Virus record (IMG/VR): IMGVR_UViG_3300029911_000010
Location: 32,001 to 96,000 of that record
DNA from: a virus
Direction: 5' to 3' (one strand)
Length of the DNA stretch: 64,000 nt
Positions 1 through 64,000 of this stretch are shown here, one piece after another. Within the stretch, counting starts at the first letter, position 1. The number at the start of each line of letters is the position of its first letter. The translations under genes were made by a program, and so were the position numbers. The notes under the pieces were generated by a model. That model made no database searches and was not told the origin of the DNA. It worked only from the letters and a program-made list of their open reading frames with translations.

Positions 1-231
1 GGTGTACGACTGATCGACGACACCGCCAGCGGGGCGACTGGGCCAGCTGATGACCAGATCGTCGAGCGGGTCGTAAATGCCGACCAGGCCGAAAGCCTGT
101 TCGGTCGACTGGGCATAGCGAATCAGTTGGGCGTTGCCGCCGCTGATGTGGGCTTGCAGCGGGGTTTCCGCGACGTTGGGGGCGACGTTGAAATCTTGAA
201 AGACTTGAACTTGGGGGATGACATAAACCAT
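1..231 (-). CDS. Probable tail sheath protein, N-terminal 77 codons (runs off window)
   Basis: Not in ORF track. ATG at 231 after GGAGG; reads MVYVIPQVQVFQDFNVAP..., resembling the MxYxxPxVxVxxxF start of contractile sheath proteins; follows neck/tail-completion genes. Confidence 0.6.
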   Translation of the reverse strand, partial: MVYVIPQVQVFQDFNVAPNVAETPLQAHISGGNAQLIRYAQSTEQAFGLVGIYDPLDDLVISWPSRPAGGVVDQSYT

Positions 232-234
232 TGT

Positions 235-292
235 GAGCCTCCGTGCTCCTGCACTGAGTTATCGAGCAACCGAAGACGATTATCCGTAACCG
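235..292 (-). promoter_or_regulatory. Pair of CsrA-type hairpins in sheath leader
   Basis: GAGC-ACGGAG-GCTC (235-248, over the SD) and CGGTT-ACGGAT-AATCG (277-292). Confidence 0.75.
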
Positions 293-294
293 TC

Positions 295-1029
295 TTACAC
301 CTCATTCGGTCGAATCTGAAAACTGAGGTCTACATGCCGCAATGGCAATGCTTCCGGAATCACTTTCCACGTTTCCTGGTAAGCCCATCCGACCGTGATG
401 GGCACCACGTAGTTCTGCTGCGATTCCTCAACCTCACTAATTGCTCCAACCTCAGTGACTGAAAACTTCACCAGGCTGAGCTTTTCTTTGACCACCGGAG
501 CAAACTGGGTCAATTCCCGTTGCGTCTCGGTTGCCAGGATCTCACAACTCGCACCCGTTCCTTGGATGCAAAACAAGGTGTGACTTCCGACCCAGAGCGT
601 GACGTAGTCAACGTTGCCTTGTTTGTCTGTGCCCGCACAGTCGTCGAGGACAATCCTCAAGTTCTGGTAGGCGTTGCGTTTCAACAAGATTGCCGGACGC
701 TTTTCAACAAGATCGCCAAGCCATCTGTGAACGCTTTCAATGAGTATACCGGACGACGGGGCGTTCTGCCAAATTGCCGCTGCCAGCGCCGGATCTTCGA
801 TAAAGTCGGGATTGGAATAGTGATTGATCAACAGGCGGCGGATGGCACCAGTCAGTCGCAAAGGCCGCCAGCCGGCATGGCAGATGGCCCCGGCCACTTC
901 GTGGGAATCGCCCAGCTGCCGCCTGTCCTGCGTCGGAGCTTCCGGAGGGAGCGGCGGGCACCAGGTCTGCGTGTCATCCAGCAGTTTCTGAAACAGTGTC
1001 TTGTCGAGCCGCAGGGATGGATTGCTCAT
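295..1029 (-). CDS. Putative tail completion/terminator protein
   Basis: ATGA overlap with upstream gene and GGAG RBS; position between neck genes and sheath; size and beta-rich C-terminal half. Confidence 0.5.
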   Translation of the reverse strand: MSNPSLRLDKTLFQKLLDDTQTWCPPLPPEAPTQDRRQLGDSHEVAGAICHAGWRPLRLTGAIRRLLINHYSNPDFIEDPALAAAIWQNAPSSGILIESVHRWLGDLVEKRPAILLKRNAYQNLRIVLDDCAGTDKQGNVDYVTLWVGSHTLFCIQGTGASCEILATETQRELTQFAPVVKEKLSLVKFSVTEVGAISEVEESQQNYVVPITVGWAYQETWKVIPEALPLRHVDLSFQIRPNEV

Positions 1030-1274
1030 TTTTGTTTCTCCACCAGCGATCGACACATTCCGGTCACCTGATCGATGACCATGTCACGTTGAAACAGCTG
1101 GCGGAACACGTCGACTGGAGCTACTTCGTGTTTCTTGATGCTCAACCTGTCGATGAACGGATTTCGTGGCTTGGACGTCGCAGGCCGTGGTGGCGGCGTG
1201 CCCGGCGTGGAGCCGGACAGGCTTAGCGGAGCATAGCGGCCAAACTGTGATTGATCGGGAGGTAGGTAGGGCAC
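1026..1274 (-). CDS. Hypothetical protein (82 aa)
   Basis: AAGGAGG then GTG at 1274; stop overlaps next ATG. Confidence 0.6.
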   Translation of the reverse strand: MPYLPPDQSQFGRYAPLSLSGSTPGTPPPRPATSKPRNPFIDRLSIKKHEVAPVDVFRQLFQRDMVIDQVTGMCRSLVEKQK

Positions 1275-1275
1275 G

Positions 1276-2163
1276 TTACCAGACCTCCTTGAGCATCGGG
1301 TCAAAGCTTTCCAGCTGCTGCGGAATCTTGATGCCGTAGATCGGGCTGGACGCAGGTATCAGCCGCATCTCGACGTCAGCGGAAATCGGCACGCCGCGAA
1401 CTTCAACGGTGTTCTCCACTGAGTGGACAAACCAGCGGTCGTCACTGACTTTGTTCACCCAGATGTCCTGCTCGGTGACCATCCAGATGTTGGCCATGTG
1501 AGATTTGACCGTGGTGTCAGCCGTGGTGCCCCGTGTAGGGTCCTGGTTGTAGTGAACGCGGCGGGGGCTCATCGACACCCAGGTACAGCCGGCAGGGTAG
1601 AAGTAACCGCAGTAGAAGCCTGTGCCAAAGCAATACGGGCAGGCGTCATTGGTAATCTCTTTAGTCAGCGGGTCCAGACAAACCGGGCAGGGCGTGCCAG
1701 TGACGCGGCGCTTGAGCAGGTAACCCAGCTGGCCGCCCGGACCTTTCTTGAGCGCCAAAATCTCCTGCCGCAGCCGCTCGCGGGCAATCCGCCACCAGCG
1801 AAACTCCAGTGTGCCCCACAAACCGGTAGGCTCACTGAGATATGTGCCGGCCAGCGTGGTCAGCTGGATGCGATAGAAACACCATTTAGTCTTTCCCCAA
1901 ATACGTTGTGCGGGGTCGACCATGTAAAAAATATTGGTCACTGGAAGGCCAACGTCAATCCAATCGTCAGCTAGAGGATTGTCACTTTGACCTACTTGAA
2001 GTGTAAACGTGTAAGGTCCTGGGTCGAGAAAACTGTGTTTCAGCTCGTAAAATATAACAGTTCCGCCGCGAGTCATATAGCTGACGACAACTCTATCGAA
2101 GGCATTGTCGCAGACCGGTAGGCAGGGCGAGCACGACGATGTTGCGTTGAAATTAGATTGCAT
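1276..2163 (-). CDS. Putative neck/head-closure protein with Zn finger
   Basis: CPVC...CPYCFGTGFxxGY motif followed by beta-rich domain; head-tail junction context. Confidence 0.55.
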   Translation of the reverse strand: MQSNFNATSSCSPCLPVCDNAFDRVVVSYMTRGGTVIFYELKHSFLDPGPYTFTLQVGQSDNPLADDWIDVGLPVTNIFYMVDPAQRIWGKTKWCFYRIQLTTLAGTYLSEPTGLWGTLEFRWWRIARERLRQEILALKKGPGGQLGYLLKRRVTGTPCPVCLDPLTKEITNDACPYCFGTGFYCGYFYPAGCTWVSMSPRRVHYNQDPTRGTTADTTVKSHMANIWMVTEQDIWVNKVSDDRWFVHSVENTVEVRGVPISADVEMRLIPASSPIYGIKIPQQLESFDPMLKEVW

Positions 2164-2177
2164 TTACACTCTTCTAA

Positions 2178-3152
2178 TCATACCGAACCGTAGTCCGAGC
2201 CGTAACTGCCGGCACACTCGTGCATGGAAATTTGCAATTTCTTAAGCTGCCTGAACTCATCCCATTGCTGCTTGTGCATCTGGTAGGCCGCCAGGTACTC
2301 ACGCTCCTTGTCCTTGTCGCCGACCAGCTGGCCGCCGCCCTGCAGGTTGGCTTTGTTGCGGCGGTAGTGTGCGGCGGCCATTTGATACAAATATCCAGAC
2401 GCGGCGCTGAGCCATTCCTGTTTCCACGGAAAGTTTCGGCTGTCAAATCGTAGTCTGATTCGCGGCGGCATGTCGTTGAAGTCAGCCAGGGGCTTGGTCA
2501 GGGCGATCGTCAGCTGCTCGTCGGAAAATTCCAGATCGTCCAGCAGATACTGATTCTCAACCGGCGAGGAATCGACGATGCTCATCCGCAACTCGTTGAT
2601 CGTCGGCGGCCCGTCCGTGTGCGTATACCCAGGCGTGTTGAAGCCGAACAAGCTGCGCTCGACGCTTAGCAGCCCGTCGTTGATCAGGACGATGTCGCCC
2701 TCACGCACCAGCGCCCATGACAACCGATAGATGCCACTCTGGCCGTAGATGCTGCTAGGGATTGGCGCTCGAACGACGCCGTTGGTCGCATCGATCACGC
2801 TGCCCTCGGATACCTTGATGTTTTGCGGGCCTTGATTGAAGCCGCTGAACTCAGCAATTCGCAGGATAACTTGAGTGTTCAGGCTGTCGTCGTTGTCGCT
2901 GTCGCTGAAATCGATCGAACCTGATTCGCTGACTTCGGCCGGGGTGAACAGATCCACAGGATTGCCGGTGCGGTCGCGGAAAGTCTGCTCCAGCGTTACG
3001 TTCACGCCTTCCTGGCAGATGAACGCTTTGATGCGAGTGAGAACCGGGCAGCCGTCCATGGCGGGGATGCCCGGCGTGATCACATTCAGATCTGCCGTCA
3101 AAGTAAGCCTCCTTGCTTGACTGAAATTCATTGTAACCGGGACTTGACTCAT
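2178..3152 (-). CDS. Putative head-tail adaptor protein
   Basis: C-terminal helical domain (EFSDEQL..AL...FN..PP); immediately upstream of neck gene; start uncertain. Confidence 0.5.
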   Translation of the reverse strand: MSQVPVTMNFSQARRLTLTADLNVITPGIPAMDGCPVLTRIKAFICQEGVNVTLEQTFRDRTGNPVDLFTPAEVSESGSIDFSDSDNDDSLNTQVILRIAEFSGFNQGPQNIKVSEGSVIDATNGVVRAPIPSSIYGQSGIYRLSWALVREGDIVLINDGLLSVERSLFGFNTPGYTHTDGPPTINELRMSIVDSSPVENQYLLDDLEFSDEQLTIALTKPLADFNDMPPRIRLRFDSRNFPWKQEWLSAASGYLYQMAAAHYRRNKANLQGGGQLVGDKDKEREYLAAYQMHKQQWDEFRQLKKLQISMHECAGSYGSDYGSV

Positions 3153-3203
3153 CCGTCCAACGCTATACACTTCCGTTGTGAATCGTTTCCCACGCCCAAC
3201 CCC

Positions 3204-3300
3204 GACGAGCCCTAGCAGCCGCTGAACGCGGTTTGTTTCGTTGCGGTTTCTTCCCTCTGCAATCCTAGCAAACTACGTCCGGCGGCTCCTGGGGCTCGTC
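3204..3300 (+). ncRNA. Candidate rod-shaped structured RNA upstream of tRNA
   Basis: 97-nt imperfect hairpin: GACGAGCCCTAG/CTGGGGCTCGTC, AGCCGCTG/CGGCGGCT, GGTTTGTT/AGCAAACT, TTGCGG/CTGCAA; several G-U pairs favour + strand. Confidence 0.45.
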
Positions 3301-3305
3301 TTCGC

Positions 3306-3378
3306 CAGGGCGTACGGTAGCGGCCAACCGGTGTGTTTCGGGAACACAAAATCGTGAGTTCGACTCTCACTGCCCTGA
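3306..3378 (+). tRNA. tRNA-Pro (anticodon CGG)
   Basis: Cloverleaf: acceptor CAGGGCG/TGCCCTG, D arm CGGT/ACCG, anticodon arm TGTGT-TTCGGGA-ACACA, T arm GTGAG-TTCGACT-CTCAC, discriminator A; CCA not encoded. Confidence 0.9.
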
Positions 3379-3392
3379 CTAACCTGATAGCT

Positions 3393-3422
3393 AAAAAAGA
3401 GCACGACCGAATGGTCGTGCCC
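3393..3422 (-). terminator. Intrinsic terminator
   Basis: GGGCACGACC-ATTC-GGTCGTGCTC followed by T6 on minus strand. Confidence 0.75.
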
Positions 3423-3512
3423 ATGGCCAGACCGGGGTGGGGAAACCCGGTCTGGCTGCGGTCAGTTTACAAAAGTTGTTTTACGGCTGATGAAGTTCAT
3501 GCAAACTTCACG

Positions 3513-4223
3513 TTACTGCGGATCAAACGGCTCGGGCTTGCTGACCTTGTCGTCTTCGGCCGCCATCTTCTCCGCGTACTCCTTGATGGCCTGGTTGACG
3601 GCCGCCTCGAACATGGTGACGTGCTCATCAGAGATCGCCGCCCGAATCTCGCCGTCGCTGCAGCCGTAATAGATGTCGTAACGGACAAACGCATCCGTGA
3701 ACCACTTGAGCGTATCCGGGTTGATCTTCTTGACGTCGATAGAAATAGCCAGGCCGCCCATGATGGTTTTTGCCATCTTTATACCGGGAGACACCTCTTT
3801 CAGATCCTTTTCAATCTGCTCGGCCACCCGACTGGCCACCGTGTCCTGCGCCGACTTTAACGAGCTGCGGCCCCAGCGCACCCGATCGCGGGCAGCCTCA
3901 ATCTTGCTCAGGATTTCGGCCGCAGAGTCATCCTCGTCGACTTGCAGAACGCCGAAGGGGCGGTTGGACATCATGGACATCATCGATCCGAATATCGTTT
4001 CCATCAGCGCCCCGACCGGATCGTCGCTGTCGGCTTTCTCGCTTTCCGCCGGAACGTTCGGGTCAGCCACCAAGACGGTAACCTCCATGTGGTAGGTGAA
4101 ATGTTTAATAACCTGCACGAGATATCGACGGTCCTGCCTGCTCTTGACGACAACCGAGTCGCCGTCCTTGAGCTTGTTGATGAGTTGATCCAAATTGTCC
4201 GACATGTTGAACTGGTAAATCAT
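3513..4223 (-). CDS. Hypothetical protein
   Basis: 236-aa ORF, GGAG RBS, coding-like bias. Confidence 0.75.
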   Translation of the reverse strand: MIYQFNMSDNLDQLINKLKDGDSVVVKSRQDRRYLVQVIKHFTYHMEVTVLVADPNVPAESEKADSDDPVGALMETIFGSMMSMMSNRPFGVLQVDEDDSAAEILSKIEAARDRVRWGRSSLKSAQDTVASRVAEQIEKDLKEVSPGIKMAKTIMGGLAISIDVKKINPDTLKWFTDAFVRYDIYYGCSDGEIRAAISDEHVTMFEAAVNQAIKEYAEKMAAEDDKVSKPEPFDPQ

Positions 4224-4247
4224 GACATATCTCCGAGAGTGAAAGTC

Positions 4248-4284
4248 AAAAAGTGACCGGGCGGCGCTCGCTCACCGCCCGGTC
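4248..4284 (-). terminator. Intrinsic terminator
   Basis: GACCGGGCGG...CCGCCCGGTC stem followed by ACTTTTT. Confidence 0.6.
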
Positions 4285-4311
4285 CACACAACACAAGGCA
4301 TTTCGCTGAAA

Positions 4312-5328
4312 CTACTTGGCCGATGCAACGGTCACATTACCCGGATGCACCGCAAACACGTGGGTGGCGTACAGGTCGGCCGACTTGTCCGGCAGCGTCA
4401 CTGGAGTATCCATGTTGACCATGGACGCCCACACTGACTTGTCGACAACACCGGCATCCATCCAGGCCGGATACGTCGAAGGCAGCACCACGCTGTCGCC
4501 TTCACGCCACTTGTCGAGGGTGTCAACCAAAGCTTCGGGGACGACTTTGGTAAATCCGTGTTCATCGGCGACGTACTTGACCACGCCACGGCTGGAGCTG
4601 GAAAACCATCCACGAGAGTACACGCGGATCACCGCAAAGCGATGCGGCGTGGTATCGTGAAACAAATCGAATGCCGAGCTGATGCTGGCGCTGCTGCCGA
4701 ACGTACCGAAGGTGAACACGCAGCAAATCGCCCCGATCGCCAGCGCTGCCATGGTCCAGCTGAGACTTTGGCGAAAGCCCCGGCCACGACCGACAAAGAA
4801 ACCACCCAGCAGCACGAACTGCGCCAAGACCGCCAGCAAGATGACCGTGCCCCGGAACACCGGGCCGAACATGGCTCCGAAGATACAGAAGAACAGCACG
4901 AACACGATCGACGCGATCACCGCGTTGCGCATTCGAGCGAAGAACGAAAAGCGCGGGCCGAACAGGTGGTCAGCGATGTTGGATGCAGTGTCGTAGCCGC
5001 TGACGGCCCGGTGACGGCCAGCGGGCGAAACGGGGGGATCGACCGGAACTTCGGTGCCGCTGGTACGGTAATCGTCGGGCGTGACCGGCTCCGAGACTGG
5101 TTCGACGGTGTCGGCGTCGAGAATGGACGGATCGCGGTCGGCGTCCGTGCGGATAGTTCGCTGGCGCACCTGGGGTCGGGCGGGCAGCACCGTGCGGGTC
5201 GGCGGGGCGGGCTCGAAGCCGCCCTGGTCAGACGTGCCAGTCTGTTGTCGGGCAACGGCGTCGGACAAGGCATCTCCGAGACGTGAAGGACCAATTTCCG
5301 GGTTTCCCGGATTGTTAGAACGTGCCAC
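4312..5328 (-). CDS. Membrane protein (about 3 TM helices, disordered N-terminus)
   Basis: AAGGAG RBS then GTG at 5328; hydrophobic stretches in the middle of the ORF. Confidence 0.7.
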   Translation of the reverse strand: MARSNNPGNPEIGPSRLGDALSDAVARQQTGTSDQGGFEPAPPTRTVLPARPQVRQRTIRTDADRDPSILDADTVEPVSEPVTPDDYRTSGTEVPVDPPVSPAGRHRAVSGYDTASNIADHLFGPRFSFFARMRNAVIASIVFVLFFCIFGAMFGPVFRGTVILLAVLAQFVLLGGFFVGRGRGFRQSLSWTMAALAIGAICCVFTFGTFGSSASISSAFDLFHDTTPHRFAVIRVYSRGWFSSSSRGVVKYVADEHGFTKVVPEALVDTLDKWREGDSVVLPSTYPAWMDAGVVDKSVWASMVNMDTPVTLPDKSADLYATHVFAVHPGNVTVASAK

Positions 5329-5392
5329 AACGTGCTCCTTTCGAGAGCAGAAGGTGATGAGACCTTTTTCCACCGGAACATCCGGCGGAGAG

Positions 5393-6505
5393 TTATTTGA
5401 CGAGGTAGTCAGCCTGTACGATCTGGCTGACTCCGTTTCCGGTGAGCTTCACCGAATGACAGCTGTACGGGTTGAGTTCGTTGAAGCTGGCTAGGCGGGC
5501 GACGGCCTTGTCTTCTCGACAGACCAGGTGGCCTTTGGACCGCCAGGCGGGCATGTGGTTCGTGCTGATCGAGCAGGGCATTGTGCGATACAAGATTCGT
5601 CGCAGCGCACGGGCAGCCGGGATGCCTGGAATCGGCCCGGTGAACGACAACTCAAGGAAGTTGTTTTCCCATTCCGGATTGCGGCCGGTTATGCCCAGAT
5701 GAATCCGAGTCAGTGCGCCGGCGAAATACCGGGCCAGCCGCATTATATGATCTTCCCGATTGGCCAGCGGGTACAGCTTCTCGTACTGTTTGAGATAATA
5801 GCCGATCGTATCTTCGCTGATCGGCTGCGACCAGCCATACCGCTTGAGATCATTGATCACGTTGACATTGGTCGGCAACAGAACGTGTCGTTCCATCAGC
5901 GGCAGCAAAGAATCGGCCGTAGTGCTGAACGTCGTCTCGCTGACCTTGCTGCTTTCCTTGAAAGGCACGACGAACGATAAGCCCAGGATCTTAACCAGGT
6001 TTTCAAACCCGGCGGTGTACAGTGCCGCATCCTTGCGGGCTTGCTCGGCTCTCTCGTAAAACAGGTGCGGAGCAGACACGTCTTCCAACCTGACGACAGC
6101 CTGAATGCCGCCAGAGTAGTAAGGCTGTACCCGATCTTGTAAACACTTAAGCGTCTTGAGCGCCATAAGCTCGGCGACATCCACGCCGGAGCCGTCCGGC
6201 TTTTCAGAACCCCAAGGCACCAAAAATGGAATAGGCCGAAACTCTGTCATCGAAGAGCTGATGACGTTGCGAATGGCCACAATCGATTCAGGACTGGGGC
6301 GGGGGCCGTACCGCACCTGTCCGGATGAGATGATCGCATCGGTGACAAGATCAAGCCTCTCACTGTGAGAGATCTTGTTGATGTTTGGAAACTCGCTGAT
6401 CAGAAACTGTCTGATCAAAGGCGAGTACGGATCATCGAACGATGTTTCGATGTCGTAGTATCCCGAACGTGATGAGCATTCCGAGGGCATATTCGATCCT
6501 TTCAT
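5393..6505 (-). CDS. DIT1/PvcA-family (isocyanide synthase-like) protein
   Basis: FLVPW..K....VDVAELMALKTLKCLQDRVQPYYSGGIQAVVRLED resembles the PDxxExxALxxLxxLxxxIxxxYxPGxxIxIxxD motif; C-terminal PAW(R) resembles TPWH; start may be 6490. Confidence 0.6.
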   Translation of the reverse strand: MKGSNMPSECSSRSGYYDIETSFDDPYSPLIRQFLISEFPNINKISHSERLDLVTDAIISSGQVRYGPRPSPESIVAIRNVISSSMTEFRPIPFLVPWGSEKPDGSGVDVAELMALKTLKCLQDRVQPYYSGGIQAVVRLEDVSAPHLFYERAEQARKDAALYTAGFENLVKILGLSFVVPFKESSKVSETTFSTTADSLLPLMERHVLLPTNVNVINDLKRYGWSQPISEDTIGYYLKQYEKLYPLANREDHIMRLARYFAGALTRIHLGITGRNPEWENNFLELSFTGPIPGIPAARALRRILYRTMPCSISTNHMPAWRSKGHLVCREDKAVARLASFNELNPYSCHSVKLTGNGVSQIVQADYLVK

Positions 6506-6726
6506 GTTTGACTAAGTTCGATCATCTTCGCCGCAATTGCGCTCAGCGTGTCAGCGGAGTAGCGGTTGGCTTCCGGATATCCGTCGTTAGGTTTATGTAG
6601 AAAATAAAAATAAACGCTCCCTTCGTATCGCCAGATCTCGCCGAGCAATACGTGCGATTGCAGCCACACGGCAATGACGACGATGTCTTTCGGATCGCCG
6701 GCAAACACGAGTTCAAATTCAGGCAT
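6502..6726 (-). CDS. Hypothetical protein
   Basis: GAGGAG RBS, ATG at 6726, ATGA overlap with next gene. Confidence 0.6.
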   Translation of the reverse strand: MPEFELVFAGDPKDIVVIAVWLQSHVLLGEIWRYEGSVYFYFLHKPNDGYPEANRYSADTLSAIAAKMIELSQT

Positions 6727-6973
6727 TCTTCTCCTCTGATGATGAGAACAAGGAACAGTAGGACTTGGGACCCGTGACAACCGGAACGTCCGGTGGTCAG
6801 TTCCTTAGGCCGGCGGGATCTCATCCTCCCGCCGGCTCCCTCGGAGTTTGCAGCCCTGGTCTACTCGCTGGCCAAGGCTGCGGGTTGTGAAAGCGCCGCG
6901 ACAACAATCAAGCTGTCGCGGCGAAGCGTCGCTATTGATCAGGCGGCAGATGACGCATTCTGCTAGGATACTT

Positions 6974-7030
6974 TCACGCACGCACTACGACCTCGGCCGG
7001 GTCAGTGACGGTGTTAATCAGATAAGGCAT
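6974..7030 (-). CDS. 18-aa leader/mini peptide MPYLINTVTDPAEVVVRA
   Basis: Strong AAGGAG RBS 7 nt upstream of ATG; followed by about 200 nt of hairpins. Confidence 0.45.
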   Translation of the reverse strand: MPYLINTVTDPAEVVVRA

Positions 7031-7054
7031 GACTGACTCCTTGGGTGAAAAGAT

Positions 7055-7084
7055 AAAAGAAGAAGGCCGGCGAAAGGCCGGCCT
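7055..7084 (-). terminator. Intrinsic terminator
   Basis: AGGCCGGC..GCCGGCCT stem then TCTTCTTTT. Confidence 0.65.
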
Positions 7085-7102
7085 CGGAAAGATACTTATC
7101 CT

Positions 7103-7136
7103 TCACTTCTTTTGACGTGTTTTGGGCCGAAATTTA
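7103..7136 (-). promoter_or_regulatory. Repeated intergenic motif, copy 1 (candidate phage-RNAP promoter)
   Basis: TAAATTTC-N6-AAA-N2-CGTCAAAAGAA-N-TGA; 25/34 nt identical, ungapped, with 11898-11931. Confidence 0.5.
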
Positions 7137-7140
7137 GCCC

Positions 7141-8478
7141 CTAAATCAGTCTGAAACCAGGGTACCTTTTGTCGTCTTTCAGAGCGCACATGTCAGCCCG
7201 GAGCATGACTAACTCAAGCTCGGACGCCGACCGTTTACGCTCGGGAAAGAAAAACTCATTGGGCGGGGTGATCTGCGAACATTCAGCCATGTCAAAACGG
7301 CACTGGACGCCGGGCATCTGGACGGCAAATTCCTTGTGGGTGTAGTACAGGAAGCTGTTTTTGTTGAAGCGGGTCTTGTGGTTGGGGTTCATGTCAGCCA
7401 GCAGCGGCGTGACGATCCTGGGGTCGGCGATGCGGCCGGTCATCTGACCGGCGGCGTTGGTTTCGATAATGACGCGGGGATCGGCGATGTAAGGCGTGGT
7501 GTCGGGCACCCTGACGCTCAGCCAACCGGTCGGCACCAGCGCTCGATAACAGCTGTTCATGAAACCAACCTGGTACTCCTTGGGGATCATTTCCATGACG
7601 TGACTGGCAATGATATGGCCGTAGCGGTTGGTGCCGTTGATGCCGGGCTTGTCGGGAGCCCAGCGGCCGTTGGTCCATTCCACTTCCAGATCCAGCAACG
7701 GCAGTTTACTGCGCCGGCACCATTCAGTGATTAACGGATAGAGGTAGTTACGCCGGTTGACGGCGGTTTGGGTCTGAATCGCCTGGCTGCGCAGCTTAAC
7801 GGTGTTGGAGTCATGCACGCGATACAGATAGCCGCAGTGATTGGTGTAGTGAAACTTAGCCCCAGAAATATAAGTTCGGCAGATCAGATCGTGATCGTCG
7901 CCGACGCTGAGCTTGGGATCGTGGCCGCCGGCATTGTAGTAGGCTTCCCGGCTCCAGGCCCGGACATGATCCGGAGCGAAATAGACTTCACAGAGCGACC
8001 GGGGTGTGATGTCAAACATCCGGGTGGCGATGTAGCGGATGCCGTAAAACTCCACCGGGTAGTTCTCCCAGCCGTAGGCCGTGCTGTAGCCCCAGGTCTC
8101 GATTGACTCGTCATGCCGCAGGAACACTGCCACGTCGCTGTAGACGAAGCCAGCGCCGCCGGCGATGCCCTCGGCGACCTTGGCCAGGGTGTCGGGGGTG
8201 AGCAGATCGTCGTGGTCCATCTCCAGAAAGGCGTCGCCCTTGCATAGGTCGCAGGCTTCGGCCTTGAGGGCTCCGATATTATCGCTGTTGCACTGGCTGT
8301 CGAAGACCTTGATGCGCTCGTCATCCAGGTTCAGCTTCTGCCCCTTGGCCGGGCCATTTAGCACGATAACCCATTCCCAGGTGGGATAGTTCTGCAGCTT
8401 GATGGCGTCGTAGACGTCGTTGAGAAACTTTGGGTTGTTGGTTGGCGTAAACAGGCTGATCAAAGGTTTGTTTGTCAC
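7141..8478 (-). CDS. GT2 glycosyltransferase fused to methyltransferase-like domain
   Basis: ISLFTPT, WEWVIV, MDHDD (DxD), GDDHDL; C-terminal ASHVME...CYRALVPTGWL; GTG start overlaps upstream stop. Confidence 0.85.
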   Translation of the reverse strand: MTNKPLISLFTPTNNPKFLNDVYDAIKLQNYPTWEWVIVLNGPAKGQKLNLDDERIKVFDSQCNSDNIGALKAEACDLCKGDAFLEMDHDDLLTPDTLAKVAEGIAGGAGFVYSDVAVFLRHDESIETWGYSTAYGWENYPVEFYGIRYIATRMFDITPRSLCEVYFAPDHVRAWSREAYYNAGGHDPKLSVGDDHDLICRTYISGAKFHYTNHCGYLYRVHDSNTVKLRSQAIQTQTAVNRRNYLYPLITEWCRRSKLPLLDLEVEWTNGRWAPDKPGINGTNRYGHIIASHVMEMIPKEYQVGFMNSCYRALVPTGWLSVRVPDTTPYIADPRVIIETNAAGQMTGRIADPRIVTPLLADMNPNHKTRFNKNSFLYYTHKEFAVQMPGVQCRFDMAECSQITPPNEFFFPERKRSASELELVMLRADMCALKDDKRYPGFRLI

Positions 8479-8675
8479 TAGATCACCAGATGAATCTTTG
8501 TTTGAGACAGATCGGCGGGAAGATCGCATTGCAAGTCGACGTGAAGGATCTGCCCGTCGTATTCCATGTCCTGAATTTTTACGTCGACGCCGTACAGCGT
8601 TTTAATCAAATGACAGCGCAGAATCAACCACAGGACAGCGTCGCCAACGGTAGCTTGAGGTTCTGATTCAAACAT
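8478..8675 (-). CDS. Small hypothetical protein
   Basis: 65-aa ORF coupled to the GT2 gene. Confidence 0.55.
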   Translation of the reverse strand: MFESEPQATVGDAVLWLILRCHLIKTLYGVDVKIQDMEYDGQILHVDLQCDLPADLSQTKIHLVI

Positions 8676-8758
8676 AGCGATGAGTGTAACAAGACGGCGT
8701 CGCCAACGGTAGCTTGAGGTTCTGATTCAAACATAGCGATGAGTGTAACAAGACGGCG
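8638..8758. repeat. Perfect 59-bp tandem duplication (2 copies)
   Basis: gcgtcgccaacggtagc...gtaacaagacg at 8638-8696 and 8697-8755. Confidence 0.95.
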
Positions 8759-8782
8759 AGCCTGACCGAAGCCAGGCTCGCC
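8755..8782 (-). terminator. Hairpin/terminator after small virion operon
   Basis: GGCGAGCCTG/CAGGCTCGCC stem followed by GTCTTGTT. Confidence 0.5.
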
Positions 8783-8858
8783 GGGTGCGTCCATGCACTA
8801 TACAAGGCAGCGTCGTGCCGCCAGGCCCTGGGCCGAAGCCCAAAGCTCTAAGCTTCCC

Positions 8859-9236
8859 TTAAGCGGCCACTTGGACGTCGTCGCTGTCCGACGTGTCCCA
8901 GCAGGGGTTGGCCCCTGCCAGCGTGCCGTTGTTGAGAGTCAGCATCTTACTGGCACCGCTGGTCAGGTCGACCATGATCGGTGTCGGTGTGCTGATGATG
9001 GTGATGTCTCCCCGATCGATCGCGTCGGCGAATGCCTGGTGCTGCCGTCGAGCAGTCGAGCGGTCGGGACCCTGCCCGATGGCCTCAAGGATGTTGCCGA
9101 ACACGCTGTACTGCTCGTTGTTGGCGAGCTTGACGCCGTGCGGCGGAAGGAACCCGAAATTGCGTTCCTGGCCGCAGGTATTCTGTACCGTGCTGGTCAG
9201 GCAAGATTTGTCGAAATGTCCGGATCGTTCACTCAT
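8859..9236 (-). CDS. Putative virion protein
   Basis: AGGAG RBS, ATG at 9236; strong codon bias; co-transcribed with K-x-A protein gene. Confidence 0.65.
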   Translation of the reverse strand: MSERSGHFDKSCLTSTVQNTCGQERNFGFLPPHGVKLANNEQYSVFGNILEAIGQGPDRSTARRQHQAFADAIDRGDITIISTPTPIMVDLTSGASKMLTLNNGTLAGANPCWDTSDSDDVQVAA

Positions 9237-9322
9237 TGTAATTCTCCTGATTTCAAAGTTCGCAGGCAACCACCGGCGGATAAATTTGAGCCCAAACTCC
9301 GCCGGCAGTCGCCATCGATTCG

Positions 9323-9769
9323 TTAAGCCCGTGCAGCGGGCTGTTGATATTGCGTGGCTTGGGCTGCCTTGATCGTCAGGATCGAGTTGTAGAGCAGCGG
9401 GTTCTGCGCCAGACTGGCGGCAGCCTGCTTAACTGCAACGGCGTGCTCCTGGGTGGCGGCGGCCTTCGTCCGGCCATTCATGCCGTTGGCGCTCATGTAG
9501 CCGTCCAGCTCGGCGATCATCTTGCCGAACGGACTGGGATTGGCGGCAGCGGCTTGCTTCTGGTAGCGGGGGTCTTCTTCGATGGTTCGCAGGCGGGAAG
9601 CCAGGTCCAGGAGTTCCTGGGCCTGAATCTGGTCAGCAGGGGCGATGCCGGCGCTGGCCAGCTTGCTGAAAAATACTTCAGCGCTGACGTTGGTGAAAAG
9701 AGTGTTGTAGGCCGTCTGGAAGTCGGGAAGGGCCGGGGTCGATGCTTGGGCTTGAGTTTGGGCAGACAC
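9323..9769 (-). CDS. Putative internal head protein (K-x-A motifs)
   Basis: GTG start after GGAGG; QKQAAAA, TKAAA, VKQAAAS. Confidence 0.7.
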   Translation of the reverse strand: MSAQTQAQASTPALPDFQTAYNTLFTNVSAEVFFSKLASAGIAPADQIQAQELLDLASRLRTIEEDPRYQKQAAAANPSPFGKMIAELDGYMSANGMNGRTKAAATQEHAVAVKQAAASLAQNPLLYNSILTIKAAQATQYQQPAARA

Positions 9770-9773
9770 GATA

Positions 9774-9812
9774 GTCCTCCGTGACAAGTTACAGGCCCGA
9801 TCCTTTCAGGCC
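9774..9812 (-). promoter_or_regulatory. Pair of CsrA-type hairpins
   Basis: GTC-ACGGAG-GAC (9774-9785, over SD); GGCCTGA-AAGGA-TCGGGCC (9794-9812). Confidence 0.7.
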
Positions 9813-9887
9813 ACTGCATGAATATTAACCGGCAGGGGGCAGGGGATGCAAGCGCCGATGGTTTACAAAGGTTGTTTTGCGATAGCT

Positions 9888-9916
9888 AAAGAAAAGCCGC
9901 CGGGTGGCGGCTTTTC
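9888..9916. terminator. Bidirectional intrinsic terminator
   Basis: GAAAAGCCGCC-GGGT-GGCGGCTTTTC. Confidence 0.75.
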
Positions 9917-9999
9917 GATGATGATCACTTGTCAGGTGACGAATCTGTCGGATGGGATGAATCTGTCGGACGGGTGGCAGAGTCGACGACAACAAAAGG

Positions 10000-10545
10000 T
10001 CAGTCGTTTTCGACTTTCGTATCATCCAGCACGTCGCTTCCACATACCGGACATATATCGTCTTCAGCGCCAAGCGTGAAATCGCAAGACGTGCAAACCC
10101 TGCCGCCGTGCGATTTTGCCGCCGTACGATTGAGTTCAGTGTCGGCAATGTATCTCTCGCGTGATCGTCTGTGCATCTCGTCGTAGCAGCTGCACGGTTC
10201 CAGCGCTGCGTACCTGTTTGCCGCGATACAGCCGGGACATCGGTAATAATGCAACGGCTCTGCACCGTAGGAGGATACACGTTGCAGTATCGATAAAATG
10301 CGCAACTGCGGAGTATCGACGCTGGTGATCACGCTATTGAAGTAAGCTGATTTCACCAATCCTTCAATTTTCATCACTTCGTTGATCATCATCAGATAGA
10401 AAGCGACGCAGCATTCAGGCACGTTTGAATGCAAACCGCACGTCGCGTCGTGTACCGTCTTGGGATCGTTGGTTGATAGTCCGAGACGACGTACCAGATC
10501 GACGCCTTCGGGGGATGACTTGAAATCGAATTTATATTTCTTCAC
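10000..10545 (-). CDS. Cys-rich hypothetical protein with C-terminal Zn ribbon
   Basis: PECC, CPGC, CTSC...CPVCG; GTG after GGAG. Confidence 0.6.
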   Translation of the reverse strand: MKKYKFDFKSSPEGVDLVRRLGLSTNDPKTVHDATCGLHSNVPECCVAFYLMMINEVMKIEGLVKSAYFNSVITSVDTPQLRILSILQRVSSYGAEPLHYYRCPGCIAANRYAALEPCSCYDEMHRRSRERYIADTELNRTAAKSHGGRVCTSCDFTLGAEDDICPVCGSDVLDDTKVEND

Positions 10546-10558
10546 GGGAAACTCCAGG

Positions 10559-10813
10559 TTAGTAGTCTTTGTGGTCGCAAAGCCAGTCGACAACATGAGA
10601 CGCGTGCAGACACTCACAATCTACTACTTCGCCACTGGTTCCGGAATAGATTGTGACATCACACATTTGGGTCTCGTAGTTTAATCTGACCGTGAACAAA
10701 CACGGATGCTCACGCGGTGTGACAAATGTTCCAGCCATGTCGCAAGCTACGTGTGAAAGCAAATCAAAATTAGGTTCTTGCATGATGCCTTTGGGTTGAA
10801 TGACAGGGGTCAA
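10559..10813 (-). CDS. Hypothetical protein
   Basis: Coupled small ORF in accessory cluster. Confidence 0.5.
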   Translation of the reverse strand: MTPVIQPKGIMQEPNFDLLSHVACDMAGTFVTPREHPCLFTVRLNYETQMCDVTIYSGTSGEVVDCECLHASHVVDWLCDHKDY

Positions 10814-11037
10814 TTGTTATCGTTTTCTGGTTCTGGTCCCCATTCCTCGGTGTCGGGGCCGATCAGTTCCAGGTTGGGGAGAGCGTCGAGGTTTTCCATC
10901 CGCTTGCCGGTTACCTCGCGGATGGCATTGCGAAGTTTGCGGGCCAGCTGCCGGTAATGCTTGTAAGGCGGCTGCGACTCCAAGGATTTGATCAGCTCTT
11001 TCACAACCGGGCCGGGAATCTTGGCATAGCTCTTCAT
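10810..11037 (-). CDS. Hypothetical protein
   Basis: TAAGGAG RBS, 75 aa. Confidence 0.65.
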   Translation of the reverse strand: MKSYAKIPGPVVKELIKSLESQPPYKHYRQLARKLRNAIREVTGKRMENLDALPNLELIGPDTEEWGPEPENDNN

Positions 11038-11621
11038 GAGGCTCCTTATTTTTTACGGCGCTCATTCATCCACTGATCCATCGTCTTACCGTCGAACACG
11101 TCTCGCTCGACTTCGTCCATGCTGTTCAAGATGAACATCCGTACGAGCAGCAGGACACAGAACAAAATAACAAGGCCAACGACCATCGTGCCGATAACTT
11201 CCATGTAGACTCCTGGTTAGCGGGTAAGAAAAATCCGCAGTCGACGCGATGGGATGAAAGTCTATACGACCAACCGCTGCGGAGCCGGCCGGAGTACGTG
11301 CAAGCTCTCTACGGAAGCTCGCAGTCCCGTCTAAACACAGCATTGGGGACCTGCCGCGTCATCGCTCACGTCAATCACGATTACGTTTCAATCATACGTC
11401 GCGGGGGCTTAGTTTCGTCAGATGCTTTTTGCAAAGCCACGATCGCATTCAAAGCAGCCGCCAACACGGACACGGATCGATAGGGGATTGTAACGCGGAC
11501 AATTTCTGTGCCGCCAAGCAAGGGATCGGTTGTGATCACCAGCTGCGTTGCCGCTTCATTATCTTCAACACCTATGAATGGTTCCAGTGAAAGTCAACTC
11601 AGGTAAGGATGCGACGTTGAC

Positions 11622-11840
11622 TCAGTCGGCCAGCTTCAAGTTCAAATCGGCCAGCACGCGTTCGATTTCACGCAAGCTGACCCGACCGAAATTCTTGTAA
11701 GCCAGAAGGTCATCAGGCGTCTTTGCGATAAGCTCTCTGATGGTGTTGACGTTGGCCTTGAACAAACATCTGCGGGCTCGATGTGATGACAAGTGCAACA
11801 GTTCGACGCTGCGATCGAGAACATTGATTTCTTCTGACAT
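11622..11840 (-). CDS. Stand-alone RNA polymerase alpha C-terminal domain protein
   Basis: LDRSVELLHLSSHRARRCLFKANVNTIRELIAKTPDDLLAYKNFGRVSLREI matches the alpha-CTD pattern (LSxRxxNCL...KNFGxxSLxEI). Confidence 0.9.
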   Translation of the reverse strand: MSEEINVLDRSVELLHLSSHRARRCLFKANVNTIRELIAKTPDDLLAYKNFGRVSLREIERVLADLNLKLAD

Positions 11841-11897
11841 GGAAACTCCGGGTTAGAGGTCACTGGGTAGGGGAATGCCCGCGTGGGCTAAACTCTC

Positions 11898-11931
11898 TCA
11901 TTTCTTTTGACGCATTTCAAGTTGAAATTTA
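11898..11931 (-). promoter_or_regulatory. Repeated intergenic motif, copy 2 (candidate phage-RNAP promoter)
   Basis: Same pattern as 7103-7136; directly upstream of alpha-CTD gene. Confidence 0.5.
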
Positions 11932-12960
11932 CGTCGCAACCGCCTGAGCCGTAACATGCGGGCATTGGCCGTAGATATGCTTGGCTTTGTTACAGTTAGA
12001 ACACAACAGTTGCCAATTGTCCTTCGGAAATCCGGCAGCTTTAAGCCGGCGGTAAAGCCTTAATCCGCCGCTGCCGTGTGCTCGACGATCATCAGCCCCC
12101 TTACCGTCGATGTGATCAATTTCTAGAAACTGCGGCAATGTTTCCGGACAACCAGGACACGAACATTTACTACCGTAGGCTTCGATGATTTCGGCGCGGA
12201 GTCGATCATGCTTGCGATTAGATTTTTTCCGACTCATTATCAAATGCCGCTCACACATTGTCTTGTCTTCGACTGCAAGTTGATCACAGTGCTGGGCAAC
12301 ACAAATCCCTTTGTCTTTCCGATTAGCGTAATCGTTCTTGTCTTCTTCTCGACAGTCGTCGCAATACCTATTGACTCCGTTGGTCGGTTTATCGCATTGC
12401 GTGCATTTGCCAGCCTGCTGTCGCTCCGCTGTTTTCTGCCGCCTTACTTCTCGGCACTGATCACATCGGACAGTCCCCGGTTCAACATAAGCCGGGCAGC
12501 TTTGACACAGACCGGCACGAAGACGAGCGTTGTAACGCGGAATATCTTCGATTCGTTCCAGCTGCAAAGCGTAACAGTACCGACAACGATCCTGCTCGGC
12601 ATCAATGTAAAACGCGCCGCATTCGATGCAAATCCCCTGAGCAAGCCGCTCAGCGGATTCGGTCTCTTTGATCGCTTGAGATTGCACGGCAAGTTCGGCA
12701 GCAGTCATAATCTGCCGGTTTCGTTGCTTTATAAGACACAGATCACAGTAAACTGAATCAACACCGGCCGGTTGTGTACAGCCAGTCGTCACGCATAAAC
12801 CGGTCTGCTTGCGTCGAAGATATTTCTCGTGATCTTTTTGCTTAGCGACATCTGTGTGATACTGACATCTAGCTTTTCCCGGTAAAGCCGGTTGACTGCA
12901 CGAACAACATAAACCCCGTTCACGCCGACTTCGTTGTACATCTGCCGAATGAATCGCCAT
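11929..12960 (-). CDS. HNH endonuclease with multiple Cys-rich (GLCxxC...C..C) repeats
   Basis: C-terminal LEIDHIDGKG...QLLCSNCNKAK; about 6 N-terminal Zn-finger-like repeats; lower GC than neighbours. Confidence 0.85.
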   Translation of the reverse strand: MAIHSADVQRSRRERGLCCSCSQPALPGKARCQYHTDVAKQKDHEKYLRRKQTGLCVTTGCTQPAGVDSVYCDLCLIKQRNRQIMTAAELAVQSQAIKETESAERLAQGICIECGAFYIDAEQDRCRYCYALQLERIEDIPRYNARLRAGLCQSCPAYVEPGTVRCDQCREVRRQKTAERQQAGKCTQCDKPTNGVNRYCDDCREEDKNDYANRKDKGICVAQHCDQLAVEDKTMCERHLIMSRKKSNRKHDRLRAEIIEAYGSKCSCPGCPETLPQFLEIDHIDGKGADDRRAHGSGGLRLYRRLKAAGFPKDNWQLLCSNCNKAKHIYGQCPHVTAQAVAT

Positions 12961-12972
12961 GACGAACTCCTT

Positions 12973-13010
12973 AAAAACAGAGACCGTTCGAGAATTATCT
13001 CGAACGGTCT
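12973..13010 (-). terminator. Terminator after capsid gene
   Basis: 13-bp perfect stem AGACCGTTCGAGA/TCTCGAACGGTCT then CTGTTTTT. Confidence 0.7.
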
Positions 13011-13011
13011 A

Positions 13012-13040
13012 AGTCTAGTCAGAGTTGTAAGCGAAGTCAA
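13012..13040 (-). promoter_or_regulatory. sigma70-like promoter
   Basis: TTGACT-17nt-TAGACT immediately after MCP stop. Confidence 0.55.
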
Positions 13041-13979
13041 TCAGACAAAGTCCGCACGGGCCAGCCCTGACGTGAAGCCAATCGTGCCGCCCATGGTCTC
13101 ATAGGCGAAAAATTCCAACATAAAGGCTTCGCGCCTAATGTACATAGTCGTGTCTTCAAGCACATAGGACTTGCCGATGAACTTGGGATCACTGAACATG
13201 TACATCGTGTTGGTCGGGACCAGACCCTTCTTGATCGTGATCACCCAGGTCTTGCCCATGAACTCCTGGAGCGTCCAGCCGTTCTTCATGATGTCCTGAG
13301 ACAGGTCGCCACCCATCTCGTTGCGGCCGAACTTGCACACATCCTTGATCGTGATGTGGTTGATGAGGATCGTGTGGACCTCCAGCGAGCTGGGGGTGTT
13401 GGGCATGATCTTCATCGCATCTTCCAGCGTATCGCGGGTGATGCCACCGGCAATCACTTCGTACTGGACGACGCCGCTGGTCGGGACAACCAGGCCGGGG
13501 CCGACGATCGCGGTGTTGATGGCGCGGATGAATTTAGAATCTTCCTCTGCCAACATGTCCTTGATCGCGTTATCACTGAGCACCTGGCGGATGTCCATGA
13601 TCCAGGTCCGCAGCTCGTCCACGTCTTTGGTGAAACGGGGCGTGACGATACGGTCGAACATGACGCGGTAGCGGGGACCGCGAATGTACAGGTTCTGCGG
13701 CAAGGTCGCGAACGCGATGCTGATGGCAGCAGGCGAATTCGGTTCCTTGTCGACCACCTTGACCGGCTTGTCGGTGTCGACCTGGCGGTCCAGCTCATCG
13801 TTGCCGATGGGCGTGGCCGGCAGGATGCGGCGGTAAAAGCCGTCTTCACGCATCTTCGTACGCGTGAAGTCGTTGATGGAATCTTCGGCCTGTTTGATCA
13901 GGCCGTTATCACGAGAGCCAAGCTGCTGAAAAAGCGTTTGATTCAGCAGCTTAGTTTCTTCGGGGGAGAGCTGAACCAT
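13041..13979 (-). CDS. Major capsid protein (HK97 fold)
   Basis: 312 aa, last of protease-scaffold-decoration gene order, strong codon bias, HK97-like pattern (RRILP, DIRQ...AIKDMLAEED spine helix, terminal beta strands). Confidence 0.8.
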   Translation of the reverse strand: MVQLSPEETKLLNQTLFQQLGSRDNGLIKQAEDSINDFTRTKMREDGFYRRILPATPIGNDELDRQVDTDKPVKVVDKEPNSPAAISIAFATLPQNLYIRGPRYRVMFDRIVTPRFTKDVDELRTWIMDIRQVLSDNAIKDMLAEEDSKFIRAINTAIVGPGLVVPTSGVVQYEVIAGGITRDTLEDAMKIMPNTPSSLEVHTILINHITIKDVCKFGRNEMGGDLSQDIMKNGWTLQEFMGKTWVITIKKGLVPTNTMYMFSDPKFIGKSYVLEDTTMYIRREAFMLEFFAYETMGGTIGFTSGLARADFV

Positions 13980-13984
13980 TTTTA

Positions 13985-14026
13985 GATCCTCCGTGATCAG
14001 TTAAAAGTCACCGCCATCCTTGGCGG
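13985..14026 (-). promoter_or_regulatory. Pair of CsrA-type hairpins in MCP leader
   Basis: GATC-ACGGAG-GATC (13985-13998, over SD); CCGCC-AAGGAT-GGCGG (14011-14026). Confidence 0.8.
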
Positions 14027-14048
14027 CATGAAACACTCTGCCATCAGC

Positions 14049-14591
14049 TTAGGCGCTGGGGGGCAGATACACAGGCCAGAAGGCAACCGCCTCATAGCCA
14101 TAACCGTTGTCGACCAATCCACGCGACACAACGCCGCAGATCGTGTTCGTGCCGAGCGTGCCCGGCGTGAGCATACCTGCCAGCACCGCACCGCTGTTGA
14201 CCAGGGGGCTGGTCAGGTGGGTGTTGGGCGGGTAGGTCTGGGTGTCGTCGTAGTTGGTCGAAACCAACTCGTAGGCACCGACCGCGACCAGGAACATCAG
14301 CACGCCGGTCGGATTGATGGCAATGAAGACGTCCTTGGTGGTCGCAGCATCACCGCCGTCATTCTGCACGTCGGGGTCATCCGACGCCTGGAAATTGAAC
14401 AGCGGCATGACCGGACTGTTACCCACGCCCAAGACCGCGTAGCCATTGGCATTCAGGGAGCAGCAAGCCCCCGGCGGCACACGAGTCTGGACGGACGGAT
14501 CGAACTTGCCCTCGAAATCGAGAGCATTGGGACGCGGCCAGCCCTTGAGGGGGTTGAGCGTCTGGGAAGTCATTTGACGAGGAGCAGCCAT
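14049..14591 (-). CDS. Putative capsid decoration/cement protein
   Basis: Directly upstream of MCP, beta-rich, shares 19-nt leader AACTGATCACGGAGGATCT with MCP; start MAAPR at 14591. Confidence 0.6.
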   Translation of the reverse strand: MAAPRQMTSQTLNPLKGWPRPNALDFEGKFDPSVQTRVPPGACCSLNANGYAVLGVGNSPVMPLFNFQASDDPDVQNDGGDAATTKDVFIAINPTGVLMFLVAVGAYELVSTNYDDTQTYPPNTHLTSPLVNSGAVLAGMLTPGTLGTNTICGVVSRGLVDNGYGYEAVAFWPVYLPPSA

Positions 14592-14596
14592 TTTAA

Positions 14597-14638
14597 GATC
14601 CTCCGTGATCAGTTGGAAACGAGCCATCCATCCTTGGA
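14597..14638 (-). promoter_or_regulatory. Pair of CsrA-type hairpins
   Basis: GATC-ACGGAG-GATC (14597-14610); TCC-AAGGAT-GGA (14627-14638). Confidence 0.8.
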
Positions 14639-14661
14639 GGCCCTAATTCGTTGGTGAAAAC

Positions 14662-15126
14662 TTATCCTTCTTTGTTGACGAGCCGTTCGAGACCAAGCCC
14701 GTTGAACAAACGACGATCGGAATCCATCATGTTCGACGTGTGAGCGCCGACCACGACGGTGTTTGGAAGCTTTTCCAGCAACACCGAGCCGCCGTCAGAT
14801 GCCTGCTTCTCGGCGGCACCCAGGCGATCCTTGGGATGGGCGGATTTGAGCTGTGCCAGTTCGGCTTTGGCTTCCGCCAGCTTGGTAACGGCCGAACCGA
14901 GGATGGCCAGCGTTTCGTTGTGGCTGGCCAGCTTGGTGGTCATCGTGTCGGTTTGATTCTTGCCGAGAACGCCGGAATCGACCATCTGCTGGACGAGTCC
15001 GGGAATCCGCTCGGCGGCGGTCTTCTGTGCTCCGCGAATCTCCGTGACTTCGTCCACTGCACGCTTACCCAGCGCACTGGACACTTCTACGAAGCGGAGC
15101 ATGTTGTTTGCGAGTTCGGGTTTCAT
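14662..15126 (-). CDS. Helical head-assembly/internal protein (K-x-A motifs)
   Basis: QKTAAE, EKQASD; SD in hairpin CAGC-ATGGAG-GCTG (15132-15145). Confidence 0.7.
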   Translation of the reverse strand: MKPELANNMLRFVEVSSALGKRAVDEVTEIRGAQKTAAERIPGLVQQMVDSGVLGKNQTDTMTTKLASHNETLAILGSAVTKLAEAKAELAQLKSAHPKDRLGAAEKQASDGGSVLLEKLPNTVVVGAHTSNMMDSDRRLFNGLGLERLVNKEG

Positions 15127-15162
15127 TGTGACAGCCTCCATGCTGCTTGTTGGGTTGATTTC

Positions 15163-16491
15163 TTACCGGACAGCCGCTGCAGCGGCTTGCTTTTGACGGC
15201 TGCGGCCGATCACCTCAACGAGATAAGCTCGGGCCGCCTGCTTAACTTGTTCGCTGACACCGGCGTCAGCGGCTGCCACCTGCATGCCTGGAGGCGGGCC
15301 ACCGGCTCCCGGAGGAGGGCCACCCATGCCTGGAGGCGGGCCACCGGCTCCCGGAGGAGGGCCACCCATGCCCGGAGGGCCGCCAGCGCCTGGAGGCGGG
15401 CCACCGGCCCCCGGAGGGCCACCGGCACCACCGCCGCCGGCCTGTTCTTCCTGGTAGGCCTGCATGAACTGCTCGGGCGTGATGCCCATCTGTTGCAGCA
15501 TGGCCATGATTTGTTGAATATCGCCGCCACCGCCGCCAGAAGGGTCATCGCCGCCGGAGGGATCGCCGCCCGGAGGCGGGCCACCAGCGCCAGGGGGAGG
15601 GCCGCCCATGCCGGGAGGGGGAGCGCCGCCGCCTGCGGGATCTTCGTCACCGCCGGGAGGAGGAGCGCCGCCGCCGTCTTCGCCCTTGCCGTCGCCGCCG
15701 GCCTTCACCCGCTGCTGCACACGCTGCTGGCAGTAGTTAATGACGCGATCGGCATCGGATTCGGCTTCCTTGATGATTTCCACCAGGGTGTCCTGCACCA
15801 TGCGGTCGGCGGCAGCCTTGTCCATCGTGCCGTCGATCAAGCCGGCCAGTTCCCAGCCTGCCTGGCGGCTGAGTTGAGGATTGACCGGTTGAGCCACCTG
15901 CTGGGCAGTCTGCTGGGGCTGGGCAGCTGCGCCTTCCTTGGTGACGTTGGTCTGCACTTCATTGGCGATCTGGGCACAGAGAAGCTCACCCAACGAAGAG
16001 ATCTCGCCGGCCAGCTTCTGCAGCGGGTCATTGGCCAGATCGGTGGCGTACTTGCCGCCATTGAGTTCGCTGTTGTCGGTGCGGGCCGGATGGGTGGTGG
16101 GCTTCTTGTAGCCCTTGTCTTCCTTGGTGGTCTTGGTCTTGGGCACGTCCTCCCCGGTCGGCGTGGCTCGAAGCCCAATGTTGTACTGGTCGGCCTCGGC
16201 AGTCCCCGGCTCACCTACGCCACCGGACTTGGCAGTGCCGGCTTCGGGTGTGGAGTCGACCGAGGGCTTGCCCTGGTCGGCCTTGACGTCCTTGGTGTTC
16301 TCGGCCGAGCGGAAGCCTTCTTTGGCTTTCTCGGTCCGGTCGTCGACCTTTTTCACGGGGTGAGTGGTTTCGCCGCCGATGCTTCCGGGTTCAGTGTGAG
16401 CCTCGGCAGTCTTGGCAATCGTTGAAGCGGCGCTGGATTCCACGCGAGCAAGATACGCTTCGATCGTGGAAAGCTGGTGTTGAGCAGACAT
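15163..16491 (-). CDS. Probable scaffolding/core protein with Gly-Pro repeats
   Basis: Between protease and capsid genes; disordered, many K-x-A motifs, (GGPPPGA/M)n; AGAC-AAGGAT-GTCT hairpin over start codon (16486-16499). Confidence 0.6.
   Translation of the reverse strand: MSAQHQLSTIEAYLARVESSAASTIAKTAEAHTEPGSIGGETTHPVKKVDDRTEKAKEGFRSAENTKDVKADQGKPSVDSTPEAGTAKSGGVGEPGTAEADQYNIGLRATPTGEDVPKTKTTKEDKGYKKPTTHPARTDNSELNGGKYATDLANDPLQKLAGEISSLGELLCAQIANEVQTNVTKEGAAAQPQQTAQQVAQPVNPQLSRQAGWELAGLIDGTMDKAAADRMVQDTLVEIIKEAESDADRVINYCQQRVQQRVKAGGDGKGEDGGGAPPPGGDEDPAGGGAPPPGMGGPPPGAGGPPPGGDPSGGDDPSGGGGGDIQQIMAMLQQMGITPEQFMQAYQEEQAGGGGAGGPPGAGGPPPGAGGPPGMGGPPPGAGGPPPGMGGPPPGAGGPPPGMQVAAADAGVSEQVKQAARAYLVEVIGRSRQKQAAAAAVR
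15283..15430. repeat. Coding tandem repeats (21/42-nt units) encoding GGPPPG[AM]
   Basis: catgcctggaggcgggccaccggctcccggaggagggccacc repeated. Confidence 0.85.
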
Positions 16492-16537
16492 CCTTGTCTC
16501 CTAAAATTGCATCCTGCTGATCGGCCGAGGCTCGGCC

Positions 16538-18022
16538 TCACATCACCTTATTCTGCCCGATAGCAAGGGACGCTGTCAAATGGAAGTCGTGGTCACTGGC
16601 TGCCATTCTGTACAAGGCAGCCAGTTTGTAAAGACCGTAGTCCTCGGCAAGTTCGCCGGCACCGGGTACGTCCGAAGCCGACTTTTCTAAAGTTGATTTG
16701 CATTCCGGGGTCGGCAAATGCCGCAATTCGCACCGCATGGCACGCTCGGCAGCCGCATCCTGGGTCAACCCGTGAGACCCCTGGAGGTTGCGAGCAAGGG
16801 CTCTGATCGGTGTCGTGGCGACAGCGTCGGAACACGCATATTTGTTGAACGATAACCGGGCGTCAAACTTGGGATTCTGCGCAATCGTCGTGAAAATACC
16901 CGGCAGGCAGACCGAAGCCGCCTTGACAAGATCCGGTCGGCTGGTCCAACGGGCAAAGTCGGCCAGGGTCAACATCACCTTCTGATCAGCCAGGGCTCCC
17001 AATGACGCAGCAGCCTTTTCGCTGCCGGGCATGCCCAGCAAGGCCAGCTGCTCGTCGCTGATCGTTCCCTGCACGACAGGGTGGAAACTCTTGCGCACCG
17101 GCTCGGACGGCCGCATCCCTTGTTCCTGCCGGGCCAGCGCCATGGCCAGCTTGGTCTGCCCCATTAGCTTGGAATTCCAGTTGTAGGGAAAATCCTGGCT
17201 CAGACACACCGCCAGCGGCGCAGTGACGTTAAGCATTTCAGCCATCTCGGCTCCGGGGATGAAATCCTGGTGACTGGCGGCTTTCTCCAGCCAGTCAGCC
17301 TTGGTGCCGTAGGCCGTGCGATCAGCCGGCCGAAACACGTCAGAAATGTCGAAAAACGATGGCGTCGGATTATCGACGTGCAGGATGTGTCCGTCGAAGG
17401 CGACCTTGGCCAGATTCTTGGAGCAGCCGCCGTACTTGCAGGTTCCCTCGGTGCAGTATTCCTCACGGGTGCGAGCCTTGTGCTGGCAGCCGCTGCAGAC
17501 GTCAAAAGGCACCCGGCAAGCCATCGAGACTGCCAGGTCTTCGTCCTTAGCCAGCTTCTCCAGCTCTCGGCTGGCGACAAAGCCACCGTTGCGATCCGCC
17601 GCCGACTTCTCTCCGTTGAGCGCCGCCAGCAGCTCAACGCGGCTCATCGGCAGATTCATCGCCGACTTTTCCACCCGGCCGTAGCTTAGCCGTGGATCTT
17701 TGTTCTGGTGGTTGCGATACCAGCGGGCGTACTTCTCAAACGTATTGTGATAATCCTTGAGCGTCTGCTCGGTCCAACCGTCGCCGTTGCGATTAGGTCC
17801 CCACTTCTCGGTAGAGCCCATGGCCAGCAAGTGAACCGGCACTTCGTCCTTGGCAAACTTGATGGAGTCCAGGATGTCCAGGAACGCCGGAGCCGTAGCC
17901 CCGGCCAGCTTTATGAAGTCGCTGCGATCGCTGCCGATCAGACCGCGACTGGAGACCTTGATCATCTGCGCAATGGGCTGGTCCCAATTCCATCCTGACG
18001 GGCTGAAAATCTTGATCATCAT
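16538..18022 (-). CDS. Prohead maturation protease (assemblin/HK97-type) with Zn insert
   Basis: NRNGD, NHQN (His), VSMAC (Ser) followed by CxxC...C...C, and DISDVFRPAD; upstream of scaffold and capsid. Confidence 0.8.
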   Translation of the reverse strand: MMIKIFSPSGWNWDQPIAQMIKVSSRGLIGSDRSDFIKLAGATAPAFLDILDSIKFAKDEVPVHLLAMGSTEKWGPNRNGDGWTEQTLKDYHNTFEKYARWYRNHQNKDPRLSYGRVEKSAMNLPMSRVELLAALNGEKSAADRNGGFVASRELEKLAKDEDLAVSMACRVPFDVCSGCQHKARTREEYCTEGTCKYGGCSKNLAKVAFDGHILHVDNPTPSFFDISDVFRPADRTAYGTKADWLEKAASHQDFIPGAEMAEMLNVTAPLAVCLSQDFPYNWNSKLMGQTKLAMALARQEQGMRPSEPVRKSFHPVVQGTISDEQLALLGMPGSEKAAASLGALADQKVMLTLADFARWTSRPDLVKAASVCLPGIFTTIAQNPKFDARLSFNKYACSDAVATTPIRALARNLQGSHGLTQDAAAERAMRCELRHLPTPECKSTLEKSASDVPGAGELAEDYGLYKLAALYRMAASDHDFHLTASLAIGQNKVM

Positions 18023-18031
18023 CGACTCCTG

Positions 18032-19441
18032 CTATTGATGCTGACGGGCGGCGTGCAGCTTGTCCAGTATAGCCTGGGCTTCGGGATGTTCCTGCATGTA
18101 CTGTTGATGTGACGCCAAAGTGGCATTGCGCTGTTGTACGTACGGATCGTAGCCTTTACCTAATAGCAACGGACCTGCCAGCGTCGCCGCAATCTGCGCT
18201 CCCGTACCGCCTCCACGACTCCACAGACTGGGTTTCGCAAGACCACGGCCAGCTGATAAAACACCAGGCAGAGCTTCACCGTGAATACCGAGCGGCAGCT
18301 CGGCATTAACGTTTGCCATAATATCAGTCGGGAACGGGCTCTTGGGGTCGGCGGCCAAACGTTGCACGGTATTCAGAATGCCGGCTGACTGAGGCGTCGG
18401 CGCAGCCGGACCGGTAGCCATGTGGTCGTTGAACAGCCGGTGAAAAGCGTCTGCTCGGGTGGCGTAGTCTGGCATGTTCGATCCCGAACCAACGCCGCCT
18501 TGCTGTTCGTGATCATACAGATCACGGAGAAACTGCGTAGCACTGGCGACGTGGTTGGCCCGCGTCTGCCCAGTCGAGTTGGCCAGCATCGTTGATTTGG
18601 ACATATCGCCCAGCCCGTGCGATGCAGCTGTGTCTTGCAGCAATTTGGTCTGCTCTGGCGTGAATTTAGAGTAGTCGCTCACCGGTGAGCTGGGATTCAT
18701 GGCCCGAATTGCCGCAAGCTGCACGTTACGACCGCCATCTACGAGCGTCTTATAAACGGCAGGCGGTACTTTGCCTTCAATACCTTTCATGAACGCGTCG
18801 GTGTTGACCATTGAGTCTATGCCGCCTCTTAGCCCCAGCCAGTCAACACCCTTATGCAAGTTGTTCATGGCCGCGTTGTAGGCCGGGCGACCGACTAGAT
18901 TCCAGCTGGCAAGACCGCCGATACCTAAACCCACGTTAGATCCGGCGTTGCTGATCATGTCGTTAAGACCACGCGGAAAATCAGTCATTAGCTTGACGGC
19001 GTTGGAGTGCCCTTGCCAGGCTGCGTCCTGTTGTGCGTTGTTGAGTTCCTGGGCTTGCTGCAAATTCTTCGTGGCTGAACCATCCGGCGGGTTCATGTAA
19101 TTGCCCAGCTGCTTCAAGCCGTAATGCAGACCGCCGCCGATGGCACCGCCGGCCAAAGCTCCGGTCAAGGCGCTGCGCCACGGATGCTTTTCGCGTCCGG
19201 GCTCGTCGTTCATGTAGTCGCTGGCCATGCCAATGCCGCCGCCGATGCCGGCACCCGCCAGACCAGCCAGCAGTGAATCGCCACCGACAGCGTACGGATT
19301 TGCCGGTGCTGCCGGTGCTGCCGGTGCTGCCGCACCGGTCTTTTTCAGGCCGGCCTTTTTAACCATCCGGACGGCGCAGGCTCGCTTGGCCAGAATGTCG
19401 CTGGCTTCCTTGACGGTCATGTTTTTTAAGTCAAGCGGCAT
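18032..19441 (-). CDS. Putative internal/ejected virion protein with glycine zippers
   Basis: N-terminal K-x-A cluster, GLAGAGIGGGIG and GALAGGAIGGG segments. Confidence 0.6.
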   Translation of the reverse strand: MPLDLKNMTVKEASDILAKRACAVRMVKKAGLKKTGAAAPAAPAAPANPYAVGGDSLLAGLAGAGIGGGIGMASDYMNDEPGREKHPWRSALTGALAGGAIGGGLHYGLKQLGNYMNPPDGSATKNLQQAQELNNAQQDAAWQGHSNAVKLMTDFPRGLNDMISNAGSNVGLGIGGLASWNLVGRPAYNAAMNNLHKGVDWLGLRGGIDSMVNTDAFMKGIEGKVPPAVYKTLVDGGRNVQLAAIRAMNPSSPVSDYSKFTPEQTKLLQDTAASHGLGDMSKSTMLANSTGQTRANHVASATQFLRDLYDHEQQGGVGSGSNMPDYATRADAFHRLFNDHMATGPAAPTPQSAGILNTVQRLAADPKSPFPTDIMANVNAELPLGIHGEALPGVLSAGRGLAKPSLWSRGGGTGAQIAATLAGPLLLGKGYDPYVQQRNATLASHQQYMQEHPEAQAILDKLHAARQHQ

Positions 19442-19447
19442 CTGATC

Positions 19448-20854
19448 CTACTTTTTGACGTTGCCCGGCTGCGGAGCTGCCGGCTTAGGCATCGGGTCAA
19501 CAGGAGCCGGCTGGGTATCCTTGAGACCTTTTTCAAGATCCAGCATCTGCCCGTGCTCGAACGGTTGGACGTTGCCCTGGAGATATCGCTGCAGATGCGA
19601 ACGCATGAGCGCCGGCTGAGAAGCGGCACGGGGCGTAAGCCGCGAGATCTCGTTATAGGCGTGCAGCACTTCGTCGGGTTCATGACCACCGATCACGGGA
19701 TCATTCATCATGTCAGACAGCATCGACTGTGTCTGAATCTGCTGCAGCTTGGCGGCATGCCTGGGATCTTCCAGTTCTTCATAGGGTCCGGCTACTGGAT
19801 CACCGGACTCCTGCTTAAAAGGGTTGAGAACTTCTCCAAACAGATTCTTGGCGTCGCTGACCATGTCCATCAGCTTGATCGGCGTGGCTGCCGACTTAGT
19901 CAATAGATTGAACGACGCGTCCTTGACTGGTCCGTGAATCAGCGGACCCAGGATATCCTGCTTGTGGATTTCGGCCGCCGTCTTGGCGGCGGCTTCCGCA
20001 TTGCGAAACTGGATGACGTCCTTGGCCAGCTTGACGCAGCGGGTCAGCGCCGACCAGGGCATCTGTTGCGGCTCGACGGCGACGACCTGCTTGCCCCAGT
20101 TGACGCTGTCGCCTCGAAGCGAGTTCTCGGCCATCTTGTTACGAGTGAATACCCAGTCCATCACCGCCTGGCCGTTGGCACCGTGATAAACTTCGGCGGT
20201 TTTTTCCACCAGGGCGAAAGGCAAATGCCGCTCCGGCGACTGACGGAAGTAGTCACCTAGTTCGCCCATGGCTCCGATCAGCTTCTGGTAAGCGTCGCTG
20301 GCGTTGACGCGGGCGTCAGCCGCCTGCTTGGTCAACTTCTCGTCCAGACCCATCGCCAGCGACAATGCCGACTTCTTGGGACACGTGCAATGCTCCATCG
20401 GACGATGGCATTCTTTGCAGTGGTCAGCCGTCTTGAGCAGGCCGGCCACCTGGATTGAAGCCGCCTTGATCATCGACACGTTCGGCTGGCGGAGATTGTG
20501 ATCAAGGAAGAACGCCGGGCCACTGCCATACTCGTTTGACACGGTGGCGTAAGCCTCGTCGGCTGCCGTCTTGACCTGCTTGGGCCAGATGCGATCGATT
20601 ACCTGGTCGGGATCTGCCAGGGGAAAGTCGGCGAACTTTTCCAGGGCATTGTCGTTCTCCTGCCGCTGGTAAGTCTGCCGCCCGGTGTTGTAGGCGTACG
20701 ATGCAAAGCGAACCATGTCCGGACCCCAGCTGGAGTCGCGGGCGATCTTCTCGATCGCATCGACAGGAGACATCTCGTCTTCATCGACCAAGGTCACTGC
20801 TTGCTTGACGGCAAGAATGACTTTGTTTTCAGCTTCCTTGCTGAGCGTCTGCAT
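19448..20854 (-). CDS. Putative internal head protein (about 12 K-x-A motifs)
   Basis: LSKEAE, VKTAAD, IKAASI, LKTADH, TKQAAD, EKTAEV, TKSAAT; SD in TGGTC-AGGAG-GACCA hairpin (20857-20871). Confidence 0.7.
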   Translation of the reverse strand: MQTLSKEAENKVILAVKQAVTLVDEDEMSPVDAIEKIARDSSWGPDMVRFASYAYNTGRQTYQRQENDNALEKFADFPLADPDQVIDRIWPKQVKTAADEAYATVSNEYGSGPAFFLDHNLRQPNVSMIKAASIQVAGLLKTADHCKECHRPMEHCTCPKKSALSLAMGLDEKLTKQAADARVNASDAYQKLIGAMGELGDYFRQSPERHLPFALVEKTAEVYHGANGQAVMDWVFTRNKMAENSLRGDSVNWGKQVVAVEPQQMPWSALTRCVKLAKDVIQFRNAEAAAKTAAEIHKQDILGPLIHGPVKDASFNLLTKSAATPIKLMDMVSDAKNLFGEVLNPFKQESGDPVAGPYEELEDPRHAAKLQQIQTQSMLSDMMNDPVIGGHEPDEVLHAYNEISRLTPRAASQPALMRSHLQRYLQGNVQPFEHGQMLDLEKGLKDTQPAPVDPMPKPAAPQPGNVKK

Positions 20855-21908
20855 GTTGGTCCTCCTGACCAGTCGGCTTTCTCGGCGCTGGCAATGCCAG
20901 TTTCTCGATGCCGTCCATTGTACGCGGTTTTCGCCCAGACGAAAGTTCGAGCATTTCGTGGGTACGCAGCTCTGCGGCCGCGTCGTCGTAACGTTCCACC
21001 GGTTTGCCAGTAATCAGCTTCCTGCCCTTTTCACCGACCGCCCAGTTCAATCCTTTGAGCGTGGCGGCGATGTTGCTGAGCAGCTGGCTTTGCGGCACAC
21101 CGTCGCCAGCCGCCGCTTGTTCCATGGTCTTGATTTGTATATGCACCTGAAACAGATCCATGACATTGAAGCGATTGACTTCGAAATTCTGCGCAGCCAT
21201 CGCTGAGCGGTGCTTCAAACGAGTAAACGTATGATTGTCCAACCACGGAGCAACGTCGTCCTTGCCCTGGGCGATTACGCCTTTGTGGAATCCGCACTGC
21301 AGGATGTAGTCCAACACCGCAGGCCCGCCGAAGTAGGCGAACATTTTGGTCGTCGGGTCGAAAAACGGTTCACTCAGCGGCGAGCGGCTGAACGTCATCA
21401 TCTGCGGATTGTCGGGGTCATTATTGTTGTTGCGCTGCGGCTGATTCATCGTTTGATCCAGCCCGGCGTTGATGGCGGCTTCGTACGCCGGCATCAGCAC
21501 GCGGTCGACAATCCAGCCGGTGTTTTTCAACCGCCCACGCACGTCGAAGAACATGGCGGAATACCACCGAATCATCTCCGGTCGTGTACCCAGCTCGTCG
21601 GCGATGACCTGGTCGGTACAGCCGTTGAGAATGCGGGACTCGATGATAGTGATCATCCGGTTGTTGACCTGCTGCTCGGAGTACAGCTGGTAAGCCAGGA
21701 AGACCCCCAAGTCGCGCCAAGCCAGCTGCTCCCGCGTAGCCTGATCAGCCGAGCGGTATCGCAGCACGAATTCCCTGAACCGTCGGACGTACTCGTCGTC
21801 GCTCTTGACGCATCGCTTGACCGGCGTGTTGTCGATCATCTGCAACACACGATCAAACCGCCACCCTGGCGGTCGGAACGGACTGAATCTGTGAAACCTG
21901 ACTTGCAC
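20829..21908 (-). CDS. Hypothetical protein
   Basis: 359-aa ORF, GTG start after AAAGGT. Confidence 0.75.
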   Translation of the reverse strand: MQVRFHRFSPFRPPGWRFDRVLQMIDNTPVKRCVKSDDEYVRRFREFVLRYRSADQATREQLAWRDLGVFLAYQLYSEQQVNNRMITIIESRILNGCTDQVIADELGTRPEMIRWYSAMFFDVRGRLKNTGWIVDRVLMPAYEAAINAGLDQTMNQPQRNNNNDPDNPQMMTFSRSPLSEPFFDPTTKMFAYFGGPAVLDYILQCGFHKGVIAQGKDDVAPWLDNHTFTRLKHRSAMAAQNFEVNRFNVMDLFQVHIQIKTMEQAAAGDGVPQSQLLSNIAATLKGLNWAVGEKGRKLITGKPVERYDDAAAELRTHEMLELSSGRKPRTMDGIEKLALPAPRKPTGQEDQHADAQQGS

Positions 21909-21919
21909 GATTTACCTTT

Positions 21920-22264
21920 CTACGGTTGTTCACGAAAACATTCAGGCAGAGGAGCATCGAAAACTTTGAGCTTCGTGTTGGCCTCACCGACCAAGCGATC
22001 GAGAACGTCGGCATCATCACCCGGATTGGTGCCATCAGGCAGCCCGATCATAAAACGCGGACCACCGGGACTGAATACGTTAATCGTCTTGACCTTGTTG
22101 CGTCGTATGATCCGACCAAAGTTCCATTTCGAAGACGTCGGATCAGCTTCCAGCCATGTCATGATCTCCGGGGTGACTTCAACTTGTCGGTTGAACGGTT
22201 TGATAAAGTTTCCTTGTTCTGGAGCCAGTTCGCCACATTCGCGTGGGTCATTCCACCATTCCAT
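21920..22264 (-). CDS. Hypothetical protein
   Basis: GAGGAG RBS; 114 aa. Confidence 0.6.
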   Translation of the reverse strand: MEWWNDPRECGELAPEQGNFIKPFNRQVEVTPEIMTWLEADPTSSKWNFGRIIRRNKVKTINVFSPGGPRFMIGLPDGTNPGDDADVLDRLVGEANTKLKVFDAPLPECFREQP

Positions 22265-22282
22265 GGAAAACTCCTCTTAGTC

Positions 22283-22891
22283 TTAAGCTCCGGTACCGAT
22301 ACTTTCATGTGAGCGCACGGCGATGCGGTACGTGCCGGTTGCGGCCAGCTTGACGTACAGTTTACGGTTTACGCCGATGTTGCGGTTGGGCAGAGCGTCC
22401 TGATTTTTGAATGTGATATCCAAATTGGCGTGCAGCGGGCTCGCACCGGTGATGGTTGCAAACACCCGGTACAGTTCCTGCTCAGCCGAAGGAATCTGTA
22501 CTTGGGCAGTGCCGCCAACCGCGTCGGCCGTCCACGACTGGTCAGTGACGATGTTAAAGTCATCCACGACTTCCAACACCCGATGGCTGGTGTTGTAGCC
22601 GGACGTGGGGCTGCTGGCCACGACAACCACATCGCCTACCTTACAAGCCAGGGCGCTGTTGGGATTCATTTCAACGTAGCAATAGCCGTTGCCGTCGTTG
22701 GTGATCAGGTACACCGGCACGGCCACCAGCGGCGACGCGAACGCCCGGCTAAACAAATCGGCGGTCACGGTTCCGCCGCCGATCAGAATGATCGTGATGT
22801 AGTCCAACGTGCAGCGGCCGGGGTAAGACAAAGCCACGATCTGATTGGAGCCAACGGTGGTCACGGAAAATTCTTTTTCGTATGGCGTCAC
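22283..22891 (-). CDS. Beta-rich putative virion protein
   Basis: GTG start; SD in CTGGC-ACGGAG-GCCAG hairpin (22897-22912). Confidence 0.65.
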   Translation of the reverse strand: MTPYEKEFSVTTVGSNQIVALSYPGRCTLDYITIILIGGGTVTADLFSRAFASPLVAVPVYLITNDGNGYCYVEMNPNSALACKVGDVVVVASSPTSGYNTSHRVLEVVDDFNIVTDQSWTADAVGGTAQVQIPSAEQELYRVFATITGASPLHANLDITFKNQDALPNRNIGVNRKLYVKLAATGTYRIAVRSHESIGTGA

Positions 22892-23149
22892 TTGTGCTGG
22901 CCTCCGTGCCAGTGAAAGTAAAATGCGTCGGCAGCTTCGATAAGCGGGCCGCGAATTTCAGGGTGCAAATCCTTGAGTCGTTTAGACGACTTCTGACAGT
23001 TACAGGCTCGACACAACCGGACAGCGTTACCGGGTTTCAAGCCGTTTCCTCGCGATAACGGTCGAACGTGATCGGTACAGGTCGCGGTTGCTTTGACGTA
23101 TGACGGTCAAACGGCTGTACCTATCGTTGAGCAGGTCTAGTGCTTGCAT
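22888..23149 (-). pseudogene. Internally deleted HNH homing endonuclease remnant
   Basis: MQALDLLNDRYSRLTVIR N-terminus (DLxGxxxxRLTV-like) joined out of frame to DHVRPLSRG...NAVRLCRACNCQK. Confidence 0.7.
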
Positions 23150-23151
23150 GA

Positions 23152-25878
23152 TCAGTCTCCAGATTCTTCCATATCTGGGTCTTGTATTTCGTCGAGTCGT
23201 GGCTCGATTGTCTTCTCCTTTAGGAATAACACTATATCTGCGAGGCTTTCAAAGGCATTTCGCAGCGAATCTTCCATCTCCGGCAAAGAATTTTTGCCAT
23301 ACCGCTCCTTGAAATCATCTTGATGCCAGTAAAAAAGGAAGAGCAACCGGCCCAGCTTGTCGACGGCTTTCATCAGGTCAGGCAAGTGGCGGTCCACCAG
23401 CGAGTCCTGCCGCACCGACTTGAGCATGCCGGAGATCATCGAAGTGTCGAACACCTCTTTCTGCCCTTCCTGGCCGGCTTGCTGGGCAGTCTGCACCGCC
23501 TTCTGGTCGGGCATCAGGAATGGATCATAGATCCGAGGATCAGTCTGCGAGCTGTCCAACCCCGACACCGGCACATGCTCGCTCTGGGGATAGATGGCGT
23601 TGACTGAATTGTAGCCGACCTGTTCACTACCGTACTCGGGAGCCGGCATGACTGGGGCGTAGGGGCCACCGGACTGCAGATCGCCGCTGGGATAGTAGCC
23701 TGCGGTCTTTTCTCGCGGATAGCTCTTGGCGTATACGACGCGGTACTGCACCGGCGATCCGCTCATGCCGTTGCTGTGAACCTGGGCTTGCTTGAGCATC
23801 GCGGCTGCTTCGCTTTCGCCGAGCCCGTGATCGCGAATCAGACAGAACAGACCATGCCGCCACGGCATGCGCTCGCAGCCTCGCTTGATGGTCTGAATGG
23901 ACACTTCGCTGTGATCGCCCCACATCTTCATGGACGCGGTCTTGGTGGTGAACAGCAGTTGAATGTCACCGATGTCGCCGGGGACGATCGGCTTGGGGTC
24001 TGAGCCGTCTGAGTCCCAACCAACCGGGCCGCCGATACTGCTCTTGCTGGGACCGTCGCCGTCGTCTTTCTTGGGCTTGGGCGGATCTTTGAGCTTCATG
24101 AACTTGAAAGTATCGGGCACGTGCAACGTGCCGGCAGCCGCCCGCAACTTGGTGCCGGGGCGGTCGTTGATCACTAGCAAAGCATCGTAGTTGCTGACAT
24201 AGCCGCCGTCGCCGGAATAGGACGAAGGCTCAGTCACCTTGGGCAAACCGCTGGCACGCCCGGCTTTCCAGTCCTCGTAGCCCTTGAAGTCGACCTTGTA
24301 ACGCTTGTCCTCGTAAACCTTGCTGACAACAAACGGGACAGTGCCCTCTCCGGCCTGGTTGATCGCCAGGTAGGTGCCGCCCTTGGACAACGTCTCGGAG
24401 TTGCCCAGACCTTTGAACCATTCGCGGAAATCGTTCTCCGACTCGATTGTTTTGGTCCACAACGACGTGCGGTGACCGTTAAGCCACGACTTCTCGCCGT
24501 CGCCCAATCGCACCACCGTACAAAAGTTCTTTTGCCCGTCGTTGGCACTGGGGGCCTGGACCACCAGCATGCGGCCGAATTCGCCGGGCTTCTCCAGCAC
24601 TTCGTAGATGCCGGTCTCGTGCGGATTTGTCAGTTCCGTTCGCACTTGAGTGTTGTACGCATGGCTGATTTCGTCGCCCTTGCGCTCGTCCTTGACCAGA
24701 TAGCCGTGGTGCAGGAGCTTTTCTTTATCCTTCTCGGGAAGTTCCTTGTTGACCGTGAGGCTGACATCCGGGTCAGTGAGAATCTTGACCTTGGGCTTCT
24801 TGTCATCTTCGGGCGGCTGGGCTTCCTTAAGCAGCGAAAAATCCAGTTCACTTCGCGGCTTGTTCGGCGCAATGCGGGTTTCCCACTCGGCTCCTTTGAT
24901 CAGGCAGTTGGCGGCTTCCTCGGCTGCCTGCTTGATTCGCAGGCCGACGCGATGGAAGAAATCGCTGCCATAGAACTTATCGAAGGCGACCTTGATGCCG
25001 GGGTAGCGCTGGGAGATGTTGTAGGCTCCTTCCAGCAGGCTGACATCGGTCGCCAGGAAGTCTTCCAGCGACAGTGGGACGTCGGCTAAGGCCGCCTTGA
25101 CGGGGCTGGCGGGCAGCTTGCTGACGTCAACTTTGCGATCGGCCGGGGCGTTGGGCCATAGGAAGTTGGCTTGCTTGGTGGCAATGGCCGCCAGCAACGG
25201 CAGCGCCGGCACCGCCCAACCGGCCACGTCGCGATTGCCGACGCGGATGTAATCCGGCAGCGGTGATTCCGCAGACCGACCTTCGCGGGCGGCAGCAGCT
25301 TTGGCCTGTAGTCGCTCCAGAGCACTGCCGTATTTGTTGTGCGGCGGCGGATAGCTGAGACGTTCGATGTTGGGGGCAATGCCGCCCAGCTGCCAGGTAT
25401 CCTTGGCCGAGCCTTCGCCCAGGACGTGCGGCTTGCGGCTGAGGATGTAGTTGACCCAGTTTTCCTTCATGGGCACGAAGGAGTCCTGATTCTTGATATA
25501 CAAAAGCTCGTGGCCCTTGAGATCACCGTTGAGGAAGAAGATCGGGGCGTACAGCCACTGCTTGCCGATCTTGAAGCCGAACACGCCGACAGCCTTGGTG
25601 TTGTCGTCGTTGCGGTCGACCAGCTGGAAGCCGACGATGTAGTCGATCAGGCGGGGAGCCTTATCCTTGAGATAGGCATACCCAAGTGAAGAGAAGGATT
25701 GCTCAAAGCCCTGCTCCTGCTCGCCGCCGATGCTCGCCCATTTGATGCCGGGACCCTTGGCCAGTCCGCGAATGTGCATGACCAGCTGCAGCGGTGTCGC
25801 GTCGCTGGTGTAAAATTGACCGGCATCCGTAGCGTGCTTGATGAACGTAATGTGCTTCCGTGCAGTTGTAATTGCCAT
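23152..25878 (-). CDS. Large putative virion protein (908 aa, K-x-A motifs)
   Basis: IKHAT, IKWAS, IKQAA, LKEAQ, TKTAS, EKTAG; leader hairpin TTTTC-ACGGAC-GGAAA (25882-25897). Confidence 0.65.
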   Translation of the reverse strand: MAITTARKHITFIKHATDAGQFYTSDATPLQLVMHIRGLAKGPGIKWASIGGEQEQGFEQSFSSLGYAYLKDKAPRLIDYIVGFQLVDRNDDNTKAVGVFGFKIGKQWLYAPIFFLNGDLKGHELLYIKNQDSFVPMKENWVNYILSRKPHVLGEGSAKDTWQLGGIAPNIERLSYPPPHNKYGSALERLQAKAAAAREGRSAESPLPDYIRVGNRDVAGWAVPALPLLAAIATKQANFLWPNAPADRKVDVSKLPASPVKAALADVPLSLEDFLATDVSLLEGAYNISQRYPGIKVAFDKFYGSDFFHRVGLRIKQAAEEAANCLIKGAEWETRIAPNKPRSELDFSLLKEAQPPEDDKKPKVKILTDPDVSLTVNKELPEKDKEKLLHHGYLVKDERKGDEISHAYNTQVRTELTNPHETGIYEVLEKPGEFGRMLVVQAPSANDGQKNFCTVVRLGDGEKSWLNGHRTSLWTKTIESENDFREWFKGLGNSETLSKGGTYLAINQAGEGTVPFVVSKVYEDKRYKVDFKGYEDWKAGRASGLPKVTEPSSYSGDGGYVSNYDALLVINDRPGTKLRAAAGTLHVPDTFKFMKLKDPPKPKKDDGDGPSKSSIGGPVGWDSDGSDPKPIVPGDIGDIQLLFTTKTASMKMWGDHSEVSIQTIKRGCERMPWRHGLFCLIRDHGLGESEAAAMLKQAQVHSNGMSGSPVQYRVVYAKSYPREKTAGYYPSGDLQSGGPYAPVMPAPEYGSEQVGYNSVNAIYPQSEHVPVSGLDSSQTDPRIYDPFLMPDQKAVQTAQQAGQEGQKEVFDTSMISGMLKSVRQDSLVDRHLPDLMKAVDKLGRLLFLFYWHQDDFKERYGKNSLPEMEDSLRNAFESLADIVLFLKEKTIEPRLDEIQDPDMEESGD

Positions 25879-25947
25879 TGCTTTCCGTCCGTGAAAAGGG
25901 CATCAGTTTATTTCACTATAACAACCTACCGCCTAATGCTCCAAATA

Positions 25948-28900
25948 TCACGGGTTGTTACTGGCGGCTGGGTTCGGACGAACGACTCGCCCAATTTGCT
26001 GCCCCATCGAGTTTTGAGCTGTCCAATCGATCCAGGCCCCTGGTGTTTTAGCTGCCTGCTCTTCCAACTTGGCGACGCGAAATCGGTCAAAATCCCACAA
26101 TGTCTTGCGGGCAGCCTGTTGCCCGGCTCCGTGATCCGCCGATGCGAACATGTCTCGCGGGTCGGTTCCCCCGGACCATCCGCCGGCCGTGTCTTGTTGT
26201 ATGCGATCAGTGACGCGACGGGCTCCGCCGAATAACGCTTCGCCTAGACCGCCTCCGATAGTCTTGACGCCGGTTGTTCCAGTCGGCGTAACATTGGCCA
26301 GCGCTTTTACACCGGCAGGGATTTCAACGACTGGATTAAACGAATGACGCGTAGGAGTCATTCGCTTACTCTCGTCGTTGATCTGCATACCGGTGCCGAC
26401 TGCGTAGTTCACTCCCATGCGCAAAGGCATACCTTCGATCGACCCGTCCCAGTTGCTGACACCGGTATAGTCTGCTCCCCGATTCAACGCTACGCGGGCG
26501 TCTGTGCCGGCATCGCCGAAAACACGAGCAGGGATGAACGTCGTCGGCATGGCAGCTGTCATGCCAGTCATGCCCAAATTCATTCCATCACGCCAATTGA
26601 ACTTGCTTGGATCTTTCCACGTCTCGTCGCTGATAGGATCGATCAATGAACGATTGACCTCCTCGTTGGCCGCCACCGCCCCTTCGGTCGAATTTATCTG
26701 GTTGACACCTTCCATAACCCACGGAATATACGGACTTAACTTGTTCAATGCAGCACCGGTACGTGAAACGCCTCTGGCGAAAGGCGTCATCTTGGCAAAC
26801 TGTTCGACGTTTCTCGTAGCATTCCCTGTCCAGGCAAAACGACTCATCGGCATATATCCGCCGCTGGTGCCACGTGCCAGGTTGCTGCCTAACCGGTAAG
26901 TGTTGGCAGCTCCAGCCGCTGCCGGCGCTGCCATGCGATTCCATGCAACCAGACGAGCAGCGTCAACTGCGACAGGTGCCATCAATGTCATCCGACCGGC
27001 GTGCAACATTTGACTCGTGCGTTGATCGGATATACCGCGTTCACGCATCAGCTGATCGTATTTGGTAGACTTAGTCTGTTTCGTCAAATCCAGTAACTGC
27101 TCGGCCTGGTTTGTCGTCTGTGTAAGCTGATCCCACAGTTGTTTGCGTGTTTCGTAGTCAGCGCCGCTGGACTGGTTGTACTGCTGAATCAACTGATTTC
27201 GCTGTGCAACAGCGGCATTAAGCTGATTGTCCATGGCGACGATCTGAGGATCGGCTTTCATCTGCTGAGTCACCTCAGCCATAATTTTGAGAGTGTCCGG
27301 CGACGGCTGCGACTCTTCGGCGGCAGGAGTCGGAGTTGACGGAGTCGTAGCTGCCGGAGCAGGCGGTCCCATGACCGGGGCCGCCGGCGTCGGGGCCGGA
27401 GCCGCCGGCGCTACCACCGCAGGCTGCGGGGCAGGAACTGCAGGGACTGGCGTCGCGGGCGGGGTCGGACTTGCAGGAGCAACTGATGTCGACAACGGAG
27501 GTAGCTGAGGCCGAGATGGCTGCTTTGCCAGACTGCCGAGCCAGCGCTCGGGATTGTCGAGGTGACCGTCTGTTTCACGTTGCTGTCCTCCGAATAGTCC
27601 TTTTGTCAGCGAACCCAGAGCGCTGTAGTCCAAATTGCCAAAGATCGCCGCCGGAGCCAGCGGTCCCAGTTTGTTGATCAGCGGGGCTTCCATGCCCAGC
27701 ATCTTGCCCCCCATCAGCGAATTAGGGCTGTAGCTGTCAAAGAAGTGTTGCGGCTTGTACGGCTCGGGCTTCGGCGCTGCAGAAGCTAGCGGCGATGCTG
27801 GAGCGGTCGGAGCCGTAGGAGCTGAGATCGATCCGCCAGCCGGCTTGCTGCCGTCCGTGGCAGATCCCCCGGAGCCGCCGCTTAACTCGGCGCTGACTTT
27901 GAGACCAGCCTCCGGCGTGTGAATCAAGCCCTGCCGCCCAAAGTCTACTGCCTTAGCCAGGCTGGGCACGAAGCTGGTGCCTTCTTCGTCGCTGACTGCG
28001 CCGCGATGGGCAGCGTCCAGCAACGAGCCCTTGAGACCCGATCCATACATACGGACCATCCAGTCCGGGTCTTGTGCCAGGTTAGCCATGCCCCGAACCA
28101 TCTCGGCCTTGAAAGGCGGTGGCTTGTCGTGAACCTTGACCTTCTTGACGCCGAACTCCGCCAGATCCTTCTGCACGGACGGGCGGATCTTGGTGCCGAT
28201 CGAGTAATGCAACACCGGCTTCTCAAGATACTTGTCGCGGGCCAGCGACGGCTCTACATCCTGAGCGTCTTTGCGGGGTTCGTAGATGTGCTCCAGCGTT
28301 GAGTACGGCACCATGTCGTCGGGAACGTATTCGCCCATCTCATCCGTCAGTCGAACGTGATTGATCAGTCCACGGCTCAGCAGCTCGACGTTGCGGCGGT
28401 GAGCCTTGATGCCGGCGTTGCTCATTGCGTCGCCAAACACCTTGGTGAAGTACCGCCGGCCTTCGCCAATGCCCTTGTGTTCTACCACCTTGGCGGGATT
28501 GGGCCAGCCCTCGGAGATCACGTCTCCGGCTTCCACCCGGTCACCGGGGTTGACAGTGAGGTTATGACCAGCCGCAACGTAGTGTCGCTCGCCGCCGATC
28601 CAGGCGTACTTGCCGCCGGCCGGAGCATCTTCGGATCGTCCCACTGGTCCGTCCACTTCACTGTGAGTGGCACCGCCCTTGAACACTTTAGGCACCTGGA
28701 TCATCTGACTGATGGTATCAAAGCCGCTGACCGCCTTGCCCTCGCCGGCCACGCCGCCGGTGTGCTTGGAACTGAGCTGTGCCTGACTCAAAGGCTCGCT
28801 GAACGCCTGGACGGCGGCCAAGCCCGGCAACTCGCCCCTACCCGGCAGCGTACCGTTCTCCCGCACGCCGGCATCGCGGGCATAGATGCCACCTTCGATG

Positions 28901-30915
28901 CTGCCGCCAATGATCGGGCTACGCACCAGGATGCGACCCAGACCACGGTGTTTGAGGTCGGCGGCGATCTTGGGCGTGATAACCGTGTTGCGTTTATACG
29001 GCCCCGTGTCCTTGGCCAGCAGCGCTCCTTCATTGTCCGGATCTTCGGTGTCGACCGGCATCCCCCGCATGTTATCGCGGTTGTCGCCTTGATTCTCGTG
29101 ATCATTGTCGACAACGACCAGCCGGTGAGCTACCTGGTTGAGCTGCTTAGAGTTCGAGACGATCGCCCCGTTGGCAAGGACGAACAGGTGGTCCGGGTGG
29201 TCTACTTCGATGTCGTAGGTTGGCACCACGCCGACGTACTCCTTCTCGACGTAGGAGTAAACAAAGTCGTCTTGACGGGTCTGCGGTTCCATCCCTTGCA
29301 GCAAATCAGCCAACACCTGGGCTTTGCGACCGGGCAGCGGGATGTATCGGGCGAACTTGAGGATCGAGTCGCGGTTGTTGATGACGATGCACCACCCGTC
29401 ATGGTTTCCCTTTTCGGCGACATCGACCCGTCGTATCGGACAGGAGTGGATGCCGAACCGTAGGGCCAATAGATCGCGGACGGTATAGACCATGATCTCT
29501 GACGTCATCGTGAGGATGATCGCGGGGACCGTCGAGTTATTGGTCAGCGTGACGCATCCGTCCGATTCATAGACGCCAGCGATCATCGCCGCGACGGATG
29601 GGTTGTCCCATCGGTACGCCTCGGACGGGACGCACTTCTCGTGGGCGAACTTGCCGAGCACACCCAGTTTCCGCAACCAAGTTCGCAGCCGGTTCCGCTG
29701 TCCGTGCCCGGTACGTTGCCGATCTAGGACGGCGTATTCGTAGGGGTGGCCTTCGCCTCGCCATCGCAGTTCCAAACCCAAGGTGATCAAGTAATCGCGT
29801 AGGTAGTCGACGAGGACCTGATCGGCGGTCGACAGGTAGACCGTACTGCCCGTCAGGCCACCGTCCCCTAGCAATAAGCCCAGGAGCAATGCGCGAGGCT
29901 CGGACGAGCCTATGGCCCGGTCGTAACCGTCGGCAAGTCCTTGGATCGGAGTCAGGCGGAATCCGAATCCGGCCCGGCTCAAGGGTAGCTGCGTCGGCGT
30001 GAGAATCGAGTTCTTGTCACCATGTGTCGTGCCGGCCCGACCACGCCGCATTGTCGCCAAGACCTTATGGTTTTCGGTTGCCTCGACTGTGATAAATGAG
30101 TCACGGGCCTTGCCAACGCGGAAGCGATAACGCCACACGTCCTTCGGCCCGTTGTCGAATGCGGCTGTGACCTTGACGGGGAACGTATGACCGGAGGCAT
30201 CGGCCCCCAAGACGAAATCACCTGATTTGAGCTGCTCAATGTTACAGGACTCGCCATACGGTAGTCGCACCTGTGTGCCACGGGCCAAACACAGAAAGCC
30301 CGCGTCCTGGGTGGCAAACTTGACGTCTATGACGCCCTTACGGGCACCGTAGGAGCCGGCCCAGTATTCCCAGGGGCGAAGACCCTCGCTGTAGCTCCGC
30401 ATGACCGGCACCGGAATGACGTTGCCCCGGTGATCGGCGTAAAGCATATCCGAGCCCAGGAGGCTGGACAGGTTCATCTTGTTGCCCCGGCCAGCGCCGG
30501 CCAGCTGGTGAGCCAGGGGATTGTCGTTGGCCTTGGCTTCGTTGAAGACGGCTTCCTGCTGCTCTTTCTGTCTGTCGCCGACCGTGCGGATCAACAACTG
30601 CTCACGCTTGTTATCGTCCAGCGTGTCGTCGTCTAGAATGCGATGGATCTTGGGTTCAATCTGATTGCGAAAGTCGGTTGATGCCTGGCTCTTGCGCAGA
30701 TGCCTGAGACCAAACGAAAAGCCTCCCGTATCCTGGGCCACCTGCCGGCCGATGTTGGCAATCTTGTGGGAGATATCGCGATAGCGGTCCGGGTACCGGC
30801 GGGCTACGTCGCCAAGAAGCTTGCCCAGCGATTTTTTATCCAAGGTGCGATCGTAGTCTCGCATGTCCTCGGGAAGGGCATCGTTGACCAGAAGTTGTCC
30901 CAGGGTCGTCTGCAC
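25948..30915 (-). CDS. rpoC: RNA polymerase beta' C-terminal part with intein and long C-terminal extension
   Basis: GAGRGNKMNL, SYSEGL, GARKGVID..ATQDAGFL/SKQL (bridge helix), VRSPI, GLAAVQAFSEPLSQAQLSSKHTGG (trigger loop), VEAGDVISEG, HRRNVELL. Confidence 0.9.
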   Translation of the reverse strand: MQTTLGQLLVNDALPEDMRDYDRTLDKKSLGKLLGDVARRYPDRYRDISHKIANIGRQVAQDTGGFSFGLRHLRKSQASTDFRNQIEPKIHRILDDDTLDDNKREQLLIRTVGDRQKEQQEAVFNEAKANDNPLAHQLAGAGRGNKMNLSSLLGSDMLYADHRGNVIPVPVMRSYSEGLRPWEYWAGSYGARKGVIDVKFATQDAGFLCLARGTQVRLPYGESCNIEQLKSGDFVLGADASGHTFPVKVTAAFDNGPKDVWRYRFRVGKARDSFITVEATENHKVLATMRRGRAGTTHGDKNSILTPTQLPLSRAGFGFRLTPIQGLADGYDRAIGSSEPRALLLGLLLGDGGLTGSTVYLSTADQVLVDYLRDYLITLGLELRWRGEGHPYEYAVLDRQRTGHGQRNRLRTWLRKLGVLGKFAHEKCVPSEAYRWDNPSVAAMIAGVYESDGCVTLTNNSTVPAIILTMTSEIMVYTVRDLLALRFGIHSCPIRRVDVAEKGNHDGWCIVINNRDSILKFARYIPLPGRKAQVLADLLQGMEPQTRQDDFVYSYVEKEYVGVVPTYDIEVDHPDHLFVLANGAIVSNSKQLNQVAHRLVVVDNDHENQGDNRDNMRGMPVDTEDPDNEGALLAKDTGPYKRNTVITPKIAADLKHRGLGRILVRSPIIGGSIEGGIYARDAGVRENGTLPGRGELPGLAAVQAFSEPLSQAQLSSKHTGGVAGEGKAVSGFDTISQMIQVPKVFKGGATHSEVDGPVGRSEDAPAGGKYAWIGGERHYVAAGHNLTVNPGDRVEAGDVISEGWPNPAKVVEHKGIGEGRRYFTKVFGDAMSNAGIKAHRRNVELLSRGLINHVRLTDEMGEYVPDDMVPYSTLEHIYEPRKDAQDVEPSLARDKYLEKPVLHYSIGTKIRPSVQKDLAEFGVKKVKVHDKPPPFKAEMVRGMANLAQDPDWMVRMYGSGLKGSLLDAAHRGAVSDEEGTSFVPSLAKAVDFGRQGLIHTPEAGLKVSAELSGGSGGSATDGSKPAGGSISAPTAPTAPASPLASAAPKPEPYKPQHFFDSYSPNSLMGGKMLGMEAPLINKLGPLAPAAIFGNLDYSALGSLTKGLFGGQQRETDGHLDNPERWLGSLAKQPSRPQLPPLSTSVAPASPTPPATPVPAVPAPQPAVVAPAAPAPTPAAPVMGPPAPAATTPSTPTPAAEESQPSPDTLKIMAEVTQQMKADPQIVAMDNQLNAAVAQRNQLIQQYNQSSGADYETRKQLWDQLTQTTNQAEQLLDLTKQTKSTKYDQLMRERGISDQRTSQMLHAGRMTLMAPVAVDAARLVAWNRMAAPAAAGAANTYRLGSNLARGTSGGYMPMSRFAWTGNATRNVEQFAKMTPFARGVSRTGAALNKLSPYIPWVMEGVNQINSTEGAVAANEEVNRSLIDPISDETWKDPSKFNWRDGMNLGMTGMTAAMPTTFIPARVFGDAGTDARVALNRGADYTGVSNWDGSIEGMPLRMGVNYAVGTGMQINDESKRMTPTRHSFNPVVEIPAGVKALANVTPTGTTGVKTIGGGLGEALFGGARRVTDRIQQDTAGGWSGGTDPRDMFASADHGAGQQAARKTLWDFDRFRVAKLEEQAAKTPGAWIDWTAQNSMGQQIGRVVRPNPAASNNP
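29152..30291 (-). mobile_element. Intein with LAGLIDADG endonuclease (380 aa) in beta' bridge helix
   Basis: CLARGTQV...LGLLLGDGG...VYESDG...YDIEV...VSN/S. Confidence 0.9.
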
Positions 30916-31002
30916 CGTTCATTGCCTACTCTGCAAAAATTGATTTGTAATAGGCGACCGCCGTCTGGAGTCCGGCGGCCGCCTCATGGATTCCCCCGCA
31001 AA

Positions 31003-32022
31003 TCATTTCTCGTCCATGTCATTGGACAAATCAGCCAACGGATCGTGCCGTTCAACCGCAACCGGCTCGGCGGATTCAGCTTTGGCGGCCGCCACCACCG
31101 GATCTTCGTCTGCCGCCGACTGCGTGGGCACCGTCTGCACCTGCACGGTTTCTTTCTTGCCCTTGGGCCGCTTGCCGCCCTTGCCGATCGGGCCGTGGGG
31201 CCTTTCGCCCTCCAAACCCATCGCGTTGTGGGCTGCCGTCACTACCGGGTCCAGTGACCGGCCCGTGCTGACCGGCACTGAGTCGTCTTCGGCCATCCCC
31301 TCACCGCCCTTGACGAAGGAGGAAAAGTCGCCCAGCTGCACTGCCGACGAATCGGGCTCTTCGACAATCGGGGGCGGCCGCACCTTGCCGAACATCTGCC
31401 GGGCCAGGTCGGCTCCGTCCTTAACCGCCGGCACCAGCTTGATGCGCTGGGCCTGCTCTTCGGTGGCCCGACTGCGAGCGATGCCCAAATCGATCGCCGC
31501 CTGAATGCGGCGCTCGCACTCAGGCGTGAACACTTCCACATAGATCGGATGCGTGCCGCCGTCTGCTAAGGCCGCGAAGATCGCGTCAGCGGCTGCCGTA
31601 ACGCCGCTCTTATCCTTCACGCGGATCGGCGTGACCACGTCACCAGCCCCGGCAGCCTGGTATACCTGTCCGGCAATACGAGGATCGCGACGGGAGTCGG
31701 CCGGCACCAAGGTGCCATCCCGCATGCGCTTGAGGGGTTCCATGGGAACGTCCACCGGACCTTTGGGCTGCCCCATCTGGCTACGGGCCGAGCCTCCCGA
31801 GCGGTAATACTGATCCGTGTTGGTATCGCCGGCCAGCTGCACCGGCGTTCGGGCAGTCTGCAACGGACCACCGGGTCGACCACGTCGGGTCATGGCGTTT
31901 CGGTTGTTGATTGCCGACGCTCCTCGGGGAGCGTAGTAGGCGGCATCCGCCGTCATGTTCGGATTGCGGGGTGCCCCCGAGTCGGCGACTTGCACGACAG
32001 ATGGGGCTTGTTGCTTGGCCAT
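31003..32022 (-). CDS. Hypothetical protein, largely disordered
   Basis: TAAGGAG RBS, 339 aa. Confidence 0.75.
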   Translation of the reverse strand: MAKQQAPSVVQVADSGAPRNPNMTADAAYYAPRGASAINNRNAMTRRGRPGGPLQTARTPVQLAGDTNTDQYYRSGGSARSQMGQPKGPVDVPMEPLKRMRDGTLVPADSRRDPRIAGQVYQAAGAGDVVTPIRVKDKSGVTAAADAIFAALADGGTHPIYVEVFTPECERRIQAAIDLGIARSRATEEQAQRIKLVPAVKDGADLARQMFGKVRPPPIVEEPDSSAVQLGDFSSFVKGGEGMAEDDSVPVSTGRSLDPVVTAAHNAMGLEGERPHGPIGKGGKRPKGKKETVQVQTVPTQSAADEDPVVAAAKAESAEPVAVERHDPLADLSNDMDEK

Positions 32023-32033
32023 GAATGAACTCC

Positions 32034-32312
32034 TTAAAAACCGCCAGGCTTGCTGATCAGCGAAGCCCCGGATGGCGGCTGCGGCAGCGACAAGCGGTCA
32101 ACGATGACCTTGTGCCGTCCGTAACCTAGATTATGAAGCGTACGATTAAACTTTTCCTGGCCTTCACCGGCATGGCAGACGCTTATAGCGCCCTGCGTGC
32201 CGTACTCCGCTGCAACGACAATTGGCGTACCGTCGTCGTTGAACGCCAGGAACTGGGATGCGTCCAGCTCCAACGGAGGTTCACCGATTCTGGAAATGAC
32301 GTGCAGCTTCAT
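32034..32312 (-). CDS. Hypothetical protein
   Basis: ATG at 32312 just after upstream stop. Confidence 0.6.
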   Translation of the reverse strand: MKLHVISRIGEPPLELDASQFLAFNDDGTPIVVAAEYGTQGAISVCHAGEGQEKFNRTLHNLGYGRHKVIVDRLSLPQPPSGASLISKPGGF

Positions 32313-32314
32313 GC

Positions 32315-33028
32315 CTACGCCGCCGGCTTGGTGTTTCGAGCATTCCAAAAGGCACGAATAGCTGACGCCCGATTGCTGACCTGACCCAGCTTCTCGGTGT
32401 CAAACGCCTGACCTTCGGCCGCATAGGAAGCGCTCTTGCCGCCGGCCAGTTGTGGGCTTGCGCCCTGCATCGGCTGAATCGGCGAGATGGCACTGCCTGG
32501 GCCTGCGCCGCCAGCTCCGCCGGCCCCGCCAGCTGGACCACCAGCCGCGCCGGTCTGTTGCTGCATGCCGAAGTTGGTCAAATCGCTCTGGGTCGCCACC
32601 ATCTCACTGGCGGGGATCTGGACGCCCAGCGTGTCGGCGATCTTGGCCAGAATCTTGAGGATCTGCAACAATGTCACGTTGACGTCGATCTTGGGCTTGA
32701 TCGGCTCCATGCCGCCACCGCCGCCGCCCATGCCTCCTTGCGACTGGATCAGCTGCATGACCTGCTGGACGATTGCTCCCGTGTCGGGAGGCGGAGGCGG
32801 CGGAGGTGCCCCGCCACCACCACCGCCGGAGGGATCGCCGCCGGGAGGGGGAGCAGCGCCGGGAGGAGCGCCACCACCGCCACCGGGAGGAGCGCCAGCG
32901 CCGCCACCTGCCGCTGACGGGTCCATTGCCGGATCTCCGGCCGGGACAAACGCCTGCTTAGAAAAACCAGCCACAGCCTGAATGGCCATGGCGATTGCTT
33001 CGGGATTGACAAGATGCTGGTTGCTCAT
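32315..33028 (-). CDS. Gly/Pro-rich putative head protein (K-x-A motifs)
   Basis: SKQAF, GKSAS, PPPGGDPSGGG; start MSNQ at 33028. Confidence 0.7.
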   Translation of the reverse strand: MSNQHLVNPEAIAMAIQAVAGFSKQAFVPAGDPAMDPSAAGGGAGAPPGGGGGAPPGAAPPPGGDPSGGGGGGAPPPPPPPDTGAIVQQVMQLIQSQGGMGGGGGGMEPIKPKIDVNVTLLQILKILAKIADTLGVQIPASEMVATQSDLTNFGMQQQTGAAGGPAGGAGGAGGAGPGSAISPIQPMQGASPQLAGGKSASYAAEGQAFDTEKLGQVSNRASAIRAFWNARNTKPAA

Positions 33029-33030
33029 GA

Positions 33031-33099
33031 TTCGCTTCCTTGCGAAAGTTACCGTCCGTGGACGTATTTTAGTGTAACCGGCTCGGCGCAATCCGCCAA
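33031..33099 (-). promoter_or_regulatory. sigma70-like promoter plus two CsrA-type hairpins
   Basis: TTGGCG-17-TACACT (33071-33099); CC-ACGGAC-GG (33052-33061); TTCGC-AAGGAA-GCGAA (33031-33046). Confidence 0.65.
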
Positions 33100-33105
33100 G
33101 CTCGT

Positions 33106-36100
33106 CTATTTTTGCTCTTCCAGAATGTGAACGGCGTCGCCGATTTCGATCTCTTTATTCAACCACGAGGCGATTGCATCCGCCTTGGACCGAAACGTGC
33201 GCTCAGGCCGTTTGCTCTTGTTGGTGCTGGCTGCGTAAATCCCGCCGACATACTCCTGACTGGGCACATGCACCGGCGACTTGAAATCCGCCGGGCTCAA
33301 AAGCGAATGGCTGGGCAGCATCCGTTCCAGGGCTTCGACGCGGGCGGCTTCGTCGGTGGGAACGTGATACTGCATGGCGTCGCCGTCGAAGTCGGCGTTG
33401 AATCCCTTAACCACCAGCGGAGAGATCTGCAGTGTGCTGCCTTTAGTCAGCCTGGGGCGAAACGCCATGATGCCAAAACGATGCAGCACCGGAGCCCGGT
33501 TGATGATGACCGGGCGTTCGCCCATTTCTTCTTCCAACGCCTTGCGGGCCAGCTTTCCTTTGTCCTTAATCTCCTGTAACGCTGCCATCATCGGCATGCC
33601 CTGTCGTTTGAGCCGCCGCACGACGAACCGGCTGTAGACGTCAAAAGCCCGATCCTCGGGCAAGCCGACGCTGTCCATGTCCAGGTCCGGGTTGGGCGTT
33701 ATGACAGCCCGACCAACGTTGTCCACCGTGCTGGAAATCAACTTGCGCTGGACAGTGCCGAACTTGGGGCTGGAGCCGAAGATGCTTCTGAGAATGCCGT
33801 GAACTTCTTTGTCCCTGCTCTGCTGTGTAATCGGCTCCCCCAGACCGGTGACTGCCTTGAAGGCGTTATAGACAGCCAGCCGCTCAGCGCCGACACCTTC
33901 GTCGCCGAGCTGCTGCTTCATCTCGCCCAGATTCTTGTCAGCCTCGTGCAGTTCCTTGTAGAGAAAATTGGGATCGTCCACCAGCGGCACGTTGCTGCCG
34001 CTCATCAGACTGACGGGGCGAAACTGCGGCGGCAGCACCGGCACGCGGCTCATCATCCAGTCCTTGGGATGAATGCCCAGCCTCTTGGCGCTCTTGAGAT
34101 AGCCCAGCTTGCGAATCGCCGCGTCACGACTGGATTTGCTGCCGTGCTCGATCGTCGCCCTGACCTTGGCCAGCTCGCTGTCGACGTTGACCTTGCCCAG
34201 CGCCTTGGCGATAGCCGAAGGTCCGGTCCCGTAGTCGGGCAGGGTGTGCTTGCCCGCCAGCGTGTCCTCGAATTCATTGCCGGTCAAACCCAGCACACGG
34301 CGGATGGGTTCTTCCATCACCGGGTTGGGCATCGCCTCGCTAAGCGGAACGGCTGCCCATTTAGTACCGTGATGGCCGCCGGTCAGCTCTGAGTCGAACA
34401 AGCCGCCTTCGATCGGTTCCAGTCCCTTGTCGAAATGCACCGTGTCGCCGTGCTTGAGGTTACGATCGCCGGCCAGAGTGTCGACGTCCTTGTCGGTCAT
34501 CGCCATGACGTGCAGCTGCGAGCCGTCCCGCACGACGTTGATGCCGGAGGCTTTAAGCTGGGCGATGAACTTGTTGTACACCATCGGAACGCGGGGTTCC
34601 CTGGGCGTGAAGCCTTGCATGAACTGCAGCCAGTAGTCGTCGTTCTTCTGCCCGCGAATGGCCCCGGCGTCCCGCAGCACCTGTGTGGCCCCGTGGCTAA
34701 GCAATGCGTTGGAGTCCAGCAGGGAGATACGCTTAGAGCCTGTTTCGCCGCCTTTGGCCGGCGTCTCATCAGACGAGTAAGCGCCGCCGCCACGCCCCTG
34801 GCCTTTACTTTCGGCGGTGTGGTGCAGCTTCATGAAAAACCGGTTGCCGGTGTAGACTCCGTGGATCGCCTTGCCGCTCTTGGGATCGATTACGTCCTCG
34901 GTGTCGGGCAAGCCGTGCTGCTGCATCAGCTTTTCAACCCAGGCGATGCGATCGGGGATGTTCGGGTCCCAATCCTCCGCCTTGAACGATCGGCCGGTCT
35001 TGGCGGCAATGGCTCCCAGCTTGGCTTCCGCCCACTGAGCGGGGTTGGTGTTGCCGGCGATCAGCATTTTCCCGTTACGACGGGTGACGACGTACCCGGT
35101 CGGTACAGTGGGGCAGTACACCGTACCGTCGTATTGAACCTTCTTCCAATTCTGTGCCTCCAGTACCCGATGCTTTTTCAGGTAGATGGCCGTACGCCAC
35201 ATACTCGACGCAGGCTGCAACGCCACGTTAGACGATACGCCTTGATAAATCAGCAACCGTTGAAGATCCGCCGCAAGACGAGGCGACATCGTCCCTGCGC
35301 CAGTATAATCACGAGCACGCTCTGAGCTATCCTTGCAGCCGTCGCCGGCCAGGTAGCCATCAAGAAACCGCTGCCGCGTGGCTGGACTCTGCTTGAACAC
35401 CCACTCCGGGATGAACTTGTCGGCACACAGTCCCAGTCCGAGCGACTTGATATAGTCACACAGCCGTTTTGAGGTAACGTGGAATTGCGTGTTATCTTCG
35501 TTGTAGTTCCACGCGAACGGCAGCCGCTTCAACAACTTGACGATGTGCCGGCAGTTAGCTGCATTAGCCGAATGACTTTGGGAGACGTGGACCTTGTCGT
35601 CGACGTTGCCCTCAGCGACGTACCATCCCAGGAACTCGGCCCAATCGCCGGGGTCGATCTCGATCAGGCTCCGGTCACTGCGGCTGTCCTTAGTTTGTCG
35701 GTCAATCTGCGGCAGCACGAACGGCTCGTCCGTGCCTTTGACCGGATTACCGGCAACGGGGACAACCCAGTCGTGGAACGCTATGCGGGAAGCGGGCACC
35801 TCTTGCCATGTTGCTCCAGGGTAGCCGCACTTGGCCCACATACGGTGGTTCGGCGTGACACAGAAGTCCATCAGCTTGTTCTGAAAACGTAACATCGGCC
35901 CCTTGTACGGGGCGGCGTGGAACGCCTCCAATTGGTCCAACAGGTAAAGATTGCCAGTCGGCGTGTGATAGCACGCGAACCGATCTGCGGTCGTGACGTC
36001 TTTCCCGAACACCCAGCCTCGTTCGGTAAGGAACTCCGTTTGGTCGTCGTAGCACCTGCTAATCACACCTAAAGGATTTAACAGAACCTCGTACGGCTTG

Positions 36101-36162
36101 CCGCCATTGTCGTGTGGCATCTGGGCGTCGGGGATGATCGAGGAGACGACACCTTTATCACC
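33106..36162 (-). CDS. rpoBC: RNA polymerase beta C-terminus fused to beta' N-terminal part (in-frame continuation of 36163-39585; first ATG at 36120)
   Basis: GDKGVVS, NPLGVISR/TN, MKLHH, GSKRIS (beta) then GGLFD, PVLPPQFRP, GRAVI, NRAPVLHR, NADFDGD, PSQE (beta'). Confidence 0.9.
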   Translation of the reverse strand, partial: GDKGVVSSIIPDAQMPHDNGGKPYEVLLNPLGVISRCYDDQTEFLTERGWVFGKDVTTADRFACYHTPTGNLYLLDQLEAFHAAPYKGPMLRFQNKLMDFCVTPNHRMWAKCGYPGATWQEVPASRIAFHDWVVPVAGNPVKGTDEPFVLPQIDRQTKDSRSDRSLIEIDPGDWAEFLGWYVAEGNVDDKVHVSQSHSANAANCRHIVKLLKRLPFAWNYNEDNTQFHVTSKRLCDYIKSLGLGLCADKFIPEWVFKQSPATRQRFLDGYLAGDGCKDSSERARDYTGAGTMSPRLAADLQRLLIYQGVSSNVALQPASSMWRTAIYLKKHRVLEAQNWKKVQYDGTVYCPTVPTGYVVTRRNGKMLIAGNTNPAQWAEAKLGAIAAKTGRSFKAEDWDPNIPDRIAWVEKLMQQHGLPDTEDVIDPKSGKAIHGVYTGNRFFMKLHHTAESKGQGRGGGAYSSDETPAKGGETGSKRISLLDSNALLSHGATQVLRDAGAIRGQKNDDYWLQFMQGFTPREPRVPMVYNKFIAQLKASGINVVRDGSQLHVMAMTDKDVDTLAGDRNLKHGDTVHFDKGLEPIEGGLFDSELTGGHHGTKWAAVPLSEAMPNPVMEEPIRRVLGLTGNEFEDTLAGKHTLPDYGTGPSAIAKALGKVNVDSELAKVRATIEHGSKSSRDAAIRKLGYLKSAKRLGIHPKDWMMSRVPVLPPQFRPVSLMSGSNVPLVDDPNFLYKELHEADKNLGEMKQQLGDEGVGAERLAVYNAFKAVTGLGEPITQQSRDKEVHGILRSIFGSSPKFGTVQRKLISSTVDNVGRAVITPNPDLDMDSVGLPEDRAFDVYSRFVVRRLKRQGMPMMAALQEIKDKGKLARKALEEEMGERPVIINRAPVLHRFGIMAFRPRLTKGSTLQISPLVVKGFNADFDGDAMQYHVPTDEAARVEALERMLPSHSLLSPADFKSPVHVPSQEYVGGIYAASTNKSKRPERTFRSKADAIASWLNKEIEIGDAVHILEEQK
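35050..36054 (-). mobile_element. Intein with LAGLIDADG endonuclease (335 aa) in beta NPLGVxSR/xN motif
   Basis: CYDDQTEFLT...FLGWYVAEG...YLAGDG...VYCPTV...AGN/T. Confidence 0.9.
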
Positions 36163-39100
36163 TCAGCCGTACCGGCCGCTATTTTGCGACCAGTACGTTT
36201 TGTCCCTCCTTTCCACGTAAAGGGTGTGATTCGGAACAGTGACGCAATACACCATGCCGTCATAAGCGACGACGGTCTCTTCGACACTCTCGTAAGTGTT
36301 AGCCTTGCCTTTCTTCCACCACGGTCGCAAGTGTCGACGGTTGATCCGGGCTCGCCAGTGCCGTTCTTTGGCCCAGTTGTCAGTCCGTGTGACTTCCTTG
36401 ACGGACGCGCACCAGCCGAGCTTCAAGCAGATCAACTGCATGTCGTACGCTAAACGCTCGGACGACGTGCTGTATTCCCAGCAGTCACCTTTGTGCCCAT
36501 CGCCTGCCAGGTAAGCGTCGAAGAAAACACCAAGCTGCCGTGGTGGAAGCTCTTGAACGTATTCAGGCACTCGCTCGGTGTAACTGTCGCCCAGCGGTGC
36601 GAGTTGTGCAGCCAGCCAGGCATTGCCGAGTTCAAAACGCTGGTCACCTTCGTTGTAGTAGAACGGTAAACCGAGTCGGTCGATGACATCACGAATCGCA
36701 GTAAAGTGCGGCGACTCACGAAACTGTGCAATCTTGACATAATTACCGACGCACCAGCCTTCGGCGATGTAGTAGCCTAAAAACTCCAGCCAGTCATCCA
36801 TCGCAACGCGATCGAGTACGACGCGATCACTACGGTGCTTCACGTCAACGATGGGGAACGCGTAGAACGGCTGATCTTGTCCGACCCAAGCGCAGTCCTT
36901 CTTAAACTGCCATTCGCCCTTGGACGCATAAAACTCGCGGGCCGTCACCGCGCTGTATGGCTCGCCTGGACGTGACACCCACAAACGGTGGTCCATCGTC
37001 ACCAGCATGTCAAGATGTTTGGTGACGAGCTTGTACATCTCACCTTTGTGCTCGTACGCCCAAACGTGTGTCGGTCGCTGCCACTCCAATTGTTCGGACG
37101 CGTTCAGCGTGGCTACCCAGTCATCGACCGTCACATCCGCCACGGAAACAAATCCACGGTTTTTCGTCAGCACTCGTGTCTCGGTGTCGAAGCACATCTT
37201 GTCACCGACCTGCGTCGGGTGCTTGCTCTTGACCACCACCACCGGGCCGTCCTTGCCGTCGACCACGTCGGTGACGACACCCTCGTCGTGATGATCCCAG
37301 GTGATGCTGGCGTCGGCGAAAGGAGCCTGCCGCTTCTTGTGAATCTTGTTGGCCGAGTGCTCGCGTTGTTCGGCGGCAATGATTAACGGATCGCCGTGTT
37401 TTACCGTGGTGCCGACCTTGATCACACCGCGATCGTCCATGTTGTCCAGTGTCTTGCGATCATAACGGCCGGGAAACAATGAGATGTAGTTGCTCTTGCC
37501 GATCTTGTGCTGGTCGCTGATTTCCAGACCGTGTTGATACATGTGCTCGGAGGTCATCCGCTTGGCCATCGACTCGCTGATGACCGTGGCATCCTCAAAG
37601 TTTTGCCCGCCCCACGGCAGATACGCCACACGGGCGTTAAGCCCCAACGCCGAAGCACCCTTCTTGTCGGTGAAGTTGGAGTGGGCCATCAACTGACCCT
37701 GCGAAAACCGGTCACCGGGTTTTACAGTCGGCGTCTGGTGGATGAACGTCTTGCGGTTGTACGGATGATTGTTGTACAGCTCCAGCGTGGCCGTCGTGCC
37801 ATCGTCGTGCTTGACCTTTATGCCTTCGGGCGTCACGTCCAGCACCCGGCCGCCCTTGTCGGCGAACATGGCACCCATGTGCTTGCCGTACTCATCCTCG
37901 TAGCTGCGATTGCCGTTGCTGCCGGGCACGGCGTTCTGCACCAGCGGCGACTCAGCGCCAATCACCGGCAGGGCCTGAGTGCTCATACGGCTGGCCATGC
38001 TGGCACGTTGCCCCTTGAGCATGCTCTTGAGCGGAATGAAATGGTCCAGTGGGCTGAACGCATGCTCAAACTGCGGCAACGTCAACGTTACGTCGCGTTT
38101 CTTGACCCAGGTCAGCCGGCCGCCCTGCATGGCCGGAATGCGCTTGTAAGGCAAACCCATGGCTCCAGGAAACGTGACGGTGGTATCGGCAATCTCCTGC
38201 GGCGTTTTGTAGACCGTCTTGCCGGTGTTGACGTCAGTAAAGCTGCCGTACAGCTTGCCGTCTGAACCTTTGCGGGCATTGCCGGCCAGATAGGTGTCTA
38301 CACCAGCCTTAAAACTTTCCGGGGTCCGCAAAGGATCGATAAATCCGTAGTGGCTGGGCTGCACCGACCGGGCTTCGTCCGGGATGGCGTCGTAGCTGGG
38401 AATGCCGCCTTCGCCCATGCGGCTGACCTGGGTGTTCTTGTCCAGGATCTCGGCGGGGTTGATTTCTTCCAGCGACCGGCCGAGCCCCGAGTCCAGCAGC
38501 GCCGAATCCAGTTGACCCTGCAGCGGGCGAGTCGGCATGGATTGCAGATCACCTTTGAAGCCGGCCTTGTATAGCAGCTGCCGCTGCACGCCGGCCCGAT
38601 CCTTAGCCAACCGCTCGCGGAACAGATCCTCGGGGCCGAGAAACCGCTGGTAAGCCAGGTGATCGCGATCGTCGGGAGGTGATTCGCCGCGACTGACCGC
38701 CAACAGCCTGCGAGTAATCGACAGCATCGCATCTTTGTTGAGATTCTGATGCGGATGATCGAGTGTGTGCTTGGTGACCTCCGGGTCAAGCGTCATTCCT
38801 TCGAACGCTTTTCGGATGGCATCATCCAGCGAGCCTTCGACTTTGCCGCCCAGTACCTTGTCCTTGAGCTTGTGCAGCGCCTGCTCGTCCTTGCCCACGA
38901 CAGAGTTGGTCTGATGCAGTTCCGGTCCCCAGGCATCACGAATTTCCTTGTCGCTGGCCCCCATGGTCTTAAGCAACGGCATCAATGGGATGTTGGCGTT
39001 GCCCATCTTAATGAAAAAGCGGCCCTTTTCCGGGTCCAGCCAATACCGATGGCTGGGTCCACCGGCCAACACGTTGGTGTGCGTCTCGATCTCGCCGTTT

Positions 39101-39585
39101 TCCTTGGTGCGAGTGAACGGGCCGGACAGCAGTCGCGACTGATGCACCAGGGCGTATTCGTTGCCCTTGTTGACGAACGTGCCGCCCTCAGTCAAATGCG
39201 GCACCTTAAACAATGTCATGGGCCGCCTGTCCATCTCCTTGCCGCTGTTGTTGTCGGTCAACACCCAGGTGCCCCGCAGACGACGTCCCAGCGTGTCACC
39301 TCGCAAGCTGGCTTCCTTGCGATCCTTTTTGCTGAACGTATCGCCATCCATCCACTGGACGTCTCGCAACGACAGCGTGTGCTTGAGATTGGACACTGGC
39401 TTGAGATTGAGAGCCGCGTCGTAGACGTTGTCGTATATCGCTTTGCGGGTGGCGTCGATGTCTCCGAAGTTCCGCAAGCCCGCCGGCTCCTTGGGCTTGG
39501 GCGATGCTGCCGGCGGCGCAATCGGCCCAGGTCCGCTAAGCAGATCGGGTTCACTGGGCATGAGGTTGTAAGGAGAATCATCCAT
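36163..39585 (-). CDS. rpoB: RNA polymerase beta subunit (N-terminal and middle part) with intein, ending at in-frame TGA
   Basis: GTFVNKG, DDRDHL, INP..., ARSVQPSHYGFIDPLRTPE..KAG, RASMASRMSTQA, GQNFEDA, VGDKM/SGRYG. Confidence 0.92.
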   Translation of the reverse strand: MDDSPYNLMPSEPDLLSGPGPIAPPAASPKPKEPAGLRNFGDIDATRKAIYDNVYDAALNLKPVSNLKHTLSLRDVQWMDGDTFSKKDRKEASLRGDTLGRRLRGTWVLTDNNSGKEMDRRPMTLFKVPHLTEGGTFVNKGNEYALVHQSRLLSGPFTRTKENGEIETHTNVLAGGPSHRYWLDPEKGRFFIKMGNANIPLMPLLKTMGASDKEIRDAWGPELHQTNSVVGKDEQALHKLKDKVLGGKVEGSLDDAIRKAFEGMTLDPEVTKHTLDHPHQNLNKDAMLSITRRLLAVSRGESPPDDRDHLAYQRFLGPEDLFRERLAKDRAGVQRQLLYKAGFKGDLQSMPTRPLQGQLDSALLDSGLGRSLEEINPAEILDKNTQVSRMGEGGIPSYDAIPDEARSVQPSHYGFIDPLRTPESFKAGVDTYLAGNARKGSDGKLYGSFTDVNTGKTVYKTPQEIADTTVTFPGAMGLPYKRIPAMQGGRLTWVKKRDVTLTLPQFEHAFSPLDHFIPLKSMLKGQRASMASRMSTQALPVIGAESPLVQNAVPGSNGNRSYEDEYGKHMGAMFADKGGRVLDVTPEGIKVKHDDGTTATLELYNNHPYNRKTFIHQTPTVKPGDRFSQGQLMAHSNFTDKKGASALGLNARVAYLPWGGQNFEDATVISESMAKRMTSEHMYQHGLEISDQHKIGKSNYISLFPGRYDRKTLDNMDDRGVIKVGTTVKHGDPLIIAAEQREHSANKIHKKRQAPFADASITWDHHDEGVVTDVVDGKDGPVVVVKSKHPTQVGDKMCFDTETRVLTKNRGFVSVADVTVDDWVATLNASEQLEWQRPTHVWAYEHKGEMYKLVTKHLDMLVTMDHRLWVSRPGEPYSAVTAREFYASKGEWQFKKDCAWVGQDQPFYAFPIVDVKHRSDRVVLDRVAMDDWLEFLGYYIAEGWCVGNYVKIAQFRESPHFTAIRDVIDRLGLPFYYNEGDQRFELGNAWLAAQLAPLGDSYTERVPEYVQELPPRQLGVFFDAYLAGDGHKGDCWEYSTSSERLAYDMQLICLKLGWCASVKEVTRTDNWAKERHWRARINRRHLRPWWKKGKANTYESVEETVVAYDGMVYCVTVPNHTLYVERRDKTYWSQNSGRYG
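36181..37194 (-). mobile_element. Intein with LAGLIDADG endonuclease (338 aa) in beta GDKM/SGR motif
   Basis: CFDTETRVLT...FLGYYIAEG...YLAGDG...VYCVTV...SQN/S. Confidence 0.9.
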
Positions 39586-39587
39586 GG

Positions 39588-40532
39588 CTAGTGAAACAAG
39601 TCGCCGATCGAATTGCGCACGTGTCCCAGCAACGACTTCTCGGACGGGTCGGCCTCGGCTTGCATGTCACGGTCAGCACCGCCGCCGGGCGACATGAAGT
39701 TTTCCGACACTGGAACGGGCTTGGGCATGGCCATGACTTCGCTGGGCCGCTGGGAATACATCCGGCGATTACGGCGATCAATTGCCTTCTGCAACACCTT
39801 TGGTCCACTCTGCTTCGTCTCCGCGTCGTACATCGCCTTGCCGGCGAGACCGCCGCTGCCCAGGCCGTATAACAGATAAAGCTGAGCCACGCGCTGGGTC
39901 ATGTTGGGATCAGCCAGCCCGCCGAAATTCCAGCTCGCCAGACCGCTGGCCTGTTTCTCCTGCAGCTTGTCGTACAGGGCGTCCAGGGCGCTGCCCAGCT
40001 GCAAAGCCGTGTCCTGTTGATCTCCGGCCAGCTTTCCCGCATCAATAGACGTCACACCATGCGGCTTTCTCGCCTTGGGGTAGCTTTCCACCAGAGACCG
40101 CTCAAAATCCTGCCGGGCATCTTCCACATCCTGCTCGTTGGCGTCCTGCCGTCGTTTGGACAACAACGCATCCACGCCTTTCCAGCCGCCGTACAAACCC
40201 AAACCGCCGGCCACTGCCAGCGTCGGCGCGTAAGACCAGTGATTTTGGTAGCTGTCGACCATTCCGGCCTTGCCCATGGCCCCCGCCTCTACGGGGATGG
40301 GCACGCTGGTGAGCATGGCTCCGGGATACGGATTCTTCTTGCGCCTGGCCGTGGTGTTGTACAAGCCGGTCAGCCCGCGAGCGCCGGCTCCAATACCGAG
40401 ACCCGCCAGGCCGAGTCCAGCTGCATCACGCAGGACTGCTTCCATGTTCAACTGGTTGACGGCATTGACCGCCGTGTTGTCTACTGCGGTCTTGGCCAAC
40501 CGCGATGCCGTGGCAAAAGGATCAATCGTCAT
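39588..40532 (-). CDS. Putative internal/ejected virion protein with glycine zippers
   Basis: AKTAV, GKLAG, EKQAS; GLGLAGLGIGAG, GGLGLYGG. Confidence 0.65.
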   Translation of the reverse strand: MTIDPFATASRLAKTAVDNTAVNAVNQLNMEAVLRDAAGLGLAGLGIGAGARGLTGLYNTTARRKKNPYPGAMLTSVPIPVEAGAMGKAGMVDSYQNHWSYAPTLAVAGGLGLYGGWKGVDALLSKRRQDANEQDVEDARQDFERSLVESYPKARKPHGVTSIDAGKLAGDQQDTALQLGSALDALYDKLQEKQASGLASWNFGGLADPNMTQRVAQLYLLYGLGSGGLAGKAMYDAETKQSGPKVLQKAIDRRNRRMYSQRPSEVMAMPKPVPVSENFMSPGGGADRDMQAEADPSEKSLLGHVRNSIGDLFH

Positions 40533-40941
40533 TGGGTCTCCCAACATAAGGCCGCTGGGCCAGGTTCGGTTTTCCGTCTTCCATGTAATACTCAGACCAT
40601 TCCACATAGATTATCACCCGCAGGCGGGTTCGGACAATTCCATCGGTTCCCTTGATCTTTTCCACCAGATGTTCGTGATGGCGGTGCAGGCACTGTGCCC
40701 AGCCATTGGTGATCTTGTCCATGACCGCCATGTACTCTTTGTTCTCGCGGGGGTCACTGGTGTCAAAGATGCGATTGTGCGAGTCGCTGACGCGGGTCAG
40801 CCGCTGCTCAAGCTCTTCGGCTGTGCCGGTAATCGGAAAATGCCCACGATAAGGAGCCCCGTCCACGTCGGCGCGGTTCCAATGCAGGCGGCCACGCTCG
40901 CCGCCGTCGACCTGATTCATGAACTTGATGAGTGAAGACAC
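40522..40941 (-). CDS. Hypothetical protein
   Basis: GAGG RBS then GTG; overlaps next gene. Confidence 0.65.
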   Translation of the reverse strand: MSSLIKFMNQVDGGERGRLHWNRADVDGAPYRGHFPITGTAEELEQRLTRVSDSHNRIFDTSDPRENKEYMAVMDKITNGWAQCLHRHHEHLVEKIKGTDGIVRTRLRVIIYVEWSEYYMEDGKPNLAQRPYVGRPNDD

Positions 40942-40952
40942 GATCGCCTCGG

Positions 40953-41372
40953 TTAGAACATCGGACGCCCGGTGATCGATTTGGGTTTCGTCTGACGACG
41001 AATCACGCCTTCTCTGCGGGATCGTGCGGCTTCGCGGCCGTAAGCCTCGATCAACTCGTTGTTCTTGGCTTCGTCGACGTCCTGGTCGCTAATGTCCTGC
41101 GCCTTGGCCGCCAGATGACCAATGCCGGCTCCGAGCAGCGGCGGTGCCGCCAGGGCGAGCGGGATGCCCCATGACAATGCCGTATTGGCCAGACCGGTGG
41201 CACCGTTCCAGGCACTGCCCAACATCGGCATAAGACCCTCAGCCTGCTTGACCGGTGCGTCCAGGGCGGCTTCCGCCTGCTTGACCGCAGTCAGCATCTC
41301 GCCCGGCGTGGTCAGTCCATTGTCGATGCACTTGAGCATGAAGCCGAACTTGAAAGCTTGTCTGTCGTCCAT
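40953..41372 (-). CDS. Small putative virion protein (K-x-A, hydrophobic segment)
   Basis: AFKFGF..., VKQAE twice, GIPLALAAPPLLGAGIG. Confidence 0.7.
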   Translation of the reverse strand: MDDRQAFKFGFMLKCIDNGLTTPGEMLTAVKQAEAALDAPVKQAEGLMPMLGSAWNGATGLANTALSWGIPLALAAPPLLGAGIGHLAAKAQDISDQDVDEAKNNELIEAYGREAARSRREGVIRRQTKPKSITGRPMF

Positions 41373-41382
41373 GTGAATCTCC

Positions 41383-41793
41383 TTACCAGGCAATGTCCTT
41401 GAGGCCGGGAACAACGGTGCGGCTGCTGCGCTTTTCCCGAATCTCCCTGACCATCTGCTTAACGTGCCGCTTGTCGTCAGGCATGCCCTGACGCTTGGCC
41501 TTTTCGCACAATGCGATCATAGCGTCAATGTAGCCGCGATACGCGGTCATCTCGCTGGGATGGTTCCATCCCTTGCCGGTGCGATGATTGCCGATCATGT
41601 CGTTGATGCCTTTCAATCGAATCAGGCAATCCTGGACGGTCATCGAGCCGTACTTTTCATCGTCCCGACCGGTGGCGTCCAGATCGTTCCAGTGAATCAA
41701 CCCGCCCTCAGCCCACCACAAGTGCATGTGAGCGTTTTCCTTGCATGGGTCCTTGAAACGAACCGCATCCGAACTAAGCAAAATGGCCGACAT
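41383..41793 (-). CDS. Hypothetical protein
   Basis: GGAG RBS, 136 aa. Confidence 0.7.
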   Translation of the reverse strand: MSAILLSSDAVRFKDPCKENAHMHLWWAEGGLIHWNDLDATGRDDEKYGSMTVQDCLIRLKGINDMIGNHRTGKGWNHPSEMTAYRGYIDAMIALCEKAKRQGMPDDKRHVKQMVREIREKRSSRTVVPGLKDIAW

Positions 41794-41835
41794 GGCTTCT
41801 CCATGAACGTTTAGAAAAGTTCTTTTGTAAACCCG

Positions 41836-42147
41836 TTAAAGTGCCAGCTTAAACTCATCGGCGTCCCAGACCACCGGGCAGCCAAACAAATCCTGAGCGA
41901 ATCCTTTTTGCCGCAGACTGCTAACGTGGATGTCCTGACTGCGAGCCAGGTCGACGACGATAGCTGCTTCGACGGACCGGGGCATGTACAACAGTCGCGG
42001 ACTGACCCGGTGATACTGCTTAAACGCAAGCAGCGCCTGCTTGACCAGATAGTGGACAACAAACTCACAGGCGTCGATTCCCGTTGCCTGCTCGCGAATT
42101 CGAGCTTTGACTGTAAGACCAGTTTTCGCTGCTTCCTTAACGGCCAT
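41836..42147 (-). CDS. Hypothetical protein
   Basis: AGGAG RBS, 103 aa. Confidence 0.7.
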   Translation of the reverse strand: MAVKEAAKTGLTVKARIREQATGIDACEFVVHYLVKQALLAFKQYHRVSPRLLYMPRSVEAAIVVDLARSQDIHVSSLRQKGFAQDLFGCPVVWDADEFKLAL

Positions 42148-42156
42148 TGCTGTCTC

Positions 42157-43326
42157 CTATCCAAACAACCTGGGTAGAACGGCTTTTACGATACCGAGGT
42201 AAACCCCGGTTTGCTTCAAGACATCCTGTGCGGACTCGGGCATGCCGGTCAACAACCCAAGCGTATTGCCGACCAGTGCGCCAGAAACGTATCCAGCGCC
42301 CATGTGCGCAGCTAAATTCGCCATCTGTACTGGAGTAACCCAGCTTGATCCTTCTTCTCCGCTTCTGCCGCCAGGCATCTGCCGAGCCGCCATCAAAGCC
42401 CCCATCGTCGCCCCGGCCAGCTGTGGGCTGGCCCCGATATCCCACAAAGTCTGCCCCAGTGAGTTGATGTTCACGTCCATGGGCGTCGGTCCCGGACGCG
42501 TGGCTGCTTCCCAGGGCATTGTCAGCGTGTCAAACGCCTCCTTGATGTGCTGCGTCGGCCAGGTAGCCTGCAGGTACGCCGCCACTGCCTGCTTATGCCA
42601 TTGTCCGGGCTCAGGCAAAAGATCAATGTCGGATGCTGCTTTCCAGTTAATGTCAGGCGGGCCGCCTGGTGGAGCATACAACAGCGAATTGTCGTTTAGA
42701 GGCTTGCCGGCCGCATGGTTGGCTGCCATCCAGGCACCACCGGGAACGGCTCCGGCCAGCCCGCCGACTGCCGCCAGCGTATTTTTCAAACGTCCGCGAC
42801 GCCAACTGTCAGGCAGGCGGGATTCAATCAGCGAGCCGGCACCGTAGCCCAGGCCAGCGCCGACCAGGCCGCTGGTGAGCATTGCCCGCACCGGGCTGGG
42901 GTTCATGCCGGTGAACTGCATCTTATCGGCATCGAAATGCGGGAAGAATCCCGCCCATTCGCCAGCAGTGCGCAGCGCCGGGCTGTAAGCAATCTTGACC
43001 CAGCCTTCATCTTCGAGCACCAGTCCGCTTTTCATCGTCGGCGACCAGACAAATCCCTCATCCGGCACGTCAGCTACGTCGGCCATGGCGGATTTGAGCA
43101 ATGCAACGTCACGCGCCGGTGATTCATCCGGCACATAGAAAGCCACCTTGTGTGTGTCCGGATGCAGGTAGATGCCGATCGGCATGGAAGTATAAACGCC
43201 GGAAATGGCACCGCGAATGCCGTCAGCTTCCGCCGCCAGCTTCTCAGCCGTCGCAATCGCGTCACGGCCGACGCGATACCACGCTGTCATTTGTTCCACG
43301 GTGAGAAGAGGTTGTTCGACCTCCAT
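42157..43326 (-). CDS. Putative internal/ejected virion protein with glycine zippers
   Basis: EKLAA, VKIAY, WKAAS, IKEAF; GLVGAGLGYGAG. Confidence 0.65.
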   Translation of the reverse strand: MEVEQPLLTVEQMTAWYRVGRDAIATAEKLAAEADGIRGAISGVYTSMPIGIYLHPDTHKVAFYVPDESPARDVALLKSAMADVADVPDEGFVWSPTMKSGLVLEDEGWVKIAYSPALRTAGEWAGFFPHFDADKMQFTGMNPSPVRAMLTSGLVGAGLGYGAGSLIESRLPDSWRRGRLKNTLAAVGGLAGAVPGGAWMAANHAAGKPLNDNSLLYAPPGGPPDINWKAASDIDLLPEPGQWHKQAVAAYLQATWPTQHIKEAFDTLTMPWEAATRPGPTPMDVNINSLGQTLWDIGASPQLAGATMGALMAARQMPGGRSGEEGSSWVTPVQMANLAAHMGAGYVSGALVGNTLGLLTGMPESAQDVLKQTGVYLGIVKAVLPRLFG

Positions 43327-43410
43327 GTCGTCTCCAGCTGTTCAGTTACGTGAATTTTAGCTCATAATGCACTCTGATTACAAATAGACATGAAATACAC
43401 ACCCTTAGCG

Positions 43411-43449
43411 CATAGAAAAGCGTCCGGTTTTGCCGGACGCTTTTCTATG
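43411..43449. terminator. Bidirectional terminator after RNR
   Basis: 17-bp perfect inverted repeat CATAGAAAAGCGTCCGG/CCGGACGCTTTTCTATG. Confidence 0.85.
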
Positions 43450-43478
43450 TTAATTTCAGCCTCAATTCAACTTCGTGG

Positions 43479-46400
43479 TCACATGATACAGGAATCGCCG
43501 CTGCAAGCCAGCTCCTTGCGGACATTGGTGTGGTCGATGCCGTGCTCGTATCGCGGAAGCTTCTCCCACTCAATCTTGGGGAAGTTCGCGGTGAAGTCGG
43601 CAAACTGCTCAGGTGTCAACGGCGTGAAGGGAGCCTGGGGGTAAACGCCGCCATCAAGCGGCAGGAAAGCCAGGCCACCAACATCTTCCCAGTGAGCGTA
43701 TACCCATCCGGCCACCTGCGGCCATTCGTCATCGCCGACGTAAATGGTCACGGACGGATTGTGCTCGGTGTAATGCTTCTTGAACGCCAGCCAGTCTTCC
43801 AGCTGACACATGGCGCTGCGGCGGCTCTTGGTCGCTACCACCTTGCCGCTGACATCAGTCACCAGATCGCTGACCACCATCGAGCCCTCGGGGGCTTTAA
43901 GCGGAAAGCTGAAAATAGTCGTGCCCGGATCACGGTAGCAGACTTCGTGCGGCACGCCCTGATCCTTAAGGAAGCGGCACATGGGGTTGATGTTGCCTAC
44001 TTCGACGTTGCGGATCATGTGCTGAGCCAGCCAGCCGCCCATGCTCTGACCGACGCCGTAGCGGGCACCGGAGTTGCCACCAGGCTTGATGCAGGTGACA
44101 GCGTTGGACGGGTTGATGCCCAACCGCTTGGCCCACACACGGTTCTCCGACAGCGCTGTCTGCTTGAGGTGTTCCAACAGACGATGACGATCGGGATTGG
44201 AATCACGCAGCAGAGGAGAATCCAAAGCGCCCAGCAAGTCGACACCCAGCAGTCGCTCGGCTTCGCAGTTTTCCTTCCAGCGAGGCCGCAGATAACTGAA
44301 ATCAGTCATGGTCGACTGAATGGTGCCGAAGATGGCAGCCAGCCGCACCTTGCGTTCCAGGATTACTCCGGTGTCCGTAGGCCGCACGATGGGAATCGAC
44401 AGGTTACAGAACTGCCCATCGGGATGCAGGATGACTTCACCGCAATTCGACACCAGCATTCCGCCAGTCCAATAGGTGTGCTCGTCGGCGGCGACTGTGA
44501 TGTCCCACACCGGCTGCGAACCCTCATCCGAGATACTGATAATTTCGAAGCTGTGTTTTCTGGTCGGCTGCTCGGTAAGCGCAGCTTGATTCGCCTTTTC
44601 CTGTTTGTAGCCCTGCACGAACCCGATCATCGTGGCGAACCTGCCCTTGCCCGTCGTGATGTTCAGATCGTAGCTCTCGCGGCATTCGTAAGTGCCGTTG
44701 TCAAAACGAACCGCTTTGGCAGCTTTGGGCGTGTAGTACGACGGGATGCCAAGACCAGACAGCATCTCCTGTACATCAGAGATTATCTTAAAAGACGTCG
44801 CCTTGAGTATGACTCGTCCCCCACACACCGATCCATTGGCCGAATACAAGCCACGGAGAAATCCACGGATCTTTAATTCGTCGCCGTGTTTGAATCGGGC
44901 CGGTACAGATCGCAGGTAGGTATAGGGCAGCTCGGCGGCCGTTACCGTCGCATCTTCTCCGATCGCGTAAGCGTGACTGCGAATACCCGGACGGTGCGAG
45001 AGGTGACTCGGAAAGCGGTCAAGTACGTCGCCATCATTTTCCCCGACGCAGAGATAAATGAGGTTGTCAGAAGCGGCGTGGACCGAGCCGTCGCCAATCA
45101 GTAGACCATCCAGCACGTCGCGGTCGCACGGCAGGGATTGCAATCCTAAGTAGCTGGCATCGTCCCGAGTGATGGGACCGACGCAGCGGTCGATCGTCTC
45201 AGCATCCTGTGCCTCGATCTTTTCACCGTGGCTGACAACGCGGTGGTTTTCAGTCCCGAGGAAGAATCCGGCCGTGGTCTGGTAGCGGAATACCGGCTTG
45301 ACCCCGGTGTAGACCTTACGAGTCACTTCTGACCAGTGTTTACCTGTCCAGATCACGTCTCCTGTTTTCAGCTCGCCCATCGTGCGAATGCCGTCACGAG
45401 TCAATACCGTTGCATTGGCAGGCTGACAGGGATTGGTGCCCCAGAGAACGTCAAAGAATGAATCCCCGTACTGGTCGATACGTCGCTGGGGCATCTGCCG
45501 AGCCAACCCGCCTCGGTTAAAGATCCCACGTTCGCCGCTCTTGGATATCACCAGCGACAACCATTCAGCCAGAAAGACGTGAGCCTCGGGCTTCTCGTCG
45601 TACACCGCCGAGTTGTTGGACATGGCCCGTTGAACGTACAGCGGGTTCTCCCAGTATTTGCCGAACTTGGCTTCCCGCATCAACTGGCTTTTGAGATTGG
45701 ACAGGCTGATCAGCGCTGCCCGCCGCACCCCGCCTAGCTGCCCCACCTGGCCGATGTAGCACATCGAATCATGCACGTCGATGTCACGCAGACGTTTGCC
45801 CTCGCGAGCCCGGAAGAGACGGCGGATGGCCGTATGCAAATCCGACAGCGGCTTGGGTCCGCTGGCCCGCCCGCCCTTGGTCATCAGCCGAGAACCCTCG
45901 GGGCGAATCTCGTGATACTTGATGTCCAGATCGTAGCCCTCGTAAAGCCGGTACATCAGATGCTTAACGCTGTCACACCAACCCTCAGTAGCGTCGGGCA
46001 CCACGAACACGTCGGGTACGCTGTTACGACGCCGGCGCTGAATACGCGGTAGCTGCTCGACGAATTCACTCTCACACGAGAAACCGCAGCCGGCCCCGGC
46101 CATGGAGATGTACAGGTTCTCGGCGAAGTAGTCGACATCCCTGATACCGGAGTAGCTGCAGTTGTAGATGCCGACGTTGCAGCGGGTCGCCGCCGGCCCG
46201 GCCATCTGCATCAACCGCATGCTGGGGGTGGCTTCCTCGTTGATGATGGAATCCCGCAGCATCTGATAGTCCCCCGCTTCCAATGTGGGCATGCCGTGCT
46301 TGCGCAGGTGATACTGGATGAAACCCATCACGCGGTCGGTAGATTCGGGATAAGTCTCACGCCGCTTGAAGTCGTCGTTGAAGCGAGCGTACTTGTCGTA

Positions 46401-46832
46401 GTGCTGGAATCGCTGCAGATCGGTGGTGCCCCTGGTTTCGCACAGCCGGGTTTCCTCGCGGATCGCCTCGACCGCCTCGTCGGTGACGCCGGCCAGCGCC
46501 GACGCCTCGCGGATCTTACGCCGCTCATCACGGAAGAGAACGTACTTGCGTCCCGCGTCGGCTTCGCCAACGGCAAACAACGCCTCTTCCACGAAATTCT
46601 GAATTGCCTCGACAGCAATAGTTCCTCCGATAGATGCGATCAACCGTTCGACACGATCGGTTACCTTCGCGGCCAGCGCCCTCGTGTCGTCATCGAGCGC
46701 TCGACCACAATCGTTGACCAGACAAAGCATGACCACCTGGGTGATCTTACTGCGTTGGTATGTGACCAAATTGCCGGAACGTTTGCGTACCTGTAAAGCT
46801 GCAGGCACAACAGTAGAAATGCCAGTCGACAT
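43479..46832 (-). CDS. nrdJ: Class II (B12-dependent) ribonucleotide reductase with ATP cone and intein
   Basis: VRKRSG ATP cone, PSMR, YNC, GGRASGP, GGVRRAA, GTNP/CGE, CNL, TCIKPGG, EHNPSVT, C-terminal CSGDSC. Confidence 0.92.
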   Translation of the reverse strand: MSTGISTVVPAALQVRKRSGNLVTYQRSKITQVVMLCLVNDCGRALDDDTRALAAKVTDRVERLIASIGGTIAVEAIQNFVEEALFAVGEADAGRKYVLFRDERRKIREASALAGVTDEAVEAIREETRLCETRGTTDLQRFQHYDKYARFNDDFKRRETYPESTDRVMGFIQYHLRKHGMPTLEAGDYQMLRDSIINEEATPSMRLMQMAGPAATRCNVGIYNCSYSGIRDVDYFAENLYISMAGAGCGFSCESEFVEQLPRIQRRRRNSVPDVFVVPDATEGWCDSVKHLMYRLYEGYDLDIKYHEIRPEGSRLMTKGGRASGPKPLSDLHTAIRRLFRAREGKRLRDIDVHDSMCYIGQVGQLGGVRRAALISLSNLKSQLMREAKFGKYWENPLYVQRAMSNNSAVYDEKPEAHVFLAEWLSLVISKSGERGIFNRGGLARQMPQRRIDQYGDSFFDVLWGTNPCQPANATVLTRDGIRTMGELKTGDVIWTGKHWSEVTRKVYTGVKPVFRYQTTAGFFLGTENHRVVSHGEKIEAQDAETIDRCVGPITRDDASYLGLQSLPCDRDVLDGLLIGDGSVHAASDNLIYLCVGENDGDVLDRFPSHLSHRPGIRSHAYAIGEDATVTAAELPYTYLRSVPARFKHGDELKIRGFLRGLYSANGSVCGGRVILKATSFKIISDVQEMLSGLGIPSYYTPKAAKAVRFDNGTYECRESYDLNITTGKGRFATMIGFVQGYKQEKANQAALTEQPTRKHSFEIISISDEGSQPVWDITVAADEHTYWTGGMLVSNCGEVILHPDGQFCNLSIPIVRPTDTGVILERKVRLAAIFGTIQSTMTDFSYLRPRWKENCEAERLLGVDLLGALDSPLLRDSNPDRHRLLEHLKQTALSENRVWAKRLGINPSNAVTCIKPGGNSGARYGVGQSMGGWLAQHMIRNVEVGNINPMCRFLKDQGVPHEVCYRDPGTTIFSFPLKAPEGSMVVSDLVTDVSGKVVATKSRRSAMCQLEDWLAFKKHYTEHNPSVTIYVGDDEWPQVAGWVYAHWEDVGGLAFLPLDGGVYPQAPFTPLTPEQFADFTANFPKIEWEKLPRYEHGIDHTNVRKELACSGDSCIM
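44445..45428 (-). mobile_element. Intein with LAGLIDADG endonuclease (328 aa) at RNR NP/CGE active site
   Basis: CQPANATVLT...GLLIGDG...GLYSANG...VWDITV...VSN/C. Confidence 0.9.
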
Positions 46833-46984
46833 GGACTGTCTCCAAAACGTCAAACTATATGTGCTCCCGCCAAACAGAAGCATCGTTTGCCGGGATGCAA
46901 CTGTCTGAGCACACTAACCTAAGTGTGCATCCCTATTTTCGTATAATTCGTTTTCAAAATCAATACCTGAAAATTCGCTGAAAA

Positions 46985-47314
46985 TCAGGGCCTTCCTATC
47001 GGCTGACCTATAGTTGCTCCGACTGCTTTTCTTAGTTTGAAAAAAGTATCGACCGTCCGTTTCATTGCAGGTGGGATGTCGGGAATGGGCTTGCGCATCT
47101 TGACCAAGTCAATGATGGCTGCAGCGGGAATCGGATCGCCGCCGGCCACTTTCTTTGGTGTCTTGGGTGTCTTGCTTGGCTTGCTTTGAATGGTGCTCGA
47201 ACTGGTGTCGTCGGTAATCCGCTCGACTTCTTGCGGAATGTCGATCGACACGGCCATGCCGCTGGTAACGTTGGATGTCGCAAACCGCCGGACCTGACTG
47301 CCGCTCAGTGACAT
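46985..47314 (-). CDS. Hypothetical protein
   Basis: AGGAG RBS, 109 aa. Confidence 0.65.
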   Translation of the reverse strand: MSLSGSQVRRFATSNVTSGMAVSIDIPQEVERITDDTSSSTIQSKPSKTPKTPKKVAGGDPIPAAAIIDLVKMRKPIPDIPPAMKRTVDTFFKLRKAVGATIGQPIGRP

Positions 47315-47328
47315 GACTGTCTCCTATC

Positions 47329-49959
47329 TTAGATGTCCTCGTGGCGAGCTAAAAAAGAGGGGGCACGCAACGCCCCGCTGGCTAGTTGTTCCTGGGCACG
47401 AACGCGGGCGACACGGCCAATCCAGTCATCTGGATTAGCTGCCATGTCAGCCAGAGTCGCGTCGTCAAAGCCAGTGCCGACCTTGCCGACCGGTTCACCA
47501 CCAGGCTGCAAGCTGTACTGAAATCCGCCGACCGTGCTGGCCCGCCGGCCTTCGCCAGGGAAAAAACTGTGAATGTGAACATCGTGGTCCTCGGTCAGCT
47601 TGCTCTTCATCGGCTTGCCGTGCGTCGGATGGATCACCACACCTTCACGGGTCAGGGGATTCTTGCCACCGGCGATGTCCTGCCACATCTGCATCGCCTT
47701 GCCCGGCTCAGCCTCCTGGCTCAGGTGGAATCGCCCCGGAGCTGCTGCTTCAAGAAGCGGCAGAATCTCGCCCAGCATAGCACGACGCTCAGCGTAAGAC
47801 GTTTGATCAAAGTCAACCGGATGCTTCCCGACTTGCTGGACGTCAAAGAGGGCGTTTCGCAGTTGTATTTTCCGATCTCTTTGCTGGGCAATGGCATTCG
47901 CGGGAGTGGCATTGAGGATGCCACCGAGTTCGGACGGGTGTATGGCTGTTTGCACAGTGTCGGATAGTAATGGGTCTCCCGGATTATCTGCCCCAGCTTC
48001 TCCGCCACCGGGCTTGTCGCCTTGTCTAACGCCGTAAAGTTCACCCCTGAGGACTGATCCAACCAGATTCGGCGGGGTTTGTATTGCTGGTCTGCCATGA
48101 AAGAACCTCTCCGTGTGTAAAATGGGCCGGCCTGTCTGCTTGCTCTGTCGGTAACTGGTCAGCTCCACGCCATCCTTGAGCAACTTGATCAAACTAGAAG
48201 CCCCGTCAATCTTAGCCTGCACGCTGGCAGCCGGATCTAACTTGGACAACGTCTGCTCGATCTGGTCGGCGGGGATCTTGGTGTAGTGAATCTTCTGATA
48301 CGGCAGTGACTGCGACGGCGTGGTGTTGATCATCAGCCAATCACGGTCACGCTGGCCGTGCCACTTGGTCAGCATGAAGCGCTCGGGGTGCTTCTTGTCC
48401 ATCCGCGTGAAGTGAATCTCACCGGGGGACACCTTGGTCAACATGATCTGGCCGCTGTCGTGTTTCTTAACAGAGCCGCCGCCGTAGCGCCCCAGGGGAA
48501 TGTCGCCCTCGAAGTCCTTGTAGCCGTAGCGATGCACGGGCTGCTGCACCGCCAGGATGCGCTGGCCCGGCTCTGGAAGCTCATTGCGGGTCGCCCACGA
48601 GTACAAGCCGGTATCCGGGGTGCCGAAGCGAAAGTCGTAATGCGGGCCAGCCTTCTGCGCCAGGTGATGCTGGATAACCAAGTCGTGGTTCTGACCCGGC
48701 TGCAAGGCGTCCCAGTCGCCAAAGTTCTGCCGGCTGGGCAGGCCGGGAGCGGCGTCGGCTTTCTTCTCGTGCTTTTCTTCGTCGTCCGGCTCGTCTTCCT
48801 CCAGCTTGACGTCAGCCTCACGTCGCATGATATCCGGCACGGGCGTCTTGGCCGGTACGTAGGGCTTGAATCCCAGCGACGTGTAGAACGCTGCTAACTC
48901 TGACGTGCCCAGCGCCTTGTCTTTGTACGGGCCGACGTGCAGCTCCAGCGGCTTGTGGCCGTAGGCGTCCAGAACGTGTTCCATCAGCTTGCGAGCCAGT
49001 CCCTTTTCACGATGACGCGGCGAAACGTACAAACCCCTGATCCATCCGGCGTCGTGGCCGGGGACGTCCATTACAGCGACACCGCCGATCTCCCGTCCGT
49101 TGCGGGTGATGTCAAACCGGTGCTCGGGTCCGTGCTGAGCGAAGTTGTCCCGGTAGTCTCCGAAGCGATATTCTTCCGCAAAAGTTGATTTGCTTTTGTC
49201 AGCAGCCACTTTCTGGTTTCCGGCGTCGGCGAAATCTTCAAGGTCGAAAAGATCTGATCCGCCATCGGTTCCAGCTGGTCCACACTGCCTGCCATATCCG
49301 CTATCACCTGAGGGATGTACATCTGCAGCCTTCTTCCTGTATTTGGCGAACATGCCGTCTTCGATTTCACGCGTCGTGTCGGCGTGCTCCAGCCACCATT
49401 TGAACTGCGGCATCGTCAGTGAGTAGATCGAACCCAGCCCCTTCCAGCCGTCCTCGTAGTTCTCCAAGTACAACCGGCGGGCCTGGTCCTCGTTGATAGC
49501 GCCGAAGATAACCTTGTGCTCGTCGAAGTCTTTGGTGCCGGGGTCAACCTGGTTGACGACGAACACCAGCTCGCAATGCGGGTGCTGATCGCCGATGAAC
49601 ACGTCGACATGATCCTTGTCCCGCCCCTCAGTGCCCAGGATGTAGCCATAGTGGCTTTTCATCTCCTGAGACCATTCCTTGCCGTCTCGGCTCTTGCCGC
49701 TGCGGGTGGAGCCCTTGGGATTTTCAATGGAGATGGTCAGCCCGTGAATGTTGAGCTTGCCCTTGGCGTAGTTGCCCGCCTCACGCTGAGCTTCGGTAGG
49801 CTCGGTGTCAGTCTTGGCAGCGGCCCGGTCGATGCGATCCAGGTAATCCGCCAGCTCGCGATTGGCGTGCTGGGCCTGGTCCACCGTGGTATCGGGCACA
49901 ACCGTTACGCGAATAATACGATGTGAAACGCTCAGAATGCTGGTCGGCGAATCTTCCAT
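47329..49959 (-). CDS. Polyvalent protein: InPase-like + GNAT + LigD phosphoesterase + ATP-dependent DNA ligase
   Basis: AGNYAKG..IENPKG..HYGYI..DHVDVF..DEHKV; LYVSPRHREKGLARKLM..FYTSLGF; IQHH..HYDFR..SWA..FEGDIP; KIDG, GELY, FDV, EGVVI, VGTGF. Confidence 0.88.
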   Translation of the reverse strand: MEDSPTSILSVSHRIIRVTVVPDTTVDQAQHANRELADYLDRIDRAAAKTDTEPTEAQREAGNYAKGKLNIHGLTISIENPKGSTRSGKSRDGKEWSQEMKSHYGYILGTEGRDKDHVDVFIGDQHPHCELVFVVNQVDPGTKDFDEHKVIFGAINEDQARRLYLENYEDGWKGLGSIYSLTMPQFKWWLEHADTTREIEDGMFAKYRKKAADVHPSGDSGYGRQCGPAGTDGGSDLFDLEDFADAGNQKVAADKSKSTFAEEYRFGDYRDNFAQHGPEHRFDITRNGREIGGVAVMDVPGHDAGWIRGLYVSPRHREKGLARKLMEHVLDAYGHKPLELHVGPYKDKALGTSELAAFYTSLGFKPYVPAKTPVPDIMRREADVKLEEDEPDDEEKHEKKADAAPGLPSRQNFGDWDALQPGQNHDLVIQHHLAQKAGPHYDFRFGTPDTGLYSWATRNELPEPGQRILAVQQPVHRYGYKDFEGDIPLGRYGGGSVKKHDSGQIMLTKVSPGEIHFTRMDKKHPERFMLTKWHGQRDRDWLMINTTPSQSLPYQKIHYTKIPADQIEQTLSKLDPAASVQAKIDGASSLIKLLKDGVELTSYRQSKQTGRPILHTERFFHGRPAIQTPPNLVGSVLRGELYGVRQGDKPGGGEAGADNPGDPLLSDTVQTAIHPSELGGILNATPANAIAQQRDRKIQLRNALFDVQQVGKHPVDFDQTSYAERRAMLGEILPLLEAAAPGRFHLSQEAEPGKAMQMWQDIAGGKNPLTREGVVIHPTHGKPMKSKLTEDHDVHIHSFFPGEGRRASTVGGFQYSLQPGGEPVGKVGTGFDDATLADMAANPDDWIGRVARVRAQEQLASGALRAPSFLARHEDI

Positions 49960-49980
49960 GACTAAATCATCCAGCTCACC

Positions 49981-50052
49981 TTGACTTCACCTGTTCGGGT
50001 GATATCATACTGACCGTTCATCGAAGTCAAACCTCTATCGAAAGGAGTCGAT
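49981..50052 (+). promoter_or_regulatory. sigma70-like promoter and CsrA-type hairpin of csrA
   Basis: TTGACT-16-TATCAT (49981-50008); ATCGA-AAGGAG-TCGAT over SD (50037-50052). Confidence 0.7.
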
Positions 50053-50053
50053 C

Positions 50054-50482
50054 ATGCTAGTTCTCAGTCGCAAGCGTGACCAGGCCGTCCGAATCGGAAA
50101 AGACATTCGCGTCATGGTCACCGACATTCGCGGTGACAAAGTTCGTATCGGTACGAACGCTCCACCGTGCTACAGAGTGTACCGCAAAGAGATCTACGAT
50201 GGAATCCTCAGGGAAATCGCAGCCGGCGGCAGCCCTCCGGAAGAGCGGATCAAGTCCGGCGCTGGCCAATTGGTGCTAAGCCGCCAGCGTGACGAAAAGC
50301 TGTACGTCATCGATCCGGCCGACTGGAATAAGCCCCTGGTCAGCATCACGGTAGTGGATATTCGCGGCGATAAGATACGTCTCGGCTTTGAGGCAGACAG
50401 ATCGCTTGACGTGGACCGCGAGGAGGTCTATAAGTTGAAATCAGCCGGAGCCGATGCGAAAGCAGGCCAAACGGCGGTCTGA
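50054..50482 (+). CDS. csrA: Tandem two-domain CsrA/RsmA translational regulator
   Basis: MLVLSRK...IRGDKVRIG..AP...VYRKEI and LVLSRQ...IRGDKIRLGFEA...VDREEV. Confidence 0.92.
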   Translation: MLVLSRKRDQAVRIGKDIRVMVTDIRGDKVRIGTNAPPCYRVYRKEIYDGILREIAAGGSPPEERIKSGAGQLVLSRQRDEKLYVIDPADWNKPLVSITVVDIRGDKIRLGFEADRSLDVDREEVYKLKSAGADAKAGQTAV

Positions 50483-50501
50483 GTCATTTGTACTACTCCA
50501 A

Positions 50502-50543
50502 GCAGATCACCCTGGCGCTTACAACGCCAGGGTGGTTTGTTTA
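50502..50543 (+). terminator. Intrinsic terminator after csrA
   Basis: CACCCTGGCG/CGCCAGGGTG stem followed by GTTTGTTTA. Confidence 0.8.
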
Positions 50544-50632
50544 TGTAGACAGCTGCACAACCGTAAAGCCTCTGTCAATCCATTCTCCTTCGAGTCTTTC
50601 AAGGGGCTGAAATGGTGAAAAATCCCCGCCGG

Positions 50633-51184
50633 TCATGCAGCCGTCGTATCCTTGGCTGTATCCGTACGCCCCAGCACGCCCCTCTTCCTTATCGCAACTG
50701 TCACATGAAAATCGTATTTCCCCTCGTTAGGCAAACTGCTTAAGCCGTAGCTGCGCCGCAACTCCTGCAACTCCGGTGAATGCACCCGCAGTATCCAGCA
50801 CTTAGCCACATCAGGCCAGCCAGCCGGCTCCAGCTCCATTAGACGGCCGATGGTGTAGGTGAACGTCTTGCCGCGATCGTTGAGCAGCTTGTCAGTCCCG
50901 CCGATGATGGAGATATCCTCGGGGCGGAACACAGTGATGTGGGCGTCCAGCTTGCCTTCGTGCAGCGGCAGCTCGATGCCGGTTTCGTCCATGGCATCAA
51001 AGATGCCGCGAACCATGGCATTGGGCACCGACAGCAGGCCGTAGGGCTTATCGCGGTGCTGGGCGACGTACAACCGGCCTGACAGGTTGTAGGCCGGCAC
51101 CTGGTCATTGGCAATCTTCTCGCCCAGGCGGTACGCCTGGTTGTGCCAGTAACTGAAATTGTCGATGGGGCTCAGAACGCTCAT
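50633..51184 (-). CDS. 2H phosphoesterase
   Basis: Two HxT motifs (AHITV, FHVTV); N-terminal EKIA motif. Confidence 0.8.
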   Translation of the reverse strand: MSVLSPIDNFSYWHNQAYRLGEKIANDQVPAYNLSGRLYVAQHRDKPYGLLSVPNAMVRGIFDAMDETGIELPLHEGKLDAHITVFRPEDISIIGGTDKLLNDRGKTFTYTIGRLMELEPAGWPDVAKCWILRVHSPELQELRRSYGLSSLPNEGKYDFHVTVAIRKRGVLGRTDTAKDTTAA

Positions 51185-51339
51185 TGCACTGCAGGTCCGA
51201 AAACGTGATAGCCGAGCAACGCAAGCAGGATGAAAACCACAAGCCAGGCGCTTGATCGCCGTTCAAACGGCCATAAGACTACGCCGCTGAAAACGACGGA
51301 AATCACGAAAATGATCCAAAACCAATTTCCAGCATTCAT
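51181..51339 (-). CDS. Small two-TM membrane protein (52 aa)
   Basis: MNAGNWFWIIFVISVVFSGVVLWPFERRSSAWLVVFILLALLGYHVFGPAVQ; GGAG RBS, ATGA overlap. Confidence 0.7.
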   Translation of the reverse strand: MNAGNWFWIIFVISVVFSGVVLWPFERRSSAWLVVFILLALLGYHVFGPAVQ

Positions 51340-51388
51340 GGTAACTCTCCGGTGAAATTACTTGCCGCCAGTTCGACGCCTATCCTGT

Positions 51389-51778
51389 TCACTTCTGATC
51401 CATCGATAAGCGAGGATCGGGTCTGTCAGCCGACTGAACCTGACGAACCATGCGCTGACGAGTTTGCTGCACGTCAGGATTGCCGGCAATGGCAACCAGC
51501 TGGGCCGCTACCTCCGGGGGCAGCATCTGGTTAGCCATGTTGACCATGTTGGTGTTGTGTTCCTGCATGGCGGCTTGCAGCTGCTCGATGGACTTGCCGT
51601 GAGCATCGACCACGGGATTACCCCGTATCGCCTGGATGACCATGACAGCCACCTGACCGATGATCCATATCAAGATGGCGACGTTGGAAAGCGACCACTC
51701 ACTGCCGCCAGTAGACGGAGGCAGCTGGCCGAGAACGACGAAGTATCCGAGGGGAATAAGAGAAAGAAGGAAAGCCAT
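51389..51778 (-). CDS. Membrane protein with coiled coil (holin-like)
   Basis: Two hydrophobic segments; SD in GGTCA-AAGGAG-TGACC hairpin (51779-51794). Confidence 0.6.
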   Translation of the reverse strand: MAFLLSLIPLGYFVVLGQLPPSTGGSEWSLSNVAILIWIIGQVAVMVIQAIRGNPVVDAHGKSIEQLQAAMQEHNTNMVNMANQMLPPEVAAQLVAIAGNPDVQQTRQRMVRQVQSADRPDPRLSMDQK

Positions 51779-51842
51779 GGTCACTCCTTTGACCCAACCT
51801 CAGTTTGTACCCTGTCTTAGATTGCATAATACTCGACGATAG

Positions 51843-52124
51843 TCACTGGTACAAACGATACCCCTCGTACTGATCTCCCCTGTGATAGTTTGCCGGGCAG
51901 TCGCATGCTTCGGTCAACAGCGCCAGCGCCGCCCGCACGCTGGCTTGCGAATGGCCCCAAACAGGCCCGATCCTCTTGCCCGACGCCCGGCACTCCACCA
52001 CGACGCAGGCTTGCTTCTTACTGACCTTGGGGTTTATCGCCGATCCAAAGTAAACCGTGGCTCCGGCAGTCTTGGAGCTGCCACCTCGGCTGGATGTGCG
52101 CTGGCGGGGACGACGCATGGACAT
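51843..52124 (-). CDS. Small basic Cys-containing protein
   Basis: GGAG RBS, 93 aa. Confidence 0.6.
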   Translation of the reverse strand: MSMRRPRQRTSSRGGSSKTAGATVYFGSAINPKVSKKQACVVVECRASGKRIGPVWGHSQASVRAALALLTEACDCPANYHRGDQYEGYRLYQ

Positions 52125-52125
52125 A

Positions 52126-52986
52126 TTATTGCTGCTCGCCGGATTTTCTCAGCTTGGTAATCCGTCGCTTGGGCCGGCGACTTAGCTTGTCAGCAAACGC
52201 CTTTCGCGGGTCAGGGTCATCAACAGGTTTGCTTTCGCTGGCATTGCCCAGCGCCAGAATCTTCTCGGCACCGGGAATCAGCTTGGCAATGATCAGTACG
52301 CTTCGCGGGTGCATCGGCGTGCCGCTCTTACTGTAAGCTTCCAGTTGGTCGTACACCTGCTGGGCCGTGGCGGCGATGGTGCCGGCTGGCATTTCCTGGA
52401 AGTCCGGGTCGACCGCCAGCTTGAGACGGATCTCGCTGACCGTGATACTGATCATGTGACCGGCAGCAACCGCCTGGCCGTCGCCCGGCGGAACGATCAT
52501 GTTGTTCTGGGCTGCCCAGTTGGCGACGTTCCTGCTGAGCACAAGCCGGGGCATGGCGTTGTGTGCGCCGGGCACCAGGGCACATAGCTCCTGGATTCGC
52601 AGCAAGATGTCTTTCTCCAGGGCTTCCACCCGGCTGGTCTGCCCAGCCATCGACGCCGCATCCCGCTTGCGATACAGGGATGTCAGGTGATCCTCCAACG
52701 TCTTTTGCATCGTCGTCCGCTCGTGAGCCGACAAGCCGCCGACTGGCATGGGCGAATGGCCGGTTTCACGCCTGGACATCTCGCGGGCGAAATTGCTGGC
52801 AAAGAACCGGTCAACCCGGCAACCACACGGGTAAAGCCGCCAGATCTGCTGGGCGGGCACCGTCGAGGCATCACAGCCGGAGAAGCCCTGCACCGGCCTT
52901 TGACAGCTAGGGCAGGGAGTCTCCAACTGCGAAGTCAGCGACTTGGAGTAGATCTGGGGCCTGTTGTACGGCGAGGTGTCGCTCAT
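52126..52986 (-). CDS. Hypothetical protein with N-terminal Zn ribbon
   Basis: CPSC...PCGC; ATGA overlap. Confidence 0.7.
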   Translation of the reverse strand: MSDTSPYNRPQIYSKSLTSQLETPCPSCQRPVQGFSGCDASTVPAQQIWRLYPCGCRVDRFFASNFAREMSRRETGHSPMPVGGLSAHERTTMQKTLEDHLTSLYRKRDAASMAGQTSRVEALEKDILLRIQELCALVPGAHNAMPRLVLSRNVANWAAQNNMIVPPGDGQAVAAGHMISITVSEIRLKLAVDPDFQEMPAGTIAATAQQVYDQLEAYSKSGTPMHPRSVLIIAKLIPGAEKILALGNASESKPVDDPDPRKAFADKLSRRPKRRITKLRKSGEQQ

Positions 52987-54152
52987 GGTAACAGTTTAGC
53001 GTTCTTCATCGCCGGGACCATCACGCGGTTGACCTGCATGTCCAGGCGTCCGTTCATCTGTATCAGTCGGCGGATGGAGGCTTCGGCTGCCAGAAGCCGG
53101 GTCATGGGATCGTCAGCTGACAACGGCGCTGGATTGTCGGCCGGATGATTGACCACTTCCTGGGTCTTGACCTCCAGCGGGCCAAAGCAGCCGCCCAGCG
53201 CCTGCTGGGGAAGCGTAGTCCAGTTGACCGCCGCCTTGAACGTGCCGCTGGACGTAGACCAGCAGGCGGCACGCACTGACGGATTTCCGGAGTCCAACGG
53301 TTGGTAGATCGCCTTGTGATAGCCCGACGCCCAGCGGGCCACCGCGCAGTTGGCCTGCTCCATGGCATTGATCACGTCGGCCGGCACCAGGTCGTAGCTG
53401 ACGCCCTGGTTGTTGGTGTCGTTGCAGTAGACTATGCCTCGAAGGCCGGCCGTCACCGCCAGCCAGACCTGGGCGTTGATTTCGGCCGCCGTGGCGTAAC
53501 GACGATCGACTGCCCAGTTGTTGAACTGGTTGCCCAGGCCGATGCAGCCGATCTTGGGCTTGTTGGACCACTGATTCATGACCGACAGCACGTGGGTGAC
53601 AATCTCCAGGCTGGAGCTGGCCGACCAGCCTGCCAGCGGATAAATGTCGTTGCCCAGCCAGTCAGCCGCCTTGATGTAGTGCTGGTAGATGGCCGGGGCC
53701 TGTCCGTTGGGCCAGCTCATCACGTAGTTGTTGCTGAACATGACGGCCACCGGCAGCTTGGGCGCTACCGTTTTCATCGTCGAGTAAGCCAGCTGTAACG
53801 TGTTGGGATCGATCTTGGACGAATCCGGCTCGTCGCCGTGCAGCCACGCCAGCAAGCCAACCGTCAAGGCATCCCGCGACAAGCCGGCCTGGTCGGTGAA
53901 CTCAGCCAGGGGAGCCCGCATCTGCCACAATTCGTTGACAGTAGCCTCGGACGACCAGTGATTAACGTTGTAGCCCTGGGGGATCTCGACGACGGTGTTG
54001 ATGCCGCGTCGCTTCCAACGGACAAAATCCTCGCTGGACGGCTGCCACACGCCAATCGGGAAGTACGGCGGCGTTGAGAGGGTGATTTGGGGCACGACTG
54101 TCTCGACGGCCAGTGTCGAAACATCTGGTCTCGTCGCAGATCCGGTTGTCAT
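52983..54152 (-). CDS. Glycoside hydrolase-like (TIM-barrel) protein
   Basis: FPIGVW, GINTV, WLHGDEPD, DIYP, WLAVTAGLRGIVY. Confidence 0.65.
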   Translation of the reverse strand: MTTGSATRPDVSTLAVETVVPQITLSTPPYFPIGVWQPSSEDFVRWKRRGINTVVEIPQGYNVNHWSSEATVNELWQMRAPLAEFTDQAGLSRDALTVGLLAWLHGDEPDSSKIDPNTLQLAYSTMKTVAPKLPVAVMFSNNYVMSWPNGQAPAIYQHYIKAADWLGNDIYPLAGWSASSSLEIVTHVLSVMNQWSNKPKIGCIGLGNQFNNWAVDRRYATAAEINAQVWLAVTAGLRGIVYCNDTNNQGVSYDLVPADVINAMEQANCAVARWASGYHKAIYQPLDSGNPSVRAACWSTSSGTFKAAVNWTTLPQQALGGCFGPLEVKTQEVVNHPADNPAPLSADDPMTRLLAAEASIRRLIQMNGRLDMQVNRVMVPAMKNAKLLP

Positions 54153-54180
54153 GAATTCTCCTGTAAAACAACTTTTACGG

Positions 54181-54672
54181 TTAGTCCTCGTTCGTTTCCA
54201 GCTGACTCAAAACGTCGTTGCCGTTCATGTTGGCCCGCTCCTTGATGGCAGCTGCGTCCCAGCGGTCGCAGTCGCTCAAAGCCTCAATCACGGCGTCCTG
54301 GGCCTGCTCGGCGCTCTGCCCGGCGGCATAGCCTTGAGAGTCGGGTCGCAGCGAACGCCAGATCGCCAGCAGGTTGGCCCGAACGTAGCGATTAAAGTTG
54401 ACCTGGCTGCGTCCGGGGCCGGCGCTGGGCTGCTTCTTGGTGTGCCCGGCCACATTCAGCAACTGTTGAGCTTGCGATACGTAGACAAAGGCGTTGACGA
54501 CGGAGTACAGGTGAGGCGAGTAGCTGCTGATCATGCACGGATACTCAGCCGGCTTACTCTTCCATTCGATCTGCTGCCATCCCCTTTCTTCCTCGTATTG
54601 GCGGCAGTACGACTCCCAGGCTTGCTCGGACGGGATGATTGTCCATCCCGATCCTGTTTCTTTTGTGTCCAT
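54181..54672 (-). CDS. Hypothetical protein
   Basis: 163-aa ORF in operon. Confidence 0.7.
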   Translation of the reverse strand: MDTKETGSGWTIIPSEQAWESYCRQYEEERGWQQIEWKSKPAEYPCMISSYSPHLYSVVNAFVYVSQAQQLLNVAGHTKKQPSAGPGRSQVNFNRYVRANLLAIWRSLRPDSQGYAAGQSAEQAQDAVIEALSDCDRWDAAAIKERANMNGNDVLSQLETNED

Positions 54673-54673
54673 G

Positions 54674-54922
54674 TCAATTGTTTCCGTTAAGGCGTTTTTG
54701 TTCTTTGACCAGCCATCTCTGGTTGCGATCGGCCCAGGCAGTCAGCAATGACTTTCGCCGGTAGCCGGTCTTGTCCCGCAGACGTTTGAGAATAGAGCGG
54801 ATGGTCTCCGTGGGAATATCCAGCTCAATGCTCATCTCAATGCAGGTCGAGCCGACCGGCAGACGCATTGCCACGACAATTTCTTTGTAGCTAAGCTCCG
54901 GCTTTTCCGTCATCGTTATCAT
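54674..54922 (-). CDS. LuxR-type HTH protein
   Basis: LSYKEIVV...GSTCIEMSIELDIPTETIRSILKRLRDKTG. Confidence 0.7.
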   Translation of the reverse strand: MITMTEKPELSYKEIVVAMRLPVGSTCIEMSIELDIPTETIRSILKRLRDKTGYRRKSLLTAWADRNQRWLVKEQKRLNGNN

Positions 54923-55785
54923 AGATTCTCCACGACTTGTTCAACTTCGCTGTTGTCTCCGATGGCGGGAATCTGCGGATAGTGCTGTTGCGTCGGGTTG
55001 TAGACAAATGCCCTGCCGTCGTGTCCGCAGACGTCGACCGGCCCATCCCAGATATACCTGTCCAAATTAGTCTCAATGAACGATAGGCGGCGTAGAAGCG
55101 TCAGCGATGATACGCACTGCGCGGTGTTGCCGGTCTTGCGACGAAGATTTTCGTACCCCTGCAAATTGTCGCCCCGGATGCCGACCTTCATCCACCACCA
55201 CTCGTACGGGCAGTTGTACAGGTGTTTTTGCTTGTCCATCAAGCTGCGACCGATGGCGGCCGCCGGCTGGGTCTTACGCCGCAGCGCCCGAGGCAGATCC
55301 AACGCCCGCAGATCATCGGCATAGGCCACCATGCTGGTCTCGACAATCCGCGTCCACATATCCCTGTACCGCTCCTCATAGTCGATGGTGAACAGCTCGT
55401 TGCTGTCGAAGTAGTGATACATCGCCCCGCTTAGATAACACGGCGACAGCGGCATGCAGCCGCTGATCTGTCTGACCAGCCGGTCGGGATGGCTGACATC
55501 GTCGTCGTCCCAGAACATGACGTACTTGCCGCAATCCAGTGCCGCACGCAAACCGACAATTACCATGTCATGCAGGCTGACAGGCTGATGAACCATAAGC
55601 AAGGCGGCATTGCTCATGTCGTTTCTGGTGACGATTTCCCTCTCGTAGTTTTCGTCGTTGATGATGATCAACAGCTTTTTATTCAAATAGGTCTGGGCAT
55701 TGAACGACCGGATCGATCGGCAGAGAAGCCCAAGCCGATCCGGACGGCTGATGCAGATCCCGATGATTGTTCCCGAGTCAGACAT
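54919..55785 (-). CDS. GT2-like glycosyltransferase
   Basis: SIRSFNAQTY..KLLIIIND, FWDDDDVSHPDRL..Q. Confidence 0.8.
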   Translation of the reverse strand: MSDSGTIIGICISRPDRLGLLCRSIRSFNAQTYLNKKLLIIINDENYEREIVTRNDMSNAALLMVHQPVSLHDMVIVGLRAALDCGKYVMFWDDDDVSHPDRLVRQISGCMPLSPCYLSGAMYHYFDSNELFTIDYEERYRDMWTRIVETSMVAYADDLRALDLPRALRRKTQPAAAIGRSLMDKQKHLYNCPYEWWWMKVGIRGDNLQGYENLRRKTGNTAQCVSSLTLLRRLSFIETNLDRYIWDGPVDVCGHDGRAFVYNPTQQHYPQIPAIGDNSEVEQVVENL

Positions 55786-55793
55786 GGCTGTCC

Positions 55794-56678
55794 TTATTTG
55801 TTGATAGTGATAACGACGGGGCACTGGTCGATCCAAGGCCGCATGTTAAAGACGTCGGAAGGCATAGTCCCACCGAAGCCTATCTGCACGCTGGTCGGCT
55901 CGATGTGCAGCCGGGTAACCTGATCCAGCGTAAAATATTTACGTCGAATTGCCTGCACGCCGCAACGATAACAAGTTTCCGCGTGCGTAGTGATGATTCC
56001 CTCATCCTCCCAGCTTCTAAGTTCTGACGTGTCGTTGATGCGTGCCGGAAAAACCTGCATGTTGTCATTCAACACGAATGAAGCGCTGGCCTGCCAACAA
56101 CTCGGACACGATCGCACACAAACAATTCGAGAATCCAGCCACGGTTTAAGCAACGGCAAGTCGACCTTAATCCACCCACGCAACGTTGCTTCGATCATGT
56201 TGCAGCCGCCGTGATGGACGACGGTCTTGGTCATCTCGTACGGCAGCATATACTGCTGGCCGTCGACCCAGGCGTAACACACGGACGGCTGACCATCCAG
56301 ATGTCCGGTGATCTCCACGTTGGCCATCTTCGGCGAAATATTAGTGTGAATTGACGGGTTACCGCCCAAGGCAATCAGCGTGAAATATGTGTCGTGTAAA
56401 TCGGCAGCATCGTGCTTGGTCAGGTCAACTTTAGCCTCGGTACATATCAAACCGATGTGCTCATCTGCACCGACCTTCAAGCGCATCTTGCTCTTGGCAG
56501 CTGTGAAGTCGGTGGTTAGCTCCACCCTGGCGGTTACGATCGGCTGCGCCCCGTGATGCTCGCTCCACGAACCTGACATGGCAGACATGGCAGTAGTATC
56601 ATCCGGCAGCGACAGCAAGGCAGAAGGAGCGGCGGCAGAACCCAGGGCTAAACGCAGGAAATCTCGACGTGTGGACAC
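55794..56678 (-). CDS. Protein with twin-arginine (Tat)-like N-terminus
   Basis: MSTRRDFLRLALGSAAA; GGAGG RBS. Confidence 0.65.
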   Translation of the reverse strand: MSTRRDFLRLALGSAAAPSALLSLPDDTTAMSAMSGSWSEHHGAQPIVTARVELTTDFTAAKSKMRLKVGADEHIGLICTEAKVDLTKHDAADLHDTYFTLIALGGNPSIHTNISPKMANVEITGHLDGQPSVCYAWVDGQQYMLPYEMTKTVVHHGGCNMIEATLRGWIKVDLPLLKPWLDSRIVCVRSCPSCWQASASFVLNDNMQVFPARINDTSELRSWEDEGIITTHAETCYRCGVQAIRRKYFTLDQVTRLHIEPTSVQIGFGGTMPSDVFNMRPWIDQCPVVITINK

Positions 56679-56746
56679 GGTAAAACCTCCGATGAACTTA
56701 AGTGCTCGTCGGAGGTTTTACCCGAAAGGGTGAGCCAGCTCAAGAG

Positions 56747-56977
56747 TTAAGCCATCTCGACTAGACAATGTGTCGGGTCGATAAAAGGCTCTGCGACTAA
56801 TAGACGGCAAGTGGGCGTCCCGTCGTTGACGGGCTCGGTGGGGTCCAAGTCAACGGCAATACGCCGCACGAAAGCTTCGTTGGGGATCATCTCGGAGAGA
56901 TAAAACCCCAGTCCTCGAAGCTCGCGAGCGGTGATGTGCCGCCGCCGGCTGTAGGGCTGTTCCTGGTCGTTCTTCAT
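56747..56977 (-). CDS. Hypothetical protein
   Basis: 76 aa from MKNDQ. Confidence 0.5.
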   Translation of the reverse strand: MKNDQEQPYSRRRHITARELRGLGFYLSEMIPNEAFVRRIAVDLDPTEPVNDGTPTCRLLVAEPFIDPTHCLVEMA

Positions 56978-57125
56978 TGGCGGGAACCTGCATGATACCG
57001 TTGGCCTCCATACCGTTTGCTGTATCCTGGATGCAATTAGGGTTGTACGCAATCGGTGTACCGTGAAAGATACTACCCAGACTACCGGGGGCAGGTAAAG
57101 AGAATTCTAGAAAAATCCACCAGGA

Positions 57126-57494
57126 TCAGGCCATCGGGATGCTGATCGGCGGAATCAGGGCTCCGCCGCCGGGGATCAATACGTTGGCGGCGAACTTCAA
57201 GGCAAAGTTGAGAATCACCGGGACGACTGCCGCGAAGATAGCGTCGGCGTTGGCGGCAATCCGCAGCCGGTTGGCTTCCAGCAGCGCCAAAGCTTGATCA
57301 TTAACCTGGTCGAGCGTGTCCTGGTCACCGGCAGCGCCGGCGTCGATAGCAATGCCGACGATGTTCAAGGCGTAGGTCTGCAGATCACTTTCGGCACCCT
57401 GGATGATCGGAGCCAAAGCCTCAGACAACGTCTGGGCGGTGATGGTCTTGAGATCGGTAATTCCGGCTGGGGTGATACGATAAAGCTGCATCAT
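57126..57494 (-). CDS. Hypothetical protein with hydrophobic C-terminus
   Basis: Good codon bias; follows lipoprotein gene; start uncertain. Confidence 0.6.
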   Translation of the reverse strand: MMQLYRITPAGITDLKTITAQTLSEALAPIIQGAESDLQTYALNIVGIAIDAGAAGDQDTLDQVNDQALALLEANRLRIAANADAIFAAVVPVILNFALKFAANVLIPGGGALIPPISIPMA

Positions 57495-57531
57495 GGATTT
57501 TGCCCGCAGAAGAACCCACAGAAGAACACAG

Positions 57532-57936
57532 TTAGTTGGTCGCCGGCTTGGCTCCGCCAGCGGTGAGCACTTCACGTAGGATCTTGGTGTCGTTGAGGTT
57601 GGCTTGCAGCTTATAAGACGGCAGCTTGGCGTTGGCGTGGTCGTAAACGTCGGTGCGATTGCACACGTCGTTGAGCGGCGCTGAAATAGTGCTGGCCTGC
57701 ACCGTGGGGTTGACCAGCTCACTGCGGACAAAGGACGACTGGCCCAGGTCGTGCGTCCGAGTAGCCATGTCCAGCGTAGTATCGGCGTTGATGTAGGCGT
57801 CGTGACGGTTCAGCACGCGGGTGGTAGTGCCGGAGATCTTGGTGGTGTCGATCTGGGTGCTCAAGACCGAGCAGCCGGCCAGCAAGCCGATACAGAGCAG
57901 TTGAAGTACGCGAAACGATGACTTGGCATGACGCAT
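57532..57936 (-). CDS. Lipoprotein
   Basis: Signal peptide with LAGC lipobox; AAGGAG RBS. Confidence 0.75.
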   Translation of the reverse strand: MRHAKSSFRVLQLLCIGLLAGCSVLSTQIDTTKISGTTTRVLNRHDAYINADTTLDMATRTHDLGQSSFVRSELVNPTVQASTISAPLNDVCNRTDVYDHANAKLPSYKLQANLNDTKILREVLTAGGAKPATN

Positions 57937-58152
57937 GGCCGGCTCCTTGAACAACTGAGGTTAGTCTGACGGGGCAAGCGTCCATTCTTGCCTGCGGCTC
58001 AGCCACGTTCTTCCGTCAGAAAACCCTCAGCCGACATCGCCGTGGCGCAAAACAACTTTTGTCATCCTTAACTTCTTCCGCCACACGGCGGGCAACGGAA
58101 GAACGGCAGCGCTTGAAAATCTAAATTAGCAGCTCACAGTTGTCAATAGCTT

Positions 58153-58872
58153 TCACTTGAGCACCGGGGTTTGTCTGCCGTCCATAATGTACCGGCGGCA
58201 CCATTTGACCACGGCCGAGCGATGCTGCCCGTGAGCCTTGAACCTCGTGCTGATTGCCTGGGGATTGCCCCGGTCTTCGTTGGAGTACGCCAGCTTGTAG
58301 GTCCGGTTCAGCCGACCGCTTTCGGCCATCGCCGTGTAAGACAGGACGATGTCTTCGCCGTTGCCCGTGGGCACGCCGGGCAGCTCGCGGATGTGCTTGG
58401 TGCCCCAGGCCACCGCACGGCCGCACAGCCACGGGCTGGTGATCAGAGCACGAGTCAGGACGATCTCACACGGGCCAACCACCAGATGGGGCGTGTAGTT
58501 GCCGTCCAGCGTCGGCTGGCGTCCAATCAAGCCGTGAATCGTCAGCGGATCTTTCTTGTGATAATCGTGCAGCGCGTCAATGGTTGAAGCCGGCAACAGC
58601 AGGTCGTCGTCGACGATCATCACCGAGTTGCCTTCGGCGGCAGCGCCCATCATGTAGCGGGGGTACAGGCCAAAATCGTGATGAGACCTGACGTAATGCA
58701 CCTTGTCCTTCAAGTCGTCGAACACGCCTGGCGGCAAAGGGCTGGCAACGCTGGCGTCCCAGACGATGATCTCGCCGATGTTGTGGCAGCCGTGATACTG
58801 CTTGACAAAACGGATCACGTTGGCGGATCTGGCCCAGTTCATGATCACCACGGAAATGCGGTCTGTTCTCAC
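58153..58872 (-). CDS. GT64/EXTL2-like glycosyltransferase
   Basis: SVVIMNWAR, IIVWD, VMIVDDD, GLIGR, NGEDIVLS. Confidence 0.7.
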   Translation of the reverse strand: MRTDRISVVIMNWARSANVIRFVKQYHGCHNIGEIIVWDASVASPLPPGVFDDLKDKVHYVRSHHDFGLYPRYMMGAAAEGNSVMIVDDDLLLPASTIDALHDYHKKDPLTIHGLIGRQPTLDGNYTPHLVVGPCEIVLTRALITSPWLCGRAVAWGTKHIRELPGVPTGNGEDIVLSYTAMAESGRLNRTYKLAYSNEDRGNPQAISTRFKAHGQHRSAVVKWCRRYIMDGRQTPVLK

Positions 58873-58874
58873 GA

Positions 58875-59645
58875 TTAACTCCTGGCAACGGTCATCGGCA
58901 TGAAGACAGTGTGGTCCTGCCAGTCGATCAGGGTTGCCTTGCCCCAGTCGCTGCCGTTGGGATTGATGCGATTGTGAAGAAGATTGTCGTTGCCGATGCA
59001 AATGTGGATCGCCCTGGACTTGCCGATAGTCGTGTCGACGTCCTGCTGGCCGGCCTCGCTGGGGCCGCAGTTAGGCAACACGCACCTGTGGTCGAGATTG
59101 ACAAAACTGCACTTGATGTTCACGGCTTTCTCAGCCCGGAATATCAGATCGCAGTCCTCGTAGCCCCAGCCGGCGTTCATGTGCTCGTCATAGCCACCCA
59201 GCTGCGCCATCGCCGCCGCCGATGCAGCAATGCGGCCATTGCCGCCAGGGGAGGATATGACGCCCAACACGGCCTGAGGGTTACCGGGCAGGACGTGCCG
59301 CAAATTGCCCAGCTGCGACAGGTAGTCTTGATCCAGCAGACTGTCGGCATCGACGTTGACGATAATGTCGGCTTGCTCGGCCATCGCCAGGCGGATCGCC
59401 ACGTTCTTGGCGTGCGACATGATGAATCGGGGGGCGGCGAACTCACGGTAAACCTTGACGATGCCGGCATGGATGTTGTTGACCATCGTGCGGCGCACCC
59501 AATCGAACGATCCCTGACTGCAGTTGTAGTCCAGGACGATAAACACGTAGTTGTCCTCGGGACGCGTCATCGCCACATTGTTCAGCAACGTAGTCTGCAG
59601 ATTGGCCAGCCGGTCCCGGCACGTTGTGACAAAGGCAGTCTTCAT
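58875..59645 (-). CDS. GT2/GT7-like glycosyltransferase
   Basis: TTCRDR..L, VLDY, SHAKN, NVDAD, GGYDE....WGYEDCDL. Confidence 0.8.
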   Translation of the reverse strand: MKTAFVTTCRDRLANLQTTLLNNVAMTRPEDNYVFIVLDYNCSQGSFDWVRRTMVNNIHAGIVKVYREFAAPRFIMSHAKNVAIRLAMAEQADIIVNVDADSLLDQDYLSQLGNLRHVLPGNPQAVLGVISSPGGNGRIAASAAAMAQLGGYDEHMNAGWGYEDCDLIFRAEKAVNIKCSFVNLDHRCVLPNCGPSEAGQQDVDTTIGKSRAIHICIGNDNLLHNRINPNGSDWGKATLIDWQDHTVFMPMTVARS

Positions 59646-59907
59646 GACAAAACCAGGTAGGACAGGCTCACTGACCGGGGTTATGCCCCGGCTTTCCTGA
59701 GCGTGTAAACAGGAGCGTTCGCAAAGATGCAAGGGCCGGGTTACCGGGGTATCTTTTACCCTTGAGTGAATCAAAGATCCACAAGTCATCCCTGCCAGCC
59801 TGTCCAGAAGACGTCGTTACGGGTTTTTTCCCCGGCATCTTCCACTGTTTATCGTGCCGGCTCATGAGACGTCATGACACGTCACCCGCTTCCGGCACGA
59901 CCCTGAT

Positions 59908-62900
59908 TTAACTCTTAGGAGCTGGGGTTGGACCCCACGGATTGCCTCCATGCCAGATGTCCCACTGTTTGCCACCGTACTCCGGTGCCAGCGCTGCGCT
60001 CAAGCCCAAGGCTCCAGCGCCGCCCAGTGCTCCGCCGATGCCCGGCGCTCCGCCGGCACCGAACGCCAGTCCGGCTAATGACATGATCAAACCTAACACT
60101 GCGGTGATCTTTTGTGCCGGCTCCCAACTGTTATTCTTATTGAAGCCAAGTTGCTTTAACATCGGGTCCAGAAAACTCATCAATCCGACAATAGCTGTCG
60201 CCCCGCCTGCACCGCCGGTCATTGCCTTCGCCATCAACTGCGTCATTTTCGGATCACTCTTGATGATGTTGGTAATTCGCTCTCCGGCTGCATCATCTCC
60301 ACCACGATAAGCTGCAAGCTCTTTGCCTAAACTGGCGACAACCGGATCACTGCCTCCGGCAGATGCCATAATCTGAGGAGCTAGTTGTTTGACTAGCGAA
60401 CTATTGGCGAGCCGTTTAATAGCTTCGGGGTCATTCTGTTGAGCTGCTGAAATATCGCTGGCCATCTGTCGTTTGGCTGGATCGGTGGCTAACGACCAGA
60501 TATTCTTTACTCCGCTCATAAAATCACCAGCAGTCGGCTTGACCTTATCGAACGCATCGAACGCCGGACCGCCTGCCGCCTCTGTCATCCGAATCGGACC
60601 GTACGCCTGGTTGCGCACCGCCGTGGCAGCAGCATTGGGGTCTTCGCCGGGCAACGGCTTACCTTGCAAGGCGGTCTGCTGATCCTGTGCGTTTCGCCGT
60701 GCTGCCTCTAGCAGCTTGTTCGGATCGCCGTTGGCTTGCTGAATATCACCTGGCGTAAGCATGCCGCTGCTCATCGCCACTTGCGTCTTCATCTCGGGAT
60801 TGACGCCAGGCCCGGAAGCGTTCTGAATATTTCCCAGCTGCTGAGTTACACTGTCGTTCCACTGTGCCGCTGACATGCCGTGCTGCTTGGCTACCTCGAC
60901 AGCTCGTGCTGCTCGCTGATGCAAATCGTAAGCGCTGCCGACGCCAGTGGCCGTTAATGCAGCCAGGTTGGTGCCACGACCGAGGTTTCTCATCAAGCTG
61001 GTAGGCGTGCCTGCTTCCATTCCGCCAGTGCCAGCCCGAACCCAGTCCAATGTCTTAGCGACCGGACCTTCCGCCCCGATCGCCTTAGTGAAACCACTGT
61101 TTGGAGCAACTGCCTTACTGATCTGACCTAGTCCTCCTCGCAAACGGTTGGCGGAGCCGGCCAGTGTGGATGCAACTTCGGCCGGGTTGGTGTAGCCGAG
61201 CGTAGACCCCATCGCAAAGTCGTGTGTGGCCTGATTAAAACTCTGCAGCGCCTTATTTTCCGGCGCAAGCGCCCGCAGACCACTGGTGCCGGCACCGACC
61301 GCCAATCCGCCCAGCGTCATCGCCTTTTGTGCATTGCCGCCGGTCTGGTTGGGAAACAGCTTGTCCAGACTGCTGCCGGTAAAATTGCTGAGCATGGCTG
61401 TGTTGGCCGTGCGCAAATAAGGATTGGTCAGCATGCGACGTAATCCGCTCGCACCAGCTGCACCTTCCATCTGCCGGCCCACCGCCGGATTGAAAGCCGC
61501 CGCACCAGTCAAACCGCCCAGCCCTCGCCACATCAATTCGTGCTGCAGCTGTCCGGTGTTGGGATCGACGTCGCCGAAGTCCTTGCCCAGCTCAGCGCCA
61601 GTGCTCTGTCCGGCGTAACCGCCAAACAGCGTCTGGGCTGCAGACATGCCGACGTTGCCGACCTGCTTGGCCCGCTGCATTGCAGTCATTGGCGGCTTGA
61701 CTGGCGTGCCGGGAGCGGGAGCCGGCGTTTCGCCGGCCGGCGTCGCTGCTGCCGCTGTTTCGCCGGCAGGAGCTGGAGCTGGAGCAGGAGCTGGAGCAGG
61801 CGGTGAACCCGGACTCGGTGGCAACTCTGCTTCACCAGGCATGCCCAGCCGGCCCGTGGAAGGCGCTGAGGGCCTGGATGGAGCAGGCATGACAGACTCA
61901 GCAACCGGTCGCGGCTGAGGCGAAGGTTGAGGCCGCATTCGCGGAGGCGTATACAATCCTCTGGAAGGTGCGACCGGTGGCTCAAGATTCATCTTGGGCA
62001 GCGGGTTGGCCCCGTATAACATTGAAGCCGGCGGCCGCGTTTTCAGCGCCTCCTGCATCCCGCTCGCCATACCCTTGCCGGCTTCGCCCATGCCGCCCAA
62101 GCCCTTGGTTTCCTCACCAGCGCCGAACAAGCCCTTGGCGCCTTCGACCAGCGCAGGGCCTTCCTTGGCAATTGCGCCGAACTCGCTGGCTGCCTTCTCC
62201 AGCTGCTCCAAGCCGTCAAGCAGCTCGTCGATGGCCGAGGGCTCCATCACGGCAGCCAGCTTGACGATCGTGTCGGCAGTCTGGTGCAGGCTCATGCCCC
62301 GCTCAAAACAGCCGTGCAGGAAGCCGGCGGCAAACGGGGACAGCGCAAAAGCTGATTTGCGATGCTCGGGCCACGGCTTGCCGCAGCGGTTGCAATTTCC
62401 GTCGTCGCCCCGTTCCATTGATGCCCCGCAATGCGGGCAATTCTCCCCCTCATGGCCGCCTGTCTTGAATCGGCTGGTCATCGCCGTGTCGAGCATCCGC
62501 TCATTGTCCAGATCACGCTTGGTCGATCCCGGTGGCATACGACGCATAACCTCAGTCAAATCGTCGTTCTTGTGGTGTTGGTCGAGATATCCTGTGCCCA
62601 GGCCGTACAAGCCGCCCAGGCCGCCGCCAATGGCAGCGCCAGCCCCGGTATGCCCGCCAGCGATGTTTCCGCCCAGGGCTCCCACGCCAGCGCCCAGGCC
62701 GCCCATCAGCAAAGCTTTGAGCAACCCCTGCTTGCCCGGACTGGCCATCATATTGGGAATGGGAGTGGCGTCGTCCTGGATGATATCCGGCATCCAGTTG
62801 CTCTGCCCCTGCTCAACGCGGGCCTTCTCCCACGGCTCCAGATCCTCGCGGCGGTCGCCAATGGGCACAAACGACCGCAGCAGGCGTCCGGGAATGCCGG

Positions 62901-63000
62901 GGCTTGCGCCGGCGGCGGCCTTGGCCAGGGTGTCGTATGACTTCTTGTACTGATGGCGTGGCAGCCGTGCAATGCGGACAGCCTGGCTGGTCTCGGGCAT
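59908..63000 (-). CDS. Large putative ejected virion protein (Gly zippers, Zn ribbon, Pro-rich linker, K-x-A)
   Basis: CPHC..CNRC, RKSAF, VKLAA, EKAAS; hydrophobic Gly-rich segments; start MPETS after AAGGAG. Confidence 0.65.
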   Translation of the reverse strand: MPETSQAVRIARLPRHQYKKSYDTLAKAAAGASPGIPGRLLRSFVPIGDRREDLEPWEKARVEQGQSNWMPDIIQDDATPIPNMMASPGKQGLLKALLMGGLGAGVGALGGNIAGGHTGAGAAIGGGLGGLYGLGTGYLDQHHKNDDLTEVMRRMPPGSTKRDLDNERMLDTAMTSRFKTGGHEGENCPHCGASMERGDDGNCNRCGKPWPEHRKSAFALSPFAAGFLHGCFERGMSLHQTADTIVKLAAVMEPSAIDELLDGLEQLEKAASEFGAIAKEGPALVEGAKGLFGAGEETKGLGGMGEAGKGMASGMQEALKTRPPASMLYGANPLPKMNLEPPVAPSRGLYTPPRMRPQPSPQPRPVAESVMPAPSRPSAPSTGRLGMPGEAELPPSPGSPPAPAPAPAPAPAGETAAAATPAGETPAPAPGTPVKPPMTAMQRAKQVGNVGMSAAQTLFGGYAGQSTGAELGKDFGDVDPNTGQLQHELMWRGLGGLTGAAAFNPAVGRQMEGAAGASGLRRMLTNPYLRTANTAMLSNFTGSSLDKLFPNQTGGNAQKAMTLGGLAVGAGTSGLRALAPENKALQSFNQATHDFAMGSTLGYTNPAEVASTLAGSANRLRGGLGQISKAVAPNSGFTKAIGAEGPVAKTLDWVRAGTGGMEAGTPTSLMRNLGRGTNLAALTATGVGSAYDLHQRAARAVEVAKQHGMSAAQWNDSVTQQLGNIQNASGPGVNPEMKTQVAMSSGMLTPGDIQQANGDPNKLLEAARRNAQDQQTALQGKPLPGEDPNAAATAVRNQAYGPIRMTEAAGGPAFDAFDKVKPTAGDFMSGVKNIWSLATDPAKRQMASDISAAQQNDPEAIKRLANSSLVKQLAPQIMASAGGSDPVVASLGKELAAYRGGDDAAGERITNIIKSDPKMTQLMAKAMTGGAGGATAIVGLMSFLDPMLKQLGFNKNNSWEPAQKITAVLGLIMSLAGLAFGAGGAPGIGGALGGAGALGLSAALAPEYGGKQWDIWHGGNPWGPTPAPKS

Positions 63001-63030
63001 CCTTGCTCCTTTGCCGCCCATCCATGAGCG
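62997..63030 (-). promoter_or_regulatory. Three GGA motifs/CsrA-type sites in leader
   Basis: CGCTC-ATGGAT-GGGCG (63015-63030), AAAGGA SD, GC-AAGGAT-GC over start codon. Confidence 0.65.
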
Positions 63031-63042
63031 ACACAGACCATA

Positions 63043-63510
63043 TTACTCCCCAGACGGTTTCTCGACAATCACAGGACACGACACGGCGATTTGACTCGGT
63101 AGTTGATTATCGCCGGTCCGACGTATTACTGCTTGCGCATGCAACCCGAACTTCGGAATGGTCATAGCACTCAGTTTTACTTCGACGGGAAACGTATGCC
63201 CCTTGCGGTGTCGTCCGCGCAACGGAAGACCACTGCCCATTTCACGCACACGCGGCTCGTTCATGTAGCCGTCACGCAAAAGCGGATGACGCTTTTTAAC
63301 GTCGTCGGGAATGAGAATCTCAATCTTCTCGCCGATAACTTCCGAGCGGGCATAACCGAACAAAAATTCGGCCTGGGCATTGAACACGACGATTTGTCCG
63401 TCGTCAGCGATGACCACAATGGCGTCGGCGCTGGCCTCCAATGCCTTAAGGTAAATCTGTTCGAGCGCTTCGACGGAATAGTACAGCTTGTTTCTTTGTT
63501 CATTGTCCAT
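63043..63510 (-). CDS. Stand-alone PAS domain protein (FixL-like)
   Basis: DAIVVI..DGQIVVFN..AE.LFGY...EVIG..IEILIP.....RH......Y......REMG.G..LRGR..KG.TFPVEV. Confidence 0.88.
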   Translation of the reverse strand: MDNEQRNKLYYSVEALEQIYLKALEASADAIVVIADDGQIVVFNAQAEFLFGYARSEVIGEKIEILIPDDVKKRHPLLRDGYMNEPRVREMGSGLPLRGRHRKGHTFPVEVKLSAMTIPKFGLHAQAVIRRTGDNQLPSQIAVSCPVIVEKPSGE

Positions 63511-63982
63511 ATGCCGCCTCTTGTCCGTGTGCAGCCTCAGCGTGACCTTCCGAAGCCACGGCGATGGCGGCTTCGATACATGATCCGGCTATCAACCCGT
63601 AAGGCACGCAAACGTTCTCCAGAATCCACGGACCGAAACGATGGTCTATCTCAAGAAACAATTCTTTGTTAGTAAAACTATGTCCAACCGTCCGGTAGAA
63701 CTCACGCAGCTCATCGGCCTTGTCGCGGTACCACTGTTTCACTTCTTCGGTCAGTTGTAACGGTGACTCGTACTTACCCATGTGTCGCTGTAACACTTCG
63801 CTCTGGGCACGGCGCATCATGTAGTCCAGCATTTTATCGATTCGCTTATCGTGCTGGTGGACTAACGTCTCCAACACTCCGAACTTAGCCGCTTGCCGTA
63901 CTAGAAACAATATAACGAGTACGAATCCAGCGAAAACCGAACCAGCCATACCGATAATTGTCAGACCGACTTCTATCGTCAT
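63500..63982 (-). CDS. N-terminally anchored membrane protein with coiled coil (holin-like)
   Basis: One N-terminal TM, AAGGAG RBS, overlaps PAS gene. Confidence 0.6.
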   Translation of the reverse strand: MTIEVGLTIIGMAGSVFAGFVLVILFLVRQAAKFGVLETLVHQHDKRIDKMLDYMMRRAQSEVLQRHMGKYESPLQLTEEVKQWYRDKADELREFYRTVGHSFTNKELFLEIDHRFGPWILENVCVPYGLIAGSCIEAAIAVASEGHAEAAHGQEAAYGQ

Positions 63983-64000
63983 TTCTGTACTCCTTTGCTT

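Follow-up and report, generated by a model that had tools for sequence, protein, structure and literature searches.

Where CsrA sites overlapping an SD have been studied well, binding is, to our knowledge, always found to block ribosome entry. Phages have translational repressors of other kinds: the coat proteins of MS2, Qbeta and PP7 bind the replicase hairpin, and T4 RegA is likewise such a repressor. T4 RegB cuts GGAG within the SDs of early phage mRNAs and does not require a hairpin. In B. subtilis and Campylobacter, the translation of flagellin is gated by CsrA via two leader sites, one of which lies on the SD (PMC6529632, PMC4894983). The csrA gene itself is carried by ~1.2% of phage genomes (PMC7366521), and in the Bcep22-like phage JC1 it is located between the portal and capsid genes (PMC9144972); the phage collection that we searched holds 81 csrA records. 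The searchable literature on phage and plasmid csrA reports no cis sites on structural genes of the element itself. The sequence of the peat-soil jumbo phage analyzed here suggests that a phage may run a translational control circuit of its own.

The hairpins and csrA come from a 104-kb contig that represents ~47% of the phage genome; coordinates refer to the window, the whole 64,000-nt stretch of this DNA that was analyzed. The csrA gene (50054..50482, plus strand) encodes a 142-aa protein with tandem CsrA domains at residues 1-51 and ~73-127. PF02599 was found twice in this protein (Pfam, E 3e-32), and its PDB matches were CsrA and RsmE chains, the best being Geobacillus CsrA in the FliW-bound form (5dmb). 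Both domains keep the LVLSR strand (beta-1) and the equivalents of R44 and E46, as compared over 28 tandem homologues. The AF2 model is confident (pLDDT 90.9, pTM 0.81). The two-domain chain most likely folds into a preassembled pseudo-dimer that offers two composite faces for RNA binding. The csrA gene has an SD hairpin of its own (ATCGA-AAGGAG-TCGAT, 50037..50052, plus strand), which ends 1 nt 5′ of the ATG and is a candidate autoregulatory site. The tandem csrA of a relative, G001, bears an identical hairpin; the hairpin is absent from the minimum-energy fold of the csrA leader, which counts against reading it as part of a CsrA regulon. A consensus scan found a sigma-70-like promoter match upstream of csrA (TTGACT-16-(TG)TATCAT, 49981..50008, plus strand, 10/12), which is a lead only, as 0.7 such matches are expected by chance in the region. 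Genes for RNAP beta and beta′ subunits are also present in the phage.

Hairpins with an A-N-GGA-N hexaloop and a stem of at least 4 bp number 30 on the coding strand of the 104-kb contig versus 2 on the antisense strand, and dinucleotide shuffles (n = 60) gave 5.0 ± 2.2. In an SD-matched control, the A.GGA. cores near start codons were kept and their 3′ flanks were swapped between sites. Here, 15 hairpins were observed against 0.99 ± 0.97 expected (2000 swaps, none giving more than 6), and a version of the control independent of gene calls gave an excess of z = 10, upholding the statement of the first-pass annotation that SD content alone is insufficient to explain the hairpins. The closing pair is mostly C-G, so that the core reads CA-N-GGA-N-G, the RsmE/CsrA consensus, and the GGA loops across the sites measure 4-6 nt. 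GGA hairpins also occur where an SD role is impossible, namely 5′ of the SD, over the ATG and 10-25 nt inside the CDS; in a second class, the stem-loop covers the ATG itself and the SD is a distinct sequence immediately 5′ of it. In the minimum-energy fold (ViennaRNA), most of the hairpins first claimed are present. Those on the SD have short stems, and the stability of the leaders does not stand out from that of shuffles (z -0.3 to -2.1). Of the 21 start-site hairpins, 8 are accompanied by another GGA hairpin at a distance of 23-56 nt (0.84 ± 0.89 expected), spacings inside the range for bridging by a CsrA dimer. The pairing is not conserved at the capsid leader of the relatives, only 5/61 of which have an equivalent of the upstream hairpin.

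All 12 gene starts listed in the first-pass annotation carry the hairpins described, although four individual sites are weak (9774-9785, 14627-14638, 25882-25897 as drawn and 33052-33061) and the list was an under-count: at least 21 start-site hairpins lie on the contig, that of csrA included, and about two dozen genes are marked, among them those for the capsid, the sheath, the baseplate and CsrA. The sites that follow are all on the minus strand. The 946-aa sheath-like gene, whose label comes from a weak PF04984 match below the Pfam cutoff (E 1.9e-4), has the SD hairpin GAGC-ACGGAG-GCTC (235..248), retained with different stems in its G023 and G020 orthologues, and, farther upstream, a hairpin whose 9-bp stem carries an ACGGAT loop (273..296) and which appears in both the minimum-energy and centroid folds. 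The major capsid gene, assigned through phrog_2522, has GATC-ACGGAG-GATC on its SD (13985..13998) and GCCGCC-AAGGAT-GGCGGT upstream in its leader (14010..14027). The 180-aa gene that precedes the capsid gene has the same SD hairpin, GATC-ACGGAG-GATC (14597..14610), which its orthologues retain with the stems TTGTC/GACAA, AAGAC/GTCTT and AAATC/GATTT, and a weak upstream one, TCC-AAGGAT-GGA (14627..14638; 4-bp stem, AGGA loop, -2.0 kcal/mol). At a 148-aa gene, the SD hairpin GTC-ACGGAG-GAC (9774..9785) is weak (3 bp, -0.6 kcal/mol), and the leader holds the upstream hairpin GGCCTGA-AAGGA-TCGGGCC (9794..9812, -10.5 kcal/mol). At 273-296, 9794-9812 and 14010-14027, the upstream copies lie on the 5′ side of the SD copy, at a distance of 23-56 nt, and are therefore not SD sequences, as had been claimed.

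Further SD hairpins were found at a 307-aa gene with a TTG start at 3101 (AAGC-AAGGAG-GCTT, 3105..3118), a 154-aa gene (GCAGC-ATGGAG-GCTGT, 15131..15146), a 202-aa gene (CTGGC-ACGGAG-GCCAG, 22897..22912), a 129-aa gene (GGTCA-AAGGAG-TGACC, 51779..51794) and a 468-aa gene (TGGTC-AGGAG-GACCA, 20857..20871). The last of these has a second hairpin 10-25 nt inside its CDS (TCAGC-AAGGAA-GCTGA, 20829..20844), and both are the same in G001. The 908-aa gene is preceded by CTTTTC-ACGGAC-GGAAAG (25881..25898), whose 6-bp stem (CTTTTC/GGAAAG) is an alternative to the weak pairing first drawn at 25882-25897 (-0.3 kcal/mol), and it has a weak second copy, TGC-ACGGAA-GCA (25853..25864). A 1030-aa gene has CGCTC-ATGGAT-GGGCG (63015..63030) 19 nt before its SD. 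Start codons are covered at a 442-aa gene (AGAC-AAGGAT-GTCT, 16486..16499), which has AGGAG as a distinct SD immediately upstream, and the loop holds the ATG at a 389-aa gene (CGAC-ATGGAG-GTCG, 43317..43330) and at an 876-aa InPase/GNAT/LigD_N gene (AGTC-ATGGAA-GATT, 49950..49963). A 237-aa gene flanked by the RNAP subunit genes has TTCGC-AAGGAA-GCGAA on its SD (33031..33046), but the neighboring site proposed at 33052-33061 has 2 bp and no predicted fold.

Restriction of the hairpins to virion genes, the target set proposed earlier, is only a trend: within the structural block 17/63 genes carry them versus 6/52 elsewhere (p = 0.06, Fisher test on crude gene calls), and the non-virion carriers include csrA, the 876-aa InPase/GNAT gene and the 237-aa gene that the RNAP subunit genes flank. 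As previously stated, no hairpin was found when the RNAP, RNR and glycosyltransferase starts were inspected. The earlier gene labels were verified for the capsid, the sheath (by the weak match) and baseplate-J, but "decoration", "scaffold" and "holin-like" are without family support.

The hairpins are retained with differing stems at orthologous genes of relatives. The capsid-leader stem covaries among 55 distinct relatives, with a score of 0.417 versus 0.149 ± 0.024 and 0/500 shuffles as high, confirming that the stems vary yet stay paired; every slid control scored lower, and 47/55 of these capsid leaders have the C-G closing pair.

We consider it the likeliest reading, with moderate confidence, that the hairpins are operators of a phage-encoded CsrA regulon. 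The sites match the consensus, csrA is near-core in this phage family (24/27 near-complete relatives), and hairpin enrichment broadly tracks the gene, which leaves the regulon claim of the first-pass annotation partly supported; one genome, G039, goes against it. All ten csrA-positive family genomes tested were enriched (z 4.2-16.2), and the two with tandem CsrA were the densest in sites (14-16 per 100 kb). Among the three csrA-minus genomes, G041 and G013 were not enriched, the signal being gone from the same orthologues, which still use strong SDs, but G039 was (z 4.2). No csrA was found in the complete genome of G039, even with a family-specific HMM, and its capsid hairpin is intact (GCAC-ACGGAG-GTGC). 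The expected co-occurrence of csrA and hairpins is thus partial: a hand count over the 10 csrA-positive and 3 csrA-minus genomes gives p of about 0.04, an association that is weak because the csrA-minus genomes number three and the genomes are phylogenetically related.

Because G039 is enriched without csrA, an outcome that the first-pass annotation had named as refuting its reading, the ligand could instead be the CsrA of the host, with the phage CsrA acting mainly on host mRNAs or competing with, replacing or buffering the host protein. The closest cellular homologues of the phage CsrA are from Planctomycetota MAGs, and Planctomycetota account for 2/10 MAG bins holding related capsid genes, so that the host may encode its own CsrA. 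Plasmid and phage CsrA homologues have been discussed as manipulators of host regulation (PMC9928087, PMC7366521), in line with this alternative. We nevertheless regard it as unlikely, since it does not sit well with the enrichment of every csrA-positive genome and the loss in G041 and G013, with the coincidence of the highest site density and tandem CsrA, or with the site in the leader of csrA itself. Moreover, in the one csrA-positive Vibrio phage outside the family that was tested, whose host has CsrA, the hairpins were not enriched.

In the phage CsrA regulon, the hairpins on the SD or start codon would serve as CsrA-type RNA operators within the phage's own mRNAs, bound by the single two-domain chain of the phage CsrA. 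By analogy with SD-overlapping CsrA sites, binding would block ribosome entry. If csrA is expressed early, the translation of the high-copy virion proteins and of csrA itself would be held back until the CsrA pool is outnumbered by late mRNAs, and the circuit would amount to a titration timer or to stoichiometry control of virion proteins. Repressing the phage's own most-needed late proteins requires a release mechanism, which counts against the regulon. Neither a sponge RNA nor an antagonist of the FliW type, either of which could lift the repression, turned up on the contig (~47% of the genome), and FliW (PF02623) was not found in 28 family genomes.

It is rather improbable that the hairpins work without a protein, by holding the SD in an open loop or shielding mRNA ends and so tuning the translation or stability of highly expressed genes. 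Their location on abundant structural genes, their short and weak stems and their persistence in G039 would suit such a role, but SD display leaves several features unaccounted for: the constancy of the loop A and of the C-G closing pair, the non-SD GGA loops (upstream, over the ATG and inside the CDS) and the disappearance of the hairpins from G041 and G013 at orthologues with strong SDs. More improbable still is that the loops are targets of another factor, either a RegB-like endoribonuclease at SDs or a different phage RNA-binding protein. A weak hint of a 5′ end in the loop comes from two RNA-library contigs (two runs) that end at AC/GGAG of the identical hairpins, at 13992 and 14604, but the depth there is only 2-4x, which cannot define RNA ends; a RegB-like nuclease gene was not identified in the phage, and the co-occurrence with csrA would be left without explanation. 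Finally, a DNA-level promoter or initiator for the phage multisubunit RNAP, with transcription starting in the loop, could draw on the same contig ends and on the phage's RNAP genes, but is very improbable, as arms that covary around a constant loop speak for the folding of one strand rather than for a site in duplex DNA, copies also overlap start codons and occur within CDSs, and a start within the loop would delete the 5′ arm and leave the covariation pointless.

Among known systems, CsrA/RsmA/RsmE repression (E. coli glgC, P. fluorescens hcnA; RsmE-RNA structure 2jpp) shares with the phage the PF02599 family, the GGA loop in a short hairpin, the CA-N-GGA-N-G core, the SD overlap and the frequent pairing of sites. 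It differs in that the phage regulator and its targets are both viral, the targets being virion genes, and in that a two-domain single chain replaces the homodimer; a sponge RNA was not found in the phage. The CsrA-flagellin-FliW switch of B. subtilis and Campylobacter is similar in its target, a very abundant self-assembling structural protein, but acts on one gene where the phage marks many, and FliW was not found in the 28 family genomes. T4 RegB also targets the GGAG of SDs; cutting is hinted at here only by two contig ends. The CsrA homologues of other mobile elements (Bcep22-like phages, Pseudomonas and Vibrio phages, plasmid RsmQ) have one domain and are regarded as morons or as manipulators of the host, whereas the protein described here has tandem domains. 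Like MS2, Qbeta and PP7 coat proteins and RegA, the phage CsrA would be a phage protein setting timing or dosage through a small hairpin with the SD or start codon; those proteins have an unrelated fold and control early or replication genes, whereas the hairpins here mostly mark late structural genes.

Across the whole contig, hairpins with an A-N-GGA-N hexaloop and a stem of at least 4 bp numbered 30 on the coding strand and 2 on the other strand, as compared with 5.0±2.2 in dinucleotide shuffles. AGGA tetraloop hairpins were also in excess (12 vs 4.1±1.9 in shuffles), and loops defined without the leading A showed no enrichment over the whole contig. The first-pass annotation had listed such hairpins at 12 minus-strand genes, and every listed site was found in the sequence. 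Most hairpins lie 3-10 nt 5' of a start codon, where their GGAG(G) is the Shine-Dalgarno (SD) sequence. A second class covers the ATG itself (e.g., GGC-A[AC]GGAT-GCC and AGAC-AAGGAT-GTCT) and is immediately preceded by a separate SD, so the looped GGA in this class cannot be the SD. Further copies are located 23-56 nt 5' of the SD copy or 10-25 nt within the coding sequence.

The annotation had also argued that SD content alone does not account for the hairpins, and an SD-matched swap control, in which the A.GGA. cores near start codons were kept and their 3' flanks were exchanged among sites with the position-specific composition preserved, bore this out: 15 sites had a stem of at least 4 bp, against 0.99±0.97 expected, and none of 2000 swaps gave more than 6. 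A version of the control that used no gene calls gave z=10. In addition, the sense strand contains 17 copies of CA.GGAGG and the antisense strand none. The hairpins match the flanking consensus of the operator, (A/U)CANGGANG(U/A). Among the capsid leaders, 47 of 55 close the loop with a C-G pair and 48 of 54 begin it with A; a minority of sites are closed by A-T or T-A. The predominant closing pair and first loop base together give CA-N-GGA-N-G, the high-affinity CsrA/RsmE site known from the structure of RsmE with hcnA and from SELEX with CsrA. Paired sites were present in 8 of 21 cases in this phage, as compared with 0.84±0.89 expected; a second site in the capsid leader was found in only 5 of 61 relatives.

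The stems vary among relatives and stay paired around the same loop, as had been claimed for this phage. In the capsid leader, the loop is ACGGAG, ATGGAG or AAGGAG, and the stems include GATC/GATC, GGAAC/GTTCC, GCAC/GTGC, TTTC/GAAA, AAAC/GTTT and GGAC/GTCC. Over 55 distinct capsid-leader sequences, the covariation score was 0.417, vs 0.149±0.024 in shuffles, none of which (0/500) scored as high; 54 cells were changed on both sides where 21.7 were expected, and all slid controls were lower. Other family members likewise have start-site hairpins, with differing stems, at their orthologues of the sheath, 603-aa and 180-aa genes, and genes that are hairpin-free in this phage are mostly hairpin-free in the relatives.

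The source contig (104,427 bp, of which the window is bases 32001-96000) is 47% complete according to CheckV, and almost all of its genes are on the minus strand. They encode a major capsid protein matching phrog_2522, a recognizable baseplate-J protein, a weakly matching sheath, the beta and beta' subunits of a multisubunit RNA polymerase (RNAP; both genes with LAGLIDADG insertions), a class II ribonucleotide reductase (RNR), an InPase-GNAT-LigD_N fusion and a 2H phosphoesterase. Directly downstream of the capsid gene is a gene of 343 aa that contains an HNH endonuclease domain (11929-12960, minus strand). The pieces of RNAP beta' and the RNR each contain LAGLIDADG-type insertions (PF14528; 25948-30864, 33106-36120 and 43479-46832, minus strand), which suggest inteins or homing-endonuclease insertions in essential genes. 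The capsid protein has at least 80 relatives with 61-87% identity on viral contigs of ~150-235 kb, indicating a large uncultured jumbo-phage family, and many peat metagenomes contain the same DNA. A distant-mode blastn search of the phage collection with the head module yielded no cultured relative.

Hairpins mark the genes for the capsid, the sheath-like protein and the baseplate-J protein, together with neighbouring genes, but the set is not confined to virion genes, to which the annotation had assigned the regulon. Three others with hairpins are csrA, a 237-aa gene that lies between RNAP subunit genes, and the gene of the InPase/GNAT enzyme. This last is an 876-aa fusion of InPase, a GNAT acetyltransferase and a LigD 3'-phosphoesterase (47329-49959, minus strand), whose own ATG is inside an A-T-GGA-A hairpin loop. 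The starts of the RNAP, RNR and glycosyltransferase genes are without hairpins, in agreement with the annotation. Searches with PHROGs and Pfam profiles, libraries in which this lineage is not represented, left most hairpin genes without a name, and the 468-aa and 908-aa proteins had no usable match in the ESM Atlas; the comparison of virion with non-virion genes was therefore limited to the block level, where hairpins were present at 17 of 63 genes in the structural half of the contig vs 6 of 52 elsewhere, a trend only (p=0.06).

CsrA is among the best-understood translational regulators of bacteria. The claim that the phage carries its own CsrA was confirmed: a lone plus-strand gene (50054-50482) encodes a 142-aa protein with two CsrA domains (PF02599; whole-protein E 3e-32, 110.8 bits against a cutoff of 27 bits), which also matches CsrA and RsmE chains in the PDB (E 1e-8 to 1e-10). 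In E. coli CsrA, mutagenesis reportedly identified L2, L4 and R6 of beta-1 and V42, R44, E46 and I47 of beta-5 as the critical RNA-contact residues. Both domains of the phage protein (MLVLSRK...RVYRKEIY and LVLSRQ...DVDREEVY) have the beta-1 LVLSR and the equivalents of R44 and E46, and R6, R44, E46, R122 and E124 are invariant among 28 tandem homologues from metagenomes. In an AF2 model of the single chain (pLDDT 90.9, pTM 0.81), each half comprises five strands and a helix. PDB structures of single CsrA subunits align with only one of the halves (TM 0.71-0.80 by target length), and a Foldseek search with the tandem model returned no match at E <= 0.001. The tandem protein is most likely a single-chain pseudo-dimer. 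No description of a natural tandem CsrA was found in the literature searched. A 192-aa tandem CsrA (P0007) is recorded on an 854-kb contig, and the tandem form may thus also occur in cellular genomes or megaphages.

The SD of csrA itself lies in the hairpin ATCGA-AAGGAG-TCGAT, and the tandem csrA of the relative G001 has the identical hairpin. A sigma-70-like promoter match 5' of the gene is a lead only. In the genomes G000, G001 and G005, csrA is placed between the 2H phosphoesterase and InPase genes. Between the convergent csrA and 2H genes, a stem-loop, CCCTGGCG/CGCCAGGG (50500-50530), looks like a shared bidirectional terminator.

We detected csrA in 32 of 41 long relatives and in 24 of the 27 that are at least 90% complete. 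Hairpin enrichment was evaluated in 13 family genomes, i.e., this contig and 12 relatives assembled from fetched pieces. The expected co-occurrence held in all csrA-carrying genomes, with 10 of 10 enriched (z 4.2-16.2), but not throughout, since G039 was enriched with no detectable csrA. The densest hairpins were found in the genomes with tandem CsrA, this phage and G001 (14-16 per 100 kb vs 4-9 in the others). Three complete genomes have no csrA at the Pfam level: G041, which lacks the hairpins altogether (z -1.5); G013, which is at the background level (z 1.4); and G039, in which the hairpins are enriched (z 4.2), including at the capsid gene. The only CsrA-like ORF in G013 is very divergent, encoding ~130 aa (G013:C1:171067-171463, plus strand) with CsrA-like ends, KLSITRRV ... 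IRLRFTATQSVAIDRKEV, and a long insertion; it could be a CsrA that has degenerated or been rearranged. The flanks of csrA from another relative, G015, had no informative match in G039. An unrelated csrA-carrying Vibrio phage showed no hairpin excess, and hence the hairpins are common neither to phages nor to csrA carriers in general. The association between csrA and the hairpins is real, within few and related genomes, and G039 is a genuine exception to it.

Taken together, the sequences favour, by a modest degree, the reading that the hairpins serve as operators for the CsrA that the phage itself encodes. The ligand might instead be the CsrA of the host, which we regard as unlikely. The nearest cellular homologues of the phage CsrA come from Planctomycetota metagenome-assembled genomes (MAGs), so the host may well have a CsrA; MAG bins with related capsid genes belong to eight unrelated taxa, with only a weak Planctomycetota hint. 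It is improbable that the hairpins act free of protein, by displaying the SD or stabilizing the mRNA, as this leaves unexplained the A of the loop, the C-G closing pair and the copies that are not SDs. The leaders are thermodynamically no more stable than shuffles, and stability as such is therefore not the signal.

A nuclease target and a DNA-level promoter are similarly improbable, even taken together. The one observation on their side comes from RNA libraries, four of which contain contigs of capsid, 180-aa and 442-aa gene fragments (DNA carry-over is possible, and the uncovered parts are uninformative). A pair of short contigs, from two different peat metatranscriptome runs, both stop between AC and GGAG in a hairpin loop, at 13992 and 14604 (minus strand), which is the same position in the identical SD hairpins of the capsid and 180-aa genes. 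These ends could reflect a cleavage site, fragmentation bias or chance, and contigs of such low depth cannot establish an end. Covariation of the arms around a constant loop led us to reject a DNA palindrome or promoter as the main explanation.

There is also a broader proposal, to which we give slightly less than even weight: these ~200-kb jumbo phages of peat, soil and freshwater would possess a self-contained post-transcriptional regulon, comprising their own CsrA, in this lineage fused into a single-chain pseudo-dimer that would be unable to mix with host CsrA, and evolved operators at two dozen phage genes, those for the capsid, sheath, baseplate and CsrA among them. The synthesis of virion proteins would be timed or dosed by titration, independently of host regulators. 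By analogy with SD-overlapping CsrA sites elsewhere, we infer that the direction of control is repression; accumulating late mRNAs would titrate the phage CsrA and thereby lift it.

Such a circuit would be the first case found of a virus controlling its own structural genes by CsrA, would assign a role to a near-core gene in this large family of uncultured jumbo phages and would offer a model for the timing of late-gene translation in phages that bring their own RNA polymerase. Since the operator set is clear, conserved and covarying, the circuit is directly testable. A natural single-chain tandem CsrA would also help to understand how two RNA-binding faces cooperate and could possibly serve as an orthogonal regulator for engineering.

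Another RNA lies beside csrA. CyVA-1 (RF02965; 50558-50635, minus strand; 47 bits vs a gathering score of 41.4 bits) has its start at the 2H phosphoesterase stop codon and is convergent with csrA. A GAAGGAGA loop is conserved in the consensus of this RNA, which could therefore be a further CsrA ligand. Only one other relative, G030, has CyVA-1 above the cutoff, and it does not adjoin csrA there. The paper that described this RNA gives no function for it (PMC5737381).

Neither of two known types of CsrA antagonist was found in the sequences searched. A complete Csr/Rsm system has a sponge sRNA with many GGA hairpins, whereas no GGA-hairpin cluster of the CsrB/RsmZ type was found in the non-coding DNA of 8 genomes. 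The peaks in scans for motif density and hairpin clusters were coding regions and known leaders only, and CyVA-1 was the sole Rfam match on the contig (~47% of the genome), with no Csr/Rsm sRNA among the matches. The CsrA-FliW partner switch has an antagonist gene, whereas FliW (PF02623) was absent from 28 family genomes, under a search that detected it in control genomes. Phage-borne csrA genes are already on record (PMC7366521; PMC9144972), in one case adjoining the capsid gene with a CsrA that may be in the virion (PMC9144972), and the phage collection holds 81 records with csrA. In the literature searched, csrA on phages and plasmids is treated either as cargo whose function is left open or as a tool to manipulate the host, and our search found no description of cis CsrA operators on a phage's own genes. 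The hairpin at the SD of the phage csrA resembles the autoregulation of known CsrA.
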